Source of the DNA: Dehalococcoidia bacterium
GTDB lineage: Bacteria > Chloroflexota > Dehalococcoidia > Lucifugimonadales > UBA1127
Assembly: GCA_965217675.1 (NCBI GenBank)
Contig: OZ244559.1
Coordinates: 962,126 to 1,026,125 of the forward strand
Reading direction: 5' to 3'
Length of the DNA: 64,000 bases
Shown: positions 1-64,000 of the stretch, piece by piece
Layout: every line of letters starts with the position of its first letter
Position numbering within the stretch: the first letter of the stretch is position 1
The notes under the pieces: model-generated
The model's database searches: none
Seen by the model: the letters and a program-made list of their open reading frames with translations, nothing else
What the model was told of the DNA's origin: nothing
Translations under genes and position numbers: made by a program

Positions 1-43
1 GCCCCGCAACTGGTGCGCGGCGCGAAGGCGAGGGGCAACCGAC

Positions 44-940
44 CTATCTGCCCCGGGGATGTGCCTCCTCGAACTGCTCGCGAAGGTGGTCGTCTGTGAG
101 GTGAGTGTAGATCTGCGTGCTCGCAATGCTGGCATGACCGAGGAACTCCTGCACTTGGCGCAGGGAGGCACCGCCGCGCAGCATGTGCGTCGCAAAGCTG
201 TGTCGCAGTGTGTGCGGAGTCACTTGGCTGGTGATGCCCGCCTTGCGCGCGTATTCCTTCAGGATGAGCCAGAAGCCCTGCCGAGTTAGCTGGTCACCGC
301 GGCGGTTCAGGAAGAGGGCCGGCTCCCTGGGATTGCTGTTCAGGAAAGAATCGCGGCCTTCCTCGATGTAGAAGGCCAGGGCGTCCATAGCCTGCTCGTG
401 GAAGGGAATGAGGCGTTCCTTGTTGCCCTTGCCGATGCAGCGCACGAAACCGCCGCTCAGGTTGACGTCGCTGACCTTGAGCGAGACGAGTTCGGTGACG
501 CGCATGCCTGTAGCGTAGAGCAGCTCCAGCATGGCCTTGTCGCGGCGCGATTCGGGTGTGTCGACGGCCATGGGCGCGTCAAGGAGGAGCACGACCTCGT
601 CCTCGGTGAGCGCGGTGGGGAGACTGCGGCCGATCTTGGGGGAACTGAGCTCGGCCGCGGGGCTATTCTCGATCAAGCGGTCGTCGACAAGGAAGGAGAA
701 GAAGGAGCGGACGGCAGCGGTCTTTCGGGCCCGGGTCGTCTCGGAATACCCCTTTTCCTGTAACAGCAGCACAAACGCTGAAAGGTGGTCCGTGGTGACG
801 GACTTCCAGTCTGAATGGCTCTTGGACTCAAGGTCCTTAAGTAAAGAATACAGATCGTTTCGGTACGCCATGATGGTGTTGCCGGAAAACCCGCGTTCCA
901 CTGCAAGGTGATTGAGGTACGCGTCAATCTGCTGCTTCAT
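44..940 (-). CDS. xerD: Site-specific tyrosine recombinase XerD
   Basis: 298 aa; N-terminal SAM-like domain, ELLYATGMRVTEL, HTLRHSFATH and LGHASIASTQIYTH catalytic motifs. Confidence 0.93.
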   Translation of the reverse strand: MKQQIDAYLNHLAVERGFSGNTIMAYRNDLYSLLKDLESKSHSDWKSVTTDHLSAFVLLLQEKGYSETTRARKTAAVRSFFSFLVDDRLIENSPAAELSSPKIGRSLPTALTEDEVVLLLDAPMAVDTPESRRDKAMLELLYATGMRVTELVSLKVSDVNLSGGFVRCIGKGNKERLIPFHEQAMDALAFYIEEGRDSFLNSNPREPALFLNRRGDQLTRQGFWLILKEYARKAGITSQVTPHTLRHSFATHMLRGGASLRQVQEFLGHASIASTQIYTHLTDDHLREQFEEAHPRGR

Positions 941-1304
941 TACGACCCCTTATCGAAAAGTCCGTCTTGGCGACCGACTTTGCAATTCCCCCGGTAAGCC
1001 TGTAGGGAACATAATACAATCGTGCATATTGTACAATAGGGAATCGTAATGTCCACCGCACGCCACAAATCTGGCGGTTTGAAGGCGCATGCTGGCCTAG
1101 GTTTTCCCTTGACCGGCTTTCGCCGCACAGACGTCAGTTTCGGGAGCGGGAGAGACTTGAACGATGCTCTCCGTGCCGTTCAGAAGAGTTTGAATCCCGC
1201 AGCAATGCAAGCCGGGGCGCGTTCTTGCCGGGGCGCGCGGGCGCGTGCTAGGATTATTGCGCTTCTTTCCTTGGGCAAACCCTTAGAATGACGAGCGTAC
1301 GCCT

Positions 1305-2857
<1,553 letters not shown>

Positions 2858-2861
<4 letters not shown>

Positions 2862-3373
2862 TCGCCGAGGAGCAGGGCACGCCCCGCACTTTCGACGTCA
2901 CCGTTGAAGGAACCCCCCTGTCCGTGACGGTAACGCCGGGAGAGTCGACGGAGCCCGGCGTCGTGCAGGTTGCTGTCGACGGGCAGGCGTTCAGCGTGAC
3001 GGTTACGGCCGGGGGCGCTTCGGCGGATGCGGGGCCAGCGGAGGCAGCGGCCGCCGCCGCGCCAAGCCCGGCGCCAACGCGACCTGCACTCCGGCCCCAA
3101 CCGGCACGGAGTCCAGCGCCCCAGCCCGCACCTGCGATACAGGCCGCGCCTGGCGAGCGGCTGCTGACTGCGCCGATGCCCGGTACGGTGGTGCGCTATA
3201 CTGTTGCTGAATCACAGCGCGTGGCCGCGGGCGAGACGGTCGTCGTGCTGGAAGCGATGAAGATGGAGAACACGCTCCCCGCGCCCGTGGCCGGGGTCGT
3301 CATGCGCCTGTCGCAGCAGGCCGGCGCCCGGGTTGCACGGGGGGACGTGCTGGCGGTCATCGCGACGGAGTAA
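2858..3373 (+). CDS. Biotin carboxyl carrier protein
   Basis: Pro/Ala-rich linker then APMPG and EAMKM biotinylation motif; start overlaps upstream stop. Confidence 0.9.
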
Positions 3374-3442
3374 CGTCACGGAGAGCACATAGCAATAGCG
3401 CGCGGGCACCCTTTGAGGGGTTGGCCCGCAAGGAGGAAAGGG

Positions 3443-4648
3443 ATGGTAGACACCAAGGCAATAGAGGCAGCCAAGGAGCACTTTGGCGTGGTGCTCCAGC
3501 AGCAGATGGAGCGCGTTGAGCGGCTGAAGACGGCGGAACCGCCTGTGGACTTCACCTCCGTGTCGCCCATCATCGTGGGCGTACTGGGCGGTGACGGCAT
3601 CGGGCCCTACATCGCGGCGGAAGCCCAACGGGTGCTGGAGTACTTGCTGAGGGACCAGGTGAACTCCGGCAAGGTGGAGTTCCGGGTGCTCGAGGGGCTG
3701 ACCATTGAAAACCGGGCGGCGCAAATGCAGTCGATCCCGGACGACGTGCTGGCCGAGATTAAGAAATGCCACGTCACGTTGAAGGGCCCCACCCACACGC
3801 CTGAGCAGGGCGACGGCTGGCCCAACCTGGAGAGCGCCAACGTGGCCATGCGCAAGGAGCTGGACCTCTTTGCCAACGTGCGACCCGTGCGCATTCCGGC
3901 GGATGGCATCGACTGGACGTTCTTCCGGGAGAACACGGAGGACTTGTACGCCGTGGGCAGCCAGGGCATAAACGTGGACTCTGACCTGGCGATCGACTTC
4001 CGCGTCATCACACGACCCGGCTCTCAGCGCATCATCGATGCAGCGTTTGAGTACGCCAAGCGCACGGGCAAGACCAAGGTCACCGCCGTCACCAAGGCGA
4101 ATGTCGTCAAGACGACGGACGGCAACTTCCTTAACCAGGCGCAGGAGACCGCCAAGAATTACCCGGGCATCGAGTTGGACGCGTGGTACATCGACATCAT
4201 GACCGCCAAGCTGCTTGACCCGGCGCGCCGGGCCGAGTTCCAGGTGCTGGTGATGCCCAACCTGTACGGCGACATCCTGACGGACGAGGCCGGTCAGATC
4301 CAGGGCGGCGTGGGCACGGCGGGCAGCGCAAACCTCGGCAACCAGTCTTCCATGTTCGAGGCGATTCATGGCAGCGCGCCGCGCATGGTGCAGGAAGGCC
4401 GCGCGCAGTTCGCCGACCCCAGCTCGATGCTCCGTGCCGGAGCGATGCTCATGGAGCACATCGGCTTCCCGGAGCAGGGTCAGAAGTTGCACATGGCGCT
4501 GGACATCTGTGGTCAGTACGAGCGCGAGATGGTCATGACGGGCCGCAGCACCGGTGCCACCGGCGCGGAGTTTGGCGACTACCTGATGGCCACGGTGGAG
4601 GACCCCAAGGTGGGCGAGCGCTGGCAGGCGTACGTCGACGCGGTGTAG
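3443..4648 (+). CDS. Isocitrate/isopropylmalate family dehydrogenase (probable IDH)
   Basis: GGDGIGP, TLKGP, RKELDLFANVRP, FRENTEDLY, MPNLYGDILTD, FEAIHGSAP; ATG 3443 follows AGGAGG; adjacent to mdh. Confidence 0.85.
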   Translation: MVDTKAIEAAKEHFGVVLQQQMERVERLKTAEPPVDFTSVSPIIVGVLGGDGIGPYIAAEAQRVLEYLLRDQVNSGKVEFRVLEGLTIENRAAQMQSIPDDVLAEIKKCHVTLKGPTHTPEQGDGWPNLESANVAMRKELDLFANVRPVRIPADGIDWTFFRENTEDLYAVGSQGINVDSDLAIDFRVITRPGSQRIIDAAFEYAKRTGKTKVTAVTKANVVKTTDGNFLNQAQETAKNYPGIELDAWYIDIMTAKLLDPARRAEFQVLVMPNLYGDILTDEAGQIQGGVGTAGSANLGNQSSMFEAIHGSAPRMVQEGRAQFADPSSMLRAGAMLMEHIGFPEQGQKLHMALDICGQYEREMVMTGRSTGATGAEFGDYLMATVEDPKVGERWQAYVDAV

Positions 4649-4703
4649 GAGGCCCATGCCACCACCCCCGTCCTTTTCTTGAGGACGAGGCATATCAGCA
4701 ATA

Positions 4704-4737
4704 CCGTTCGTCCTGAGAGAATTCGACGGCCGAACGG
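4704..4737 (+). repeat. Degenerate copy of CGTTCGCCCTGAG-type palindromic dispersed repeat
   Basis: ccgttcgtcctgagagaattcgacggccgaacgg resembles the reverse complement of the copies at 45831 and 51231. Confidence 0.6.
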
Positions 4738-4781
4738 CGAGTGAATCACGAGCATAGCAATATGCAAGCAGAGGTAGGACT

Positions 4782-5720
4782 ATGGCACGTAAGAAGGTAA
4801 CGGTCGTCGGCGCTGGCAACGTAGGAGCGACGACGGCGCAACGGATTTTCGACCGCGGGTACGCGGACGTCGTGATGGTGGACATCGTTGAGGGGCTGCC
4901 GCAGGGCAAGGCGCTGGACATGCTGGAGTCCGGCCCCGTCGTCGGCTCCGACGCGTCCGTCATCGGCACGAACGACTACGCGGAGACCGCAGGCTCGGAC
5001 GTGACTGTGGTCACGTCGGGCATCGCCCGGAAACCGGGCATGAGCCGCGACGACCTGCTGTTCACCAACATGGACATCGTGGGCAGTGTCATCAAGCAGG
5101 TGGTGGACAACTCGCCGGACGGCATCGTCGTCACGGTGACGAACCCGCTGGACGCCATGACGCAGCACGCGCTGGAAGTTTCGGGCAAGCCGCGGGAGCA
5201 GGTCTTCGGGATGGCTGGTATCTTGGACACGGCGCGCTTCCGTACCTTCCTGGCGGCGGAGCTCGGCGTCTCCGTGCAGGACGTACACGCCTACGTGCTG
5301 GGCGGCCACGGCGACACGATGGTGCCGCTGGTCGGCGCGACCAACGTCGGCGGAATCCCGGTGGGAGACCTCATCCCCAAGGAGCGGTTGGACGCGATAG
5401 TGAAGCGTACCCAGGACGGCGGCGGCGAGATCGTCTCGTTGCTCAAGACGGGTAGCGCCTTCTACGCCCCCGCCGCCGCGGTGGCGCAGATGGTCGAGGC
5501 CATCCTGTTCGACCGCAAGCAGATCGTCCCGTGCTGCGTGAAGCTGCAGGGCGAGTACGGCATCGAGGGTCTGTGCGTGGGCGTGCCCGTGAAGCTGGGC
5601 GCTGCCGGCGTGGAGGAGGTCATAACGCTAAAGCTTACCGACGACGAGCAGACGGCGCTGGGTCGGTCAGCGGATGCGGTCCGGGAGCTTATCGACGTCA
5701 TGCGGAACCGGCAAAACTAA
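4782..5720 (+). CDS. mdh: Malate dehydrogenase (LDH-like MDH)
   Basis: GAGNVG Rossmann motif, [46 protein letters not shown]. Confidence 0.95.
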
Positions 5721-5752
5721 GCCAACAAAAGGACATTCGGGGGGATGAATCA

Positions 5753-5959
5753 ATGACGACAAGGAACGTAGAGGAGCTGGAGACTAAGATCCAGGTCGCG
5801 GCGGACGAGTTGCAGGAGCTGGAGACCGCAAACGACGTGCGGCGGTGGTGGAACACGCACTACTACGCGCTGGGGCACAAGCGTTTGGGCAGGCTGCTGC
5901 TGGGGCAGTCCGTGGAGCGGCTGCTGGAGCGGGCGTCGGCCAGCAGGGGCGACGACTAG
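5753..5959 (+). CDS. Small hypothetical protein (68 aa)
   Basis: ATG 5753 after GGGG; GC3-rich codons; MTTRNVEELETKIQ...WWNTHYYALGHKRLGRLLLG; followed by a terminator. Confidence 0.7.
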   Translation: MTTRNVEELETKIQVAADELQELETANDVRRWWNTHYYALGHKRLGRLLLGQSVERLLERASASRGDD

Positions 5960-5985
5960 CGCAAGGCCATTCACAAAGAGTAGCG

Positions 5986-6039
5986 CAAACGCCGCCCGTT
6001 CTGACGGCCAAGGGGCCGGTCAGGGCGGGCGGCGTTTTG
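5986..6039 (+). terminator. Long hairpin, probable intrinsic terminator
   Basis: caaacgccgcccg...cgggcggcgttttg inverted repeat ending in a T run. Confidence 0.7.
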
Positions 6040-6094
6040 TTGCTCAGTAGCAACGGTGGTACGATGGCGTGACTCATTCCGAGGAGGGTGCACA

Positions 6095-6973
6095 GTGACC
6101 GGCGGGCGTGCCTTTGAGTGGACGGTGGACATCGGCGGGCGGCGCTTCGAGTGGGGCAGCCGTACGTACATCATGGGCATTGTGAACGTGACTCCGGACT
6201 CCTTCTCCGGCGACGGCCTAGCCGGCGACATGGACGCCGCGGTCCTGCAGGCTCTGGCCTTCGAGGCGCAGGGCGCGGACATCGTCGACGTCGGCGGAGA
6301 GTCGACCCGCCCGCCTGGCTCCGTCTATCGCGAGGGCGCGGCGCCGGTGTCGGTGGACGAGGAGCTAGCTCGCGTCATGCCCGTACTCGAGCGGCTGCGC
6401 GGTTCGCTGGGCATTCCCGCCAGCGTCGACACGACGAAGGCAGAGGTGGCACGCCGAGCGGTTGCCGCAGGGGCGTCGCTCATCAACGACGTCTGGGGCC
6501 TGCAACACGACGCCGAGTTGGCGGATGTCGCCGCCGAGACCGGGACGCCCATCGTTCTCATGCACAACCAACTGGGCACAACGTACCAGGACCTCATCCC
6601 CGACGTGATCGAGAGCCTGCATGCCAGCGTGGACGTAGCGGTGGCCCGGGGTGTGCCGAGAGAGCGGGTGATCGTCGACCCGGGTTTTGGGTTTGGTAAG
6701 ACGCCCGCGCAGAACCTGGAGCTTATCCGACGGCTGGGGGACATCAAGACTGCGCTAGCCCTGCCCGTCCTCGTTGGCGCGTCCCGCAAGTCAACCATCG
6801 GCACAGTGCTGGGTGGGCTGCCGCCCGAGGAACGGCTGGAAGGGACGGCCGCAGCTGTGGCCCTCGCCATTGCGAATGGCGCAGACATCGTGCGCGTCCA
6901 TGACGTGCAGGCAATGGCCCGTGTTGCCCGTATGAGCGACGCCATCGTGCGTGGCTGGCGCCCGTCGCCATGA
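6095..6973 (+). CDS. folP: Dihydropteroate synthase
   Basis: MGIVNVTPDSFSGDG, DVGGESTRP, LINDVWG, DPGFGFGK, GASRKS, IVRVHDV; GTG after GAGGAGG. Confidence 0.95.
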   Translation: MTGGRAFEWTVDIGGRRFEWGSRTYIMGIVNVTPDSFSGDGLAGDMDAAVLQALAFEAQGADIVDVGGESTRPPGSVYREGAAPVSVDEELARVMPVLERLRGSLGIPASVDTTKAEVARRAVAAGASLINDVWGLQHDAELADVAAETGTPIVLMHNQLGTTYQDLIPDVIESLHASVDVAVARGVPRERVIVDPGFGFGKTPAQNLELIRRLGDIKTALALPVLVGASRKSTIGTVLGGLPPEERLEGTAAAVALAIANGADIVRVHDVQAMARVARMSDAIVRGWRPSP

Positions 6974-7470
6974 CCGTCGCGTACCTGGCTCTCGGCGGCA
7001 ACGTAGGTGACCGCTCCACCAACCTAACGCGTGCCCTCGCGCTGCTGCCCTGGCACGGCGTTCGCGTCCTGGAAGTCTCGCCCGTCTACGAGACCGACCC
7101 CGTCGGCTACGAGGACCAACCCCCGTTCCTGAACGCGGCTTGCCGGGTGGAAACGGCCCTCTCCCCGCGAGAGCTGCTTGCGGCGGTCAAGGCTGTCGAG
7201 GCCGCAGTCGGTCGCACACCGACGTTCCCCAACGGCCCCCGTGAGATCGACGTGGACATAATCCTCTACGGTGATGCAGTCGTGGAGGAAGAGGACCTGG
7301 TCATCCCCCACCCGCGAATGGCGGAGCGGGCCTTCGTGCTTGTGCCGCTGGCGGACGTCGCCGCGGACGCCGTTCACCCGGCCCTCGGATTGACGGTGAC
7401 AAGGCTGCTCACCGAGGTGGACGGCCGCGACGGTGTCCGTCGGTGGAGGACGTTGCCGGAGGCGCGATGA
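6970..7470 (+). CDS. folK: 2-amino-4-hydroxy-6-hydroxymethyldihydropteridine diphosphokinase
   Basis: YLALGGNVGDR, SPVYETDP, FLNA, GPREIDVDI, IPHPRMAERAFVLVPL. Confidence 0.95.
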   Translation: MTVAYLALGGNVGDRSTNLTRALALLPWHGVRVLEVSPVYETDPVGYEDQPPFLNAACRVETALSPRELLAAVKAVEAAVGRTPTFPNGPREIDVDIILYGDAVVEEEDLVIPHPRMAERAFVLVPLADVAADAVHPALGLTVTRLLTEVDGRDGVRRWRTLPEAR

Positions 7471-7485
7471 TCCTTGGCCGGGACC

Positions 7486-7703
7486 CTGACACGGCGCCCT
7501 TGCCCCAGCCACTCGCCCCACGATACTGTCCTCGCATGGACAACACTGCCGCCCAGCGCAAGTGGGTCGCCAAAGGCATCCGGACGCCCGCCGGAGAGCA
7601 GACCCGGTTTTGCCCCAAAAGAGCTCGTGTCAGCAGGAACGAGTCGTATCTGGAACGGGGTTTTTGGATAGGACTCGTTTCCCAGACTTCAGAAAAAGAT
7701 TGA
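7486..7703 (+). repeat. Dispersed intergenic element, copy A (head plus 55-codon ORF)
   Basis: CTGACA 7486 - 32 nt - TACTGT - 6 nt - ATG 7536; same geometry as at 19491, 29504 and 29851 (minus strand). Confidence 0.5.
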
Positions 7704-7849
7704 TCTGCGCGTATCTGCCCGAATACGCTTTGGTTACCCCATTCAATTAGACTCGTCTATAAACGCTTCGGCGCAACACTGATTCCGGGCCCGCCGCCGT
7801 CTTGGGGAGGGGCAGCGGCCGCCGACTCTGGACTCCCGAACGACTGCCC

Positions 7850-9271
7850 CTAGCTCACCGGCGGGCGGCGCTGCGCCCACGGGTGCGCGGCCTCCAGCGC
7901 GGCAGAGGCGCGGAGGACCGTCGCTTCTTCCGCGTAGCGCCCGATAAGCTGCACGCCGATGGGGAGACCGCCGCTGGAAAACCCGTAGGGCACGCTCGCC
8001 GCCGGTTGACCGGTCATGTTGGCAAGGTAACAGAAGGGCGTGAAGGCCCAACGTGGCTCCACCGAGACGCCGTCTATGGTGTCCGGCCAGCCCTCAATTG
8101 GGAAGGCGGGCACGGCGTTGACGGGACTGAGCACAAGGTCGTGGGTGAGGAAGACGCTGCGCATGACCCCGTTGAAACGCTCCATCTCCCGAAGGGCGCG
8201 GGCAAGGTCCGCAACTGTCCACCGCAGGGCATCCTCCAGGTAAGTCCGCATAGTGTCCATCAGCAGGTCTGCGTGGGTATCTAGCAGGTGGCCCGTGCCT
8301 GCCGACATGTCGCTGACGAAGATGGTGCGAAAGGACTCCCGTAGCGTCCTGCCATCTACTTCCGGGTCGATCTCATCGACCTCCGCGCCGAGGTCCGCGA
8401 GCAGCCCCGCGGCGTCGCGGACGACGGCGCGCACCTCGGGGTCGACGGGCATGCGGCCGATGCTGGGAGCGTAGGCGATACGCAGACCCTTGACGCTGCC
8501 GTCCAGCCCCTCCGTGAAATCGGGCGGATCCTCCAGGATGGACATGGGGTTCTCCGGGAAAGGGCCCGCTATGACGTTTAGGAGCATGGCTGCGTCACGG
8601 ACGTCGCGCGAAAGCGGACCAGCCACGCCAAAGATGTTCCAGCCGCCCGGACCGCTGTAGCTGCTCGGCACGCGGCCCCGCGACGGCTTGAAGCCGTAGA
8701 CCCCGCAGAAATTGGCGGGCACGCGGATTGAGCCCCCGCCGTCGCTGCCCTGGGCAATGGGCGACAGCCCCGACGCCACCGCTGCCGCCGAGCCGCCACT
8801 GGAGCCGCCCGGTGTCATTGTTGGGTCCCACGGATTGCGGCACGGGTCGCCGAGGAGATTCTCGGTCGTGCCCCGGTGACCGAACTCAGGGGTGTTGGTC
8901 TTGCCGACAACGATGCCGCCCCCAGCCTTGATACGGGCCACAACCATGTCGTCGACGGTGGGAACGTCGTCTTTGTAAATGAGAGAACCACGGGTGGTTC
9001 GGATTCCCGCAGTGCGGCTGAGGTCCTTGATGGGAACAGGGATGCCGTGAAGCGGGCCCATGGCCTCGCCGCGAAGTGCGTGCTCCTCGGCCTGCTTGGC
9101 TGCCGCGATCGCCTCGTCGCCGCACACGGTAAGGAAGGCGTTGAGCTTTGGGTTGAGTTCCTCGATGCGCCGGAGCATGTGGGTGGTCAGATCCACTGGC
9201 GAAAGCTGTCCCGCCGCAATCCACTCTCGAAGCTGCCAGGCAGGGGTGAACGACAGATCGACGTTGGTCAC
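7850..9271 (-). CDS. Amidase signature family protein
   Basis: GPLHGIPVPIKDL, GKTNTPEFG, GGSSGGSAAAVA, GSDGGGSIRVPA. Confidence 0.92.
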   Translation of the reverse strand: MTNVDLSFTPAWQLREWIAAGQLSPVDLTTHMLRRIEELNPKLNAFLTVCGDEAIAAAKQAEEHALRGEAMGPLHGIPVPIKDLSRTAGIRTTRGSLIYKDDVPTVDDMVVARIKAGGGIVVGKTNTPEFGHRGTTENLLGDPCRNPWDPTMTPGGSSGGSAAAVASGLSPIAQGSDGGGSIRVPANFCGVYGFKPSRGRVPSSYSGPGGWNIFGVAGPLSRDVRDAAMLLNVIAGPFPENPMSILEDPPDFTEGLDGSVKGLRIAYAPSIGRMPVDPEVRAVVRDAAGLLADLGAEVDEIDPEVDGRTLRESFRTIFVSDMSAGTGHLLDTHADLLMDTMRTYLEDALRWTVADLARALREMERFNGVMRSVFLTHDLVLSPVNAVPAFPIEGWPDTIDGVSVEPRWAFTPFCYLANMTGQPAASVPYGFSSGGLPIGVQLIGRYAEEATVLRASAALEAAHPWAQRRPPVS

Positions 9272-9485
9272 AATGGGGCCTCCTCCGGAGGCCTAGGCTA
9301 GGCCAAAAGGGTGAGGGGCGCAACTGTATTTGCGTTGACTACGATGTGGCGCTCTGGTACCTTGAAATTGCCACAGATCGACGCGATGTAGGGCGCAAGG
9401 CCCCGCGTCTTCCATGCCACCAACGACCACGGTGTACGCTTCTGGCCCCGAGCCGCAGCAACCATGGCGTCCGTGAGGAGTAGCG

Positions 9486-10853
9486 TTGAACTACACAAGT
9501 GCGTTGCGTCACGTATTGGGCCTGGCGGACCTGGAACGTATGGTGGAGCCGCCCGGCGCCCGCCCCCGTTACGACCTCGGCCGCATGCACGCGTTGCTCG
9601 ACGCGCTGGGCCGACCCCACCTGTCGACGCCCACGGTGCATGTAACAGGCACCAAGGGAAAGGGCAGCACCTCGGCCATGGTGGCGTCCATTCTCCGGTC
9701 GAGCGGGTTCACCGTCGGACTGTACACGTCGCCACATCTGCACACCATGCGCGAGCGCGTGAAGGTAAACGGTGAACCGCTGTCGGAGGAGGACTTCGCC
9801 GCGACTGTTGAGGCGGTGTGGCCGTCTGTGGAGGCACTGATCAGTGAAGGCGTCACCACCTTTGAGACGCTGACGGCCATGGCCTTCTACGCCTTCGCTA
9901 AGCGGCGGCTTGACTGGCAGGTGCTTGAGGTGGGAATGGGCGGCACACTGGACGCCACCAACACGGTGGAGTCGCCGCAAGTGTGCGTCATCACATCCAT
10001 CAGCCTGGACCACATGAAGATTCTCGGCGACACGGTGGAGGCCATCGCGCGGGACAAGGCCGGCATCATCAAGCCGGGAGCGACGGTGGTGACGGCGCCG
10101 CAGCCGCCGGGGGTCATCGCAGTGCTGCAGGAGGCGTGTGACGTGGCCGGCGCCGAGCTGGTGCAGACCGCTGAGCGCTACGCCTGGCGCGTTACCGGTT
10201 TCGACTTGCGCGGCCAGTCCTTCCACGTAGAGTGTCAGGAGGTCTCGTGGGAGTGCTGGCTTCCCCTTCTGGGCGAGCACCAAGTTGAGAACGCCATGTG
10301 CGCCATTGCGGCAGCGGAGGCGCTGGCAGCGCGAGTCGCAGCTGTGTCGAACGACGCCGTGTTGCAAGGACTCGCCGAGGTGTCATGGCCGGCTCGTCTA
10401 GAGATCCTGGCAGAGCGGCCCCTGGTGATAGTTGACGGGGCGCACAACCCATACTCGGCGGAAAGGCTTGTGGAAGCCGTCGAACACTATTTTGGCGCAC
10501 GGCGGCGGGTGCTGTTGTTCGGGGCGTCGCTGGGGCATGACCTGCGGGGCATCGTTCAGGCGCTGGCCGCGTTGGAGCCGGAGGCCGTCGTCGTGACGGC
10601 GTCGAGGCACCCTCGGGCAGTGGCCATGGATGTGCTTATGGAGGAGTTTCGCCTTGCGGGTATGTCGGTGCAGTGGGGCGGCAGCGTGGCAGAGGGATTC
10701 GCGAAGGCAAGAAACCTCGCTGGGCCGGATGACCTGGTGATGGCAACCGGGTCGTTGTTCACTGCCGTGGAAGTGCGGGAGTGCCTGTTTGGCATCCCGC
10801 CAGAGGAGTACCCTGAGTTTCAGGACATTCGATTTTCTTCACGGGTGAGGTAA
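9486..10853 (+). CDS. folC: Bifunctional folylpolyglutamate synthase/dihydrofolate synthase
   Basis: HVTGTKGKGST, YTSPHL, TTFE, EVGMGGTLDATN, IAxDKAGIIK, WPARLE, DGAHNP; TTG start. Confidence 0.93.
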   Translation: MNYTSALRHVLGLADLERMVEPPGARPRYDLGRMHALLDALGRPHLSTPTVHVTGTKGKGSTSAMVASILRSSGFTVGLYTSPHLHTMRERVKVNGEPLSEEDFAATVEAVWPSVEALISEGVTTFETLTAMAFYAFAKRRLDWQVLEVGMGGTLDATNTVESPQVCVITSISLDHMKILGDTVEAIARDKAGIIKPGATVVTAPQPPGVIAVLQEACDVAGAELVQTAERYAWRVTGFDLRGQSFHVECQEVSWECWLPLLGEHQVENAMCAIAAAEALAARVAAVSNDAVLQGLAEVSWPARLEILAERPLVIVDGAHNPYSAERLVEAVEHYFGARRRVLLFGASLGHDLRGIVQALAALEPEAVVVTASRHPRAVAMDVLMEEFRLAGMSVQWGGSVAEGFAKARNLAGPDDLVMATGSLFTAVEVRECLFGIPPEEYPEFQDIRFSSRVR

Positions 10854-10856
10854 ACG

Positions 10857-12104
10857 GTGGCAGAGCGAAAAAGAGTTGTCATAACGGGAATGGGCGTCTT
10901 AAGCCCACTGGGCGAGTCCTTGGAACAGTATTGGGACGCGCTGGTGCAGGGGCGCTCCGGCATTGGGCCAATGACGTTGTGCGACCCAACGGGGTTTCCG
11001 TGCCGCATTGCCGGTGAGGTCACAGGCTTTGACCCCGCAAGCTACATGGACGGCAAAGAGGCGCGACGGATGGCACGGTTCTCGCAGTTGGCCGTAGCCT
11101 CGGCCGTGCGGGCCATGGAGCATGCCGGTTTGAACGGTTCCAACATGGACCCGGAGGAAGCTGGAGTGCTGATGGGCAACGGCAACGGCGGCATGCCAGT
11201 CACGGAAGAGAACGCACGGGTGCTCTTTGAACGCGGCGGCATGAAGGAATCGCCGTTCTTCATCCCAATGGTGCTGCCCAACATGGCGGCGGCGCACGTA
11301 AGCCGGCTGCTGGGGCTGAAGGGGTATACCAACACCGTAATCACAGCGTGCGCCGCTGGGACGCAGGCCATCGGCGAGGGGGCAGAGGTGATCCGGCGCG
11401 GCGCCGCCAAGGTCATTGTCAGCGGCGGTACAGAGGCGGGAATCTGCCAGCTGTCCCTGGGCGGGTTCAGCGTCATCAAGGCGCTCTCTTCCAACAACGA
11501 GGATCCGGCGAAGGCCAGCAGGCCCTTTGAGGCGCGCCGAGACGGATTCGTGCCCGGCGAAGGCGCGGGGGCCTTCGTCTTGGAGGAGATGGAGTTCGCC
11601 CTGAGCCGCGGCGCCAACATTCTTGCGGAGGTTGTCGGATACGGCGTTTCTTCCGATGCCTTCCACCCGGTGCATCCTGACGATAACGGCGACGGCGCGG
11701 CGCGGGCGATGCGCTGGGCGCTGGCCGATGCGGGAGTGCGTCCGTATGAGGTCGACTACATCAACGCGCACGGGACGTCGACGCCGATAAACGACGCAGT
11801 GGAGACCCTGGCCATCAAGCAGGTGTTCGGTGACGGAGCGTACAACGTGCCCATCAGCTCCACCAAATCGATGATTGGGCACGCGATGGGCGCGGCGGGA
11901 GCTGTCGAGGCCGTGGTGGCGGTGAAGACCATCGAGACGGGCATCATTCACCCGACCATCAACTACGAGGACCCGGACCCGGCTTGCGACCTGGACTACG
12001 TGCCCAACGTCGCAAGGCGGGCGGACGTGCGCACAGTGCTGTCAAACAGCTTCGGATTCGGCGGTCAAAACGCCTGCCTGGTCATTCGCCGGTTCGAGGA
12101 GTAG
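10857..12104 (+). CDS. fabF: 3-oxoacyl-ACP synthase II
   Basis: VVITGMG, TACAAG, DGFVPGEGAG, DYINAHGTST, STKSMIGH, SNSFGFGGQNA. Confidence 0.95.
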   Translation: MAERKRVVITGMGVLSPLGESLEQYWDALVQGRSGIGPMTLCDPTGFPCRIAGEVTGFDPASYMDGKEARRMARFSQLAVASAVRAMEHAGLNGSNMDPEEAGVLMGNGNGGMPVTEENARVLFERGGMKESPFFIPMVLPNMAAAHVSRLLGLKGYTNTVITACAAGTQAIGEGAEVIRRGAAKVIVSGGTEAGICQLSLGGFSVIKALSSNNEDPAKASRPFEARRDGFVPGEGAGAFVLEEMEFALSRGANILAEVVGYGVSSDAFHPVHPDDNGDGAARAMRWALADAGVRPYEVDYINAHGTSTPINDAVETLAIKQVFGDGAYNVPISSTKSMIGHAMGAAGAVEAVVAVKTIETGIIHPTINYEDPDPACDLDYVPNVARRADVRTVLSNSFGFGGQNACLVIRRFEE

Positions 12105-12117
12105 CGGCGCGGCCGAG

Positions 12118-12363
12118 CTAGCGCGCGGAGAACTCCGCCGGGATCATGCCGCCGAGTTGTGCGTCCACCGCCATCGTGTGGCTGCAAGTGTGGTGGGTCG
12201 CGAAGAAGGCGCACTCACAACGCCACGTGCCGCCGTCGTAGGTGAGTGTGTGGTCTGAATGATCGCCGTGAAAGAGGACTGTGAACTTCAGGAGTGTGAC
12301 ACGCCCGGGGTCCTGAGCGTACCGCTTGGCTTTCTCTATCTTGCCAATGATCCCAGAGTTCAT
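12118..12363 (-). CDS. Small SWIM-type zinc-finger protein
   Basis: 81 aa; CxC...CxH pattern (CECAFFATHHTCSH). Confidence 0.75.
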   Translation of the reverse strand: MNSGIIGKIEKAKRYAQDPGRVTLLKFTVLFHGDHSDHTLTYDGGTWRCECAFFATHHTCSHTMAVDAQLGGMIPAEFSAR

Positions 12364-12507
12364 GCTCCCTCCTGGCTACAGATTGCTTAAGGCGCCATTC
12401 TAGAGAAACGATTGGATGAGGTCAACGACAATTTAATGGAGATTTGCGACGTTGGCGGTGCTGGTGAAGAGGGGCGGAATGTGGATTCACACGTAGTTCT
12501 TGGCCAC

Positions 12508-12536
12508 TTGACAAAGTCTTTGGCAGCCCGTACTGT
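12508..12536 (+). promoter_or_regulatory. Sigma70-type promoter for pyrG
   Basis: TTGACA (12508) - 17 nt - TACTGT (12531). Confidence 0.65.
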
Positions 12537-12689
12537 TTCGTTTTGTACGAGAACGCGCGTATCAGCCAAGGGTCCCCTGGGTTGGGGACGACGGCTCCCC
12601 CACCCTCAGCCCACTGGTTTCCACGTAGCACCAGCCAAGCCTCCGTTGTCGCATACCGCTCACATGCCGGGAGAAAGCGGCTGCCCCGT

Positions 12690-14351
12690 ATGACGAAATA
12701 CATATTTGTGACTGGCGGCGTGGTGAGTTCCGTCGGCAAAGGCATCAGCGTCGCATCCATAGCGCGAATCCTGAAGAGCGCCGGCCTCTCCGTCTCTGTC
12801 CAGAAGCTTGACCCCTACCTAAACGTCGACCCCGGCACCATGTCCCCGTACCAGCACGGCGAGGTCTTTGTCACGCGGGATGGGTCCGAGACGGACATGG
12901 ACTTGGGCCACTATGAGCGTTTCATCGATCTGGAGTTGACCAGCTCCTCTAGCGTGACCGCCGGACAGGTATACAGCGGCGTCATCGCCAACGAACGCCT
13001 CGGGAAGTACCTGGGAGGCACCATCCAAACGGTTCCACACGTTACCAACGTGATCAAGCAGCAGATGATGAAGCTGGCCGAGGAGTCGGACCCGGACGTT
13101 GTGGTGGTTGAGGTCGGCGGCACGGTCGGCGACATCGAGGGACTCCCCTTCCTGGAGGCGATCCGGCAGATGCCAAACGACGTGGGAAGGGACAACGTTT
13201 ACTACATTCACGTCACACTGCTGCCACACATCTCGTCGACGGGCGAGCTAAAGACGAAGCCAACCCAGCACAGCGTGAAGGAACTGCGGAGCATTGGTAT
13301 TCAGCCGGACTGCATCATGTGCCGCAGCGATTTCCCGGTGTCGGAGGACATCAAGGACAAGATTGCCCTGTTCTGCGACGTGAAACGGGACGCCGTAATC
13401 CCGCTGCCAACCGCCGAGTCGATCTACGAGGTTCCGCTGGTGCTCCAGGAAGCTGGCCTGTCGAGCCTGCTGGCGAATGCGCTAGGGCTGGGCGACCTCG
13501 AGCCGGATCTGCGGGACTGGGAGGAGATCGTCGGGCGGATCAAGGAGCCTAAGACACCGCTGTCGGTGGCCGTCGTAGGAAAGTACGCGAACCTGCCGGA
13601 GGCATACATCTCCGTGAAGGAGGCGCTGCACCACGCGGGCCTGTTCCACCATCGGGACGTGGAGGTCAAGTGGGTGCCGTCAGAGGACGTGGAGCGCGAG
13701 GGCGCAGACCGCTTCCTCAAGGACGCTTGCGGCATTGTGGTGCCGGGCGGTTTCGGCCCTCGGGGCGTCGATGGCATGGTCGAGGCGGTCAGGTACGCCC
13801 GCGAGCACCAGGTGCCGTTCTTGGGCCTGTGCCTGGGGATGCAGCTGATGGTCGTTGAGCGGACGCGAAGCTGTGCGGGCCTGCCTAAAGCAAACTCAAC
13901 CGAGTTTGACACGGAGACGCCGGATCCGGTGATCGACCTGATGCCGGAGCAGCGGGAGATCAAGGAGATGGGTGGCACCATGCGCTTGGGCGTGTACCCC
14001 TGCCACATGGCGCCCGGCACCATTGCGGCGAGGGCGTACAAGCAGGGTGTAGTGGACGAGCGGCACCGCCACCGCTTCGAGCTTAACAACGACTACCGCG
14101 AGAGGCTTGAGGACGCTGGGATGCGCTTCAGCGGGCTCTCGCCGGACGGGCGGTTGGTGGAGATTGCGGAGGCGGTGGACCATCCCTTCATGGTGGGAAC
14201 GCAGTTTCACCCGGAGTTTCGGTCCCGCCCCAACCGGCCGCACCCGCTCTTTCGTGAGTTCATTGCCGCGGCACAGCACGTGACGCGTGAGGGAATGCAG
14301 CCGCCGCTGCCGCTGGACGGTGTAGACGGCCCAGGAATCGTGGAGAAGTAA
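12690..14351 (+). CDS. pyrG: CTP synthase
   Basis: [60 protein letters not shown]. Confidence 0.97.
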
Positions 14352-14435
14352 TGCAAGAGCGTGCCCCCGCAGGCTCGACGTCAACACTAATCCAGAGAGT
14401 GGGGGAAAACGCCAGGACAGCGTCCAAGGAGTGAC

Positions 14436-15737
14436 ATGCAAGAGACCGCAGTGACTATGGCACAGTTGGAGGCCAAGACCAAGGAAGAATTGATCGAATT
14501 GGCCCATGAGATGGGCGTGGAGAACGGCGCCCAGCGGCGGGAGGAGATCGTCTTCCACCTGTTGGAGGCCTTCGCCAAGCGGCAGGGGTACGTGCTTGCC
14601 ACGGGCTTGCTGGAGATCATTGGCGACGGTTACGGCTTTCTGCGTCAGCAGGGCCTGCGTGCCGGCCCCGGCGACGTGTACATCTCGCAATCGCAGATAC
14701 GACGGTTCGGGCTGCGCACCGGGGACCAGGTTACTGGACAGGTGCGTCCGCCCAAGGAGGGCGAGCGCTACTTCGGCCTCATCCGCGTCGAGGCGGTGAA
14801 CGGTTCGGACCCGGAGCTGACGCGAACGCGCGCGCACTTCGACAACCTGACACCCATGTACCCCACGGAACAGCTGATACTGGAATCGCGCCCGGAAAAC
14901 CTGTCACAGCGGCTGATTGACCTGGTGTCGCCGCTTGGCAAGGGCCAGCGAGCGCTTATCGTGTCTCCACCCAAGGCCGGCAAGACCTTCCTGCTGAAGG
15001 ACATTGCCAACGGCGTGTTGGCCAATGCGCCGGACGTGTACCTGATGATCGTGCTGGCGGGTGAGCGGCCGGAAGAGGTTACGGACCTGCGACGCTCCAT
15101 CAAGGGCGAGGTCTACTCGTCGACGTTCGACGAACCCGTCGAGGACCACTGCCGAACGGCGGAGGTGTCCCTGGAGCGGGCCAAGCGGCTGGTTGAGAGC
15201 GGCAAGGACGTCGTGGTGCTCCTCGACAGCCTGACCCGGCTGGTCCGCGCATACAACCTTGCGCTCCCGTCCACGGGCCGCACGCTCTCCGGCGGCATCG
15301 ACACGAGCGCGCTGTACCCGCCCAAGCGCTTCTTCGGCGCGGCTCGCAACACGGAGGAGGGCGGCAGCCTCACCATCGTCGCGACGTGCTTGGTGGAGAC
15401 CGGCAGCCGTATGGATGAGGTCATCTACGAGGAGTTCAAGGGCACCGGCAACAGCGAAATCCACCTGGAGCGTCGGTTGGCAGAGAAGCGCGTCTTCCCC
15501 GCCCTCGACATCCACCGCAGCGGAACACGCCGTGACGAGCTTCTGCTGGCGGAAGAGACCTTCAAGCAGGTGATGCTCCTGCGCCGCATGATCTCGTTGT
15601 CCCAGCAGTCGTCCAACATGGACTCGACCGACGCCACCGAGCGGGTGCTAGAGTGGCTGCGCAAGTCCAAGACCAACAAGGAATTCTTCGCGAACTTGAT
15701 GCAGGAAGTGACGCGCGGCCGGGGAGTGGAAAGGTAG
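14436..15737 (+). CDS. rho: Transcription termination factor Rho
   Basis: DGYGFLR, RRFGLRTGD, GKGQRALIVSPPKAGKT, ERPEEVTD, STFDEP, FGAARN, EEFKGTGNSE. Confidence 0.97.
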   Translation: MQETAVTMAQLEAKTKEELIELAHEMGVENGAQRREEIVFHLLEAFAKRQGYVLATGLLEIIGDGYGFLRQQGLRAGPGDVYISQSQIRRFGLRTGDQVTGQVRPPKEGERYFGLIRVEAVNGSDPELTRTRAHFDNLTPMYPTEQLILESRPENLSQRLIDLVSPLGKGQRALIVSPPKAGKTFLLKDIANGVLANAPDVYLMIVLAGERPEEVTDLRRSIKGEVYSSTFDEPVEDHCRTAEVSLERAKRLVESGKDVVVLLDSLTRLVRAYNLALPSTGRTLSGGIDTSALYPPKRFFGAARNTEEGGSLTIVATCLVETGSRMDEVIYEEFKGTGNSEIHLERRLAEKRVFPALDIHRSGTRRDELLLAEETFKQVMLLRRMISLSQQSSNMDSTDATERVLEWLRKSKTNKEFFANLMQEVTRGRGVER

Positions 15738-16079
15738 GCCTCTCGCAAAGCTGGTCCGGGCCGTAGCCGTCGAGTCCCGCCTCTCCCCGCGATGTCCCAC
15801 GCATCCGCGAGCGCCTCTCCCGACGTACTGTTGTGTCCCCGATGTCGCCCCAACTTCCGCACTACGCCATCCGCAAGGATGCCCGGTTCACTGTTGCCGA
15901 GAATCTGGATGAACGGGCTTAGGGCGGCTTTGTCTCTCGATGAAGCGCAGGCAACTTGGCACGGGGTTCCTGAATCGCGGCTTCGTTAAATGGGCGAAAT
16001 GGTATGGTGGCGGCGGTTGAGACTCCCATACATACGGGAACCAGGGCTAGTGGGTGCAAGAGGTACGCGTAGGGACCCG

Positions 16080-16262
16080 CTACTGGCGCAGCGAGGGCGG
16101 CAGCAATTTGGGGATTGCGTCAATGATGGGGTAGGTCTGGGGGCACTCCGGGCAGTGGAGCGAGCCCGAAATGACCTCGTCGTTTTCCTCCGCCTCCGCG
16201 TTGAGCAGCAGCGGGGACTTGCAGACTGGGCACGCCAGGATGTCCATGAGGTCTCGGCGCAT
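16080..16262 (-). CDS. Trm112-like zinc-ribbon protein
   Basis: MRRDLMDILACPVCK...LHCPEC..YPIIDAIPKLL. Confidence 0.85.
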   Translation of the reverse strand: MRRDLMDILACPVCKSPLLLNAEAEENDEVISGSLHCPECPQTYPIIDAIPKLLPPSLRQ

Positions 16263-16299
16263 TGCACGCTCCTTACGGGCCAATGAGGGCAGAGTACAC

Positions 16300-16776
16300 C
16301 TATTGCAGCGCGCGTTCAAACAGCGCCTGCATCACTGTCGATAGCAGGAAGACCACGACGCCAATGATCACGACCTGGTTGGCCGAGTCCATGGTCCGGC
16401 GCCACCCGGAGCGGGGCGCGGCCGGCGTCGCTCGTGTCGAGGCCAACGCTGGCCTCCTTCTGCGAATCACGCCGGCCAACCAGAACATCCACAGCGTCAG
16501 CGCCAGCTTCGCCCCCAGTACGGCTGCGTACCCTACCCCTGTGTGCTGGGATGTCAGCCGTTCAAAGGCGAGAACGACCCCGGTGATCACCATCGCGATG
16601 ACGGAAATGTCCACCAGCCAGCGGAACTCGTCCGCAAGCGTCTGACCGCCGCTTCCCGCCTGCCGGGTCAGAGGCCGGATAACGAGCACGTAGACGACGC
16701 CGCCACCCACCCAGAACGCGGCCGCCAGCGTGTGCACCCACTGGGCAATAACCAGCGCAACCGCCGATATGTCCAC
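16300..16776 (-). CDS. CopD-like membrane protein
   Basis: Four hydrophobic helices; WVHTLAAAFWVGG and YAAVLGAKLAL; GTG after GGAG. Confidence 0.65.
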   Translation of the reverse strand: MDISAVALVIAQWVHTLAAAFWVGGGVVYVLVIRPLTRQAGSGGQTLADEFRWLVDISVIAMVITGVVLAFERLTSQHTGVGYAAVLGAKLALTLWMFWLAGVIRRRRPALASTRATPAAPRSGWRRTMDSANQVVIIGVVVFLLSTVMQALFERALQ

Positions 16777-16780
16777 GCCG

Positions 16781-18073
16781 CTACTCCCTCGCCGTCTCTT
16801 CCGTGACCAGTTCCGTCCCCCGTGAGAGGGCCTGCCGGCGGGCGTTGTCGTCCAGGTCCGTGCGCCCCTCCAGGTAACGCTCCAGCGCCTGCTGCGGCGT
16901 GATGCCGCGGGCGTCCGAGCCAATGCGCGGCTGCCTGGCGTGGATGACCTCTCGGCTGACTGCGGCGACGGAGTGTGCCCCGGCAAGGGCGCCGCGGATT
17001 GCGCGCTCGTTCACGCGGCCTGCTATGGCGGCCGGTACAGTGACGTGCACACGGACCACGGCGCCTTCGAATTCGCGCTGTGCTATGTGCTCGAGAACCA
17101 GGGCGGTGGGGTCTTCGGTCTCCGGAGGTACGGTGACCTCGATTGTGAGGAAGCGGCGGGCGTCTGTCGAGACGTGCTGCCACCGTGTGCGCTGCCCCCT
17201 CGGCGCCTCGGGGTCGATGTCGACGACGCAAAAGCCCTTGCGGTCGTCCTCCTCGCTGAAGTCGACGCGCTGGAGGCTGCCCGGATAGACCACGGGTGGC
17301 GACGCGATGAGGCACTGGTGCTTGTGGATGTGCCCCAGGGCGACATAATCGAAGGCGGGCAGCGCGAGTGTGCTTGGCTGCAGGGCGTAGTCGCGGCCCA
17401 ACATCATCGAACGCTCCGAGCTGGACACGGCGCCGTTCACAGTGACGTGGCCCGCGAGGATGGCTGGGACGTTGGGGTCGAGGGCATCGGCCTCCGTCAG
17501 AATGCGCGCTGTCAGATCCTCTTCCACGTAGCGCGTGACTTCGTCGATGGGAGCGCCCTGGTGCTCCTCACGCGCCAACAACTGCCCGCGGCGGATCCAC
17601 GGCAGGGCCACGACCTGCAGCGGGCCGGAACGGGTCTCGACAAGGTGCGTCCCGAACCGTTCGGCCACGGTGACACCGGACACGTCTAGCGTCGGGAAGA
17701 TGGCGAGGGCAGTGGCTCGCGTCGGCGAGTGGGCGATGTCATGGTTGCCGGTGAGCAGGAAGACCGGGATGCCCCGGTTCACCAGGTTCGCCATCCGGCG
17801 CGCAAACTCACGCTGGTGCGTCTGCGACGGATCGCGGCTCTTGTAGGCGTCGCCGGCGATGAGGACGAGGTCGGCGTCGTTGCGTTTTGCGTAGTCGACC
17901 ACCTGGTCGAGGGCGCAGAGAAAGTCGAGTAGGCGCGTGGAGAGGCCAAGGTACGTGCGCCGGTCGACGCCGGGGGCGAAGTAGGCGGGCATGGCGTCGA
18001 TGTCCGACTGGGTGGCGGGTCGCCCGTAGCTCTCGACGCCTATGTGGACATCAGCCGTATGGACGATGCGCAC
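16781..18073 (-). CDS. sbcD: SbcD/Mre11-family exonuclease subunit
   Basis: HTADVHIG, IAGDAY, GNHD, AGHVTV, DYVALGHIH, YPGSLQRVDFSEE. Confidence 0.9.
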   Translation of the reverse strand: MRIVHTADVHIGVESYGRPATQSDIDAMPAYFAPGVDRRTYLGLSTRLLDFLCALDQVVDYAKRNDADLVLIAGDAYKSRDPSQTHQREFARRMANLVNRGIPVFLLTGNHDIAHSPTRATALAIFPTLDVSGVTVAERFGTHLVETRSGPLQVVALPWIRRGQLLAREEHQGAPIDEVTRYVEEDLTARILTEADALDPNVPAILAGHVTVNGAVSSSERSMMLGRDYALQPSTLALPAFDYVALGHIHKHQCLIASPPVVYPGSLQRVDFSEEDDRKGFCVVDIDPEAPRGQRTRWQHVSTDARRFLTIEVTVPPETEDPTALVLEHIAQREFEGAVVRVHVTVPAAIAGRVNERAIRGALAGAHSVAAVSREVIHARQPRIGSDARGITPQQALERYLEGRTDLDDNARRQALSRGTELVTEETARE

Positions 18074-18079
18074 GGGGGC

Positions 18080-18427
18080 TCACAGCTCCATGACGCGGCG
18101 GAGCCATTGGGACAGGCCTTCCATGTCTCGTCTGGAGAGAGTTCCCAGCTTGCGAAGCAAGTGCGAGGAGCGCAGCGTGGTCAGCCGGGCGCGAACGGTG
18201 CTCGGCCCCAGCAGTCCTGCGTTCGTCCAGTCCATGACGGTGTAGTCGCCTATGCGAGGCGTTGCCCGGCCGTGGCCCGTTATGGGGGCGATGATGACCT
18301 CGCCCGTGCCGGTGTTGAAGTGGTCGCCGCTGACGACGACGGCGGGCCTGCGCTGGGTGGATGTCGGCGAGTTCAACGGGAAGGGGACGAGGACCACGTC
18401 GCCGTGGTGGGTGTTAGAGACGGTCAT
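18080..18427 (-). CDS. PemK/MazF-family toxin
   Basis: GDVVLVPFP...RRPAVVVS..FN....VIIAPIT...GLLGPSTVRA.L.TL....L.RKLGTL. Confidence 0.88.
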   Translation of the reverse strand: MTVSNTHHGDVVLVPFPLNSPTSTQRRPAVVVSGDHFNTGTGEVIIAPITGHGRATPRIGDYTVMDWTNAGLLGPSTVRARLTTLRSSHLLRKLGTLSRRDMEGLSQWLRRVMEL

Positions 18428-18833
18428 AGGCCGCGTCCTCGGGGCTGTCCCAATCCGTCGTGAAGCTCTCGTCCGTAGCGGAGATGAGGGCGGAGGCCTC
18501 CTCCTGCAGGTTCAGGTCCTCTACGGCCTTGTGGGTGGCAACGTACAGGTCTTTGCCGGTGGGACGGGGGAACTTCTCTATGTAGCCGGACTTGACCTGC
18601 TGGCCAATCCACTGGTGCGGCGTCTCGTGCTCGTCGAGGAGGCCGAAGAGGCCCTTCTGGTCGAGGCCGCCGGTGGCATAGAGGCGGGTCAGGAGCTCGC
18701 GGCGGCGCCGATACATGCGCTCCATGGTGTCTTCCATGGGGGAACCTAGGAGCTCCTGCAGCTTATCGATGGTCTCACGCAAGGTGCGAAGGCACGCGAT
18801 GATCTGGTCGTTGTGATTGGAATTGCTTGTCAT
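18414..18833 (-). CDS. Putative antitoxin with wHTH-like core and acidic C-terminal peptide
   Basis: Overlaps toxin start by 14 nt; AGGAG RBS; ends ESFTTDWDSPEDAAYDRL. Confidence 0.65.
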   Translation of the reverse strand: MTSNSNHNDQIIACLRTLRETIDKLQELLGSPMEDTMERMYRRRRELLTRLYATGGLDQKGLFGLLDEHETPHQWIGQQVKSGYIEKFPRPTGKDLYVATHKAVEDLNLQEEASALISATDESFTTDWDSPEDAAYDRL

Positions 18834-18858
18834 GTGCAAAGCTCCTGAAAAGCGTTTC

Positions 18859-18880
18859 GTTAGCTTCTAACACAATCGTA
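18859..18880 (-). promoter_or_regulatory. Extended -10 promoter and candidate autoregulatory operator of the TA pair
   Basis: TGgTACGAT (minus strand, hexamer 18875-18880) followed by inverted repeat GTTAG-N3-CTAAC (18859-18871). Confidence 0.5.
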
Positions 18881-19092
18881 CCAGAAAACGCGACAGCGGT
18901 ACAGCGGGAGCATGGTATCACCGAGACCATCGCCGGGCAACATTCTCAGGCGGATTGAGATTGAGTCGCAAGGTTGGGAGGGGCTACCAACTGAAACGCC
19001 GTTCCGAGACATCTTGCGTAGCCCTGGGATGGAAGGCCGGCGCATACGAGGACAGCCCTCATCCCCGCCACAGCGCCAGCGTGGCGGGGGCG

Positions 19093-19340
19093 TGGGCAGG
19101 GTGAATTGTTTCTGAAGCCTGCCTCCGATCATAGCTGAGCAGGGGCGGATTGTTTTCAAACAATTGCCTTTCGTCGTAGCTGGGCAGGGGTGGATTGTTT
19201 TCAAACAATTGCCTCCCGTCGTAGCTGGGCCGAGGGAGTTGTTTCGAAACAATCGTAGCTGGGTGAGACTTTGTTTGGGAAACAATCTCGTAGCTGAACT
19301 GCGGGGTCTCGAATACGGCAATTGAATTGTTTCAGGAAGA
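19093..19340. repeat. Tandem array of degenerate 34-45 bp units with TAGCTG and TTGTTT-N2/3-AAACAA palindromes
   Basis: TAGCTG at 19132, 19177, 19222, 19256, 19291 (periods 45, 45, 34, 35). Confidence 0.85.
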
Positions 19341-19548
19341 TGTTCTTCTAGGGATGCACACCCGGGATCTTTCACGCGCGCTGTCAGGAGCGTCGGGTTG
19401 CAGCGGGGTATGCCCGAAATTGAGAGTGCGTGGTGTTCCATAAGGCAAACGTAGCCGCGCGAGGGAGAGCGGGACATGGGGATGGTGTCAGGGCGTCGGT
19501 GCGTGGGGGCAGTTTCCACCCGCTGGACGCCTTGGGCGGGCCGACGAG

Positions 19549-19833
19549 CTACCAACTAAAATGCAATTCCAGCACGTCCTCCGTCGTCCACGGAAGCGAG
19601 TTCAGCCAGGCCCAGATAGCGGCCTCTTCCTTGAATGGCACCTTGCGCTCTCTACAGAAATCCCGCAGCAGCCGTCGCAGCGGGCGCCGCTCGAAGTAGA
19701 GGTACGCCTCGCCCTCGGCGCGCGCCCACTCCCCGGCCTCCCAGTCCTGAGCCATCTCCCTCGCGAAGTCATACGCGAGGCCCTTAGTGATGTCCAAGTA
19801 CTGAAAGGACATGATGCCCATGTGGAGGGACAT
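19549..19833 (-). CDS. Hypothetical protein (94 aa)
   Basis: ATG after GGGGG; own sigma70-like promoter; GC3-rich codons; no recognised motif. Confidence 0.7.
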   Translation of the reverse strand: MSLHMGIMSFQYLDITKGLAYDFAREMAQDWEAGEWARAEGEAYLYFERRPLRRLLRDFCRERKVPFKEEAAIWAWLNSLPWTTEDVLELHFSW

Positions 19834-19851
19834 GGCTAACCCCCTACTGCA

Positions 19852-19891
19852 AAGTGGTCCAGGACCATAAGCAGCAAGGGGGGATTGTCAA
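19852..19891 (-). promoter_or_regulatory. Sigma70 promoter overlapping GGTCC-W-GGACC repeat (copy 1)
   Basis: TTGACA (19886-19891) - 16 nt - TATGGT (19864-19869); GGTCC 19856 and GGACC 19862. Confidence 0.65.
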
Positions 19892-19920
19892 GGGGAGCGA
19901 AAGCGGAAGGAAGAGAGTCG

Positions 19921-20676
19921 TTAGAAGTCAAGAATGCTGGTCTGAGCCGTATCGATAAGCTCTTGTAATTCGCGAAAGGTGCCCGGCCCGCCGATATTGT
20001 CCCACATCTCCTCACCAATCAAGACTTCCTGCGTCATATCCATCACCCGCTTTGTAATATTGTGTCCATATGCCTCGCGAGTTATGAAAGGGTTGTATGT
20101 GAGTCCCATGAATGCCCTGGCTGTCGGAATGCCCCGGCGTGCCATCATGGTTTCAAATGTGAGCATTTTCCGTTTGGATTCCGCCACCATGTCCAGGTTT
20201 GGCCTGGGAGTTTTCAACTCGATGAACAATGGCCCGGTGGTGTAGTCTTCTATGTACAGGTCGGCAGTTACGGCCATGTTGAGAATACCGCCACCACCGG
20301 AACCCAATATCTCGCTGCGTTCTGCATCGTGGTTTGGGTTCCTGCGCCTCCCGGAACGCAACTCATTGGCGATTTGAGCAATCATGTTGCTTGCCGCATC
20401 ATTCAACTGGCCAGTGATCTCATGTTCAAGGTTGACCTTGCTGAATCGGTCCAAAGCAATTGCTTCAGCCAACTTGGGATAGAGTGTACTTCCCATGGAG
20501 GTAACGATGCTGCGCTCAAGACGGGCGGCCAGTATGGCCTGATCCGGAAATACGAGTCTATGGAACGGGTAGGCAGTCCGTAAGTCCGTTGCGGCCAAGC
20601 TTTCAATCTTGGGCCGTTGCGAAAGCACAAACTGCTGCATGATGGTGATGATCCTTTGCCGAGTGCTTTCCTTCAT
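19921..20676 (-). CDS. Type II restriction endonuclease, TdeIII/MjaII-like
   Basis: RSIVTSMG, ADLYI...FIELKTPRPN (PD-ExK), GLTYNPF, LIGEEMWDNIGGPGTF; ATG overlaps MTase TGA; visibly lower GC. Confidence 0.75.
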   Translation of the reverse strand: MKESTRQRIITIMQQFVLSQRPKIESLAATDLRTAYPFHRLVFPDQAILAARLERSIVTSMGSTLYPKLAEAIALDRFSKVNLEHEITGQLNDAASNMIAQIANELRSGRRRNPNHDAERSEILGSGGGGILNMAVTADLYIEDYTTGPLFIELKTPRPNLDMVAESKRKMLTFETMMARRGIPTARAFMGLTYNPFITREAYGHNITKRVMDMTQEVLIGEEMWDNIGGPGTFRELQELIDTAQTSILDF

Positions 20677-21869
20677 CCCCGCTCTCTCTCCCAAATGAGG
20701 ATGCTCTCGTAGAATTCGTCCGCACGACGCCCGGTCCTGCGGTTCACGTGCCGCTTTAGGACGTCCACGCACCGGAACCCGGCCTTATCCGCAACTTGCC
20801 CATAGAGATCGAACTTGTCGTTAACTACGATGACGACAATACCGTTAGGGTGAAGTGACTGCCGGAGGTTGCTGAATACGGCAGCCATGTCATCCACGTA
20901 TTCCTGTCGCGCACGGCCTGAATTACCTCTGTTGGCAGGGCCTATGTCTTGTTCCCCTGCCCAGGGAAGTCCAAGAAGTTCGTAGGCGTAGCGGTGCTGC
21001 TCGTGGTAATCGATTAGTCCGACATAGGGGGGTGAGGTGAAAACGAGATCATGATGGGGAAATGGGAACTTACGGGCATCGCCGTGCTTCACGTCCGCTG
21101 ACACACCGTCTCGTGTCCCGGCGAACTCGCTTATGCGACGAAGCGTGTCCAAGCTATAGCGTTTGAGAAACTGTGCTGCGTTAGTTGTGGGTCTACATGT
21201 TCGACTGTGCTTGTAGCAATAATACGGTTCCTTCTGAGGGCGTTTGGGGAAGTCAAGATCAAAGTGGGTCGTTTGTCGCGCAGAACGGGCCGCGCGAGAC
21301 AAAATGACCTGCAAAACTTCTTGGTTCCGGTAATCAGGGATAAGAGAACGGAAACTCTCTAAGTCTCTTAGTGCGTCAGCATGGAACCATTCGGTCAAAT
21401 AAGGGTCTGGATAGTAGCTATCAGCATCTTCAAAAATGGCCAACTGCTGCGAGCTCAACGCCCGCCGAACTATGTCATTGATCTCCGAGTCCAAAAGCTC
21501 TAGGTCGTATTTGGCCGTTTTGACCCGGGTGAGAAGGCAATTGAATTCAGAGATATCACATCCGAACGACGGGATGCCAAGCGCAAGAGCCTGTACCAGT
21601 GTGGTGCCTGACCCACAGAAGGGGTCGCATACTACCGAAGGACGGTACTTGCGCAGGAATATCTCAGCTAGCTGAGGGATGAACTTGCCTTAGTAGGGAT
21701 GTAGACGGTGGACGTGCTTTGTGCGGATTCTCTCCGGAAGGTCCTTCTCGGTCCAATTCAGGTTGAGGCTTTGGAGATGAGTGTCGGGGGTGATGGACTC
21801 AAAGTCCGTGAAGGGGACCAAGGGCAGATGAGGACTTGAAAAAGCATCCCTGCTCGGCGCTCGAGCCAA
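20673..21869 (-). pseudogene. N4-cytosine DNA methyltransferase (M.MjaII-like) interrupted by an in-frame TAA at 21690-21692
   Basis: TTG start after GGGAG; one frame reads TKHVHRLHPY*GKFIPQL...DPFCGSGTT...FTSPPY. Confidence 0.8.
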
Positions 21870-21886
21870 TCCGTTCTCCCCGCGTT

Positions 21887-21927
21887 AAGTGGTCCTGGAC
21901 CTTAAGGACCACCGCGCGGAGTGTCAA
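21887..21927 (-). promoter_or_regulatory. Sigma70 promoter of the R-M operon containing three GGWCC sites (repeat copy 2)
   Basis: TTGACA (21922-21927) - 17 nt - TAAGGT (21899-21904); GGWCC at 21891, 21897, 21906. Confidence 0.7.
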
Positions 21928-22005
21928 TGGGGGCGGAGGGCTGGTTTTGCGGGAACCGAGCGGGGCTTGGCGTGAGGCGGGCCGGGCGGCTTGGGGCGAC
22001 GCCGC

Positions 22006-22227
22006 CTACAGCCCAAAGAAGTATTTGACGGCGATGGCAACCAGCACCCCAAGCATCGCGATAGCGACGGCTTTAATGATCTTCAATTCACCTTCCACGT
22101 GGCTTATGCGACCGCCTAGCTCTGTGTGCACCGTGCCGATGTACGCGGTCAACTCCTGGTGCTGCCGCGCGTTCTCCTGTACAAAGTCAGAGAAGTATTT
22201 GGGGACGTTCTGCTCTTGCGTCGTCAT
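22006..22227 (-). CDS. Small coiled-coil membrane protein, short paralog
   Basis: 73 aa; N-terminus almost identical to 23715-24122; C-terminal TM helix. Confidence 0.8.
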   Translation of the reverse strand: MTTQEQNVPKYFSDFVQENARQHQELTAYIGTVHTELGGRISHVEGELKIIKAVAIAMLGVLVAIAVKYFFGL

Positions 22228-22288
22228 GTGTGGTTCCTTTTCATCGGTACCCTTATTGTGCGCGGGGCGTGTGGGGCCGTCAACGCCC

Positions 22289-23629
22289 CTACCCCAGCCG
22301 CTCCGCCAGCGCCGAGGGCAGTTCCGCTATCGTCACCCGCTCCTGCAAGAGGGTGTCCCGGTCCCGGATCGTCACCTGCGCGTCGTCCAGCGACTCGAAG
22401 TCAACGGTGATGCAGAGGGGCGCGCCCACCTCGTCGAAGCGGCGGTAGCGGCGGCCGATGCTCTGGGCGTCGTCGTACTCCACGCGCCAGCGGCCGTCGT
22501 CCACCAAGCCGGCGAAAACCTCGCGGGCAAGGGGCGTCAGGCGGGCGTTGCGGCTCAGGGGCAGCACCGCAGCCTGCACGGGCGCGATGCGGGGGTGGAA
22601 TCGCAGCACCACGCGCGCCTCACCGGCGCCGGCGCCCGCAGCCTCGCCGCCCACCTCCTCCTCGTCGTAGGCGTCCACCATGAAGGCGAGGGCCGCGCGG
22701 TCGACGCCGCTGGCGGGCTCGATGACGTAGGGCGTAACGTGCTGATTCGTGTCGTTGTCGAAGTAGGTCAGCCGTGCGCCGCTGTGCGCCGAGTGCTGAC
22801 GCAGGTCGAAGTCCGTCCGGTTGGCGATGCCCTCGAGCTCCGCCCAACCCCAGGGAAAGAGGTACTCGACGTCCGTGGTCGCCTTGGAGTAGTGCGAGAG
22901 CTCGTCGGCGTCGTGGGGGCGCAGCCGGAGGTTCTCGGCGCGGACGCCGTGGCGCACGTACCAATCGAGCCGCTCCTTGATCCAGTAGTCGTGCCAGCTC
23001 TCGTCCTCGCCGGGTTGCACAAAGAACTCCATCTCCATCTGCTCAAACTCGCGGGTGCGGAAGATGAAGTTGCCGGGGGTGATCTCATTGCGGAAGGACT
23101 TGCCTATCTGCGCGATGCCGAAGGGCAGCTTCTTGCGAGTGGCGGTCTGCACGTTCAGGAAGTTCACAAACATGCCCTGGGCCGTCTCCGGGCGCATGTA
23201 GACGGTGCTGGCCGTGTCCTCCACGGCGCCCAGGAAGGTCTTGAGCATTAAGTTGAACTGGCGGGCGTCGCCGAGCGCACCCCCGCAGTCAGGGCACTCG
23301 GACGACTCGACGTGGTCGGCGCGAAAGCGGTGACGGCACTCGCGGCACTCGACGAGGGGGTCGGTGAAGCCAGCGAGGTGGCCCGAGGCCTCCCACACGG
23401 CGGGGTTCATCATGATGGCGGCATCCAGCCCGACGACGTCCTCTCGGCGTCGCACGACGTCGCGCCACCAGGCCTCCTTGACGTTGCGCTTGAGCTCGAC
23501 GCCCATGGGGCCGTAGTCCCACGCGTTTGCGAGGCCGCCATAGATCTCGCTGCCGGGGAAAACGAAGCCCCGCCGCTTGCTCAGCGAGACAATCTTGTCC
23601 ATGGTGACGGCACGGGGGGCGTCAGACAC
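22289..23629 (-). CDS. glyQS: Glycine--tRNA ligase (single-subunit type)
   Basis: KRRGFVFPGSEIYGG, YMRPETAQGMF, GIAQIGKSFRNEI, FIFRTREFEQME, ELEGIANRTDFDL; GTG after GGAGG. Confidence 0.95.
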   Translation of the reverse strand: MSDAPRAVTMDKIVSLSKRRGFVFPGSEIYGGLANAWDYGPMGVELKRNVKEAWWRDVVRRREDVVGLDAAIMMNPAVWEASGHLAGFTDPLVECRECRHRFRADHVESSECPDCGGALGDARQFNLMLKTFLGAVEDTASTVYMRPETAQGMFVNFLNVQTATRKKLPFGIAQIGKSFRNEITPGNFIFRTREFEQMEMEFFVQPGEDESWHDYWIKERLDWYVRHGVRAENLRLRPHDADELSHYSKATTDVEYLFPWGWAELEGIANRTDFDLRQHSAHSGARLTYFDNDTNQHVTPYVIEPASGVDRAALAFMVDAYDEEEVGGEAAGAGAGEARVVLRFHPRIAPVQAAVLPLSRNARLTPLAREVFAGLVDDGRWRVEYDDAQSIGRRYRRFDEVGAPLCITVDFESLDDAQVTIRDRDTLLQERVTIAELPSALAERLG

Positions 23630-23714
23630 GGGTACCTCCGAGGGGTGTGATGTGGAACGGGCTGCGAAAAGCGTAGCAACGGCGGGTGTGGATGTAAAGC
23701 GAGGGGGAAGGGGC

Positions 23715-24122
23715 CTAGAGGCCGAAGACGTATTTGATGACTGCGACGGCCACGGCGGCAAAGATCGCCACCGTTGCACCAAGCATCGCGACGCTGACGG
23801 CCTTGATGATACGGAGTTCGCCCTCCACGCCGCCGATGCGGGTGCCGAGGCTTGTCTCTACACCGCCGATGCGGGTGCCGAGGCTTGTCTCCACACTGCC
23901 GATGCGGGCGGTCAAGGCCGTCTCCACGCCGCTGATGTGGTTGCCAAGGCTTGTCTCCACCCCGCTGATGCGGTTGCCAAGGCTTGTCTCCACGCCGCTA
24001 ATGCGGGCGGTCATGGCCACTTCTACACCGCTGATGCGGTCTGCCAACTCCTGGTGTTGACGTGCGTTCTCCTGCACGAAGTCCGAGAAGTACTTGGGAA
24101 CGCTTTGCTCTTGCGTCGTCAT
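23715..24122 (-). CDS. Coiled-coil membrane protein with seven 11-aa repeats, long paralog
   Basis: RISGVETSLGN-type units (33-bp period) then a TM helix. Confidence 0.8.
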   Translation of the reverse strand: MTTQEQSVPKYFSDFVQENARQHQELADRISGVEVAMTARISGVETSLGNRISGVETSLGNHISGVETALTARIGSVETSLGTRIGGVETSLGTRIGGVEGELRIIKAVSVAMLGATVAIFAAVAVAVIKYVFGL

Positions 24123-24436
24123 TGCTGAGTCCTTTGGAAATTACAGCCCTATTTTGCTTGAATTGCAGGAAGGTTGTCAACTGGGATGAAAGCCGCCGTT
24201 TTCCTAGTATTTTCGCAAGCCGTTGGGCGAGCACACCTGATTCCGATCGCCGTTATGGGGTTCTTCTTTTCGGTCAAAAGGTGGTTGTCGGGATGGATAT
24301 TCTTGGCGGTCACAAAGTGCGCGGGGGCGGGCGATCTAAGAATCACCTTTACGGGTGACACGCGTTGCGGCAGGGCGACTTCCGCCGTGCTACGATAGTG
24401 ACGTTGCGGCAGAGCCCTCTACCAGAAAGGACTCAC

Positions 24437-25330
24437 GTGGACAACGCAATTGAGACGCACGGATTGACGAAATACTACGGCAAGAGTCGCGGCGTCGTTG
24501 GCCTGGACCTGGAGGTGCGCCAGGGCGAGGTCTTCGGATTCCTGGGCCCCAACGGCGCGGGAAAGACCACGACCATTCGGCTGCTGCTGAACCTGCTGCA
24601 GCCGACCAGCGGCGGCGCGACAGTGCTCGGTATGGATGTGGCTGCCGAGTCGCTGGCCGTGCGGCGCGTGTGCGGGGTCGTATCGAGCGATTCGGCGTTC
24701 TACGATAGCCTTTCGGGCCGCGCGCACCTGGCGCTCATGCAGAGTCACCACAACGGCGCGTCGAATCGCGGCGATGCGGTGGCAGAGCGGCTCGGCCTGG
24801 ACCTTGACCGCCCCGTAAAGACGTACTCGCATGGGACACGGCAGAAGCTGGCCATCGTGCAGGCTCTGGCGCACAGCCCACAGCTCCTAATCCTCGACGA
24901 GCCCACAAGCGGGCTTGACCCGCTGGTGCAGCAGGAGTTCTTCAAGCTGCTGCTGGAGGAACGCGACCGCGGAGTGACCGTGTTCTTCTCCTCCCACGTG
25001 CTCAGCGAGGTCGACCGCCTCTGCGATCGCGTCGGCATCATTCGCGAAGGCGTGCTCGCGGCGACGCTCGACGTCGACGAGCTACACCGGCAGCAGGTGC
25101 GCCGCATGGAGGTGACGCTGTCGCGAGACGCCACCCCGGAGGACTTCGCGCTGGAGGGCGTGACTGTCGTGGCGTGCGAGGGGCCACGTGCGGAGCTGCA
25201 AGTAGCGGGGCGAGTCGGCGCGCTGGTCGGCCTCCTTGCAACGCTCCCCGTAGAGGACCTCGTGTTCCCGGAGGCGAGCCTGGAAGACACCTTCACCCGC
25301 TTCTACGCCGGCGATGGGGGTGAGGCATGA
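24437..25330 (+). CDS. ABC transporter ATP-binding protein
   Basis: GFLGPNGAGKTTT, LILDEPTSGLDP, FFSSHVLSEV. Confidence 0.92.
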   Translation: MDNAIETHGLTKYYGKSRGVVGLDLEVRQGEVFGFLGPNGAGKTTTIRLLLNLLQPTSGGATVLGMDVAAESLAVRRVCGVVSSDSAFYDSLSGRAHLALMQSHHNGASNRGDAVAERLGLDLDRPVKTYSHGTRQKLAIVQALAHSPQLLILDEPTSGLDPLVQQEFFKLLLEERDRGVTVFFSSHVLSEVDRLCDRVGIIREGVLAATLDVDELHRQQVRRMEVTLSRDATPEDFALEGVTVVACEGPRAELQVAGRVGALVGLLATLPVEDLVFPEASLEDTFTRFYAGDGGEA

Positions 25331-26157
25331 GCATGTCCATTTACCGCAACGTCCTGACGTTGGCGAAGGTTGGCGTGGTGGCCTGGAGCGTCGTTCTGGT
25401 GCTCTGGGCGCTGTTGGTGGTCTGGATCTACCCGTCGCTGGGCGACACCGGGGTCAATTTTGAGGACTATCTGGACGCAATGCCCGAGCAGCTGAGGGCC
25501 GCTATGGGCATAGCTGGGCCAGAGGAAACGGCGTTGGTCTTTCAAGCCGGTGCGTTCACCTATGAGGGGTACGTTCACATCGAATACATCTCCTGGCTGC
25601 CCCTGCTCCTGGGCATCTATGCCGTAGTTTACTGCGGTGGTCTCGTGTCCAAGGAAGTGGAGCGCGGCACGCTGGACGTGGTGCTGTCGCAGCCGGTGGA
25701 ACGGACCACCTTTCTGCTGAGCAAGCTCGCCGGGTTCCTGACGCTGGCCCTTGCAGCTACGGGCTCTTCGACGATTGCGGTATTGCTGGGCGCACTGACC
25801 ATTGGCGAGGACGCCAACGTGACAAACGTGGTCGCCGTACACGTCGTGTCCTTCCTGCTGGTGGCTGCCATTGCCGGCTACTCGACGTTGGCGTCGTGCA
25901 TCTCGCTGGATCCCGGGCGCTCGCTGGCCGTTGCGGGGGTATTGACGGCAGTGAGCTACTTCGCGAATGTCCTGGGGTCGGCGGTGGAGGCCGTTGGCTT
26001 TCTGAAGTACGTCTCTCTCTTCTACTACTACGACTCGCTGCAGGTGCTTGCGGAGGGAGCGGTAAACTGGGGGGGCATCGCCGTCTACGTCGGCGTGTTC
26101 ACTGTGACGACGGCGGCGGCCGTTCTGGTGTTCCGGCGGAAGGACCTGGTCCGGTAG
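25327..26157 (+). CDS. ABC-2 type transporter permease
   Basis: Six TM segments; SKEVERGTLDVVLSQPVERTTFLLSK. Confidence 0.88.
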   Translation: MSMSIYRNVLTLAKVGVVAWSVVLVLWALLVVWIYPSLGDTGVNFEDYLDAMPEQLRAAMGIAGPEETALVFQAGAFTYEGYVHIEYISWLPLLLGIYAVVYCGGLVSKEVERGTLDVVLSQPVERTTFLLSKLAGFLTLALAATGSSTIAVLLGALTIGEDANVTNVVAVHVVSFLLVAAIAGYSTLASCISLDPGRSLAVAGVLTAVSYFANVLGSAVEAVGFLKYVSLFYYYDSLQVLAEGAVNWGGIAVYVGVFTVTTAAAVLVFRRKDLVR

Positions 26158-26161
26158 TGCG

Positions 26162-26527
26162 TCAGTCGGCCGACAGGTCCTCTGTGACGACGTTCTCCAA
26201 GTGTGTCACGCGCTGCACTACGCCTCGGGTGTTGAGCGCGATAGCAACTAGGTCGATGTGGAAGGGTACGTCGAGGGCGTGCTCCTGCAGGTAGGTGTAG
26301 GCCGTAGCGGTTAGCCGCTTCCTCTTGCCGACCGTGACCGACTCCTCCGGCGTGCCGAAGGTGCTGCTGCGCCTGGTGCGCACCTCCACAAAGACGACTG
26401 AGCCCTCATGTTCCATCACCAAGTCCACCTCGCCCCACCGGCAGCGGTAGTTGGCTTCCAGCAGCGCATAGCCGCGCTCCTCGAGGTAGCGGCGCGCGAT
26501 GTCCTCGCCTGCCTGGCCGAGGCGCAT
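26162..26527 (-). CDS. YraN family protein
   Basis: LGQAGEDIA..YL...GY..L..NYRCRWGEVDLV...FVEVRTR; exact start uncertain. Confidence 0.88.
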   Translation of the reverse strand: MRLGQAGEDIARRYLEERGYALLEANYRCRWGEVDLVMEHEGSVVFVEVRTRRSSTFGTPEESVTVGKRKRLTATAYTYLQEHALDVPFHIDLVAIALNTRGVVQRVTHLENVVTEDLSAD

Positions 26528-26531
26528 TCGG

Positions 26532-27170
26532 CTATGAGGCAACGCTGGCCTCCAGCACACGCCGCACGGGTGCGAAGCTGCGCCGGTGTAGCGGCGTCGG
26601 GCCCAGCCGCTCCAGCGCCGCGAGATGCTCTGGCGTGGGGTAGCCCTTGTGCCGCGCGAAACCGTAGCCGGGGTGCAGCGCGTCAAGCTCGCCCATGAGG
26701 CTGTCCCGCGCGACTTTGGCCACGATTGACGCGGCGGCGATGGAGCAGCAAAGGGCGTCGCCGTGGATGATGGCGCGGCACGGAAGGCCGTCGCAGTCGA
26801 GGCGCAGCGCGTCGACCAGGAGGTGGTCGGCGGACTGCGGCAGCTCGCGGATGGCGCGGGTCATGGCCGCCACCGTCGCCCCTACGATGCCGAGAGCGTC
26901 GATCTCCGCGTGGCTAGCGCTGCCAATGCCGACACCGGCCGCGAATCGGCGCACCTGCGGAGCGAGGCGCTCGCGAGCGGCGGCGGTGAGCTGCTTTGAA
27001 TCGCGCAGGCCGGGCAGCTTGCGCGCGCGGAAGGACGGTGGGAAGACCACCGCGGCGGCGACCACGGGTCCGGCCAGCGGACCGCGGCCAACCTCGTCAA
27101 CGCCAGCCACGCGTAGGTAGCCCTGCTTCCACAGAAGCCGCTCAGCCGACCAATCAGGTTGGGTGGGCAT
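26532..27170 (-). CDS. rnhB: Ribonuclease HII
   Basis: VAGVDEVGRGPLAGPVVAAAV, LRDSKQL, HLLVDA, IAAASIVAKVARD, YGFARHKGYPT. Confidence 0.95.
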   Translation of the reverse strand: MPTQPDWSAERLLWKQGYLRVAGVDEVGRGPLAGPVVAAAVVFPPSFRARKLPGLRDSKQLTAAARERLAPQVRRFAAGVGIGSASHAEIDALGIVGATVAAMTRAIRELPQSADHLLVDALRLDCDGLPCRAIIHGDALCCSIAAASIVAKVARDSLMGELDALHPGYGFARHKGYPTPEHLAALERLGPTPLHRRSFAPVRRVLEASVAS

Positions 27171-27173
27171 GCG

Positions 27174-27707
27174 CTAGGCGCCCGAGGAGGCCTTCTGCAG
27201 CCCCACGATGTAGTCCATCTGCTGCTGGTGCCCGAACTCGTGGGTGATCATCGAGCGCAGGTAGATCGCGGTGACCCATTCGGGCCGCTCAGGATTGGGG
27301 ACCTCGTCGAGGGTGTCGGCGTCGAGGCCATGGACCAGGTCCATGGCTCGGCTGCGGACTGTCTCGCCATAGGCCAGCAGCTCGCCCAGCGGCGGGATGT
27401 CGAACGCGCCGACCTCCTCGGAAGTCCAGCTATTGCCCGTGGTGAGCGCAGCGCGCTCGCCGGTGATGGTGTCGGGAAGCGGCCATGCCGCGTTCCAGCC
27501 GTCGGTGATGTAGGTCTCCTCCTGGCCGGTGAGGAGGCGCACGTAGCGGTCCTCCGTGCGGAAGACGTGCCAGAGCAGGAAGCCGACGGGGTTGGCCTCC
27601 GGGCCTGCGCGCCAGGTGAGCTGCTCCCGCTCGAGGTCGGACACGAGGCCGAGGGTCGCGTTGCGCGACTGCGTAGCCGCCATTTCCACAAATTCAAGGG
27701 TGTTCAT
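27174..27707 (-). CDS. DinB family protein
   Basis: NPVGFLLWH..RTED, C-terminal HE.GH.QQM. Confidence 0.8.
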   Translation of the reverse strand: MNTLEFVEMAATQSRNATLGLVSDLEREQLTWRAGPEANPVGFLLWHVFRTEDRYVRLLTGQEETYITDGWNAAWPLPDTITGERAALTTGNSWTSEEVGAFDIPPLGELLAYGETVRSRAMDLVHGLDADTLDEVPNPERPEWVTAIYLRSMITHEFGHQQQMDYIVGLQKASSGA

Positions 27708-27716
27708 CGTACGTCC

Positions 27717-28844
27717 TTACGCTGGAGTAAGGGCGGGCCGCGCTTGATCCTCCGCGCCGTGCGAGAGGGGGCCGGCGATGAATCCGCCGCCCAGCAGCTC
27801 GTCCCCCGCGTAGAATACCGCAGCCTGTCCAGGCGTGACCGCCCGCTGGGGCTCGGAAAACCACACGTTTGCGCCGCGCTCCGAGGCGTTGACCGTGGCG
27901 GGCGACTCCGCTGCCTTGTAGCGAATCTTCACCGTGGCCTGCAGCGGCCCGTTCGGCGGCGTACCGCAAACCCAGTTGACGTCCGTCGCGGCGAGCCCCT
28001 TCGCGAATAGCGCCGACTCCGGCCCCACCACGACGCGACGCGCCTCAGGCTCCAGCCGCACCACGTACAGCGGTTCCGTGCTGGCGATGCCGATGCCGCG
28101 ACGCTGTCCCACGGTGTACCGGTCTACGCCCTTGTGCGAACCCAACACCGCACCCTCCATGTCGACAATGTCGCCGGGCGTGGGCTCGCGGTGCAGCGTG
28201 AGGAACTCGCGGTAGTCGCCTGCCGGGATGAAGCAAATGTCCTGGCTGTCCGGCTTGTCGGCGATACCCAGGCCCGCCTCCCGCGCCAGCTCACGCAGCT
28301 CCGACTTGGCGTGGTGGCCGACGGGCAGCAGGAGCCGCCGGAGCTGGTCTTGGCGCAGGCCAAAGAGCACGTAGGACTGGTCCTTGGACGGGTCGACGGC
28401 CTTGAGCAGCCGCACCGTGCCGTCGGGAGCGCGCTCGGCGCGAGCGTAGTGGCCCGTCGCGATGGCGTCGGCGTCCATGGCGAGGGCGCGGTCCAGCAGG
28501 AAGCTGAACTTGATGAGATCGTTGCAGGCGATGCACGGGTGGGGCGTGCGCCCGCGCTCGTACTCGGAGAGGAAGTGGTCGATGACGGCGGAGCGGAACT
28601 CGCGCTCAGCGTTGATGACATAATGGCGAGCGCCGATGGCCGCGCAGACCTGGCGGGCGTCGTCGATATCCTCGAGGGTGCAGCAGCCGCGGCTGAGCGG
28701 CGCCGCGTCCTCGCGCTCCTCGGCATACAACCGCAGCGTGACGCCGATGACCTCGTAGCCCTGCCGCGCCAGCAGCAGCGCGGCAACCGACGAATCGACG
28801 CCGCCGCTCATGGCCACAACGACGCGGCCCGGAGACGTTGACAT
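27717..28844 (-). CDS. mnmA: tRNA 2-thiouridylase MnmA
   Basis: VVVAMSGGVDSSVAA, PHPCIACN, IATGHYAR, KDQSYVL, KPDSQDICF, YTVGQRRG, AVTPGQAAVFY. Confidence 0.96.
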   Translation of the reverse strand: MSTSPGRVVVAMSGGVDSSVAALLLARQGYEVIGVTLRLYAEEREDAAPLSRGCCTLEDIDDARQVCAAIGARHYVINAEREFRSAVIDHFLSEYERGRTPHPCIACNDLIKFSFLLDRALAMDADAIATGHYARAERAPDGTVRLLKAVDPSKDQSYVLFGLRQDQLRRLLLPVGHHAKSELRELAREAGLGIADKPDSQDICFIPAGDYREFLTLHREPTPGDIVDMEGAVLGSHKGVDRYTVGQRRGIGIASTEPLYVVRLEPEARRVVVGPESALFAKGLAATDVNWVCGTPPNGPLQATVKIRYKAAESPATVNASERGANVWFSEPQRAVTPGQAAVFYAGDELLGGGFIAGPLSHGAEDQARPALTPA

Positions 28845-29153
28845 TGGGTTTCCTCCTATGTCAAGGGTACCATAGGCGTATCGGAGCGGAAACCTTCCCA
28901 CCACCCGCTACCGTCACTCCCGTGCCCTCCTCAGCGTCATCCCCACCCCCTCAGCGCCATTCCTTCGAAGGCATGAACAGAGGGGCGTAGGGCAGTGGTG
29001 GGGCTGCCCCACCACCAACAACCGTCGCGGATCCTCTAACGCCAACCCTATCGCTCTTCCCTCTTGACGGCGGGGGGCGGGACTTGTCGCAGTGCGCGAG
29101 AGTTGCGTTGTCCATGCGCGGAGGGTTACGCGGGATGCAGCGCCGGGTTGGGG

Positions 29154-29857
29154 GCGCGAATGACGATGAGGTGGGCTCGAGACGGGCGAGCGTTTGGGCT
29201 CCTTGACGGGGTTGGGGCGTCGTTGAGGGACATTTGTTTCTCGGACAGGCGTAGCTGCGGCGGATTCGTTTGGGAATCGTGTTCTGTCGCATTGCAGCTA
29301 CAAGTCGAAAAATGCTATGCCCTAATCCCGCTTGTTGCGTGTCGAGCCGCCTCTGACTGTGGATGCAGACTGCGCCACCGACAAGTGGGCCGGCGGCGCC
29401 GTCGGCGTGGGGGTTGTCGATGTTCCGGTGGCGGTGGCTGCGTGCGATTGCCATGAGGGGACGATAGTGCGGACCGGAGCGTCGGAGCAATGAGGCGGTG
29501 TCAAGGGAGCGCGAATGACGATGAGGTGGGCACGAGACGGGCGAGCGTTTGGGGCGCGTCGAGAGATAATTGTTTCCCGCACGGGCGTAGCTGCGGCGGA
29601 TTTGTTTGGGAATCGTATTGGTAGCTGTTGTGCAACATTGCAGCTACAAGTCGAAAAATGCTATGCCCCAAATCTCTCTTGTTGCGTGTCGAGCAGCCCC
29701 TGATCGTGGATGCAGACTGCACCACCGACAAGCGGGCCGGCGCCCCCGTCGGCGTGGGGATTGGCGATGTTCCGGTAGCGATGGATGCGTGCGACGGCCA
29801 TGAGAGGACGATAGTGCGGACCGGAGCGTCGGAGCAAGGAGGCGGTGTCAAGGGAGC
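29154..29857 (-). repeat. Tandem duplication of a ~350-bp unit (copies C1 and C2 of the dispersed element)
   Basis: Units start at 29154 and 29509 (gcgcgaatgacgatgagg) and end in tgtcaagggagc. Confidence 0.9.
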
Positions 29858-29906
29858 ACGGGACACTTGATGTGGTCGTGGCGACAGGGTCGAGGCGGTC
29901 GTGGGC

Positions 29907-29930
29907 GGGCTATTCGCGAATTGCCCCTAC
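29907..29930 (-). repeat. GTAG-type REP-like palindrome
   Basis: Reverse complement reads GTAGGGGCAATTCGCGAATAGCCC. Confidence 0.65.
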
Positions 29931-30036
29931 GGTAGCGTGGCCTCTCCGCACGCGTACGATGACAGGGGCGCGGACAGCATCGCGGACAGGGGCGCGGCTT
30001 GTTGGGCCTGGGGGCCGCTGCTATAGTGGAGTGGTG

Positions 30037-30108
30037 GCCCCCGTAGCTCAGCGGATAGAGCACCGGCCTCCGGAGCCGGTGGCGGGCGTTCGAGTCGCCC
30101 CGGGGGCG
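30037..30108 (+). tRNA. tRNA-Arg(CCG), CCA not encoded
   Basis: GCCCCCG/CGGGGGC acceptor, GCTC/GAGC D stem, CCGGC-CT CCG GA-GCCGG, TTCGAGT T loop. Confidence 0.9.
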
Positions 30109-30122
30109 CTCCACCATCCCTT

Positions 30123-30197
30123 CGGGGCGTGGCGCAGCGGTAGCGCGCTTGGTTTGGGACCAAGAGGTCGGCAGTTCAAACCTGCCCGCCCCGACCA
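30123..30197 (+). tRNA. tRNA-Pro(TGG)
   Basis: CGGGGCG/CGCCCCG acceptor, CTTGG-TT TGG GA-CCAAG, TTCAAAC T loop, ACCA end. Confidence 0.93.
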
Positions 30198-30354
30198 ACT
30201 TCCATCCACCGGATCCATGCATCTTTGTGTGTTTTCCAACTCCCGCAAGCCGGAGGAGGGCATTAACCCACAGTCGCACAATGGGCATTCACCGTCGACA
30301 AACTCTTCCCGCGCTTAGGAGCGCCTGCCACGCATGAGGCGCAGCTACCTGGCC

Positions 30355-30387
30355 TTTAACGACGGGTGAAGTCTCCGTTAACGGACA
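30355..30387 (+). promoter_or_regulatory. Probable PHO box upstream of phoB
   Basis: TTAAC / TGAAG / TTAAC at 30356, 30367, 30378 (11-bp period). Confidence 0.6.
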
Positions 30388-30471
30388 CGCAGCGGGATTA
30401 CGCCATTCTTGTGTACGCGAGTAGAATGCGGGTAAACCTGCTCCGACAATCCTGACGGCGGGAGGTCGCTT

Positions 30472-31170
30472 GTGGCCGAAGGCACGGTCCTGATCATTGA
30501 AGATGAGGAGAACCTGCAGGAAGCGCTCAAGTACAACCTGGAGCGTGAAGGCTACGAGGTGATCACTGCCAGCGACGGCGTTCGCGGCTTGGGTCTGGCG
30601 AGGGAACGCCTGCCGGACCTGGTCATCCTGGACGTCATGCTACCGCAGTTGGACGGCCTGGAGGTGTGCCGCCTTCTCCGTCGCGAGCATGACACGCCCA
30701 TCATCATGCTCACGGCCAAGGGCGAAGAGGTCGACCGCGTGGTGGGCCTTGAGCTTGGGGCCGACGATTACATAACCAAGCCCTTTAGCATGCGGGAGCT
30801 GCTTGCGCGGCTCCGCACGGTGCTTCGACGGACCAGAAGCCATGCCCGCGACGATGCCCTTCCTTCCAGCGAGGTCTACACTTCAGGCGATCTGGAGGTC
30901 GACCTGGCGAGCCACATAGTCAGACTGGCCGGCGAGGAATTGGATCTCAAACCCCGAGAGTTCGACCTGCTGGCGCTTCTGGTGGCCAACAAGGGCAGGG
31001 CCTTCACCCGAGACCAGATCCTGGAGCGTCTCTGGGGCCAGGACTACATCGGTGATACGCGCACCGTCGACGTCCATATCCGCTGGATCCGCCAGAAGTT
31101 GGAGACTGGACCTGGCAACCCCCACCGCATCATCACCATACGGGGAGTAGGGTACCGGTTCCAGGGATGA
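30472..31170 (+). CDS. phoB: OmpR-family response regulator (PhoB/PhoP)
   Basis: Receiver LIIEDE...DLVILDVMLP; winged helix TRTVDVHIRWIRQK; precedes the pst genes. Confidence 0.85.
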   Translation: MAEGTVLIIEDEENLQEALKYNLEREGYEVITASDGVRGLGLARERLPDLVILDVMLPQLDGLEVCRLLRREHDTPIIMLTAKGEEVDRVVGLELGADDYITKPFSMRELLARLRTVLRRTRSHARDDALPSSEVYTSGDLEVDLASHIVRLAGEELDLKPREFDLLALLVANKGRAFTRDQILERLWGQDYIGDTRTVDVHIRWIRQKLETGPGNPHRIITIRGVGYRFQG

Positions 31171-32561
31171 AACCGCCGCGCGGGTTCCACTGGCGCGTCA
31201 TTATGGTGTTCGCGGTGCTGACCGCCCTCACCGCCCTCGGGGCTGCCCTGAGCCTGCTTGGCTTCATGTCGGACGCCCCCCTTGCCACCCAGGAGCGCAT
31301 TGGCCTGACGCTGACGGCCACTGGCGCCATCGCCGTTGGGCTGCTGCTCGTCATGGCGCTCGTTTTGGCGTACATGACGCGCCGCGCGTTCGGGCTGGTA
31401 ACGCACTCCGCCCGCCGCATCGCCGGCGGCGATCTGGAGCATCGGGTCCAGGTGTCGTCCTCCAGCGAGACCAGCGACCTCGCATTTGCCGTCAACCGCA
31501 TGGCGACCTCCCTCCGCGACATCATCCACGACCTCGCCACCGAGCGCGACAAGTTGGCGGCTGTGCTCGACACCATGGTGGACAGCGTCCTGGTGGTGGG
31601 CGCACAGGGCCGCATCGAGCTCGTCAACCAGGCGGCCGCTCAACTCTTGAGTCTGCGGCAAGAGGACGTGGGTCACCGCGACTACGCCGAGGTGCTGCGG
31701 GACCCAGACCTTCGGGAGATCTTCATGCGCTGCCAGCGGTCAGGCATCCGGCAGACAGCCGAGATAGACCTGAACCAGGCGGGGCACCTGATCCCGGTCA
31801 ACATCATTGCCACACCGCTTCCGGGCAGCTCGCCGCCCGAAGTGCTGCTGACCGTGCACGACCTCCGGATGCTGCGGCAATTGGAGTCGACGCGGCGGGA
31901 GTTCGTGAGCAACGTCTCCCACGAGCTGCGGAACCCACTGGCCTCCGTCCGCTTACTGACGGAGACCCTGGAAGACGGCGGGATCACCGATGAGCCCGTC
32001 GCGCGAGACTTCCTTGGCCGCATCCGCCGCGAGGTTGACCGAATGAACGCGCTGGTGGAGGACCTGCTGGAGTTGGCCCGTATCGAGAGCGGACGGGACC
32101 CCGTGCCGCAGGCCCCCATGCAACTGGGGCCCCTGGTGCAAGATACGGTGAACCGCTTCCGAGTGCGCGCGGCCCAGAAGGGCGTGCGTCTTGACTCAGA
32201 GATCCCCGAACACCTCCCACCCGTGCGCGCGGACGAGGGCCGCATCGGGCAGGTGCTCACCAACCTCCTCGACAACGCCCTCAAGTGGACCGAGCGCGGG
32301 GGAAGCATTCGGCTGCAGTTGGAGGAGAGGATCGGGGTCGTCCAAGTGAGCGTGCAGGACTCCGGTGTCGGCATACCGCAGGAGCACATGCCCCACATCT
32401 TCGAGCGGTTCTACAAAGGCGACCGGGCACGCCGCGACGGCGGAAGCGGGCTTGGGCTCGCCATCGTCAAGCATATCGTGCAGCAGTGCGGCGGCGAGGT
32501 GTCGGCGCAGAGCCAGCCCGGTCACGGGAGCACCTTCATCTTCACGGTGCCTGTGGGGTAG
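31167..32561 (+). CDS. phoR: Sensor histidine kinase (HAMP-PAS-HisKA-HATPase), PhoR-like
   Basis: RREFVSNVSHELRNPL, QVLTNLLDNA, DSGVGIP, IFERFYK, GSGLGLAIVKHIV. Confidence 0.85.
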   Translation: MKPPRGFHWRVIMVFAVLTALTALGAALSLLGFMSDAPLATQERIGLTLTATGAIAVGLLLVMALVLAYMTRRAFGLVTHSARRIAGGDLEHRVQVSSSSETSDLAFAVNRMATSLRDIIHDLATERDKLAAVLDTMVDSVLVVGAQGRIELVNQAAAQLLSLRQEDVGHRDYAEVLRDPDLREIFMRCQRSGIRQTAEIDLNQAGHLIPVNIIATPLPGSSPPEVLLTVHDLRMLRQLESTRREFVSNVSHELRNPLASVRLLTETLEDGGITDEPVARDFLGRIRREVDRMNALVEDLLELARIESGRDPVPQAPMQLGPLVQDTVNRFRVRAAQKGVRLDSEIPEHLPPVRADEGRIGQVLTNLLDNALKWTERGGSIRLQLEERIGVVQVSVQDSGVGIPQEHMPHIFERFYKGDRARRDGGSGLGLAIVKHIVQQCGGEVSAQSQPGHGSTFIFTVPVG

Positions 32562-32608
32562 CAACACCTCGGCAGCGCGGGCGAGGCCGAATGGTTCGGG
32601 TTCCAGCG

Positions 32609-32652
32609 GTTAACGGTGCCTTAATGTGGCCTTCAATGGACGTTAATGAAGC
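32609..32652 (+). promoter_or_regulatory. PHO box (four direct repeats) upstream of pstS
   Basis: TTAA/TTCA at 32610, 32621, 32632, 32643, exact 11-bp period. Confidence 0.8.
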
Positions 32653-32698
32653 TCCTGTACCCTACCTGGTGAAATCAATCGCGAACGGCGGGGTACAC

Positions 32699-33664
32699 AT
32701 GCGCGCCCTTTGGAAAGTGCGGCCCCTTGTCTGGGTTGCCCTGATGGCGGTCTTGGTCCTGTCCTTGGGCCTCGTGGCCTGCAATGGCGACGATGCGGCC
32801 ACCACGAGCTCGGGTGGGATGACGACGGAAAAGCTCAGAGGCGCCATCGAGATTGACGGTTCCAGCACGGTTGAGCCAATCACTTCCACGGTCGCGGAAG
32901 AGTTCAAGAAGCTCCACTCGGGCGTTAACCCCAACGTCGCGGTTTCCGGCACTGGTGGCGGGTTCAAGCGGTTCACGAGTGGTGACACGGCCATCTCAAA
33001 CGCCTCGCGCCCCATGAAGGACTCCGAGGCTGAGGCCGCTGCCGCCAACGGCATCGAGTACGTGGAGCTCCTGGTTGCGGTAGACGGCCTGACCGTCGTC
33101 GTCGACCCGGATAACAACTTCGCTACCTGCCTGACGGTGGACGAGCTCAAGGCAATGTGGGAGCCGGGTTCCCAGGTCAACAACTGGAACCAGGTCCGTT
33201 CGTCCTTCCCGGACCAGAAGCTCACCCTGTACGGTCCCGACACGGACTCCGGCACCTTCGACTACTTCACCGAGGAGATCGTTGGTGAGGCGCAGGCCAG
33301 CCGTGCCGACTACAGCCCCAACGCCAACGACAACATTCTGGTGCAGGGCATTTCCGGTGACGACAACGCCCTGGGGTACTTCGGCTTCGCCTACTACCTG
33401 GAGAATCAGGACAGGCTGAACGCGGTGGGCATTGACGACGGCAACGGCTGCGTCGCCCCCACGCCTGAGACCATCAGGGGCGGTTCCTACACCCCTCTGT
33501 CCCGGCCGCTCTTCATCTACGTGAACACGGCCGAGCTTGAGAAGAGTGAGGTTCGCGCCTTCGTGGAGTACTACTTAGACAACGCCGCGCAGCTCGCCGC
33601 TGAGGTGGGCTACGTGGCCCTGACCGACGCGGAGTACGACGAGAGCCGTTCCAAGATCCAATAG
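32699..33664 (+). CDS. pstS: Phosphate ABC transporter substrate-binding lipoprotein
   Basis: Lipobox LVAC; IEIDGSSTV.PI, SGTGGGFKRF, ISNASR, DSGTFDYF, YTPLSRPLFIYVN. Confidence 0.93.
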   Translation: MRALWKVRPLVWVALMAVLVLSLGLVACNGDDAATTSSGGMTTEKLRGAIEIDGSSTVEPITSTVAEEFKKLHSGVNPNVAVSGTGGGFKRFTSGDTAISNASRPMKDSEAEAAAANGIEYVELLVAVDGLTVVVDPDNNFATCLTVDELKAMWEPGSQVNNWNQVRSSFPDQKLTLYGPDTDSGTFDYFTEEIVGEAQASRADYSPNANDNILVQGISGDDNALGYFGFAYYLENQDRLNAVGIDDGNGCVAPTPETIRGGSYTPLSRPLFIYVNTAELEKSEVRAFVEYYLDNAAQLAAEVGYVALTDAEYDESRSKIQ

Positions 33665-33742
33665 TGTGGGATAGGGATCGCGGTGGCGGCGCCTTCCCCA
33701 GGGAGGACGCCTCTTCCGCTTCCCTCCAAGAGAGAAACCCAA

Positions 33743-34696
33743 ATGGACATCGATGAGGAGGGTGGCAACACGAGGTCTTTGCCAACGACTGGGAGCGCTG
33801 CCTACGCCTACCGGGCAAGGCGTAGGGCAATTGAAGGACAGGTGATGAAGTACATCTTCTTCATCTGTGCTGTGCTTTCCGTCGTGACCACCGTAGGCAT
33901 CCTGTTCAGCCTAGCGAGCCAGGCATGGGGCTTCTTCTTGGAAATAGGCGTTGTAGAGTTCCTCACTGGCACGAACTGGTCGCCCATTCTCAAGCCGCGG
34001 TCCTACGGCGTGCTTCCGCTGGTGTCCGGCACCATGCTGGTCGCGGTGTTGGGCGCCATCGTTGCGGTGCCCGTGGGTCTTGGAACGGCCATCTACCTGG
34101 CCGAGTATGCGCCAGACAAGGCCCGTCGCGTCCTCAAGCCCTTCCTGGAGATCCTGGCCGGCATCCCCACGGTTGTGTACGGCTTCTTCGCGCTCACCTT
34201 TGTTACGCCGCTTCTTCAGGGGTTCATCGGCGGGTTGCCCATCTGGAACGCACTGAGCACCGGCCTGGTCATGGGGCTGATGATCATCCCCATCGTGTCG
34301 TCCCTGAGCGAGGACGCCATGGTGGCGGTGCCACGGTCCTTGCGAGAGGCGGCGTACGCGCTTGGCGCCACGCGCATCGAGGTGGCGCTCAAGGTGGTTG
34401 TGCCGGCGGCGCTTTCGGGCATCGTCGCGGCGTTCATTCTCGCGCTGTCCCGAGCCATCGGCGAGACGATGCTGGTGACCATCGCTGCCGGCGCAAGGCC
34501 GAACTTGACCTTCAACCCCGTCGAGCAGATCCAGACCATGACCGCCTACATCGTCCAGGTGAGCCAGGGCGAGGCCGCGCACGGTTCCGTCGAGTACAAC
34601 ACCCTCTTTGCTGTGGGGCTGCTGCTCTTCTTCATGACCTTGGCAATGAACCTCCTCGGGCACTTTATCGTGCGCCGGTGGCAGGAGCGGTACTAA
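33743..34696 (+). CDS. pstC: Phosphate ABC transporter permease PstC
   Basis: AIYLAEYA, LEILAGIPTVVYG, SEDAMVAVPRSLREAAYALGAT, LSRAIGETM; start may be a downstream ATG. Confidence 0.92.
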   Translation: MDIDEEGGNTRSLPTTGSAAYAYRARRRAIEGQVMKYIFFICAVLSVVTTVGILFSLASQAWGFFLEIGVVEFLTGTNWSPILKPRSYGVLPLVSGTMLVAVLGAIVAVPVGLGTAIYLAEYAPDKARRVLKPFLEILAGIPTVVYGFFALTFVTPLLQGFIGGLPIWNALSTGLVMGLMIIPIVSSLSEDAMVAVPRSLREAAYALGATRIEVALKVVVPAALSGIVAAFILALSRAIGETMLVTIAAGARPNLTFNPVEQIQTMTAYIVQVSQGEAAHGSVEYNTLFAVGLLLFFMTLAMNLLGHFIVRRWQERY

Positions 34697-35577
34697 TGGA
34701 AGCGCAGAAGGAGAAATTCAATCCCAGGCTGGAAATACGGAAGCTCGTCGGCGGCCTCTTTCTCGGTCTTTTCATCCTGTGCGTCTTGGTGGGCGTGGTC
34801 GGGCTGGTCACGCTGCTGGTGCAGGTGCTCATGGATGGCCTTCCCTCCCTCAACTGGAACTTCTTGAGCACCCGTTCAACGTCACGGCACGTGGAGGAGT
34901 CCGGCATCCTCTCCGCCATGGTGGGCACGGCGTGGATCATGTTCTGGACGTCGCTGTTCACGGTGCCCATCGGCGTAGGGGCCGCCGTATACCTTGAGGA
35001 ATACGCGCCGAAGAACAAACTGACCAACTTCATTGAGATCAACATCTCCAACCTGGCCGGGGTGCCCTCCATTGTCTACGGCCTGCTGGGCTTGGCGGTC
35101 TTTGTGCAGTACCTGTCCCTGGGCCGCAGCATCCTGGCAGCGGGCCTCACCCTCTCACTCTTGGTGCTGCCCATCGTCATCCTCGCCTCCCGCGAGGCCA
35201 TCCGCGCGGTGCCGTCATCTCATAGGGAGGCCGCCTACGGCCTGGGCGCGACACAGTGGGAGGTGGTGCGGTCCGTCGTGCTGCCCTCGGCCGTGCCTGG
35301 CATCGCGACGGGCACCATCCTCGCGCTCTCACGCGCCATCGGTGAGGCGGCGCCAATCGTGGCAATCGCGGCTGTCGTGTTCATCACCTTCGTTCCCGCG
35401 ACGCCCTTTGACCGGTTCACCGTCCTGCCGGTGCAGATCTACAACTGGACCAACCGGCCGCAGGACTTCCAGTCGCTGGCGGCAGCGGCCATCATCGTCC
35501 TGCTGGTCATGCTGCTTTCCATGAACGCGTTGGCGGTGTACATCCGCAATCGCTTCCAGAAGCGGTCTGAGGAGTAG
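34696..35577 (+). CDS. pstA: Phosphate ABC transporter permease PstA
   Basis: AAVYLEEYA, NISNLAGVPSIVYGLLG, REAIRAVP, ILALSRAIGEAAP. Confidence 0.92.
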   Translation: MEAQKEKFNPRLEIRKLVGGLFLGLFILCVLVGVVGLVTLLVQVLMDGLPSLNWNFLSTRSTSRHVEESGILSAMVGTAWIMFWTSLFTVPIGVGAAVYLEEYAPKNKLTNFIEINISNLAGVPSIVYGLLGLAVFVQYLSLGRSILAAGLTLSLLVLPIVILASREAIRAVPSSHREAAYGLGATQWEVVRSVVLPSAVPGIATGTILALSRAIGEAAPIVAIAAVVFITFVPATPFDRFTVLPVQIYNWTNRPQDFQSLAAAAIIVLLVMLLSMNALAVYIRNRFQKRSEE

Positions 35578-35748
35578 GCCTGCTCAAGCTATTCAACAAG
35601 ATAATTACGCATAGAACAGGCCCCGGCAGCACCCCCCGGGCCAGTTTCCGTGCCCAGGCGATTCCTTGACGTCCCAATGGGCCAAACCGATACTGTAGCT
35701 ATGAGCACGCCTTGGCGGTGAACGTCTTCCGCAGTGAGGAGTGAGGCC

Positions 35749-38031
35749 ATGACGACGACAGCGCCCACACCCAGAGTCATCGGCACACGTACGCCCAAGG
35801 TGGACGGCGTCGAAAAGGTGACGGGCCGCGCCCAGTACGGGGCGGACGTGCAACTTCCCGGTTTGCTTGTCGGACGTATCCTGCCCAGCCCGCATGCCCA
35901 TGCCCGCATCGTGCGCATCGACACGTCCGCCGCGGAAGCCCTGCCGGGCGTCATGGCGGTGGTCACGGGCGCGGACTTCCCGCTGCCGCCGCCGGGCACG
36001 GAGACCCCCTTTGGGACGGCCACCGAGCGAAGCTACTTCACTGCGCAGGAGGTCATCGCCCGCGACAAGGTCCTCTACCACGGCCAAACCGTCGCTGCCG
36101 TGGCCGCACGGACGGCGGAGGCGGCGGAGCGCGCGCTGGAGCTCATAGACGTCGAGTACGGGCCGCTGCCGCCCGTGCTGGACGCCGAGTATGCGATGCA
36201 GCCCGGCGCGCCCGTTTTGCTCAGCGACCTCTTCACCAAGTCGCCCGACGGCGTCGCGTCCGAGCCGAGCAACGTCGCGGAGCAGGTCGTGCTCGAGCGC
36301 GGGGACATCGAGGCGGGCTTTGCCGAGGCGGATGTCGTCGTGGAGCGCGAGTATAAGACGCAGGTCGTGCACCAGGGGTACATCGAGCCCAACGTGGACT
36401 CGGCCTACGTCGACCCGCAGGGGAACGTGACGGTATGGGCAAACACGCAGGGAATCTTTGGGCAGCGCCGCGACATCGCGATGATCGCGGGCGTGCTGCC
36501 CAGCCGCATCAAGGTGATACCAACGGAGGTCGGTGGTGGGTTCGGCGGCAAGACGACGGTGCGTTGCAGCGCCCTTGCCGTCGCGCTATCGCGAAAGGCG
36601 GGAATGCCGGTGCGCGTTGCGCTAAGCCGCGAGGAGGTGCTGCGCACGGCGGGGCCGGGCAACGCCATCACCTGCCGCGTCAAGCTCGGCGCACGGTCCG
36701 ACGGGACGCTGACCGCCGTAGAAGGCAGCTTCGTCTACGACGCGGGCGCCTTCCCCGGCGCGCCGGTGCGCCTGTCCATCCGAAGGGTGTTCTCCCACTA
36801 CCGCTCAGCAAACTTCCACGTCGAGGGTTTTGACGTTGTTACGAACCACCCCCACGTCCACGCCTACCGCGCCCCAGGGGGCACGCCGACGGCATTCGCG
36901 CTGGAGTCGACGATGGACGAGCTGGCCGAGGCGCTGGGCATGGACCCGCTGGAGGTGCGGCGCATCAACGTCTCCCGCGCCGGGGACCCGATGCCGGACA
37001 ACGTGCCGCTGACCTCCGTGAGTTTCGACCGGGTGCTGGACGCCATCGAGGCGCACCCCTGCTGGACGACGCCGCTGGAGGGCGCCAACCGCGGGCGTGG
37101 GTTGGCCCTCGGCATGTGGACGGTGCCCGGCGGCACGGCGAGCAGCCACATCACGCTGAGCGGCGACGGCTCGGTGGCGCTGGTGCTGGGCACCGTGGAC
37201 CTGTCCTCCACCCGCACGAGCCTCGCGATGGTGGCGGCGGAGCTGCTGGGCATCGACATGCGGGACGTGCGGGTCATCATGGGCGACACGGACGTCGTGG
37301 GGTACTCTGACTCCAGCTCCGGCGATATGGTGACGTACGTCGCCAGCCGCGCAGTGCGAGAGGCGAGCATCGACCTGCTGAGCAAGATGAAGGCGATAGC
37401 GGCGGCGCAATTCAGCGTCGACGTGGCCGACATCGAATACGCCGCCAAGCGCTTCTACGTGCGGGGCGCGTCCGAGATGGCCATCGGCTGGGCGGACGTG
37501 GCGCAGAAAGCCCCGGGTAGCGGAGGCGCGCTGGTGGGGTACGGCAGCGTGAACACGCCGTCGATGAACCTTGGCGTGCTTGCGCCCAACGCCGCCGCGC
37601 ACGTCGTTGACGTTGAGGTCGACCCGGACACGGGGAAGGTGGATCTGCTTCGGTACACAGCCTTCCAGGACGTGGGTCTCAGCGTCAACCCGGACCAGGT
37701 TGAGGGGCAGGTGCAGGGCGGCGTCGCGCAAGGCATCGGCTGGGCACTGCACGAGGAATACGACTTCGACGAGAGCGGCGTGTTGCGAAACGCGACGCTG
37801 CTCGACTACCGCCTTCCGACATCGCTGGACGTGCCGCCCATCGAGACGGTGGTGCTGGAGGAGGCGGCCCCGGAGCACCCATTGGGCATTCGCGCCGCGG
37901 GACAGGTGCCCATCGTGCCGCCGGTCGCGGCCATCGCCAACGCCATCCGAAACGCAACAGGCGCGCGTATCCGTCGACTGCCAATGAAGCCGGAAACGGT
38001 GTTCTGGGCGCTGCAGGAGAATAGCAAGTAG
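35749..38031 (+). CDS. Xanthine dehydrogenase-family molybdopterin-binding subunit
   Basis: KVTGRAQYGADV, SPHAHARI, HQGYIEP, GGGFGGK, AYRAPG, QDVG..NP..VEGQVQGG.AQGIG. Confidence 0.9.
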   Translation: MTTTAPTPRVIGTRTPKVDGVEKVTGRAQYGADVQLPGLLVGRILPSPHAHARIVRIDTSAAEALPGVMAVVTGADFPLPPPGTETPFGTATERSYFTAQEVIARDKVLYHGQTVAAVAARTAEAAERALELIDVEYGPLPPVLDAEYAMQPGAPVLLSDLFTKSPDGVASEPSNVAEQVVLERGDIEAGFAEADVVVEREYKTQVVHQGYIEPNVDSAYVDPQGNVTVWANTQGIFGQRRDIAMIAGVLPSRIKVIPTEVGGGFGGKTTVRCSALAVALSRKAGMPVRVALSREEVLRTAGPGNAITCRVKLGARSDGTLTAVEGSFVYDAGAFPGAPVRLSIRRVFSHYRSANFHVEGFDVVTNHPHVHAYRAPGGTPTAFALESTMDELAEALGMDPLEVRRINVSRAGDPMPDNVPLTSVSFDRVLDAIEAHPCWTTPLEGANRGRGLALGMWTVPGGTASSHITLSGDGSVALVLGTVDLSSTRTSLAMVAAELLGIDMRDVRVIMGDTDVVGYSDSSSGDMVTYVASRAVREASIDLLSKMKAIAAAQFSVDVADIEYAAKRFYVRGASEMAIGWADVAQKAPGSGGALVGYGSVNTPSMNLGVLAPNAAAHVVDVEVDPDTGKVDLLRYTAFQDVGLSVNPDQVEGQVQGGVAQGIGWALHEEYDFDESGVLRNATLLDYRLPTSLDVPPIETVVLEEAAPEHPLGIRAAGQVPIVPPVAAIANAIRNATGARIRRLPMKPETVFWALQENSK

Positions 38032-38056
38032 GGGGCGATTCAAGAATCGCCCCCTA
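38028..38056. repeat. GTAG-type REP-like palindrome between convergent genes (possible bidirectional terminator)
   Basis: GTAGGGGGCGATT-CAAG-AATCGCCCCTAC. Confidence 0.75.
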
Positions 38057-38088
38057 CTCGGCGCCATGCCGTCGTTGCCTGCGAGACG

Positions 38089-39234
38089 CTAGCGCCCCCA
38101 GAGGGCCTTGGTGGCGATGCCGGCGCCCTCCACCATCGAACGGAACTTGCCCCACACGATGTCCGGGTGCACCCTGCCGCCAAGTCCGCAGTCCGTGCCC
38201 GCCACGACGTTCTCGCGTCCCACGAGGTTTGCCAGCCGCTCGATACGGTCTGCTATCAGATCCGGGTGCTCTATGACATCGTTGGTGTGCGCGACGACGC
38301 CGGGGATGAGCACCTTGCCGTCAGGGAGCTTCACATCGCGCCAGAGCTTCCACTCGTGCTCGTGGCGGGGGTTCTGGTCGTAGGAGATGCCCGATGAGCG
38401 GACCTGCAGCAGCAGGTCGACAAACTCGTTGAGGTTGATGTCTTCGGAGTGGGGGCCGCGCATGCCGCCGTAGCAGATGTGCAGGCGGATCTGCTCCTCC
38501 GGGATGTCCTGCAGCGTGTGGTTCAGCAACTCTACCAGCCGCCCGATCCGCATCCGAAAGTCGGGCAGCTCCATGCCGAGGGCGTTGAACTTCATCACTG
38601 GGGTGTCCACCTGCAGGACGAAGCCGGCGTCAGTAATGACCTTGTACTCCGCGCGCATGGCCTCGGCGCAGGCGCGGGTGTACTCCTCTTCTGAGCCGTA
38701 GTACTCGTTCTGCTCCGGCTGGTAACCCACGTTGTCCGGCCCCACGGAGGCCATGAAGCCCTCGGCCACGTCGACTGCCTGGAGGGCGGCTTGGAAGTTC
38801 TCAACGTCCGCTTGGATTTCGGCGTGGCCGGTGTAGGAAATGGGGCTTGTGCAGACCATCTGCCTTGCGGGCGCGGTGCCCCGGTTTCTGGCCAGGTCGA
38901 CGAAGTAGCGCTCGTAGTCGCCCTTGACGCGCTCCGTGCCACGCTCCATGTTGCCCCCGCCGGTCGCAACTTCACGGAACTCGAAGCCGCTGAGGCGGTC
39001 CCGGATGTAGCCTGACCATCCGGTCTTGTACTGCTCGCCGTCATTGATGATGTCCAAGCCCACCTCCGCTTGTTGGCGGACGATGTCGGCGACAGACTCC
39101 TTCACGAGGTTGGCCATGGCCGCCTCGTCGTAAGGCTCCTGGGCCTGCTTGGCGTCGAGCATTGCCCGCAGCTCCGGCGGTCGGGGCATGCTGCCGACGT
39201 GTGTGGTCAGGATCCGGTCGGTGCTGTGTCTCAT
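38089..39234 (-). CDS. Cobalamin-independent methionine synthase II family protein (single barrel)
   Basis: ILTTHVGSMPRP, GLDIINDGE, RLHICYG, NPRHEHEW, AGTDCG. Confidence 0.85.
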   Translation of the reverse strand: MRHSTDRILTTHVGSMPRPPELRAMLDAKQAQEPYDEAAMANLVKESVADIVRQQAEVGLDIINDGEQYKTGWSGYIRDRLSGFEFREVATGGGNMERGTERVKGDYERYFVDLARNRGTAPARQMVCTSPISYTGHAEIQADVENFQAALQAVDVAEGFMASVGPDNVGYQPEQNEYYGSEEEYTRACAEAMRAEYKVITDAGFVLQVDTPVMKFNALGMELPDFRMRIGRLVELLNHTLQDIPEEQIRLHICYGGMRGPHSEDINLNEFVDLLLQVRSSGISYDQNPRHEHEWKLWRDVKLPDGKVLIPGVVAHTNDVIEHPDLIADRIERLANLVGRENVVAGTDCGLGGRVHPDIVWGKFRSMVEGAGIATKALWGR

Positions 39235-39297
39235 GAAGTTCTCCTTTGCAGTTGGGTTCGCCTCCTCGACACGAGGCGGCAGGGCATCCATGGCGGC

Positions 39298-39321
39298 GGG
39301 CGATGCTCGAATCGCCCCTAC
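39298..39321 (-). repeat. GTAG-type REP-like palindrome
   Basis: Reverse complement reads GTAGGGGCGATTCGAGCATCGCCC. Confidence 0.65.
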
Positions 39322-39345
39322 GGGACCTGCTTGGGACGCAGGGAG

Positions 39346-40323
39346 CTAGGTGTCTAGGGTGCTGGCGGCCATCCAGTCCTCCAACGAGAGCCGCTGGCTG
39401 GTGAGGCCCTGTTCAGCGTTGTACGTCAGGAACGTGTCGATTGTGCCCATGTCGTCCTTGACGCCGTAGACCCACGGGTCGCCCCACACCTTCTCTTGCT
39501 CGACCACCGCCTCCCGCTGGTACATGAGAGAAAAGCCCGCGCGGTCGTTCACGGCGTCGATGTAGGCGAGCCGCTTGGCCTCAACGAAGGCGTCGTACAC
39601 GCGGAGGGCCAACTCGGGGTCCTCACGGTCCAGCTTGCGGCTCATCACCATCTGGTGCATGGGCGCGTGGATGCGCATCTCCTTCCACAGGGCCATGTCC
39701 TCATCCTGGTAGTTGGGGAAGACGCGCTTCACCAGGGGGCTCTCCTCCAGCATCGCGAAGGCGGCCCCGTCCGAGATGTCCGTGATGATGGCGTCGACCT
39801 CCCCCTCCATGAGTCGGTCCAGAGGGCCAACGGGCGCCTGGCCGTCAGTCGCCTCGAGGGAAGGCAAGACAGAGGGGCGGGCCACGTGCAGCGGGAAGAC
39901 GCGCCGGCTGTTGGTGACCACCCACCGGAGCGTCGAGATGTCGACGCCGTGCCGGTGTTGCAGCAGCCCCGCCGTCCACACGGTGATCGATGTCGGATAC
40001 GACCCCGATCCGATGCGCTTGCCCTCAAGGTCCTTAGGCGTCTCGATTCCGGCGTCGGCACGGCAGAAGATGAAGGTGTGGACCGGCTTGCGTTTGACCA
40101 TTAGCGGCAGGCCGACGATCTCCCACCCGGCCTCGATTGCAGGCAGCACGTAGCCAAGGTTCAGGTCCCACAGGCCGAAGTCGCCGGACTGCAGGGCGGG
40201 GACTTCGTTGAAGACCATGGACCCTGTTCCCGTCGGTACGAGATCAACACCGGGAATTTGGACGCGGCCGTCGAGCAGGGGCATGGTGATGTCGTAGCGC
40301 ATGGTTGAAATTGGTAGCTGCAT
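39346..40323 (-). CDS. 4,5-dihydroxyphthalate decarboxylase-like / periplasmic-binding-fold protein
   Basis: YDITMPLLDGRV.IPG, TPKDL.GKRIG, W..G.L...GVD, DPWVYG. Confidence 0.7.
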   Translation of the reverse strand: MQLPISTMRYDITMPLLDGRVQIPGVDLVPTGTGSMVFNEVPALQSGDFGLWDLNLGYVLPAIEAGWEIVGLPLMVKRKPVHTFIFCRADAGIETPKDLEGKRIGSGSYPTSITVWTAGLLQHRHGVDISTLRWVVTNSRRVFPLHVARPSVLPSLEATDGQAPVGPLDRLMEGEVDAIITDISDGAAFAMLEESPLVKRVFPNYQDEDMALWKEMRIHAPMHQMVMSRKLDREDPELALRVYDAFVEAKRLAYIDAVNDRAGFSLMYQREAVVEQEKVWGDPWVYGVKDDMGTIDTFLTYNAEQGLTSQRLSLEDWMAASTLDT

Positions 40324-40365
40324 GGTTCACCTCCCAGGCGTTGTATCTTTGAGCGTGCTGAGTCG

Positions 40366-40992
40366 CTAGGCCGGCCGGACCTTCACTGTGCCGTCCCACT
40401 CGCTGAGCGGGGCGCAGTGCCACCACCAGTTGGGCGCCTGCCGCTCCTTTGCACCGAGGGGCGCGCGGCCGACGGCATAGAGCAGCGCCTCCCATGGGTC
40501 GCCCTCGTCCTGCACCCACGGGAAGAGCCGGGCGAGCGCCTTGGCTGGGATCTCGGGCGGCGGCTCGAAGTCGAGTCCCAGCCCCTGCGCGATGTCCGAA
40601 GCGTGCACCAGCGTCTCGGTGCAGGCCATGGCCGCGAATCCGTGTCGGTCGGCGAGCCCCGCTGGGTGGAAGCCGCGCGCGTCCTCCGGCATCGAGCGGA
40701 GCACGGCGGCGAGCACGGTGGCCAGCGCCCGGTGGAGCGTCACCAGCTCGGCTACCGACTGGTCGGGGTTGTTGGTGCGCGCGCCCGGCAGCCGGCTGCG
40801 CGACTCGTTGGCCGCGTTGGAGGCCAGGAAGATCTGGACGGTGGTGACGTGCTCCAGCGTCTGGCGGCAGTCCCAGTCCAGGTCACCGGCGATGACGGAC
40901 CAGTCGAGGCTCGCCAGCGTCGCGAAGAGTTGGTAGGCGATTTCGGCGGCGACTACGACGTCGTCCGGGCCGGGTTCGTGCAGGTCTTCCAT
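40366..40992 (-). CDS. MDMPI_N/DinB-superfamily protein, paralog 1
   Basis: DLDWDCRQTLEHV, ETLVHASDIAQGLG, ARLFPW. Confidence 0.75.
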   Translation of the reverse strand: MEDLHEPGPDDVVVAAEIAYQLFATLASLDWSVIAGDLDWDCRQTLEHVTTVQIFLASNAANESRSRLPGARTNNPDQSVAELVTLHRALATVLAAVLRSMPEDARGFHPAGLADRHGFAAMACTETLVHASDIAQGLGLDFEPPPEIPAKALARLFPWVQDEGDPWEALLYAVGRAPLGAKERQAPNWWWHCAPLSEWDGTVKVRPA

Positions 40993-41071
40993 GGAGAAGC
41001 GTTCCTCCTCGGTGTGCGGGTCGCGGCTATAGTATCACGGGGGCAACGCCGTGCAAGAGGGGCGTCCACAG

Positions 41072-41698
41072 CTAGCCCTGGCGGACCCTGACGTCACCCT
41101 TCCACTCGCTCAGGGGCGCGCATTGCCATGACCAGTTTGGGGCCCGCCGCTCATTGCCGCCCAGGTTCCGCCGTCCCGCGGCGTAGAGCAGCGTCTGCCA
41201 CGGGTCGCCCTCGTCCTGCACCCACGGGAAGAGGCGTGCCAGCGACTTCGCGGCGATGTCCTCAGGCGGCGTGAAGTCGACGCCGAGACCGCGCGCGATG
41301 TCCCACGTGTGCACGAGCGATTCTGTGCAGGCCATCGCGGCGAAGCCGTAGCGGTCGGCGAGCCCGGCGGGGTGAAAGCCCCGCGCGTCCTCCGGCATGG
41401 CGCGCAGCACCGCGGAGAGGACGTTGCTCAATGCGAGGTGGACCTGGACCAACTCGCCTATAGACTGGCTCGGATTGTTGATGCGGGCAGTTGGCAGGCG
41501 GCGCTGCGACGGATCGGCGGCGTGAGTGGCATAGAACAGCTGCACGAAGGCGACGTGCTCCAGGGTCTGGCGGCAGTCCCACTCGAGATCGCCGGCAATG
41601 ACGGACCAGTCTATGTTCGCAAGCGGGGACAGGAGGGCGTAGGAGGCCTCCGCGGCGGCTACAACTTCGTCCGGACCGGGTTCGCGCAGGTCATCCAT
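41072..41698 (-). CDS. MDMPI_N/DinB-superfamily protein, paralog 2
   Basis: DLEWDCRQTLEHV, ESLVHTWDIARGLG; same length (208 aa) as paralog 1. Confidence 0.75.
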   Translation of the reverse strand: MDDLREPGPDEVVAAAEASYALLSPLANIDWSVIAGDLEWDCRQTLEHVAFVQLFYATHAADPSQRRLPTARINNPSQSIGELVQVHLALSNVLSAVLRAMPEDARGFHPAGLADRYGFAAMACTESLVHTWDIARGLGVDFTPPEDIAAKSLARLFPWVQDEGDPWQTLLYAAGRRNLGGNERRAPNWSWQCAPLSEWKGDVRVRQG

Positions 41699-41838
41699 GG
41701 CGTCGCGCTCCTTCTCAGTGTGTGGGTCGCGGCTATCGTATCACGGGAGAGAGGGAACGCGAGTGGAGGGTACTCGTCGTTGACGGGTCATGGGCTCGCC
41801 CTTACGCTGGCTGAGCAAACCAAAACGGGAGATAACGT

Positions 41839-42168
41839 ATGACGAGGGCAGTCTATCAAGTGCGCCTCATTGTGAAGCCGGAGTTCGAGGAAGAGTTCAA
41901 TGCCTGGTACGAAGGCTGGTATATCCCCAAGCTCATGGCGGAGGTGCCGCACTTCTTCTCCTGCCATCGCTACGTGGGGGAGTTCGACGGACAAAACATT
42001 TACATAACCGACTATGAAACAACCGTCGAGGACATGGACACGGCCATCGCCGAGATGCGAGTGCCGGAGCGCGCCCCCGTGAACGCCCTGTTCTACGAGT
42101 GGCGCGACAAGGCGATCACGCTCCACGAGTCCATCCGCTTCACGGAGCGCGTCGCGGTGGAGCGCTAG
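41839..42168 (+). CDS. Dimeric alpha-beta barrel protein (EthD/DUF4286-like)
   Basis: FEEEFNAWY...YIPKLMAEVPHF; GGAG RBS. Confidence 0.6.
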   Translation: MTRAVYQVRLIVKPEFEEEFNAWYEGWYIPKLMAEVPHFFSCHRYVGEFDGQNIYITDYETTVEDMDTAIAEMRVPERAPVNALFYEWRDKAITLHESIRFTERVAVER

Positions 42169-42169
42169 T

Positions 42170-42709
42170 ATGGCGTCGATCGAGGAACGGCTGCAGCAAC
42201 TGGAAGACCGACAGGCCATTCGCGACCTGGTCGCCGAGTACTGCCGCGCCATTGACGATCGCGACCTCGAGGCGTTCGTGGGGAACTACACGGACGACTG
42301 CGTCCATCGCCAGCGGGACGGTTCCCTGCACCTTGAAGGCAGGGCCGCGCTGCGGAAGCATTATGCTGCACGATTCTTGCAGTACGGAGTCACCCTCCAC
42401 ACACCGCACGCCCACGTTATCGCCTTCGACGGACCGGACAGTGCCCACGGCTGGGTGAGCGGCCATGCCGAGATGGGGCTGCAGGGCGAGGGCTGGCTTG
42501 CCGCCTTCCGCTACGCCGACGAGTACCGCCGCCAGGACGGCGTGTGGCGGTTCGCCAAGCGTGAGCTGAACACCTACTACTACCTGCGCATGGCGGACCT
42601 CGCGACGGGCCTGGGTGGGACAATGCGAAGGCACTACCAGGGCGAGCTACGGACCGCGGACCTCCCGGAAGAGCTGGACACGTACAAGCGCCTGCACGGA
42701 CTGGGGTGA
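42170..42709 (+). CDS. SnoaL/NTF2-like protein
   Basis: RLQQLEDRQAIRDLVAEYCRAID, YADEYRRQDGVWRFAKR. Confidence 0.85.
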   Translation: MASIEERLQQLEDRQAIRDLVAEYCRAIDDRDLEAFVGNYTDDCVHRQRDGSLHLEGRAALRKHYAARFLQYGVTLHTPHAHVIAFDGPDSAHGWVSGHAEMGLQGEGWLAAFRYADEYRRQDGVWRFAKRELNTYYYLRMADLATGLGGTMRRHYQGELRTADLPEELDTYKRLHGLG

Positions 42710-42763
42710 GGCGCACGCCGCCGGTGGCTTTCGAGGCCTTGCACGAAACGAGGAGGACGATCA

Positions 42764-43171
42764 ATGTCTACCCAGGGCTCTGAGGACTCAGTCCCCATCA
42801 GCGAAAAAGTCCGCTTCTGGGAAGAGCAGGACAAAATAAACAAAGTGCTCATCCCCCGCGTCATTCGCCAGCACGAACTGCTCACGCGCCACATTGGCAA
42901 GCACGAGTCCCTGCCCGAGGTGGTCGCAAACGCTGTCCATAACGCGGTATCCGCAGTACGCGAAGAGCAAAAGCGTGAGTTTGATGCGGAGGTCACTCGC
43001 ATCGCAGCCGCGATGGACGCGCGGGTAGAGGCCGTCATTCAGAAGGCAGCGGTGGAAGCGGAGCGAAAGGCACAAGGAACGCGCAGATTCTTGGTTGGCC
43101 TCACCTTTGGGTCTATTGCAATTGCCGTGGCTGCACTAGTAATAAGTGCCTTCACCTTTGTGGGGAGGTAG
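42764..43171 (+). CDS. Hypothetical helical protein with C-terminal TM anchor
   Basis: 135 aa; helical charged core, hydrophobic C-terminus FLVGLTFGSIAIAVAALVISAF. Confidence 0.7.
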   Translation: MSTQGSEDSVPISEKVRFWEEQDKINKVLIPRVIRQHELLTRHIGKHESLPEVVANAVHNAVSAVREEQKREFDAEVTRIAAAMDARVEAVIQKAAVEAERKAQGTRRFLVGLTFGSIAIAVAALVISAFTFVGR

Positions 43172-43181
43172 AACTGCCCCG

Positions 43182-44339
43182 ATGGAATCCATAGGGATGG
43201 TCGAAGAGCTGCAAGAATTGCCGGGCCAGTCTTTTGCGGAGCATCAGTCGGCAGAGGAAATTGCGGCGCAACTAATGGAAATGGACCCTGCCTTGTATGC
43301 GACAGAAACCATGTCGGAATCCTCCCAGGCCCTGCTGTCCGTATTTTCGGGAGGTGAAGTGGATTACAAGGTCCAACTTGCATACGAGATGGCATATCCC
43401 GAACAGGCCGCCGAACACTCGCTGCAAGAACATGCGCTGCTTCTTGAAACTCAAAACGAAGGTTCCTCAGCAGGCCTGTTTAACGGTCTTAAAGGGAAGA
43501 TGGCGGAACTGGATGCCAAGGAGTTCCTGGAAGAGCGAGGATTTCAGGACGTGGAAATATCCCCGGACCCTACCCAGCCCGTATGGGACATTTCCGCAAT
43601 CGCCGAGAACGGTGAACAAGTCCTCATCCAAGTGAAGACCGGTGCGGCGTCTTACGCCAGCGACGTCGTAGACGCCATGGAAGCCAGCCCCGACGTTTCG
43701 TTTCTGGTGAATACGGAACTCTACAATTGGATCTCGGAACACCGTCCGGACTTGCTTGGTCAGGTGGACAACTTTGAGGCTGGCTCTACCGCCTCCTTCC
43801 AACAAGTTGAAGGTGTTGAAGACGGCTTGAACACCTTGAGTGACAACATGGGCATTGACGTTCCCGACGGGGTGACAGACCTCCTCCCGTACGTGGGCGC
43901 CATCGTCGCCGGTGCACGCCTCATTTACAGCGTCGTAAGCACGGAGCGGAACTTTGAGGACGCTGACCGCACCACGAAGAACAAGATTCAGGTCGTACAG
44001 ACTCTCACGTTGATGTCGCGAATGGGTGTCTCGGCAGTGTTGGCAATTACAGGAGGGCAAGCTGGTGGGGCTGCGGGAGGCCTCATCGGGAGCGTAGTTC
44101 CCGGCGTCGGAAATGCGGCTGGAGGTATAGGCGGTGGCATAGGCGGCAGCATCGCCGGCGCCGGCATGGGTATTTTGCTCAACCGCCGCCTGCAGCCCCA
44201 AATTCTCGACTTGGCCCTCGACATAACGGGACTCACGAACGATGACTTGTTCTACTACAAGAACAAGCAGCGCGTAGACGACATAGGAGATTCAATCCAA
44301 AGCTCCGCATTCGCACTGTCAGCCCTGTCTGCTCTTTAG
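43182..44339 (+). CDS. Hypothetical protein with D-QxK nuclease-like motif and C-terminal glycine zipper
   Basis: KGKMAE...VWDI...IQVK; GGQAGGAAGGLIG...GGIGGGIGGSIAG; ATG 11 nt after upstream stop. Confidence 0.7.
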   Translation: MESIGMVEELQELPGQSFAEHQSAEEIAAQLMEMDPALYATETMSESSQALLSVFSGGEVDYKVQLAYEMAYPEQAAEHSLQEHALLLETQNEGSSAGLFNGLKGKMAELDAKEFLEERGFQDVEISPDPTQPVWDISAIAENGEQVLIQVKTGAASYASDVVDAMEASPDVSFLVNTELYNWISEHRPDLLGQVDNFEAGSTASFQQVEGVEDGLNTLSDNMGIDVPDGVTDLLPYVGAIVAGARLIYSVVSTERNFEDADRTTKNKIQVVQTLTLMSRMGVSAVLAITGGQAGGAAGGLIGSVVPGVGNAAGGIGGGIGGSIAGAGMGILLNRRLQPQILDLALDITGLTNDDLFYYKNKQRVDDIGDSIQSSAFALSALSAL

Positions 44340-44576
44340 AGCCGGGGTGTTCAGTTCTCCGGTTAGGATTAAGACAAACGTACCGTTAGAGTCCAATCTC
44401 GCAATATAAGCCAATTGAATGGTGTGAGAAGCAAGCGCCGTTCTTTACCTGCAATACTGCCCCGTCAACTCAAAGTTATGCTATAACAGAAGGGCCGCGA
44501 TGTTGCGCCCTGCCGTCGTGCGGCCTTGGGCGGCGCGGACACGTACAGAGTACATTCACAAAGGAGTGAAGGAACA

Positions 44577-45728
44577 ATGGCAACACAGTTTCGAGCGGAC
44601 CACGTGGGCAGCTTCCTCCGGCCTGCCGAGGTGAAGGAGGCCCGCCAGGCGTTCGTCGCGGGGCAGATCTCCGAGGACGCCCTGCGGAAGGTGGAGGACG
44701 AGCACATCCTGGGCGTGATCGAGCTGCAGAAGCAGTCGGGCATCGGCATCTACACGGACGGCGAGATTCGCCGCAGTGGATGGGCCGGTGGCTTCGGCGA
44801 GTCCGTAGAGGGCTACATCGAGGGCGCTCCCGCCGTCAGCATGCCCTTCCAGGGCGGACGCAGCGACTGGGTTGGCGCCGGAATCACCCCGGACAACCCC
44901 ATAGGCGTTCCCGGCGGTGGCGGCGGTGGCCGTGTCATTGGCGGGGTGCTGACACAGACACGGCGGCTGACGGGGCACGAGTCGGCCTTCATCAAGCAGC
45001 ACGCGCCGGGGCCGTACAAGGTGACGATGCCCGCGGCCAGCTACGTCACGGCGCGCGGCTACAAGCCGGGCGTCACGGACCGGGTCTACGAGTCGAGGGC
45101 GGCCGTGCTGGCCGATGCGGCCGCCATCATCCGCGGCGAGGTCGTGACCCTCATCGAGGAGGGGTGCCCGTACGTTCAGATCGACAACCCCCACTACCCG
45201 GACTACATCCCTGACGACCGGCGCGCCCAGTGGACAGCCCTCGGCGTCGACCAGGACCAGGCGCTGAGCGACGACATCGAGGCGGACAACGCCAGCGTTC
45301 GCGGCGTCGACCGGAGCAACACCATCGTGGCGATGCATCTGTGCCGTGGCAACGGGGCATTCGGCGCCTTCCACACGTCGGGCGGGTACGACCGCATCGC
45401 TGAGCAGCTCTTCAGCCGCCTCGAGGTGGACGCGTGGCTGCTGGAGTACGACAGCGAGCGCGCGGGCGGCTTTGAGCCGCTGCGGTTCATGCCCAAGGGA
45501 GTGACGGTGGTGCTGGGGCTGGTGACGACCAAGGCCGGCGAGATGGAGTCACAGGACCTGCTGCTGAGCCGGATCGAAGAGGCGGCCAAGTACGCGGACA
45601 TGGACGCCCTGGCGTTGAGCCCGCAATGCGGCTTCTCCTCGACGCTGCAGGGGAACCCGCTGCAGTGGGACGACCAGCTTCGGAAGCTGGAGCTCGTGGT
45701 GGAGACGGCCCGCCGCGCCTGGGGCTAG
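44577..45728 (+). CDS. Cobalamin-independent methionine synthase II family protein
   Basis: FRADHVGSFLRP, TDGEIRR, MHLCRGN, LLEYDSERAGGFEPL, LGLVTTK, LSPQCGFSS. Confidence 0.88.
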   Translation: MATQFRADHVGSFLRPAEVKEARQAFVAGQISEDALRKVEDEHILGVIELQKQSGIGIYTDGEIRRSGWAGGFGESVEGYIEGAPAVSMPFQGGRSDWVGAGITPDNPIGVPGGGGGGRVIGGVLTQTRRLTGHESAFIKQHAPGPYKVTMPAASYVTARGYKPGVTDRVYESRAAVLADAAAIIRGEVVTLIEEGCPYVQIDNPHYPDYIPDDRRAQWTALGVDQDQALSDDIEADNASVRGVDRSNTIVAMHLCRGNGAFGAFHTSGGYDRIAEQLFSRLEVDAWLLEYDSERAGGFEPLRFMPKGVTVVLGLVTTKAGEMESQDLLLSRIEEAAKYADMDALALSPQCGFSSTLQGNPLQWDDQLRKLELVVETARRAWG

Positions 45729-45761
45729 GTCCAGACACGGCTTGCTGAGAAGCTACTACAG

Positions 45762-45800
45762 AGTGCCCCGTTCACCCTTTAGGGGCGAACGGGGCACTTT
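45762..45800 (+). terminator. Hairpin terminator
   Basis: agtgccccgttc...gaacggggcact followed by T run; shares GGGCGAACGG with the neighbouring repeat. Confidence 0.7.
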
Positions 45801-45830
45801 GTGCCTAACACTGTCTAGCCTACAAGCATG

Positions 45831-45858
45831 CGCCCTTCGACAAGCTCAGGGCGAACGG
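45831..45858 (-). repeat. CGTTCGCCCTGAG-type dispersed palindromic repeat
   Basis: cgcccttcgacaagctcagggcgaacgg; nearly identical to 51231-51257. Confidence 0.75.
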
Positions 45859-45871
45859 GGTGGCGGCGCGC

Positions 45872-46750
45872 CTACACTTGGTCGGCGGGGCTGGTGAAGC
45901 CGACGCCGGAGCCAGCGTCGCGCGCGTCCCAACGGCCCGCTTCGACTGCGGTCAAGAAGTCGGCGACGGCGCGGTTAAACAGGTCGGGCTCCTCTACGTT
46001 GCAGGCGTGGCCCGTCTGCGGCAGCACCGCGATGCCGCTGCGGGGGATGCGGCGCTTCATGTAGATGGCGGGCTCCAGGCACGGGTCGTCCTCGTCCCCG
46101 AGGATGATCAGTGTTGGCACCTGCATGGCGCGCAGCTCCTCGTCGAGCGTCATGATGGAGCGCCTTCGCGCTTGGTAGCCACGCAGCGTCAGCGCCTTCC
46201 CCTGCGCTGAGTGGTCGGCAAAGAGGTCAGCGAACTCCTGCCATCCTCGGGGGTCCTTCTGCAGGAAGCGGATGCGCGTGGGGCCGCGAAGGTAGCCGCC
46301 CATGGCCGCCGTGCCGCCCGACTCCAGCGTCTCTGCGTAACCGATTGACTGCTTGTTGAACGTCTCGGGGTCGGTGCTGCCCGTTCCCGCGCCCGCGACG
46401 ATGATCGACTTCGCGACATCGGGGTGCGTGAGTCCAAACCAAAGGGCCATGTTGCCGCCCATGGAAAGCCCGGCGACGTGCGCCTGCTCGATGCCGAGAT
46501 ACTGCAAGAGCTGGTGCAGGTCCTCCACCACCTGTTCCTGCGAGTAATCATCCACGTTCGGGGGAACGTCCGACGGCGGGTAGCCGCGGGCGTTGTAGGT
46601 GATGACACGGTACCGGCGCGAGAAGTAGCTTACCTGGGCGCGCCAGCTCTCGTAGCTGCCCGCAAGCTCGTGGGCGAAGACCAGGGGGAAGCCCTGTCCC
46701 GTCTCTTCGTAGTAGAGGCTGACGCCGTTTTGCAGTTGTGCCACCGGCAT
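45872..46750 (-). CDS. Alpha/beta hydrolase
   Basis: LVFAHE, YNARGYPPS, GLSMGG nucleophile elbow, GDEDD, GHACNVEEP. Confidence 0.9.
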   Translation of the reverse strand: MPVAQLQNGVSLYYEETGQGFPLVFAHELAGSYESWRAQVSYFSRRYRVITYNARGYPPSDVPPNVDDYSQEQVVEDLHQLLQYLGIEQAHVAGLSMGGNMALWFGLTHPDVAKSIIVAGAGTGSTDPETFNKQSIGYAETLESGGTAAMGGYLRGPTRIRFLQKDPRGWQEFADLFADHSAQGKALTLRGYQARRRSIMTLDEELRAMQVPTLIILGDEDDPCLEPAIYMKRRIPRSGIAVLPQTGHACNVEEPDLFNRAVADFLTAVEAGRWDARDAGSGVGFTSPADQV

Positions 46751-46931
46751 GGCATTGCTCCAGTCTCGCGCATGTGGGATGCGCGGTTTCATGGTCTCGT
46801 GGGCAGGGGCAACGTAGCTGCCGTGTGGGACGGTGTCAAGGCGGGGCGCCCTCTCGTCGCCCAGTCCGCCCGCCGCATGACGCGTCGGCCCGCGTGGGGT
46901 ATGCTATGGCCAGCTTTACAAGGAGCGGCGA

Positions 46932-48230
46932 GTGTCCTCACCGACGGCCGAGACTGCGCCCCGGTTCTTCTATGGATGGGTAATCGTCTTTGCGGCAGCG
47001 GTGAAAGGCGCATTCAACGTCGGCAGCGCAGTCTTCGCCACCAGCGTATTCCTGGTGCCCATGCAGGACGACCTTGGGTGGAGCCGCACTCTCATCTTCG
47101 GCGCGTTGTCGGTGCGGACTCTCGCCGGCGGGATGCTCAGCCCCATCGTGGGCCCGTGGGGAGACCACCCGTGGGCGCCGCGGGTCGCGCTACCCATCGG
47201 CTCCGTGCTCTTCGGCCTTTCCTTCATGTTCGTCAAGTGGGCGGACACGCCGCTTGAATACTACTTGACCTACGGCGTCCTGGGCGCGTTGGGGCTGGCC
47301 CTGACCAGCAACCCCATCCTCGAAGGCGTGGTGCTCAAGTGGTTCATCCGGCGAAGGGCGCAGGCCATCATGTGGATGCAGGTGGGCCCTCCCACCGGAC
47401 CGATGATCTTCCCGCTTATTCTGACATTTCTCATCACCGCTGTCGGGTGGCGCGATGCCTGGATGTGGTTGGGCATCGCCGCGACGGCAGTCTTCCTGCC
47501 CCTCTCGCTGTTGGTGCGGACGTCGCCTGAGTCGATGGGCCTTCTCCCGGACGGCGACCGCCCCGGCGCGGCGCCCCCGCCCTCGAGCGCAGGCGGGCGT
47601 CGCGGCGTTCCGGGCAACGAGCGCAGCTTCACTCGTGGGGAGGCTATCCGCAGCAAGTCGTTCTGGATGCTGTGCCTCGCGTTGGCGTTAAGCATCGTCG
47701 GCCTGCCGGGGTTCCAGGCGCACTGGGTGCCCTACCTGGTCGACATTGACTTCAGCCGCGAGGTGGCTGCCTCCGCGCTTCTGGTCTTCGGCATCTTCTC
47801 CGTCTCGGCGCGCTTTGTGTGGGGCTACCTCACCGCGCGGCATGACATCCGCAACCTCATGGTCCTGCAGGCGTTCCTGGCCGTGTTGGGCGTGCTCTTC
47901 CTGTTGAGCGTACAGAACACCGTGATGATGTACGCCTGGGCGGTCTACCACGGTCTAACGCTTGCCGTCTTCTTCCAACTGCAGGCGCTCCTTGTGGTCA
48001 CCTACTTCGGCAGGGGCCACATCGGGGCTATCCGAGGCGTCATGTTTCCCTTCATCACGCTGGGTTCCGCCATGGGTCCCATCCTTCTGGGCGCGCTGTA
48101 CGACTGGCAAGGGTCCTACCTGGTGCCCTTTTCTCTGGTCATCGTCATGTGGTTGCTGGCCGCCCTGGTCGTGTTCATGACCCGGCCGCCGAGTCCTGTC
48201 GAAGAACCTGCGACGGAGGCCGCCGCGTGA
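46932..48230 (+). CDS. MFS transporter
   Basis: RFFYGWVIV, about 12 TM segments, WFIRRR motif, GWRDAW. Confidence 0.9.
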   Translation: MSSPTAETAPRFFYGWVIVFAAAVKGAFNVGSAVFATSVFLVPMQDDLGWSRTLIFGALSVRTLAGGMLSPIVGPWGDHPWAPRVALPIGSVLFGLSFMFVKWADTPLEYYLTYGVLGALGLALTSNPILEGVVLKWFIRRRAQAIMWMQVGPPTGPMIFPLILTFLITAVGWRDAWMWLGIAATAVFLPLSLLVRTSPESMGLLPDGDRPGAAPPPSSAGGRRGVPGNERSFTRGEAIRSKSFWMLCLALALSIVGLPGFQAHWVPYLVDIDFSREVAASALLVFGIFSVSARFVWGYLTARHDIRNLMVLQAFLAVLGVLFLLSVQNTVMMYAWAVYHGLTLAVFFQLQALLVVTYFGRGHIGAIRGVMFPFITLGSAMGPILLGALYDWQGSYLVPFSLVIVMWLLAALVVFMTRPPSPVEEPATEAAA

Positions 48231-49363
48231 CCACCCGCCTCTCACCGACGTACACGCTGATTACCGACTACCAACAGTTCCTTGACCTCTGCAGTACCCT
48301 TGAGCGCTGCGACCGCATCGCCATCGACACTGAGGCGGACAGCATGCACCACTACCCGGAGCGGGTGTGCCTGGTGCAGGTGGCGACGCCGCAGTCGACG
48401 TACCTGCTGGACCCGCTGGCGCTTGTCGATCTCTCGCCATTGGGGCCTGTGATGACGAACCCCCGCGTCTTGAAGCTGCTCCACGGCGCCGACTACGATG
48501 TTCGCGGGCTCAACCGCGATTGGGGCTTGACCTTCACCAACCTGTTCGACACGCACATCGCGGCGCGGTTCTTGGGGCAGGAGCGCGTGGGTCTGGCTGC
48601 GCTGCTGCTGGACCTGCTGGGCATCGATATCCCCAAAGACCGCAGGATCCAACGGGCTGATTGGTCCAAGCGTCCGCTGAACGACCGGGCGCTGGAATAC
48701 GCCGCAGCCGATGTCTGTTACCTCTTCGATCTGCACGATATCATGGCCGAGCGGCTGCAGGAACTGGGGCGGATGGAGTGGGTGCGGGAGGAATGCGAGC
48801 GGCAATGCGAGGTGCGCCATACCCCGCAGGACCTGCGCGATACCGTGCTGGCGCTGCCGGAGTCACGCAAGCTGGACAGCCGACAGCGGGCAGTGCTGCT
48901 GGCGCTCTACCGGTACCGGGAGCAGCAGGCGCGCCGGCTTGACCACCCGCCGTCGTACGTGCTGCCACCGACGGCGCTGGCCGCTGTGGCCGCAGACCCG
49001 GAGGCCCCACTGGAGACGCACACGGAGCTAAACCCAAAGCTTGCGATGCGGTTCGGAAGGGATATTCGGGCGGTCGTGAAGGAGGGGCTGAGCGGTCCGC
49101 CGCTAGAGCACCCCGCGCCGACGCTGCCGCCGCGGGCCAGGCCGAATCGGGCCCAGACCCGGCGACTGGCCTCGCTGAAGGCGTGGCGCAACGTAGAGGC
49201 GAATGCGATGGACTTTCACGTATCGCTGGTATGGCCGATACGCAGCCTTGAGAGATTGGCCCGCGAGCCGGAGTCGTTCTCGGAGGAGCTGCGATCGTCG
49301 GAGGTGCGGGAGTGGCAACGCGAGCGCTTCCAGGCGTCGCTCAAGCGGGCCTTAGGCGCCTAG
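48227..49363 (+). CDS. rnd: Ribonuclease D family 3'-5' exonuclease with HRDC domain
   Basis: IAIDTEADS, CLVQVA, LHGADYD, LFDTHIAA, DWSKRPL, YAAADV; GTG overlaps MFS stop. Confidence 0.85.
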   Translation: MTTRLSPTYTLITDYQQFLDLCSTLERCDRIAIDTEADSMHHYPERVCLVQVATPQSTYLLDPLALVDLSPLGPVMTNPRVLKLLHGADYDVRGLNRDWGLTFTNLFDTHIAARFLGQERVGLAALLLDLLGIDIPKDRRIQRADWSKRPLNDRALEYAAADVCYLFDLHDIMAERLQELGRMEWVREECERQCEVRHTPQDLRDTVLALPESRKLDSRQRAVLLALYRYREQQARRLDHPPSYVLPPTALAAVAADPEAPLETHTELNPKLAMRFGRDIRAVVKEGLSGPPLEHPAPTLPPRARPNRAQTRRLASLKAWRNVEANAMDFHVSLVWPIRSLERLAREPESFSEELRSSEVREWQRERFQASLKRALGA

Positions 49364-50304
49364 ATGCTTGCGGCCTTGGGGGCCAACTCCTCGCCCAGGT
49401 ACGCGATGAACTCATCGTCCGAGAAATTCATGTGCTGGAACATGACCTCGCCCACGCCGAGCTCCGCCAGCTGACCCAGCCGGTCGATCGCCTCCTCCGT
49501 GCCGCCCACAATCATGCCCCGCTCGCGAGCAGCGGACATGATGTCGTCGATTGACGTGGAGCGGACGTTCCGCATGAAGCCGCGGTAGCCTTCGGCGGCC
49601 GCCTCCGGGTTCGGCCCAACGACGCCGAAGGTCATCATGGAGCGCTTCAGCGTCGACGGATCGCGCCCAACGGCGTCGCAATGGGCCTGCAGCACCTCGA
49701 CCTTGTGAGTGTAGGCCTCCGGGGACATGCTCAGGCAGTTCCACTCGTCGGCGTACTGTGCCGCGAATCGCATGGTGCGCCGCTCGCCGCCGCCGCCGAT
49801 GAGCAGCGTCGGACGGCCCTCCGGCGGCTTGGGCAGGCAGTCGGCGTCCTTGAGGGTGTAGAAGCGGCCCTCGTAGCTGACGGGGCCGGGGCCCCACAGC
49901 CCGCGCATGACGTGAATGGCCTCCTCGAGGCGGCTGAGGCGTTCGCCGACGGGCGGGAAGGGCACGCCGTACGCCACGTGCTCCGACTCGTTCCACCCGC
50001 CGCCGAGCCCCATGACAAAGCGGCCGTTGCTGAGCTGGTCGAGCTGCGCGGCCATGCGGCCAACGTTGGCCGGCGGTCGGAAGGTCACCGGCGTCACCAG
50101 CGGCCCGAAGCGGATGCGCTCAGTCTGCAACGCGGCCATGGTGAAGGACAGGTACGGCTCCAGCGAGTCCTGCTGGGTGCCGATGAAGAAGTGGTCCGAG
50201 CGAAAGACACCGGACAACCCCGCCTCCTCAGATCTCCGCAGGATGTTGCTCCACTTGTCCCAGGTGAGGCCGTTCTGTCCTTCCACCATCAGGCTGATGT
50301 CCAT
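49360..50304 (-). CDS. LLM class (luciferase-like, probably F420-dependent) oxidoreductase
   Basis: FRSDHF, RIRFGPLVTPVTFRPP, LDQLSNGRF.MGLGGGWNE.EH, LLIGGGGERRT. Confidence 0.9.
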   Translation of the reverse strand: MDISLMVEGQNGLTWDKWSNILRRSEEAGLSGVFRSDHFFIGTQQDSLEPYLSFTMAALQTERIRFGPLVTPVTFRPPANVGRMAAQLDQLSNGRFVMGLGGGWNESEHVAYGVPFPPVGERLSRLEEAIHVMRGLWGPGPVSYEGRFYTLKDADCLPKPPEGRPTLLIGGGGERRTMRFAAQYADEWNCLSMSPEAYTHKVEVLQAHCDAVGRDPSTLKRSMMTFGVVGPNPEAAAEGYRGFMRNVRSTSIDDIMSAARERGMIVGGTEEAIDRLGQLAELGVGEVMFQHMNFSDDEFIAYLGEELAPKAASI

Positions 50305-50395
50305 GGGCGCTCCTTGTTCCAGGTAAGAGTTGCCGGCTGGGTGTCACCGCTCGTTAAGATTATTGCACACATGCCTGTGGGCGCGTTTGCTTGCA

Positions 50396-51187
50396 CTACC
50401 TATTCACGCCGGACGCCGTGGTCGTAAAAGCGGAGGTCCAGCATGGGTAAAAGCCCGCCGACTGCGCCGTACGGAGTGAGGCGATGTTGTCAGCGGCGGC
50501 GCCGTAGTACGGGACACGTCCCCTTCGGAGGACCTCACCCGCTACTTGGGAGGTAAGCGCTCTGCCCAGGCCCCGGCCCCGGTGCTCGCGCTGCACGTCT
50601 ATCCCAATTTGCTGGAGCGCATCCGAGTCTTCAGTAGCGGTGGCCACGCCCACTACTGCACCATTGCGAATGGCTATCGCCGCGACGGCCACGTTCTGCC
50701 CTTGGGTTAACGCCCTCGGTGATATCGCGTTTGGCCAGTCAGCGGGGTCCAGTGAACGCAGCAGCGCGGCGTCACCCAGCTCGATCACGTATTCAGCGGA
50801 CGTTGCGTGCACCCTCAGGTCCTGACTGGAGACCACACTGTAAAGCAAAGGCCCGTTCAGTCGGTAGGAATCATGGGCTACCTGCTTCGATGCCTTGCTG
50901 AGAATGTCGAGGAAAAGGGCCTCGCTGGGCCGCACGTCCCGAAACAGCTCTGTAACCCACGGCATCCACTTTGTCGTGGCCGCCACGACTACCCCAACGC
51001 CCATAGTGGCGATCGCGAGGCTGTGTTCGCGTTGTGGGAAATGCCTCCGCAGCGGATTGACGGCAGCGGAAGACGCTAGCTCGACAAGATGCAGGCCCTC
51101 GACCAGGAAGTCGCTGGGGTGGCAACCGGCCTCCGCTGCCAGCACGGCAGCAACCACCTCGCTAGCGTATGCTCTGGATATAGTCAA
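50396..51187 (-). CDS. GNAT family N-acetyltransferase
   Basis: QIGIDVQREHRGRGLGRAL, YGAAADNIASLRTAQSAGF. Confidence 0.8.
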   Translation of the reverse strand: MTISRAYASEVVAAVLAAEAGCHPSDFLVEGLHLVELASSAAVNPLRRHFPQREHSLAIATMGVGVVVAATTKWMPWVTELFRDVRPSEALFLDILSKASKQVAHDSYRLNGPLLYSVVSSQDLRVHATSAEYVIELGDAALLRSLDPADWPNAISPRALTQGQNVAVAAIAIRNGAVVGVATATEDSDALQQIGIDVQREHRGRGLGRALTSQVAGEVLRRGRVPYYGAAADNIASLRTAQSAGFYPCWTSAFTTTASGVNR

Positions 51188-51230
51188 AGAAGCACCCGCG
51201 CCTCTTCACGGACTTGCCGTTTAGGATTGT

Positions 51231-51257
51231 GCCCTTCGACAGGCTCAGGGCGAACGG
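51231..51257 (-). repeat. CGTTCGCCCTGAG-type dispersed palindromic repeat
   Basis: gcccttcgacaggctcagggcgaacgg. Confidence 0.75.
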
Positions 51258-51293
51258 GCAGGAGAGGGGCCCACGCGAACGGGAGAAAGAGGG

Positions 51294-51368
51294 TGGAGCC
51301 ACCGGTCGGAATCGAACCGACGGCCTGTTGTTTACGAAACAACTGCTCTGCCTCTGAGCTACGGTGGC
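51294..51368 (-). tRNA. tRNA-Thr(CGT)
   Basis: Reverse complement: GCCACCG acceptor, GTTGT-TT CGT AA-ACAAC, GTCGG-TTCGATT-CCGAC, TCCA end. Confidence 0.93.
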
Positions 51369-51381
51369 CTTGGGTCAACGG

Positions 51382-52281
51382 CTAGGAATCCGTGGGCAGG
51401 TCAACCTCGTACTGCTGCATGAGGTTGTCGAGCCATGCTCCCGTGGAGGAGTCAGGGGTGACCAGCGGCAGGCGCGGCTCGCCCACATTGAAACCAACCT
51501 TGTTTACAGCGTACTTCACAGGAATGGGGTTTGCCAGCACAAAGAGACCTTGGAACAACGGCAGCAGGCGTCGGTGCTCCGCCGCTGCACGCTCCAGGTC
51601 GCCCTCCAGCGTCAAGCCCATCATCGCCTTGATCTGGCTGCCGACGAGGTGGGAGGCGACGCTGATTATGCCGTAGCCGCCCATCGCCATCATGGGATAC
51701 GTCTGGTCGTCGTTGCCGGACCAGACGAGGAAGCCGGGTCGCGCGTCGCGAATGATGTGCGCGGCCTGCCCCAGGTCACCGCCGGCCTCTTTGATGCCGA
51801 CGATGTTGGGGATCTCGCTCAGGCGGATTACCGTGTCCGCCGACATGTTGATGGCGGTGCGGCTCGTCACGTTGTAGAGGATGACCGGCAGGTCGGTGCT
51901 CTCCGCGATGGCCTTGAAGTGCCGGTACAGCCCCTCCTGCGGCGGCTTGTTGTAGTAGGGAACAACGGACAGGACGGCGTCGGCCCCGACCTTCGTGGCG
52001 TCCTCGGTGTACTTGACGGCCTCCGCGGTGCTGTTGCTGCCCGTGCCGGCCACCACGTCGCCCACGCCGTCGAGGGCTTCCCTGATCTCGGCGAAGAGGC
52101 GGGTCTGCTCGTCGGGCGTCAGGGTGGGCGACTCGCCGGTGGTGCCCGCGACGACGACGCCGTCGCTGCCGGACGCGACAAGGGCGAGGGCGAGCTTGCG
52201 GGCCTGCGCGTAGTCCACGCGGCCTTCGGAGTCGAAGGGGGTCACCATGGCGGTCAAGAGTCTGCCGATTTGCGCGGCCAT
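51382..52281 (-). CDS. dapA: 4-hydroxy-tetrahydrodipicolinate synthase
   Basis: TAMVTPF, GTTGESPTL, VPYYNKPPQEG, ILYNV, IVGIKEA, NPIPVK. Confidence 0.96.
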   Translation of the reverse strand: MAAQIGRLLTAMVTPFDSEGRVDYAQARKLALALVASGSDGVVVAGTTGESPTLTPDEQTRLFAEIREALDGVGDVVAGTGSNSTAEAVKYTEDATKVGADAVLSVVPYYNKPPQEGLYRHFKAIAESTDLPVILYNVTSRTAINMSADTVIRLSEIPNIVGIKEAGGDLGQAAHIIRDARPGFLVWSGNDDQTYPMMAMGGYGIISVASHLVGSQIKAMMGLTLEGDLERAAAEHRRLLPLFQGLFVLANPIPVKYAVNKVGFNVGEPRLPLVTPDSSTGAWLDNLMQQYEVDLPTDS

Positions 52282-52284
52282 ACG

Positions 52285-53319
52285 CTACCTCCCGTTGCCG
52301 TTGGAGCCGGCGAGCCTCCGTTCAAGCAGTTCTTCCGCTATCTGCACGGCGTTCAGGGCGGCGCCCTTCCGCAGGTTGTCGCCCACGGTCCAGAGGGTGA
52401 GGCCGTTGGTCAGCGCCTTGTCCGGGCGGATGCGACCGACAAAGACCTCGTCCTTGCCCGCCGCGAATCCGGCAAGCGGGTAGCTCTTGGCGGCAACGTC
52501 GTCGACGACACGGACGCCGGGGAACTCGGAGAGGATATCGCGCGCCTCTTCTGGTGACATAACGCGCTCAAACTCCACGTGGACGGCCTCGCTGTGGGAG
52601 ACGGGGACGGGCACGCGAACGCACGTCGCGGAGACGGGCAGGTCCGGAAGGTGCATGATCTTCCGGGTCTCGTTCTCCATCTTGGTCTCTTCCGTCGTGT
52701 AGCCGTCGTCCGTGAACTCCTCTACGTGGGGAAGCACGTTGAACGCCAGCGGGTACGGGAAGGTGACGGCGTTGGTCGACTTATTGTCGAGCAGGTCGTG
52801 CGTCTGCTGGAACAGCTCCGTGATGCCCTTGCCGCCCGCGCCCGACGCCGACTGGTACGTGTCGACGATGACCCGCTGGATAGGATTGGCCCGGTGCAGC
52901 GGCGCCAGCGCCATGAGCATGACGATGGTGGAGCAATTGGGGCTGGAGATGATGCCGTGGTGCGCTTCAAGGTCGTCCGGGTTGATCTCCGGGATGACCA
53001 GCGGCACCGCAGGGTCCATCCGCCACGCCGACGACTTGTCGACGACGACTGCCCCGCGCCTCGCGGCTTCTGGCGCGAGCTGCTTGCTCGTCCCGCCGCC
53101 CGCCGCGAAGAAGACGATGTCCGTACCCTCGAAAGCGTCCGGCGAGGCCTCCTCGACCACCAACTCATCGCCCATGAAGGGCAGCTTGGTCCCAGCGGAG
53201 CGGCTGCTGGCCAGCAGCTTGGCGCGTCCGACGGGGAACCCGCGCTCTTCCAGGATGCTCAAGACTACCCGCCCCACGGCGCCAGTGGCCCCAACGACGG
53301 CGATGTTAGCTCCGGTCAT
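52285..53319 (-). CDS. asd: Aspartate-semialdehyde dehydrogenase
   Basis: VVGATGAVG, SSPNCSTI, TYQSASGAG, ATCVRVPV..SHSE, DNLRKGAALNAVQI. Confidence 0.96.
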   Translation of the reverse strand: MTGANIAVVGATGAVGRVVLSILEERGFPVGRAKLLASSRSAGTKLPFMGDELVVEEASPDAFEGTDIVFFAAGGGTSKQLAPEAARRGAVVVDKSSAWRMDPAVPLVIPEINPDDLEAHHGIISSPNCSTIVMLMALAPLHRANPIQRVIVDTYQSASGAGGKGITELFQQTHDLLDNKSTNAVTFPYPLAFNVLPHVEEFTDDGYTTEETKMENETRKIMHLPDLPVSATCVRVPVPVSHSEAVHVEFERVMSPEEARDILSEFPGVRVVDDVAAKSYPLAGFAAGKDEVFVGRIRPDKALTNGLTLWTVGDNLRKGAALNAVQIAEELLERRLAGSNGNGR

Positions 53320-53373
53320 GTGTGTATGTTCCTTTGCGATGTGGGTGCTGGAGCAGCGCTGGGGAGTGCGAGT

Positions 53374-54171
53374 CTACAGGTTGAGAAGCTTCTCCAGCCC
53401 TACTACGAGACCCCTGTATTGTACCACCTGCCGAATGGCGGTGAGAACGCCCGGCATGTAGCACTCGCGGCCTATGGTGTCGTGGCGAAGGGTGAGGGTC
53501 TGCCCCAGCGTGCCTAGGACGACCTCATGGTGGGCCAGGCGGCCCGGCATGCGTTGCGCATGAATCGACACGCCGTCGACCTCCGCGCCGCGGCTGCCCG
53601 GTGCGGGCTCCCGCTGCGGCATCTGCCGCGTGAAGGGCTCCGCTCGGCCTGCGACCAGCGCGCTGGCGATGGCCAGGGCGGTGCCGGACGGGGCGTCCAC
53701 CTTGGCGTCGTGGTGCGCCTCCACGATCTCTGCGACCTCGAAGAAGCGGCCCAGCATATGCGCAAGCTGTACCAGCAGGACCGCGCCAATCGCGAAGTTG
53801 GGCGCGACCACCACGCCAACGCCGTTGTCTCTGGCGAGAACGTCGATGGTCTGTAGTTCGGCGTCCGGGATGCCCGTGGTGCCGGCGACCCCGTGAACAC
53901 CGCGCTCGGCTGCCGCTCGTAGGGCGGCGGGGGACGCGTCGGCAATGGAAAAGTCCACCATCACGTCGGGAGTGCAGGCCTCGATGGCCGTTCCCACGTC
54001 CGTGAAGAAGGGAAAGTCAGCGGCAAGCTCCGAGGACGCGCGTACGTCGACTCCGCCCACAGCGAGCATGTTGGGAGCGGAGCGCACCGCCGCCAGCACC
54101 TCGCCGCCCATGCGGCCGGAGACGCCGTGTATGAGCACTCGGAGCTGACTGCCGCTTGACTCTGTAGTCAT
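53374..54171 (-). CDS. dapB: 4-hydroxy-tetrahydrodipicolinate reductase
   Basis: GVSGRMG, VDFS, GTTG, APNFAIG, EAHHDAKVDAPSGTA. Confidence 0.95.
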   Translation of the reverse strand: MTTESSGSQLRVLIHGVSGRMGGEVLAAVRSAPNMLAVGGVDVRASSELAADFPFFTDVGTAIEACTPDVMVDFSIADASPAALRAAAERGVHGVAGTTGIPDAELQTIDVLARDNGVGVVVAPNFAIGAVLLVQLAHMLGRFFEVAEIVEAHHDAKVDAPSGTALAIASALVAGRAEPFTRQMPQREPAPGSRGAEVDGVSIHAQRMPGRLAHHEVVLGTLGQTLTLRHDTIGRECYMPGVLTAIRQVVQYRGLVVGLEKLLNL

Positions 54172-54186
54172 GGCTGCCTACCTACC

Positions 54187-56415
54187 TCAGTCGCGATTGA
54201 AACGCGGCGGCGGGCCGCTGCGAGGTGGGCCGCCACGCCGGAAGTCCGGCCGACGGTCCCTGTCGAAGCCCGGGCGTCCACCACCACCGCCGCCGTTGGA
54301 CGGCGGCGCCGACGCCAGGGCGGCCTCAGGCGTGAGGCCCTGCAGCACGGCGCGGCGAGAGAGGTTGATGCGGCCCAGCCGGTCAACCTCGATAACCATG
54401 ACCTGCACTGAGTCGCCGATGTTCACGGCGTCCTCGACGCGGGCCACCGGCTCCTCGGCCAGTTCGCCCAAGCGCACGAGGCCGTCCTTGCCGGGAAGAA
54501 TCTCCACGAATGCGCCAAAGTTGGTGCTGCGGACCACCTTGCCGTTGAAGATGGAGCCGATTTCAGCTTCCTTGGTGAGGCCCTCCACCTTGCTGCGGGC
54601 CAGCTCCAGCGACTCCTCGTTGGGGGAGCCGATGAACACCGTGCCGTCGTCCTGCACGTCGATAGTCGCCTTGGTCTCGGCGATGATTGCGCGGATGGTC
54701 TTGCCGCCTGGCCCAATGACCGCGCCAATCTTGTCGACGGGGATGGAGATCTTGATCATTCTCGGCGCGAAGGGGCTCATGTAGCCGCGCGGCGCCGGAA
54801 TGGTCTGCATGATCTTGTCCAGGATGAAGAGGCGGGCGTCCTTTGCCTGCGCTAGCGCCTCGCGCATGATCGCGGGAGTGATGCCCTTCACCTTGATGTC
54901 CATCTGCAGGGCGGTGATGCCCTCGGAGGTGCCCGCCACCTTGAAGTCCATGTCGCCCAGGTGGTCTTCCAGGCCCTGGATGTCGGTCAGAACGGCGTAG
55001 TCGCCGTCCTCACCCATGATGAGGCCCATGGCCACGCCGGCCACGGGCGCCTTGATGGGCACGCCGGCGTCCATGAGGCTCATGGTGCTGCCGCACACGC
55101 TGCCCATGGAGGTGCTGCCGTTGGAGCTGAGCGCCTCAGACACCACGCGGATGGTGTACGGGAAATCATCCTTGTCCGGAATCATCGGTTCCAAGGCACG
55201 CTCCGCCAGTGCGCCGTGGCCGATCTCCCGGCGGCCGGGGGTCCCGACGCGCCGGACTTCGCCGACGGAGTAGGGCGGGAAGTTGTAGTGATGCAGATAG
55301 CGCTTGGAGTCGATGGGGCTGAGGGTGTCCAGGCGCTGCTCGTCGCTGAGGGATCCCAGAGTGACCACGCTGAGGATCTGGGTCTGGCCCCGGGTGAACA
55401 GGCCGGTTCCGTGGGTCCGGGGCAGCACGCCGACCTCGCAGGTAATGGGGCGCACCTCCGTGCGCTTTCGGCCGTCTGCGCGGACGTCCTCCTTCAGGAC
55501 GCCGTGCCGGAAGACCTGGTTGACCACGTTGTCAAAAGCGCCCGCCACCTGGGAAGCCGGAACGTTCTCGGCCAAAGTTGCGGCCACTTCGCCTTCGATG
55601 ATGCCTAGCTCGCGGTCGCGCTCGCCCTTCTCACGGCCCGCGAATACTGCCGACTTGATGCGGCCGCGGACCTCGTCGGTGATGGCGTCGAAGGCCGCGG
55701 GTTCCGGCGCGGGCGGCGGCGTGACAGTGACCTTGGGCTTGCCGGCCAGCCTGACCAGCTCCTCTATGGCGGCAATGACCTTGGCGTTGGCGCGCTGGGC
55801 CTCGTCCAAGGCGTCCAGCACCAGGGACTCGGACACGACCTTGGCGCCTGCTTCGACCATGACCACGGCGTCCTTGCTGCCGGCCACCACGAGTTCCATG
55901 GTGCCGCGTGCAATCTGCTCATAGGTGGGGTTGACCACCAGCTGGCCGTCGACGTAACCGACGCGGCAACCGGAGATGGGCCCATCAAAGGGGATGGAGG
56001 AGATTGACAGGGCCGCGGACGCTCCCACGATGGAGAGGATGTCCGGGGGGTTCTCTTGGTCGGCGGAAAGCACGGTGGCCACCAACTGGACCTCATTGCG
56101 GAAGCCCTTGGGGAAGAGGGGCCGGATGGGGCGGTCGGTCAGGCGGGCGGCAAGGATGCCGTCGGTGCCTGGGCGCCCTTCCCTGCGGAAGAAGCTGCCG
56201 GGGATCCTGCCTACGGCGTAGTGCCGCTCCTCGTAGTCCACGGACAGGGGGAAGAAGTCGATCCCCTCGCGGGCGTTGGGACTCATGCAGGCGGTGACGA
56301 GGACAACGGAGTCGCCAAGGCGAAGGGTAACGGAGCCGTCGGCCTGCCCGGCTACCCAGCCGGACTCGATGGTAAGCGTTTTGCCGCCAATTTCACATTG
56401 AACGGATTGGCGCAT
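54187..56415 (-). CDS. pnp: Polyribonucleotide nucleotidyltransferase
   Basis: FFPLSVDY, RLTDRPIRPLFP, FTRGQTQ, HYNFPPYSVGE, SNGSTSMGSVC, GDMDFKVAG; KH and S1 domains. Confidence 0.97.
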   Translation of the reverse strand: MRQSVQCEIGGKTLTIESGWVAGQADGSVTLRLGDSVVLVTACMSPNAREGIDFFPLSVDYEERHYAVGRIPGSFFRREGRPGTDGILAARLTDRPIRPLFPKGFRNEVQLVATVLSADQENPPDILSIVGASAALSISSIPFDGPISGCRVGYVDGQLVVNPTYEQIARGTMELVVAGSKDAVVMVEAGAKVVSESLVLDALDEAQRANAKVIAAIEELVRLAGKPKVTVTPPPAPEPAAFDAITDEVRGRIKSAVFAGREKGERDRELGIIEGEVAATLAENVPASQVAGAFDNVVNQVFRHGVLKEDVRADGRKRTEVRPITCEVGVLPRTHGTGLFTRGQTQILSVVTLGSLSDEQRLDTLSPIDSKRYLHHYNFPPYSVGEVRRVGTPGRREIGHGALAERALEPMIPDKDDFPYTIRVVSEALSSNGSTSMGSVCGSTMSLMDAGVPIKAPVAGVAMGLIMGEDGDYAVLTDIQGLEDHLGDMDFKVAGTSEGITALQMDIKVKGITPAIMREALAQAKDARLFILDKIMQTIPAPRGYMSPFAPRMIKISIPVDKIGAVIGPGGKTIRAIIAETKATIDVQDDGTVFIGSPNEESLELARSKVEGLTKEAEIGSIFNGKVVRSTNFGAFVEILPGKDGLVRLGELAEEPVARVEDAVNIGDSVQVMVIEVDRLGRINLSRRAVLQGLTPEAALASAPPSNGGGGGGRPGFDRDRRPDFRRGGPPRSGPPPRFNRD

Positions 56416-56472
56416 GGGGAAACCTCCTCTAGTCGTTGTGTGAGGAGGAAGGGGCCGTCCGCGTGAAGGTGG

Positions 56473-56736
56473 TTACCTGCGGAGACCGAGGTTGGTCAAA
56501 AGAGCGCGATATCGCGTGGGCGCGGTGCTGCCGATGTAGTTCAGCAGGCGCCGGCGTTGCCCAACAAGCTTCAACAGACCACGCCGGGTATGGTGGTCCT
56601 TTTTGTGGACTTGGAGGTGGCGGTTCAACTCATTGATGCGTCCGGTGAGGACCGCAATCTGGACGTCGGCTGAACCGGTATCCGTCGCGTGGGTCTTGAA
56701 GTTGCTGATGATGGCTTGCTTTTGCTCGATGTCCAC
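56473..56736 (-). CDS. rpsO: 30S ribosomal protein S15
   Basis: [40 protein letters not shown]. Confidence 0.97.
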
Positions 56737-56890
56737 GTTGCGTCGGGACCTATTCCTCTCTCATTCTGTCGCAGGGAGTATAGCATGCCCCTTTGCTTGT
56801 GGGAAGGGTCGGCCTGCAGGTGTTTCAGGGCGCGGGTCGCTGCTATCATTTGAGGGGTTCACACTACAACAGTCACGGAGGTACGCATCC

Positions 56891-57778
56891 ATGGCGGCGG
56901 AGATCATCAGCGGGACGGAGATAGCCAAGCAGGTGCGGGCGGAGGTTGCCGAGGGCGTGGCGGCCCTTACGGCGTCGACGGGCGCCGCACCGGGGCTCGC
57001 GGTGGTGTTGGTCGGCGACGACCCGGCATCTGCAGTCTACGTCCGCAACAAGGGCCGCGCCGCCGAAGAAGTCGGCATTTTCTCCGAGACCTACACGCTG
57101 CCGCAGGAGACGCCGCAGGACGTCGTCGTCGACCTGGTGCGTCGGCTGAACGCCGACGAGCGCTTTCACGGCATCCTGGTGCAGTTGCCGCTGCCGCCGC
57201 AGGTGAACGAAGAGGCAGTGCTCTACACAATCGACCCGGAGAAGGACGTCGACGGCCTGCACCCGTTCAATCTAGGCCGGTTGGCCGCCGGCAACCCCAC
57301 CTTTGTGCCGTGTACGCCCGCGGGGGTGCAGGAAATGCTCGTGCGCTCCGGCCATGACCCGGCGGGCAAGCACGTGGTCGTTTGCGGGCGCAGCAACATC
57401 GTCGGCAAGCCCGTGGCGATGCTGCTGCTCCAGAAGGCCGCAGGGGCCAACGCCACCGTAACCGTCTGCCATACGGGCACACGAGACCTCGGCGAGATCA
57501 CGCGGCAGGGCGACATCCTCATCGCGGCGGCGGGCCGTCCCGAGTTCATCACCGCGGACATGGTGAAGGAGGGTGTCGTGGTCATCGACGTGGGCATCAA
57601 CCGCGTTGACGACCCCTCGCGGGACCGGGGCTATCGCCTGACGGGCGACGTCGACTTTGGGCCGGTATCGGAGGTGGCCTCCGCCATCACGCCGGTGCCG
57701 GGTGGTGTCGGGCCGATGACCATCGCTATGCTGCTGAAGAACACACTGCAGTCTGCGCGTCGCGCCGCAGGGGGTTAG
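56891..57778 (+). CDS. folD: Methylenetetrahydrofolate dehydrogenase/cyclohydrolase
   Basis: [68 protein letters not shown]. Confidence 0.97.
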
Positions 57779-59061
57779 CACCTGTAGGGAATGTGACCGG
57801 GGTACTCCGAATGCTCTGCGTTGCTGTACCAGCAGTCATAGTAGGCACGAGCTCCTTCATAGCGGGCAAATGCCTGCTCATAATGGGCAACCGCTCGACT
57901 GAAACGGTCGAGCGCTCTATCCCAATCGGCCAACGCCTGATCCCTGCGCTCGCGAGCCTGATTCACGTAGACCAGGTAAGTCTGGCAGAGGAAGACGTTT
58001 GAGCAGATTGAAATTGAGGTTGATAGATAGGAGTTGTATTCATCTCGTGCACGATAATAGGCGTTCTTGGCGGCCGTGAGGGAGATCTCAGCGGCGCCAA
58101 CGGCATTCTCCGCGGCTGGAAGTGCATTCCTCGCCGCTTCGTAGGCAACCATCGCCGAGTTAACGTTGTTGCGCAGGGTGGCGTTTTCCGGTCTCGTATT
58201 CTTGTGGACTTCAATCATGTATCCATTCACGGCCGTGTGCGGCACCCAACACCCGTCAGCCTCGCTGTTGGCGTCACCCTTGGGCCAAAAAAAGTAGATG
58301 CCATTTCTGTAGCTAGTGTCCACCACCCGGTGGGATGTGTTGCTGTGAGCTGGCTCATCAGGCCAGCAAGCTTGGCTCTCGAAGGCGATTACCGTCCCTA
58401 CGACGATGTCTGCCGGGTCAAAGTCCAGCAAATACGTGGCAGTGTCCAGGCATGTCTTCTTTGGTTCCATACTGCCGGTGCAAAAACTCCCGCGCTCTGC
58501 AGTCCTTGCCAGAATTAGGGGCTTGTGCCGTGCCTCCAGCCGGGCAATCTCCGTCCGCAGGGTGCCGGCCGTGCTTTCCAGGTCCGCGACGGTGCCGTTC
58601 ACCAACCGCCACGTCTCGTACTCTTGGTCCAGGGCAGTGAACTTCGTGCTCAGTTGGTCGTGCTCCTGCTCCAAGTGGCTGTACCGGCCTGCCAGCACGC
58701 TCTTGTCATGGGCCAGTGTGCGGTTCTCCTCTGAGAGGCCATGCACCTGCGTGTTGACGTCACCCAACTCCCTACGAAGCTCATCCTGGAGAACGATGGC
58801 CGCTGCCAGGTCGCCCGTGAGCGTCTCGTTGGTGGTCTGTGCAGCCGTGAGGGATGCCTCCAGCGTGCCCTTCTCAGTGTCCAGCCGCGCAATGGTCTCC
58901 CGCAGGTTCTGCGCCTGGGCACCCAATGCGGCGTTGCGGGCGATGGTCTCTTTCAAGCTGGCGTTGGCTTGGCCGAGCTCCACGAACAGGTAGCCGACGC
59001 CGGAACCCACGATGGCCACAAGCACGACGACAACAGCGACAAGTACGCGCGTTCTTTTCAT
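57775..59061 (-). CDS. Membrane-anchored coiled-coil protein with central S26 (SipW-type) peptidase-like domain
   Basis: N-terminal TM; heptad-rich aa 30-180; TGSMEP...GTVIAF...HRVV...KGDAN; C-terminal helical hairpin. Confidence 0.7.
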
Positions 59062-59419
59062 CGTGGTCCTTCCTCCTCCTTCCAGAGACCAAGCGGCAGT
59101 CCAGTAGGTCTAAGTCGAAGAACCCCCTGCCACGACACTCTTGCCCCGGCGTTTCGCCCCTCGCTACCCTCCCCGCATGGGGCAGGCCTCTGCCGCGTGA
59201 CGGAAGCCCTGCAGGTGAGGTTGAATGGGTGACCGACATCCGAATTGTCTCCCACGGGAATACCTTCTTGAAATCCAAGAAGCCGTAGCTGGAAACGAAT
59301 CCCTCAGATACGAGGGCGACTGTAATAGTCAAATCCCCTGCCAGCACCAAGCTGGCCTCCCGCCGTCAGCGAGGCAGGGTCATACATGGGTCTTCCTCTG
59401 CGGGAATAGGGGCGCAACC

Positions 59420-59731
59420 CTAGCTGGAGGCCACCCAGATGCCGCCGTCCTCCACCTTCACCGGGTATTTGGTGATGCCCGGGTCGTAGGGCGAGATCTT
59501 GACGTAATTGCGGATGTTGAATGCGATGCTGTGGCCCGAGCAGACGATCTCCTCGCCGTCCAGAAAGCCGGCGTCCAGCGGCCAGCTCGCGTGGGGGCAC
59601 TCGTTGCCGACGGCGATGACCTCGCCTTCGACGTTGGCGAGGCAGATCTCGTAGCCGTGGGCCTCGGCGCGCATGAGCTCGCCGGGGGGCAGGTCGGACG
59701 CGTTGGCGACGCGGATGTAGTCTTCGGCCAA
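59420..59731 (-). CDS. Rieske [2Fe-2S] ferredoxin
   Basis: CPH...CSGH ligands; TTG start after GAAGGAG. Confidence 0.85.
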   Translation of the reverse strand: MAEDYIRVANASDLPPGELMRAEAHGYEICLANVEGEVIAVGNECPHASWPLDAGFLDGEEIVCSGHSIAFNIRNYVKISPYDPGITKYPVKVEDGGIWVASS

Positions 59732-59994
59732 GGTGGCGCTCCTTCGGTGGTGTCAGCCCCCTGCCGCGCGCGTCTGCGAGCGGCATGACGGGCCCGCCTC
59801 AGCATAGCAGGTTCAGCGCGCCGCGGGCGAGCGTCCCTCCGGTGAGGGCGCTCACCTGAGGGGGCCGGTTGACGCACCGGGCCCCAGGAATCACCATGGG
59901 CAGTGCGAAGACAGGGGCATGTGACAAAGTTTGTGACATCATGCGAGCCTAAATTCGTAGCTGAAATAGGCTGTTTCGGACGAGGAGACATTGA

Positions 59995-60567
59995 ATGACA
60001 CAAGAGGCGGGCGGGGAGAAGACGAAGCCGCGGACCGGCAGACGGAAGGCAACGGGCCTCGTCATCGTGAACACCGGCAACGGCAAAGGCAAGACGACCG
60101 CCGCGCTCGGCGTATTGTTCCGTGCATGGGGGCGCGGCCTCAATGTGCGCATGTTCCAGTTCATCAAGAACTCCGGCTCTCGCTACGGCGAGCAGCGGGC
60201 CGCGGAGAAGGTGGGCATTCCCATGACCGCTGTGGGGGACGGCTTCACGTGGCTTTCCAAGGACCTGGACCACTCTGGAGAGCTGGCGGCGCAGCAGTGG
60301 GGGAACTGCAAGGAGGCGCTGCTGCATGGCGACTACGACGTCATTGTCATGGACGAGATGACGTATGCGCTGCAGTTTGGGTGGGTTTCCACCGCGGAGG
60401 TCATTGAGACGCTGAAGCAACGGCCGTCGACGCTGCACGTCATCATCACGGGCCGGGACGCGCCTGACGAGCTCGTTGAGTACGCCGACCTCGTGACGGA
60501 GATGCGGGAGATCAAGCATCCCTTTGCGGACAAGGGCATCAAGGCGCAGCCGGGCATCGAGTTCTAG
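59995..60567 (+). CDS. cobO: Cob(I)yrinic acid a,c-diamide adenosyltransferase
   Basis: NTGNGKGKTTAALG, FQFIK, YDVIVMDEM, VIITGR, ADLVTEM..IKHPF..GI.AQ.GIEF. Confidence 0.93.
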   Translation: MTQEAGGEKTKPRTGRRKATGLVIVNTGNGKGKTTAALGVLFRAWGRGLNVRMFQFIKNSGSRYGEQRAAEKVGIPMTAVGDGFTWLSKDLDHSGELAAQQWGNCKEALLHGDYDVIVMDEMTYALQFGWVSTAEVIETLKQRPSTLHVIITGRDAPDELVEYADLVTEMREIKHPFADKGIKAQPGIEF

Positions 60568-60628
60568 CGCGTCGCCGCTTCCGAAGGCGCTTCAGATATG
60601 AATTCTGAGCCCTTTGAGGCCTGTTTGC

Positions 60629-60940
60629 CTAGCCCAGGTCCACCAGAATGTCGTCGCCGTCCACCTTTACAGGGAAAGACCGGGCCGACTCCTCGGGGAC
60701 GCCGGTGCGCTGGCCGTTCTTGACGCTGTAGAAGTGGCTGTGGCCGGGGCACTCGACGCAATCGTCCTCCAGAATGCCCTCGTGGAGCGCCCAGCCCTCG
60801 TGCGGGCAGAAGTTGTCGAGGGCGTAGAACTCGCCGTCCAGGTTGGCGATCATGACTTCCACGTCGCCCACCTTGGTCATAGCAAGCATTCCGGGCTTGA
60901 CGGCGGATGTCTGGGCGACTTTTACGTAGTTCTCCGGCAT
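60629..60940 (-). CDS. Rieske [2Fe-2S] ferredoxin
   Basis: DNFCPHE...VECPGH ligands. Confidence 0.88.
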   Translation of the reverse strand: MPENYVKVAQTSAVKPGMLAMTKVGDVEVMIANLDGEFYALDNFCPHEGWALHEGILEDDCVECPGHSHFYSVKNGQRTGVPEESARSFPVKVDGDDILVDLG

Positions 60941-61198
60941 GGAAATCCTCCGATTAGCGTGCTGCCGCCATACGATAGCAATTGTAGCTGAAGTTGTCCA
61001 ATGGACCGCGAGCTAACCCGGCAAGCCTAATTACGTTCTCAATAGTGAGAGAGGCCTGCCACTGGCCCATTGGCGAATGTTCGTGAAGAGGAGGCCCACA
61101 GATACAAAATAGAGGGTGGGACAATGAATCCTAATCGAATGCCATACAAACGCTCATCAAACGCTTTACTTATAAATCAGCTACAGGAGCGAAAAACC

Positions 61199-62485
61199 AT
61201 GAGCGCTGGCATCGTTTTCTACATAGGAGCGGCCCTCGTCTTCCTCCTGGCCGCCTGCAACACCACGGAGGACGTCACAGGGCCGGAAGCCGACACGGCC
61301 ACACCCAGCCCGACGCCGACGGCCATTACCGTAAGCTCCTCGGTTGTCACAGAAACCGTCGTGGACCCGGTGACATTGGTCGAGGGCAACCGGTCGCCGG
61401 CCGTCGTGGATGTGCAGATCGACGCTATGGACATCGTCGCGGCAAGGGAAGAGGTGCTGGCCCGTATCTACGAGGACTCCTTGCCTTCTGTCGTCTTCGT
61501 ACGCGTGGTCCATCGCCTTGACCCCGACGACAGGCAGTTCGGCGGCGACTTCTTCGGTGGGATTCCCCGTGACCGCTTTGACGAGTACCAACACGGTGCA
61601 GGCTCTGGCTTCGTCTGGGATGAGGAGGGCCACATCCTCACCAACTGGCACGTGGTGGAGGGATCGGACAGCGTAAGCGTCGTCTTCGCTGACGGTGAGG
61701 AGTTTGAGGCTGAGCTCCTGGGCGGCGACCCTGATTCTGACCTGGCCATTGTGAAGATAGATACGGCACAGCGTCAGGTCCAGCCATTGCCGCGCGGGGA
61801 CATAGATGACCTTCGGGTCGGTCAGCTGGCGCTTGCCATCGGCAGCCCCTTTGGGCAGGACTTCACCCTGACCAGCGGCATCGTGAGCGCGCTGGGGCGC
61901 ACCATTCGTAGCAGGAGCGGCCCATACTCCATCCCGCTGGTGGTGCAAACGGACGCGCCCATCAACCCCGGCAACTCCGGCGGCCCGCTGCTGGACCGGC
62001 TCGGACAGGTCATCGGCATCAATACCCAGATCCTGAGCCAATCGGGGGCCAACTCCGGCGTGGGCTTCGCAGTGCCCATCGACATCGCGAAGCAAGTCGT
62101 GCCGGACCTGATTGAGCACGGCAAGTACGAGTACGCGTGGCTGGGCATCAGCGGCGCCACGCTGACCGCCGACGTTGTCGAGCACATGGGCCTGCCGGAG
62201 GCGTCCCGCGGCGTCCTCATCGTAAAAGCCATCGAAGACGGCCCTGCAGAGGGGGCAGGCATCAAGGGCGGTGAGGAAGAGGTGACCATCGAGGGTGAAG
62301 ACATTGTCTTGGGCGGCGACGTCATCATGGCCATCAACGGCGAGCCGGTGAAGGAGATGCACGACCTCATTTCCTACTTGGTCGAGCACGCCCGCCCCGG
62401 CGACGACATTGAGTTGGATGTCTTGCACAGCAACGGCGAGACGGAGATCATAACCGTCACCTTGGAGATCAGGCCGGAAAACTAG
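61199..62485 (+). CDS. HtrA/DegP-type serine protease lipoprotein (trypsin-like plus PDZ)
   Basis: Lipobox LAAC; ILTNWHVV, DLAIVKI, QTDAPINPGNSGGPL, GDVIMAING. Confidence 0.9.
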   Translation: MSAGIVFYIGAALVFLLAACNTTEDVTGPEADTATPSPTPTAITVSSSVVTETVVDPVTLVEGNRSPAVVDVQIDAMDIVAAREEVLARIYEDSLPSVVFVRVVHRLDPDDRQFGGDFFGGIPRDRFDEYQHGAGSGFVWDEEGHILTNWHVVEGSDSVSVVFADGEEFEAELLGGDPDSDLAIVKIDTAQRQVQPLPRGDIDDLRVGQLALAIGSPFGQDFTLTSGIVSALGRTIRSRSGPYSIPLVVQTDAPINPGNSGGPLLDRLGQVIGINTQILSQSGANSGVGFAVPIDIAKQVVPDLIEHGKYEYAWLGISGATLTADVVEHMGLPEASRGVLIVKAIEDGPAEGAGIKGGEEEVTIEGEDIVLGGDVIMAINGEPVKEMHDLISYLVEHARPGDDIELDVLHSNGETEIITVTLEIRPEN

Positions 62486-62726
62486 TTAAATGCGGGCACC
62501 CCACCTCGGAGGAGGGCTGCGCCAGGGAGCCAGCCCTCCTCTGAATTTGCCAAGTGGCCCTATATTAGACGCACCGCACGACCCTTGAGCGCCTGCCCCA
62601 CCCCAGTCTATGCTCGCCGCGTTCCGACCGATTGGAACCATCACGGCGCAAACGGTGTCTAAGTATGTGAGAGGCCGTCGGAGGGCATTCCCTCGGAGGC
62701 CCAATTCGCCCGGTAGAGGTGACACG

Positions 62727-63890
62727 ATGCAGGGCTCACGCAACACCGCTTTCTTCGCCGCCATTGCCGTGCTCGCGCTGCTGTTTGCGCTTGCTGCTTG
62801 CAATGACGCGCCCCCACCCAACCCTACCGCCACTGTTACCGCCGAGGTGCCATCGGGTAAGGAGCCCAACGCCTCGGTGCGCGGCACGGTCACGTACAAG
62901 GAGGACATCACCCTGACCCAAGGCGCGCAGCTCATCGTCAGTCTGCGTGACACCTCGCTGCAGGACGCAGCCGCTCCGCTCATCGCCCAGCAAATCATTG
63001 AGGACCCTGGGCAGGTTCCCATTGCCTTTGAGGTTGAGTACAACCGCCACGACATCAAAGAGCGCAACACGTACTCCGTCAGCGCCCGCATCGTGGAGGC
63101 CGACGGTCGCCTCGCCTTCATCAACGACACCGCGTACGACGTCATCACGCGCGGCAAGCCGGACCGCGTGGACATGGATCTCAAATTGGTGCAGCCGCCA
63201 CCCGACCTCGCCGCACAAGTCGACGGCGACCACCGCACATGGGTGGAAGTGCCGCCCTGGGTCATCCGCGCCAACCGCATCCCCAACGAGCAGGAGCACT
63301 TCCTGCGCATCGAGTTCTACCAGTCGAGCGTGGAAGACTGCGCTCGCCCGGGCAGCCAGAGCATCGAGGTTGGGGGGAATGAGATTGCCGCGACACTCAC
63401 CCTACAGCAGCCGCCGGACGTGCCCTGGGACACGGGCTGCGCAGCCGAGTTCGTGGAACTGGACGCCATCGAGCCTATTCCCGCTGAGCTATCGGCTGGC
63501 AAGCCCTACACGGTCACCGTGAACGGTGTGGTTGTCAGCACCTTCACGCTGCCCAGGGAGGGCCTCCGCGACTCCATCATCGTGAAGTCGCCCGTGCAGC
63601 GCGTCGAGGTGTATGAGTTGGAGAGCGATTCGGTGCAGTACGTCGTCGAGGTGGTCTCCGGTAGGCCGTCTGGAAGCTGCACCCAGTTCAACGGATACGA
63701 GATCGTACGGAGGAACGACAATGCGATCAACGTGGAGATCACCCACCACCAGATCGTCGACCCGCAGGCCATCTGCACCAAGGACTACCCCATCGAGGAG
63801 ACTGCCGTGCCGCTCGGAGTCCTGGAGGAGGGCGTTGAGTACACGCTCACCGTCAACGGCGCGCACAGGCAGACGATCGTGGGCAGGTAG
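62727..63890 (+). CDS. YbaY-domain lipoprotein with two Cys-containing repeat domains
   Basis: Lipobox LAAC; VRGTVTYKE.I.L...VSLRDTSLQDA...QVPIAF..YSVSARI; two modules ending Y.(V/L)TVNG. Confidence 0.7.
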   Translation: MQGSRNTAFFAAIAVLALLFALAACNDAPPPNPTATVTAEVPSGKEPNASVRGTVTYKEDITLTQGAQLIVSLRDTSLQDAAAPLIAQQIIEDPGQVPIAFEVEYNRHDIKERNTYSVSARIVEADGRLAFINDTAYDVITRGKPDRVDMDLKLVQPPPDLAAQVDGDHRTWVEVPPWVIRANRIPNEQEHFLRIEFYQSSVEDCARPGSQSIEVGGNEIAATLTLQQPPDVPWDTGCAAEFVELDAIEPIPAELSAGKPYTVTVNGVVVSTFTLPREGLRDSIIVKSPVQRVEVYELESDSVQYVVEVVSGRPSGSCTQFNGYEIVRRNDNAINVEITHHQIVDPQAICTKDYPIEETAVPLGVLEEGVEYTLTVNGAHRQTIVGR

Positions 63891-64000
63891 CCGGCACGCC
63901 GAGTGTCGACCAGCCCCAGCGGGGGAGGGTTGAGGGGGCCCTTCCCTCCATGCGTCGCGCTATATGGGAGGCGCCACACGACGCGGGCCCGTCGGCGCAG

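Follow-up and report, generated by a model that had tools for sequence, protein, structure and literature searches.

Intergenic units with a promoter-like head and a non-coding, usually two-helix body form an apparently undescribed dispersed family in uncultured Dehalococcoidia

Modular intergenic repeats of bacteria include the pneumococcal BOX elements (boxA-boxB(n)-boxC) and the Neisseria Correia elements, which occur in around a hundred copies, have a variable middle module and stable hairpins, and can supply their neighbours with promoters. REP sequences and REPINs are short G+C-rich palindromes with a GTAG head that are mobilised by RAYT transposases, and multi-copy small-RNA gene families with a conserved scaffold are also known. 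Promoters themselves may be reused: groups of near-identical, 'mobile' promoter regions have been described upstream of unrelated genes (PMC3575422). In high-GC bacteria (Actinobacteria, Deinococcus-Thermus), the promoters of leaderless genes carry TAnnnT about 6–7 nt before the start codon (PMC3160421).

The 64,000-nt stretch of a Dehalococcoidia genome analysed here (the window; OZ244559.1:962126-1026125) contains four exact matches to the head pattern YTGACA-N32-TANNNT-N6-ATG, at 7486 (+), 19491 (−), 29504 (−) and 29851 (−), compared with 0.00 in 100 dinucleotide shuffles. A preliminary description had counted these as four loci. All four fit the strict pattern, but the heads at 29504 and 29851 belong to the two copies of a single 347-bp tandem duplication (86% matches), which leaves three independent strict-pattern loci. 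A head profile built from 110 copies of other genomes, with the window excluded, recovered exactly five window heads: 7.5 kb (+), 19.4 kb (−), 29.5 kb (−), 29.85 kb (−) and 59.15 kb (+). The strict-pattern loci scored E = 2e-14 to 4e-5, and block-shuffled windows gave 11 bits or less. The fifth head, which has one mismatch to the strict pattern (CTGCCA) and is 77% identical to the 7.5-kb head, belongs to a patch previously described as headless and assigned to the (−) strand; the body strand had been misread.

A scan for the pattern across genomes bore out the family. The strict head was found in at least 109 stretches in 596 Gb of genomes, against a chance expectation that we estimate at roughly 9, and nearly all of the matches listed fall inside the window's Dehalococcoidia clade. 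The loci searched had themselves been chosen by the head pattern. Heads were absent from the 74 more distant Dehalococcoidia mnmA loci searched. The word CAGCTACG occurs 13 times in the window (1.6 expected), seven of them inside the four loci, and the words CAGCTAC..TTCCCAAACAAA..CAGCTACG are indeed common to the 19-kb and 29-kb copies. Searches against Rfam 15 gave no match at the window loci, whether the gathering score or a window-wide limit of E ≤ 5 was applied, and seven loci that carry canonical modules were likewise negative at E ≤ 1; no description of the family was found in literature searches, and viral-contig searches gave no match. The four window loci are members of a genuine dispersed intergenic family of one uncultured Dehalococcoidia group, apparently undescribed, as had been proposed. 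Its units (~300 bp) have a promoter-like head and a non-coding body. In most copies the body contains a 128-nt module beginning ~100–111 nt after the start and built on an outer helix (P1, GGTTGTTT/AAACAACC). Inside this helix lie an A-rich junction and a 13-bp hairpin (P2, GGATTTGTAGCTG/CAGCTACAAATCC), which has an A/U-rich stem with a GUAGCUG/CAGCUAC core and a 13-nt loop. One or more free CAGCTACG and GAAACAA words come 3' of the module. The window features are as follows.

7484–7538 (+): head A, with CCCTGACAC (7484–7492), TTGCCC (7500–7505), TACTGT (7524–7529) and ATG (7536–7538)
7536–7735 (+): body A, a predicted RNA of ~200 nt, heading toward a convergent amidase gene
19439–19493 (−): head B, with ATGTCC in place of TTGCCC, then TACGTT and ATG (19441–19439)
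19095–19300 (−): body B, five tandem mini-units of 34–45 nt
29799–29853 (−): head C1, of the upstream tandem unit, with CCTTGACAC, TTGCTC, TATCGT and ATG (29801–29799)
29570–29690 (−): module C1, with P2 formed by TTGTAGCTG/CAGCTAC and a weak P1 (GATT/AATC)
29452–29506 (−): head C2, of the downstream tandem unit, with ATG (29454–29452)
29234–29343 (−): module C2, damaged, the 3' arm of P2 deleted
29095–29157 (−): relic of a third unit, a degenerate head without the CTGACAC box, ending in ATGGACAAC
59125–59179 (+): head D, with CCCTGCCAC (59125–59133), TTGCCC (59141–59146), TACCCT (59165–59170) and ATG (59177–59179)
59240–59316 (+): body D, module-like, GAATTGTCTCCCACGGG ... CGTAGCTG-GAAACGAATCC-CTCAGATAC

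Head A (E = 2e-14, outside-genome profile) lies immediately 3' of the folK stop codon, and its orthologues in L142 and L108 retain all boxes. An inverted-repeat search of body A found a long hairpin, GGAACGAGTC (7636–7645)/GGACTCGTTTCC (7671–7682), followed by an A-rich stretch, and there is a short hairpin, GCGTAT/ATACGC (7709–7728), followed by TTTGGTT; a terminator-like site was also called in this body, and the minimum-energy fold contains both hairpins (z = −1.7). Head B is slightly decayed (E = 3.8e-5), and its orthologues in L085 and L144 have the intact strict pattern. Each mini-unit of body B consists of CAGCTACG and a small hairpin, ATTGTTT-N2-3-AAACAAT, and the array is detected as a tandem repeat of period 45 (2.5 copies, 86% matches). 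It was rejected as a CRISPR, as the units abut without unique spacers, and the window proteins scanned included no recognisable cas product. A type III toxin‒antitoxin (ToxI-like) array was likewise rejected, the units being unequal; the 141-aa protein encoded downstream has no match in Pfam, PHROG, NCBIfam or PADLOC.

Module C1, in which a second CAGCTACG and GAAACAATT follow the helices, matches the covariance model of the module (R1) with 88.4 bits (E = 1.7e-17), this copy having been in the seed alignment. Module C2 scores 62.7 bits with nine P2 pairs broken; the 5' arm of its P2 can pair with a distal GCAGCTACG, the partner used in the minimum-energy fold. The sequence preceding head C2 is repeated before the relic (29150–29198 versus 29505–29553, 96% identity), the head of which is not significant by itself because it scores just 8.7 bits against the outside profile. 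Head D scores E = 4.5e-9 against the outside profile, and body D matches R1 weakly (8.7 bits, E = 6.8) and by eye resembles the variant modules of L167 and L102. Since three of the five window bodies fail to match the module model, their homology rests on short motifs and by-eye comparison. Four states are represented in the window: at 29.6 kb the module is intact, at 29.3 kb one of its arms is missing, at 7.6 kb there is a truncated variant, and at 19.2 kb a 3' sub-module has been amplified.

Heads align gap-free across ~56 nt, and their information content sits in four boxes at fixed spacing, separated by variable spacers; orthologues with differing spacers keep the boxes unchanged. Besides TAnnnT and the ATG, the boxes are TTGCCC, conserved exactly 18 nt upstream of TAnnnT and with four of six matches to TTGACA, and CCCTGACAC at about −52 to −44. 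The −35-like box had been placed 32 nt from TAnnnT, a position superseded by TTGCCC: most likely TTGCCC is the −35 element and YTGACA(C) an additional upstream box. TAnnnT-N6-ATG is present in all five window heads and in 126 of 127 distinct profile matches (window and fetched loci), a count that the profile's own preference for ATG qualifies. In high-GC bacteria, leaderless genes are marked by TAnnnT ~10 nt ahead of the start codon (PMC3160421), in agreement with the geometry noted earlier. Genes do begin at such heads in other Dehalococcoidia: the TnpB of L121 starts at the head ATG, its Pfam N-terminal HTH domain aligning from residue 1, as do an AAA_25 protein and small proteins weakly similar to terminase small subunits, and GC3 of the coding type follows the ATG in L111, L104, L137, L143, L113 and L129, but not in the window copies. 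Most probably the head (about −57 to +13) serves the housekeeping RNA polymerase as a promoter, its activity and start point being predicted from geometry. An E. coli-type consensus scan called no promoter at any head, TTGCCC falling below its threshold.

The near-invariant ATG is not accounted for by a purely non-coding product. Lying exactly at the leaderless distance from TAnnnT, it could mark a family of leaderless small proteins, e.g. precursor peptides whose N-terminal part is conserved and whose C-terminal part varies. One subfamily, including both 29-kb copies, yields a recurring M-x-V-A-I-S-H-R-N... peptide in many copies, and the 45-nt repeats at 19 kb equal 15 codons. Against this, pairwise differences among 16 paralogues number 1246, 1458 and 1004 at codon positions 1, 2 and 3, variation being lowest at position 3 and highest at position 2; GC1/2/3 of the head ORFs is about.60/.57/.63 compared with.70/.48/.83 in real genes; and their lengths range from 5 to 889 codons, with frames that change between orthologues and unconserved ends. 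The ORF of head D has just seven codons, and the heads of L003 and L002 have no ATG. The ORFs starting at the head ATG in the window family are non-coding. The small-peptide family suggested previously is thus very improbable, and the suggestion of relics of a protein gene family found no support.

The module gave 70 covariance-model matches in 840 kb. Within its helices 81% of cells are paired, versus about 40% with the partners slid, and both-side changes occur in 119 cells, versus 57 in shuffles (0 of 500 shuffles reach 119), both counts deriving from an alignment fitted to the covariance model. Switches of whole helices are visible by eye (GGGACTCGTTTCC/AAACGAGTC, GGAATTGTT/AACAATTCC), and single-sequence folds of canonical copies return both helices. 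Both helices are supported by covariation. Folding energies are modestly better than those of shuffles (z = −0.5 to −2.2; one window copy, +0.2). From a structure-blind alignment of the module set RNAalifold predicted no structure, and for one subfamily it predicted P2 only. Modules are tied to heads by distance and strand: 55 of 66 have a same-strand head within 300 nt upstream, most commonly at 100–111 nt, and none of the 66 has an opposite-strand head pointing at it. A unit carries one to five modules, and tandem arrays occur in the window, L093, L178, L165, L167 and L171.

The genes around the units are unrelated housekeeping genes, the next one downstream being co-oriented in 65 cases and convergent in 41. 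Of the heads, 61% face a co-oriented gene 150–900 nt away, which would suit a cis-acting leader or attenuator. On this reading the downstream gene would be transcribed from the head, with the body as a long regulatory 5' UTR; read-through would be controlled by translation from the 5' AUG, by alternative pairings and by a C-rich stretch at which Rho might load. Such genes are, for example, mnmA and the 141-aa gene in the window, and elsewhere valS (L093), the SRP RNA (L171), tRNA-Arg/Pro (L005) and a multi-copy 132-aa gene (CAXXKY01). The nearly invariant ATG and the C-rich, G-poor composition of the first 50 nt would also fit, and pairing is flexible: two alternative partners are available to the 5' arm of P2, and in arrays the 5' strand of P1 can pair upstream or downstream. 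The remaining 39% of units, the 7.5-kb and 59-kb copies among them, however point at the 3' end of a convergent gene, the downstream genes have no common function, the frame and stop of the ORF look random relative to the module, and the same spacer holds the unit in either orientation in sister genomes. A leader function is accordingly doubtful.

The tRNA-Arg/mnmA spacer measures 58–176 nt in distant relatives and 420–1130 nt in the element-carrying clade, and its element is inverted in L005 (the window's closest relative) and L004. Such inversion, together with high copy number in one clade and tandem and dispersed copies, some of them decaying, would fit a DNA-level repeat of the REP/REPIN or miniature-transposon kind, whose hairpins act as single-stranded DNA for a transposase encoded elsewhere and whose promoter-like head is an element end or an outward-facing passenger promoter, as in Neisseria Correia elements. 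Both arms of the conserved hairpin core contain GTAG, a REP feature, and covariation fits single-stranded DNA hairpins equally well. Sequence is also conserved upstream of the presumed start site, and copying therefore proceeded via DNA rather than RNA. On the other hand, the four loci have neither target duplications nor terminal inverted repeats at their ends; the inverted repeats found were internal hairpins and, at 59 kb, a single 10-nt chance pair. Across about 30 kb of shared synteny, the window, OZ252245.1 and CBDHDD01 all carry units at the same three loci, no copy having been gained or lost, and empty spacers were seen in distant relatives only. The 64 kb carry units on both strands, and a replication-strand bias is therefore absent. 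The window, as stated before, has no transposase, and the lone head-bearing TnpB (L121) has a 3' end unrelated to the family. In the head, the pattern of conserved boxes and spacers is what a promoter recognised by protein shows, rather than an element end. Overall, a DNA-level repeat is unlikely, if less so than a leader. Several copies are visibly decaying, which is compatible equally with neutral or selfish DNA and with functional RNA genes.

Of the earlier proposals, the small-RNA or non-autonomous-repeat reading fits best. We favour, with a probability of about 55%, independently transcribed, promoter-bearing non-coding RNA units multiplied by DNA duplication. Polymerase would recognise the −35-like TTGCCC and, across the 18-nt spacer, the −10 TAnnnT, starting at the A of the almost invariant ATG six bases on, and CCCTGACAC probably contacts a transcription factor or provides an extra polymerase contact. 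The transcript would open with a C-rich, G-poor stretch of ~100 nt, followed in most copies by the 128-nt module, and may act as an RNA; as a guess, the helix containing the GUAGCUG/CAGCUAC core would serve as a scaffold for protein binding. The family would have grown by DNA duplication, tandem events being seen directly and dispersal presumed, with copies that persist at orthologous sites and probably decay slowly. It is a long shot that the units are at least 100 dispersed guide-like or regulatory RNAs with a common P1/P2 scaffold and free CAGCUACG words, differing in their C-rich 5' segments and co-activated via CCCTGACAC by a single factor; if so, they would constitute a new RNA-based regulatory or targeting system in Dehalococcoidia.

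If the heads fire as predicted, one group of uncultured soil- and sponge-associated Dehalococcoidia devotes much intergenic space to at least 100 unit copies. The family would then provide a promoter model that can be tested in a phylum where promoter data are almost lacking, and that includes a CCCTGACAC box absent from the E. coli-type model. It would also provide a new candidate RNA family, supported by covariation, and a clean case on whether high-copy bacterial repeats are genes, regulators of neighbours or selfish DNA. For annotation, long C-rich head ORFs (up to 889 codons) are likely miscalled as hypothetical proteins.

Compared with described systems, the family resembles BOX and Correia elements in being intergenic, in its hundred or so copies, its hairpins and its variable number of middle modules (1–5). 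It differs in having no sequence similarity to them and no detectable terminal inverted repeats or target duplications, in carrying a complete four-box promoter at one fixed end, and in the stability of orthologous sites across species. With REP/REPIN sequences it shares GTAG (GTAGCTG) in both hairpin arms and many long-persisting intergenic copies, but the hairpin is an A/U-rich 13-bp stem with a 13-nt loop rather than a short G+C-rich palindrome, and keeps a fixed distance and strand relative to the promoter. Like 'mobile' promoters (PMC3575422), one promoter sequence family is spread over the genome before unrelated genes; unlike them, it has its own structured non-coding body of roughly 230 nt, often faces no gene, reaches far higher copy number and has no flanking mobile element in view. 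As in leaderless promoters (PMC3160421), TAnnnT is followed by 6 nt and an ATG, at which real genes begin in other Dehalococcoidia; here, however, it mostly precedes non-coding sequence, the extra CCCTGACAC box (−52 to −44) and the first transcribed bases are conserved, and ordinary window genes do not use the head. From multi-copy small-RNA families the units differ in a copy number higher by one to two orders of magnitude, in usually lacking a canonical terminator and in having many visibly degenerate copies; they match such families in having their own promoter, a length of 150–350 nt, a conserved structured 3' part with a variable 5' part, and tandem arrays of paralogues.

The strict form of the promoter-like block shared by the intergenic elements (the head, YTGACA-N32-TANNNT-N6-ATG) was confirmed at the four window positions reported for it and occurred in none of 100 dinucleotide-preserving shuffles. 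The shared words of the body, the sequence 3' of the head, were also found, and the word CAGCTACG is present 13 times compared with 1.6 expected, seven of the 13 lying within the four loci. Although all four strict-pattern heads exist, those at 29504 and 29851 are not independent, as they belong to one 347-bp tandem repeat (86% matches). The 59-kb patch, which the preliminary description took as headless, had been read on the wrong strand; its head lies at 59125-59180 (+), with CTGCCA for CTGACA, and shows 77% identity to the 7.5-kb head in a local self-comparison of the window. The window heads align without gaps across about 56 nt. When the window was scanned with a profile of 110 heads, all taken from other genomes and none from the window itself, exactly five heads were returned (maximum score on block-shuffled windows, 11 bits):

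Heads detected in the window by the outside-genome profile
7470-7561, plus strand, head of the 7.5-kb locus (E = 2e-14)
19515-19428, minus strand, head of the 19-kb locus (E = 3.8e-5)
29519-29429, minus strand, head of one 29-kb copy (E = 1.4e-11)
29858-29777, minus strand, head of the other 29-kb copy (E = 1.2e-9)
59112-59185, plus strand, head of the 59-kb locus (E = 4.5e-9)

A third, degenerate unit (head plus body) follows the 29-kb pair at 29157-29095. The head observation is real, and stronger than could be seen at first reading.

A scan of the strict pattern across 185,579 species genomes gave at least 109 stretches, compared with about nine expected by chance (our own estimate). Among the matches listed, nearly all strict heads come from the clade of the window, in genomes that include OZ252245.1, CBDHDD01, OX638292.1, CAXXKY01 and DAOUJQ01, and no heads were detected at 74 mnmA loci of more distant Dehalococcoidia. 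Judged from the mnmA gene beside the 29-kb copies, the host is an uncultured, high-GC member of the Dehalococcoidia, and its nearest public genome is OZ252245.1 (mnmA protein 97% identical, DNA of the mnmA flanks 92-95% identical). The positions orthologous to the 7.5-, 19- and 29-kb copies are also filled in OZ252245.1 and CBDHDD01. The window density, about one head locus per 16 kb, extrapolates to more than 100 head loci per genome.

Across 113 distinct copies, the information content of the head falls mainly into four blocks set at constant distances from one another: CCCTGACAC; TTGCCCC, 7 nt beyond it; CCGCTACCnTC, containing a TAnnnT exactly 18 nt after TTGCCC; and CATGGAA, with the ATG 6 nt after TAnnnT. 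Because of this fixed spacing, and the 18 nt between TTGCCC and TAnnnT, the TTGCCC box is most likely the -35 element; the "-35-like box 32 nt away" of the preliminary description is an extra box further upstream, at about -52 to -44. In orthologous heads the boxes are identical while the spacers have diverged, a pattern that would be expected for protein recognition. A TAnnnT about 10 nt before the start codon has been published as the signature by which leaderless genes of high-GC bacteria are known (PMC3160421), and in other Dehalococcoidia genuine genes begin exactly at the head ATG. These specify a TnpB (N-terminal Pfam domain aligning from residue 1), an AAA_25 protein and several small proteins that weakly resemble terminase small subunits. 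A consensus promoter scan of the E. coli type called none of the heads. From their sequence, we infer that the heads function as promoters. By eye, a sigma-54 promoter was rejected, as TGACAC-N7-TTGC is without the GG of TGGCAC-N5-TTGC and its spacing is two bases too long. A phage promoter was dismissed on finding no strict heads among viral contigs, and a general stable-RNA promoter because co-oriented heads precede tRNA genes only at the tRNA-Arg/Pro locus (L005, L100) and SRP RNA in one case. Elsewhere in the window, an ordinary-looking promoter (CCTTGACAC-N16-TACGTT; TTGACA, 17-nt spacer; 46792-46841, -) lies 19 nt before the start codon (ATG) of an alpha/beta-hydrolase gene (45872-46792), with the word CTTGACAC at normal -35 distance.

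In most copies a conserved module of 128 nt is found some 100-111 nt past the start. In order, it consists of GGaGGTTGTTTcc, an A-rich stretch, GGATTTGTAGCTG and CAGCTACAAATCC separated by a 13-nt loop, AATGCCAAAACAACC, and CCGCAGCTACG with GAAACAA words. An outer helix (P1) and a hairpin (P2) were set by hand and then tested, and the covariance model built from them (R1) matched 70 times in the 840 kb of loci with heads. In the resulting alignment, itself fitted to R1, 81% of cells are paired versus about 40% with slid partners, and two-sided changes occur in 119 cells versus 57 in shuffles (reached by 0 of 500). Whole-helix replacements are visible (for example, GGGACTCGTTTCC/AAACGAGTC and GGAATTGTT/AACAATTCC), and single-sequence folds of canonical copies return the same P1 and P2. 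RNAalifold recovered no structure from the first (MAFFT) alignment of modules and only P2 from one subfamily, and the folding-energy z-scores of copies are modest. A same-strand head lies no more than 300 nt upstream of 55 of the 66 modules and an opposite-strand head points at none; head and module therefore form one unit of fixed polarity. With a probability of roughly 0.55, we read the family as clade-specific, independently transcribed, promoter-bearing non-coding RNA units that were multiplied by DNA duplication and are now partly decaying.

The window copies differ in state. The 29.6-kb and 29.3-kb copies match R1 with 88 and 63 bits, scores that are not independent since both are in the seed alignment; the latter has lost the 3' arm of P2, and its 5' arm is able to pair with a distal GCAGCTACG. 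The 59-kb copy (+) looks by eye like a variant module and reaches only 8.7 bits. The 7.5-kb copy has a related hairpin (GGAACGAGTC/GGACTCGTTTCC) and a short terminator-like hairpin, and the 19-kb copy has five tandem mini-units, each with CAGCTACG and a hairpin. A search within the window for targets complementary to the 5' segments gave only non-significant matches.

That the units encode small proteins, as the preliminary description had allowed, is highly improbable. Open reading frames do run from the head ATG (5 to 889 codons), and their frames differ between orthologues. GC at positions 1/2/3 is about.60/.57/.63, versus.70/.48/.83 in real genes, and in the subfamily with the 29-kb copies pairwise differences by codon position are 1246/1458/1004, the third being least variable. 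A protein family and RiPP-like peptides were rejected on these grounds. The stop position looks random relative to the conserved hairpin, and an attenuator coupled to translation, its stop fixed in the hairpin, was discarded, the P2 UAG being in frame in only 7 of 32 copies.

All four window loci are intergenic. The 7.5-kb locus lies between folK and a convergent amidase gene, the 19-kb locus upstream of a 141-aa gene without a family match, the 29-kb locus between tRNA-Arg and mnmA, and the 59-kb locus between two opposite-strand genes, for a coiled-coil and a Rieske protein. A cis-acting leader or attenuator would act on the gene that follows; of the next genes 3' of the units, 65 are co-oriented with the unit and 41 convergent. 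With neighbours that are unrelated housekeeping genes, the units are therefore not obligate leaders, and we regard this reading as quite unlikely. Nor do the arrays have a constant partner gene (their neighbours are valS, holA, a helicase, DUF805 and an oxidoreductase).

Other arrangements were seen in relatives. In L171 (6179-7290, -) five tandem modules (about 129-nt period) come after one head, with the SRP RNA gene directly behind them on the same strand. In CAXXKY01 (L086-L090, L098, L109, L120) the head precedes a roughly 180-nt leader, a Shine-Dalgarno sequence and a gene of 130-132 aa (MNFSTLRRQVDALMLKYATK...); this gene is multi-copy, has no Pfam match and may stand first in a repeated mobile element. 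L132 (255-5741, -) carries, beside a head-module unit, genes of about 100 aa in at least five tandem pairs (102 aa plus 96-104 aa), also without Pfam matches. The listed mnmA start in the window is GTG 28904 (region 28845-28904), and relatives align only from about residue 5-27. In L005 a Shine-Dalgarno sequence precedes the ATG of MSTS..., and translation probably starts some 60 nt downstream of the GTG, at the ATG of ...MSTSPGRVVV.

The tRNA-Arg/mnmA spacer measures 58-176 nt in distant relatives versus 420-1130 nt in the element-carrying clade. The unit there points toward mnmA in five genomes and toward the tRNAs in L004 and L005, the latter the window's closest relative. Arrays with two to five units or modules in tandem recur at other loci. 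As the copies share conserved sequence 5' of the presumed start, multiplication must have occurred through DNA. Neither terminal inverted repeats nor target duplications were detected at the four loci. A REP- or MITE-like repeat, with hairpins acting in single-stranded DNA, is unlikely. A TnpB/IS605-derived element was rejected, as the 3' flank of the sole head-bearing TnpB gene (L121) is unrelated and lacks the module, and the direct repeat TTTYAGTTGGTAGC by the 19-kb unit fits neither island nor element boundaries as a target duplication. That island (19503-22274), about 2.8 kb of low GC (48-57%) directly upstream of the 19-kb head, carries minus-strand genes for a type II restriction endonuclease of the TdeIII type (19921-20772) and for a type II methyltransferase (20673-21494) and is missing from the syntenic regions of OZ252245.1 (L085) and CBDHDD01 (L144).

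The window carries further repeats. A second short family, CCCTTCGACAAGCTCAGGGCGAACGG, which can form a small hairpin, occurs at 45829-45875 and 51228-51274, one copy beside tRNA-Thr, and in intergenic DNA of relatives (L005 2685-2712 and 2820-2850, L004, L093); a third, ATTCCTGC..GCAGGAAT / CCCGCGAAAGCGGGAAT, was seen in relatives. A tandem repeat of 33 nt (23790-24053; about 5.6-8 copies; 99 nt as an alternative period) is located within or beside an ORF (23715-24122, -) and adjoins a class II aminoacyl-tRNA synthetase gene (22289-23782, -). Two adjacent paralogous 208-aa DinB_2/MDMPI_N-type genes (40366-40992 and 41072-41698, -) share 76% identity across 300 nt.

No Rfam match was returned at the units and no description of the family was found in literature searches. 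The interpretation in the preliminary description is partly right: an apparently undescribed family is supported, but not the peptide reading, the -35 placement or the headless 59-kb copy. In concept, the nearest systems are leaderless-gene promoters (PMC3160421), reused "mobile" promoters (PMC3575422) and intergenic repeats of modular build, BOX and Correia elements among them. What is new is the combination: all four boxes of a predicted promoter, a 5' ATG that hardly varies, a module with two covarying helices at fixed distance, and a very high copy number.

What the first reader, a model, noticed from the sequence alone, without database searches (positions are those of the whole stretch)
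19852..21927. R-M cassette bracketed by a 20-bp direct repeat built from GGWCC sites and overlapping two -10 boxes
AAGTGGTCCAGGACCATAAG (19852) and AAGTGGTCCTGGACCTTAAG (21887) are 18/20 identical, 2035 bp apart, and enclose exactly the REase and MTase genes (seen). The second copy plus its flank has three GGWCC sites in 20 bp. TdeIII/MjaII-family enzymes recognise GGNCC (established); assigning this cassette to that family is my inference from motifs. Two non-exclusive readings: (1) methylation-dependent promoter control, with precedent in CfrBI-type R-M autoregulation, here applied to two promoters; (2) insertion with target duplication at its own recognition sites, as described for Helicobacter R-M genes. 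Excision between the repeats would put the upstream promoter directly in front of the 94-aa gene.
Basis: partly seen in the sequence, partly recalled or inferred. Interest (0 to 1): 0.75.

Follow-up and report, generated by a model that had tools for sequence, protein, structure and literature searches.

The report
Duplicated promoter core flanking a decaying R-M cassette
The 20-bp repeat is real, but it is two copies of a promoter core that flanks a slot where relatives of this uncultured Dehalococcoidia bacterium swap different anti-phage genes, so it is an ordinary defence-island feature, not proof of a new insertion or control mechanism.

Summary
Two 18/20-identical copies (19852-19871, 21887-21906) enclose only a methyltransferase gene and a TdeIII-family restriction endonuclease gene, all on the minus strand. 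Each copy covers the -10 box and start region of a sigma-70-like promoter with a perfect TTGACA 16-17 nt upstream.

Twenty-two syntenic loci from relatives change the reading. The segment 19503-22285 is an accessory island, absent from eight relatives. Where it is present, an upstream promoter (Pc) and the promoter of a 94-aa orphan gene (P94) flank interchangeable cargo:
- TdeIII-type R-M
- EcoO109I-type R-M
- two unrelated AIPR genes
- a methyltransferase with a DndB/GmrSD-like protein
- an IS1595 insertion

GGTCC-rich cores occur at both promoters whatever the cargo. The two other alleles of this R-M have only the left copy. In the window, P94's core has been replaced by a Pc-type core, so the near-perfect repeat is a local recombination product. 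It is not a general target duplication.

A 27-nt block with three GGWCC sites is invariant in all three R-M alleles, although synonymous sites are saturated for the one pair measured. Self-regulation of the R-M promoter therefore stays plausible but untested. The methyltransferase carries a single-base nonsense mutation (TTA to TAA).

Interest is modest.

The parts
19503..22285 (-). Accessory island: 73-aa gene, promoter Pc, M, R, promoter P94, 94-aa gene. It lies between the glycyl-tRNA synthetase stop and a conserved ~700-bp non-coding stretch.
   Evidence: Seven relatives (L094, L097-L101, L103) join window ~22286 to ~19502 with only about 75-115 bp between them. L003 also lacks the island.
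22006..22227 (-). 73-aa gene with a C-terminal hydrophobic tail. It is the left-end gene of the island in some relatives. No family match.
   Evidence: The protein is identical in L001 (dS 0.06).
21922..21927 (-). -35 hexamer TTGACA of promoter Pc, which drives the M-R operon.
   Evidence: Read from sequence. Invariant in six Pc copies.
21888..21915 (-). Conserved promoter/operator block GCGGTGGTCCTTAAGGTCCAGGACCACT. It contains the -10 box TAAGGT (21899-21904), three GGWCC sites and overlapping palindromes. Repeat copy 2 (21887-21906) lies inside it.
   Evidence: 28/28 identical to L002 and 27/28 to L106, while the R-M DNA is 74% and 89% identical and the adjacent spacer and leader differ.
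20673..21869 (-). DNA methyltransferase gene (PF01555; DPFCGSGTT then TSPPY, probably N4-cytosine type). It is inactivated by an in-frame TAA at 21690-21692. TTG start with GGGGAG 6 nt upstream.
   Evidence: L106 has TTA and L002 has CTC at that codon. dN/dS against L002 is 0.04.
19921..20676 (-). TdeIII-family type II restriction endonuclease gene, full length (251 aa). Its start overlaps the M stop (ATGA).
   Evidence: PF09520, E 8.9e-43. PADLOC REase_II. 79-92% identical homologues of 251 aa. D...ELK motif kept, as in L002.
19872..19920 (-). 49-nt tail after the R stop. It carries the -35 TTGACA (19886-19891) for the downstream promoter and has no homologue in any related locus.
   Evidence: R-M homology with L106 ends at the R stop.
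19848..19871 (-). Repeat copy 1 extended to 24 nt, CTTATGGTCCTGGACCACTTTGCA. This Pc-type core holds the -10 box TATGGT (19864-19869) and the palindrome TGGTCCTGGACCA. It now serves as promoter of the 94-aa gene.
   Evidence: 22/24 identical to the Pc cores of L001 and L106. 23/28 to L001 Pc against 16-19/28 to the native 94-aa promoters. Promoter scan 10/12.
19549..19833 (-). 94-aa orphan gene at the right end of the island in 12 loci (window plus 11 relatives). Function unknown.
   Evidence: Only 5 homologue clusters among 5.8 billion proteins. No Pfam, NCBIfam or PADLOC match. AlphaFold2 pLDDT 75 with no PDB fold match.

Best explanation
The two repeat copies are the cores (-10 box, start site and first transcribed bases) of two sigma-70-type promoters inside a small accessory island of an uncultured Dehalococcoidia bacterium.

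The island has a fixed frame. An upstream promoter Pc comes first, then a variable defence cargo, then the promoter P94 and a 94-aa orphan gene. Pc and P94 resemble each other in every relative (TTGACA, 16-17 nt, TA-GGTCC-N-GG(A/T)CCAC).

In this window the cargo is a TdeIII-family R-M operon that arrived together with its own allele of Pc. That allele is copy 2, which drives M and R as one translationally coupled operon.

The native core of P94 has been replaced by a second Pc-type core, copy 1. This raised the resemblance to 18/20 and made the cassette look bracketed. The replacement most likely came from recombination between allelic islands: a homologous crossover in the Pc spacer on the left and an illegitimate join on the right. 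Short-patch gene conversion between the two similar promoters is the alternative.

The cassette is now decaying, because one T-to-A change has turned a Leu codon of M into a stop.

Shown here:
- the repeat itself
- the promoter anatomy
- the island frame with swapped cargo
- the Pc-type identity of copy 1
- the single-base nonsense mutation

Inferred:
- that the promoters are active
- the recombination route
- that the invariant 27-nt block at copy 2 is a regulatory site
For: **The island and its cargo**
- The island is absent from 8 relatives: L094 and L097-L101 and L103 and L003.
- Different cargo lies between the same flanks. AIPR on the reverse strand is in L001, L082, L083, L085 and L096. 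An unrelated forward AIPR is in L087 and L084, and in L084 it is disrupted by IS1595 plus a methyltransferase. L086 has an EcoO109I-family R-M (PF14511, E 3e-85). L102 has a methyltransferase plus a DndB/GmrSD-like protein. L002 and L106 have the TdeIII-type R-M.

**Promoter conservation**
- P94 in 9 relatives reads TTGACA, 16-17 nt, TA(T/C)GGTCC(C/G)GGTCCAC; L086 is a variant with CAAGGTCCTGGTCCAC. Pc is found in 6 loci.

**Origin of the two copies in the window**
- Copy 1 groups with Pc: 20-23/28 to Pc cores, 16-19/28 to native P94 cores, and 22/24 to the Pc of L001 and L106.
- The window matches L001 perfectly for 91 nt up to CATTGACAC. It then matches L002 at 28/28 through the core. This places a crossover in the spacer.
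- R-M homology with L106 (88.7% over about 2.0 kb) runs from the Pc -35 to the R stop and ends there.

**Right junctions and age**
- Three R-M alleles have three different right junctions. The window has a tail followed by a Pc-type core. L002 joins into about codon 19 of the 94-aa gene. L106 has degraded remnants and then the chromosomal flank.
- The R-M alleles are old and were under purifying selection: M dS above 3 and dN/dS 0.04, against dS 0.53 for glycyl-tRNA synthetase.
- The nonsense codon is TAA where L106 has TTA.
Against: - No relative shows the presumed resident state, with Pc directly in front of the 94-aa gene. The recombination route is therefore a reconstruction.
- The link between the window's leader GTAGGGGGTTAGCC and L001's GTAGGGGGTGAGTTAGG rests on a short match.
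- Promoter activity and start sites are unknown in this uncultured lineage.
- Copy 2's own promoter has a weak -10 box (TAAGGT, 3/6).
- Why Pc and P94 resemble each other in every island is not explained by recombination alone. It may reflect a shared regulator that I could not identify.
- The TAA could be an assembly error. The related contig L106 is a 4x-coverage assembly whose M gene is broken by frameshifts.
Confidence: 0.6

Rival explanations
1. The R-M controls itself through its own recognition sites. The three GGWCC (GGNCC) sites over the -10 box and start of Pc are methylated or bound by the methyltransferase, which tunes transcription of M and R. In the window the same would apply to the 94-aa gene. 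This reading is compatible with the best explanation for copy 2.
For: - A 27-nt block (CGGTGGTCCTTAAGGTCCAGGACCACT) is invariant in all three R-M alleles. The neighbouring spacer and leader vary, and synonymous sites of M are saturated for the one pair measured, window against L002.
- This is the only cluster of three GGWCC sites within 20 nt in 64 kb.
- The three R-M-linked Pc copies share TAAGGT and the outer inverted repeat GTGGTCC...GGACCAC. The two AIPR-linked Pc copies have TATGGT and CTGGTCC.
- MjaII, named together with TdeIII in a plasmid annotation, recognises GGNCC.
- No controller-protein gene is present.
Against: - The specificity is not known. The annotated TdeIII/MjaII relatives in the plasmid collection are only about 22-27% identical and pair with m5C methyltransferases, whereas this one is an SPPY-type enzyme.
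- GGNCC is only mildly under-represented in the window, at 0.83-0.86 of expectation.
- GGTCC-N-GGTCC cores are conserved at P94 in islands with no R-M.
- Two Clostridium plasmids with TdeIII-family systems show no site cluster at their promoters: one has a single GGACC near a putative -35, the other has no GGNCC site at all.
- The methyltransferase here is a pseudogene, so any such control is not operating now.
Confidence: 0.25
2. The cassette truly inserted with target duplication. The R-M entered a promoter in front of the 94-aa gene and duplicated about 20-24 bp of target, perhaps after breakage at its own recognition sites, as proposed for Helicobacter R-M genes.
For: - Direct repeats bracket exactly M and R.
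- Copy 1 is of the Pc type, and its leader resembles the sequence that follows the single Pc copy in the close relative L001.
- A second R-M in the same slot (L086) is of the EcoO109I family. From my own knowledge that family cuts RGGNCCY, which has the same core.
Against: - The -35 and spacer upstream of copy 1 are not duplicated.
- The two other alleles of this R-M (L002, L106) have no right-hand copy and have different right junctions.
- No empty site with a single copy and contiguous flanks was found. The seven empty sites scanned lack both copies.
- Copy 1 is closer to the Pc of L001 and L106 (22/24) than to the window's own copy 2 (20/24), so the two copies look like different alleles and not a fresh duplication.
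- There is no transposase and there are no terminal inverted repeats.
Confidence: 0.12
3. The core is the operator of a transcription factor that co-regulates Pc and P94. The factor could be a host GntR/FadR-like protein or the island's own 94-aa protein. On this view the resemblance of the two copies reflects shared regulation and not history.
For: - Pc and P94 keep TA-GGTCC-N-GG(A/T)CCAC across all islands, while their spacers and leaders diverge.
- The window and Pc versions form a 13-nt palindrome over the start site.
- The 94-aa gene is the constant partner of the slot.
Against: - Native P94 carries a direct repeat (GGTCC-N-GGTCC), conserved in 9 loci, and not a palindrome.
- No other promoter in the 64-kb window has the motif.
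- No regulator gene is nearby, and the 94-aa protein shows no DNA-binding fold or family.
- All loci are close relatives, so conservation is weak evidence.
- A metagenome scan for the promoter pattern gave only unrelated hits.
Confidence: 0.15
4. The cores are sites of a site-specific recombinase that exchanges or inverts cassettes, in the manner of integrons or dif modules.
For: Cargo differs, and AIPR genes occur in both orientations between similar cores. The left cargo boundaries fall close to the Pc core.
Against: - The forward and reverse AIPR genes are unrelated in DNA sequence, so they are not one gene inverted.
- The right-hand boundaries fall upstream of the P94 -35, not at the core.
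- The cores are much shorter than known Xer or integron sites.
- No recombinase gene lies in or next to the island.
Confidence: 0.04

Closest known systems
Defence-island hot spots between conserved core genes, known from pan-genome studies of E. coli, Vibrio and Pseudomonas (from my own knowledge)
   Same: Fixed chromosomal flanks (the glycyl-tRNA synthetase gene on one side and a PemK-toxin pair on the other). Empty sites occur in some strains. Unrelated defence cargo (two R-M types, two AIPR types, a DndB/GmrSD-like pair) occupies the same position in close relatives.
   Different: The island is very small (0.1-4 kb of cargo) and has no integrase. It has a constant frame of two similar promoters and a 94-aa orphan gene. 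The host is an uncultured Dehalococcoidia lineage.
TdeIII/MjaII-family type II R-M systems (Pfam PF09520)
   Same: The endonuclease matches the family model strongly. A methyltransferase gene is adjacent and co-directional.
   Different: It is only about 22-27% identical to the annotated Clostridium plasmid members. Its partner is an N6_N4 (SPPY) methyltransferase, whereas those have m5C enzymes. The specificity is unknown. The methyltransferase is broken by a nonsense codon.
CfrBI-type autoregulation, in which the system's own recognition site inside the promoter is methylated (from my own knowledge)
   Same: Candidate recognition sites (GGWCC) sit over the -10 box and start of the R-M promoter, and that block is invariant across diverged alleles. 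There is no controller protein.
   Different: CfrBI has divergent M and R promoters sharing one site, whereas here M and R form one operon. Neither the specificity nor any methylation effect has been shown.
Insertion with long target duplication of R-M genes in Helicobacter pylori (Nobusato, Kobayashi and colleagues 2000; from my own knowledge)
   Same: An R-M gene pair is flanked by direct repeats of host sequence.
   Different: The repeat is shorter. Other alleles of the same R-M lack the second copy. No empty site with one copy was found. The two copies look like different alleles of one promoter.
Homology-facilitated illegitimate recombination during natural transformation (from my own knowledge)
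   Same: One junction lies in shared sequence (the Pc spacer). The other junction is different in each allele and produces a duplication or a deletion of resident DNA.
   Different: The donor and recipient states are inferred and were not observed.

Membership tests
Type II R-M, RE_TdeIII family | Endonuclease matches PF09520 above the curated cut-off | tested here: met
   147.1 bits against a cut-off of 27.2, E 8.9e-43, covering 6-239 of 242 model positions.
Type II R-M, RE_TdeIII family | Adjacent cognate DNA methyltransferase that is intact | tested here: not met
   A PF01555 methyltransferase is adjacent (50 bits against 26.7) but has an in-frame TAA at 21690-21692. L106 has TTA and L002 has CTC at that codon.
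Type II R-M, RE_TdeIII family | Recognition of GGNCC | not testable with these tools
   MjaII = GGNCC is documented. The annotated relatives found in the plasmid collection are only about 22-27% identical. GGNCC is at 0.83-0.86 of expectation in the window, which is not diagnostic.
CfrBI-type methylation-dependent autoregulation | The system's own recognition site lies inside its promoter hexamers | tested here: inconclusive
   Three GGWCC sites overlap the -10 box and start of Pc, and the block is invariant in 3 alleles. The enzyme's site is unknown.
CfrBI-type methylation-dependent autoregulation | Divergent M and R promoters sharing the site | tested here: not met
   M and R are co-directional with an ATGA stop/start overlap, so they form one operon.
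CfrBI-type methylation-dependent autoregulation | Methylation changes transcription | not testable with these tools
   This needs reporter assays or a methylome.
Controller (C) protein-regulated R-M | Small helix-turn-helix gene and C-box upstream | tested here: not met
   There is no third gene between the repeats. The 94-aa and 73-aa proteins have no HTH or other family match.
Insertion with long target duplication | Direct repeats of target sequence flank the inserted R-M | tested here: met
   18/20 (21/25) direct repeats enclose exactly M and R.
Insertion with long target duplication | Relatives show an uninterrupted target with a single copy | tested here: not met
   Eight relatives lack the island; the seven scanned for the core (L094, L097-L101, L103) have no copy at the site. 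The loci with a single Pc copy carry other cargo.
Insertion with long target duplication | Other insertions of the same element show the same duplication | tested here: not met
   L002 and L106 have the left copy only and have different right junctions.
Defence-island hot spot | Same flanking genes, different defence cargo and empty sites among close relatives | tested here: met
   Six cargo states (five cargo types plus an IS1595-disrupted one) and 8 empty sites in 22 syntenic loci.
Transcription-factor operator (GntR/FadR-like) | Motif recurs at several unrelated promoters | tested here: inconclusive
   The exact motif occurs only at these two promoters in 64 kb. The genome beyond the window was not available. 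The metagenome pattern scan gave only unrelated hits.
Transposable element with target-site duplication | Transposase or terminal inverted repeats | tested here: not met
   There is no transposase ORF between the repeats and no terminal inverted repeats.

The most novel reading that the evidence does not exclude
The GGTCC-repeat cores of Pc and P94 could form one control module for a cassette-swapping defence slot. They would be read either by the cargo's own methyltransferase (methylation state of GGWCC) or by the orphan 94-aa protein. Expression of the constant 94-aa gene would then be coupled to the state of whatever defence cargo sits upstream. That would be a new kind of small regulator or sensor of a defence hot spot.
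Probability: 0.1. Interest if true: 0.6.

Novelty: new member of a known kind. Interest (0 to 1): 0.3.

Why it matters
The finding shows how a near-perfect repeat around an R-M cassette can arise from recombination between allelic islands that share promoter sequence. That is a useful caution against reading every such bracket as a target duplication.

It also documents a compact, integrase-free defence hot spot in an uncultured Dehalococcoidia lineage. At least five cargo types, plus an IS1595-disrupted variant, occupy the same few hundred bases, and an orphan 94-aa gene always sits at the edge.

If the invariant 27-nt block proves to be a methylation-sensitive promoter, it would add a controller-free, single-operon example of R-M self-regulation.

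Tried and rejected
- **Exact look-ups.** Look-ups of the window's 94-aa protein and endonuclease found nothing.
- **Genome scan.** The scan with the 94-aa alignment found no relative.
- **Metagenome scan.** Scanning for TTGACA-N16/17-TAWGGTCCNGGWCCAC returned six unrelated contigs, mostly low in GC. The collection does not hold this lineage, so it says nothing about a regulon.
- **Leader hairpin.** A hairpin in the native P94 leader (CCCGGTC...GACCGGG, with one apparent compensatory change in L086) is not better than shuffles and is absent in L082 and L001. I rejected it as a conserved RNA structure.
- **94-aa protein.** AlphaFold2 gave pLDDT 75 and no PDB fold match with E below 0.7. There is no Pfam, NCBIfam or PADLOC hit.
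- **Rfam.** The window contains only three tRNAs.
- **Site avoidance.** GGNCC and GGWCC avoidance as a clue to specificity is too mild to use, at 0.83-0.86 of expectation.
- **Literature.** I could not find TdeIII's recognition sequence in the held papers. Only MjaII = GGNCC was confirmed.
- **Solved structures.** There is no useful relative for M or R.
- **Clostridium plasmids.** TdeIII-family systems on these plasmids show no promoter cluster of GGNCC sites.
- **Inversion of one AIPR cassette.** Rejected, because the two orientations are unrelated genes.
Full report
**1. The observation**

They are 18/20 identical, and the match extends to 21/25. In 100 dinucleotide-preserving shuffles of the surrounding 4 kb, an 18/20 direct pair turned up once. 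The 12-mer TGGTCCWGGACC occurs exactly only at these two places in the 64-kb window. The three GGWCC sites at 21891-21910 are the window's only cluster of three within 20 nt.

All genes here run on the minus strand. In transcription order they are:
- a 73-aa gene (22227-22006)
- copy 2 of the repeat
- a methyltransferase gene (TTG at 21869, ending at 20673)
- a restriction endonuclease gene (20676-19921, whose ATG overlaps the methyltransferase stop as ATGA)
- copy 1 of the repeat
- a 94-aa gene (19833-19549)

The endonuclease matches Pfam RE_TdeIII with E 8.9e-43. The methyltransferase matches N6_N4_Mtase and carries DPFCGSGTT followed by TSPPY. The cassette has about 53% G+C, against about 64% for the window.

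**2. Both copies are promoter cores**

On the minus strand the two regions read as follows.
- Copy 1: TTGACA, 16 nt, TATGGT, then CCTGGACCACTTTGCA. A GGGGG ribosome-binding site and the ATG of the 94-aa gene follow. The promoter scan scores it 10 of 12.
- Copy 2: TTGACA, 17 nt, TAAGGT, then CCAGGACCACTT. GGGGAG and the TTG start of the methyltransferase follow.

The repeat therefore spans the -10 box, the likely start site and the first transcribed bases of two promoters. It contains the palindrome TGGTCC-W-GGACCA.

**3. What relatives show**

The glycyl-tRNA synthetase next door places the window in uncultured Dehalococcoidia. Exact-protein look-ups and that scan gave 22 syntenic loci.

Eight loci lack the whole segment. 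In L094, L097-L101 and L103 the synthetase stop and the sequence matching window position 19502 are about 75-115 bp apart. L003 also lacks it. Positions 19503-22285 are therefore an accessory island.

The remaining loci carry different cargo in the same place:

| Cargo | Loci |
|---|---|
| AIPR gene, reverse strand | L001, L082, L083, L085, L096 |
| Unrelated AIPR gene, forward strand | L087; L084 (interrupted by IS1595 and a 557-aa methyltransferase) |
| EcoO109I-family R-M | L086 (PF14511, E 3e-85) |
| Methyltransferase plus 658-aa protein with weak DndB/GmrSD similarity | L102 |
| Same TdeIII-type R-M as the window | L002, L106 |

L095 is not in the table. It has no island, and the flank there has diverged and carries a 208-aa ORF with no family match.

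**4. The frame around the cargo is constant**

The 94-aa gene, where present, has its own promoter P94. In nine relatives this reads TTGACA, 16-17 nt, TA(T/C)GGTCC(C/G)GGTCCAC, followed by a GGGAGG leader. L086 is a variant with CAAGGTCCTGGTCCAC. The two GGTCC units form a direct pair, not a palindrome.

An upstream promoter Pc is present in six loci and reads cATTGACAc, a spacer, then TGGTCCTTA(A/T)GGTCCAGGACCAC and CGGGGAG. It drives the TdeIII-type R-M in the window, L002 and L106, and the forward AIPR gene in L084. In L001 it faces the tail of a reverse AIPR gene. In L086 it is cut off at the -10 box.

GGTCC-rich cores thus flank the slot whatever the cargo. They are not a mark left by this cassette.

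**5. What is special in the window**

Its copy 1 is not the native P94 core. Over 28 nt it matches Pc cores at 20-23 positions and native P94 cores at 16-19. The 24-mer CTTATGGTCCTGGACCACTTTGCA is 22/24 identical to the Pc of L001 and L106, and nothing else in the 92 nt upstream of the 94-aa gene has a homologue.

On the left, the window is identical to L001 for 91 nt up to CATTGACAC. It then switches to a 28/28 match with L002 through the core. A crossover in the Pc spacer therefore brought in copy 2 together with the R-M.

Homology with the closest R-M allele (L106, 88.7% over about 2.0 kb) runs from the Pc -35 to the R stop and ends there.

The three R-M alleles have three different right junctions:
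- Window: a 49-nt tail followed by the Pc-type core.
- L002: a join into about codon 19 of the 94-aa gene, with no second copy.
- L106: degraded remnants followed by the chromosomal flank, with no 94-aa gene.

The pattern is one shared junction in common sequence and one idiosyncratic junction. I read this as recombination between allelic islands, of the homology-facilitated illegitimate kind. Short-patch conversion of P94 by Pc is the alternative. I could not find the presumed resident state (Pc directly in front of the 94-aa gene), so this step is inference.

**6. Age and state of the R-M**

Between the window and L002, synonymous sites in the methyltransferase are saturated (dS above 3) and dN/dS is 0.04. 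The neighbouring synthetase has dS 0.53. The R-M alleles are therefore older than the split of their hosts and were under purifying selection.

The window's methyltransferase has TAA where L106 has TTA and L002 has CTC. This is a single T-to-A change. The endonuclease is full length and keeps its D...ELK motif.

An intact endonuclease with a broken methyltransferase has four possible explanations:
- very recent decay
- protection by another enzyme
- a silent endonuclease
- an assembly error

The close relative L001 has lost the R-M but keeps what looks like a piece of its leader (CGGGGAGT) after Pc.

**7. Is there regulation at the core?**

The block CGGTGGTCCTTAAGGTCCAGGACCACT is identical in all three R-M alleles, while the spacer before it and the leader after it vary. 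At 74% background identity, a 28/28 match with L002 has a chance of about 2e-4 (my arithmetic). This is a phylogenetic footprint of a functional element larger than a -10 box, and it contains the three GGWCC sites.

- The enzyme's specificity is unknown. The annotated TdeIII/MjaII relatives in the plasmid collection are about 22-27% identical and pair with m5C methyltransferases.
- Only MjaII = GGNCC could be confirmed from the literature.
- GGNCC is only mildly depleted.
- Two Clostridium plasmid systems show no cluster at their promoters.
- M and R form one operon, unlike CfrBI.

A transcription-factor operator is also possible. However, native P94 is not palindromic, no second site exists in 64 kb, and no regulator gene is nearby. 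The 94-aa protein has no recognisable fold or family. A recombinase site is unlikely.

**8. Verdict**

The repeat is best explained as two alleles of one island promoter core, brought side by side by recombination in a small defence hot spot. The finding is a new member of known kinds: a defence hot spot and a TdeIII-family R-M in decay. Interest is modest. The open point worth an experiment is whether the invariant GGWCC block is a methylation-sensitive promoter.

Noticed in passing
window 21690-21692: In-frame TAA in the methyltransferase (HPY*GKF). L106 has TTA and L002 has CTC at this codon. The endonuclease downstream is intact, which should be lethal unless it is silent, another enzyme protects the genome, or the base is an assembly error.
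   Followed up: partly
window 19120-19254: Three tandem copies of a 45-nt unit, each containing the inverted repeat GATTGTTTTCAAACAAT. They lie inside a ~700-bp non-coding, lower-G+C stretch (18840-19548) that is conserved at about 85% in relatives, including those without the island. There is no Rfam match.
   Followed up: partly
window 22006-22227 and 23715-24122: Two paralogous genes flank the glycyl-tRNA synthetase gene. They share the N-terminus MTTQEQ(N/S)VPKYFSDFVQENARQHQEL and a C-terminal hydrophobic tail. The longer one holds tandem 11-residue repeats (RISGVETSLGN-like), and its length varies among relatives (73 to 135 aa).
   Followed up: no
window 18080-18839: A PemK/MazF-family toxin gene (115 aa) is preceded by an overlapping 141-aa gene with no family match, possibly a new antitoxin. 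The toxin sequence is identical in at least 19 contigs.
   Followed up: no
L086 498-2397: A second R-M type sits in the same slot: an SPPY methyltransferase, an EcoO109I-family endonuclease (that family cuts RGGNCCY, from my own knowledge) and a 111-aa protein that looks GIY-YIG-like by eye (no family match). Its P94 core reads AGGTCCT, which fits RGGNCCY. Two unrelated endonuclease families with a GGNCC core in one slot may be coincidence.
   Followed up: partly
L097 about 5895-5925: An 'empty' site keeps a 27-nt piece (CTGCTGAAGGACTTCGCGGTGGAGCGG) identical to part of the L002 form of the 94-aa gene. At least some empty sites therefore arose by deletion of an island.
   Followed up: no
L002 11340-11440 and 14100-14520: Several copies of a short G+C-rich hairpin element (for example GGGGCCCCTGCCTGCGCAGGGGCGACGGG) are scattered around the island in this relative. 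They look like a REP- or MITE-like repeat.
   Followed up: no
L089 483-521: An unrelated 57% G+C metagenome contig has TTGACA-N17-TATGGTCCTGGACCAC embedded in a longer inverted repeat (CTGACTGCCTCGTG...CACGAGGCAGTCA). It looks like an operator of some other organism.
   Followed up: no
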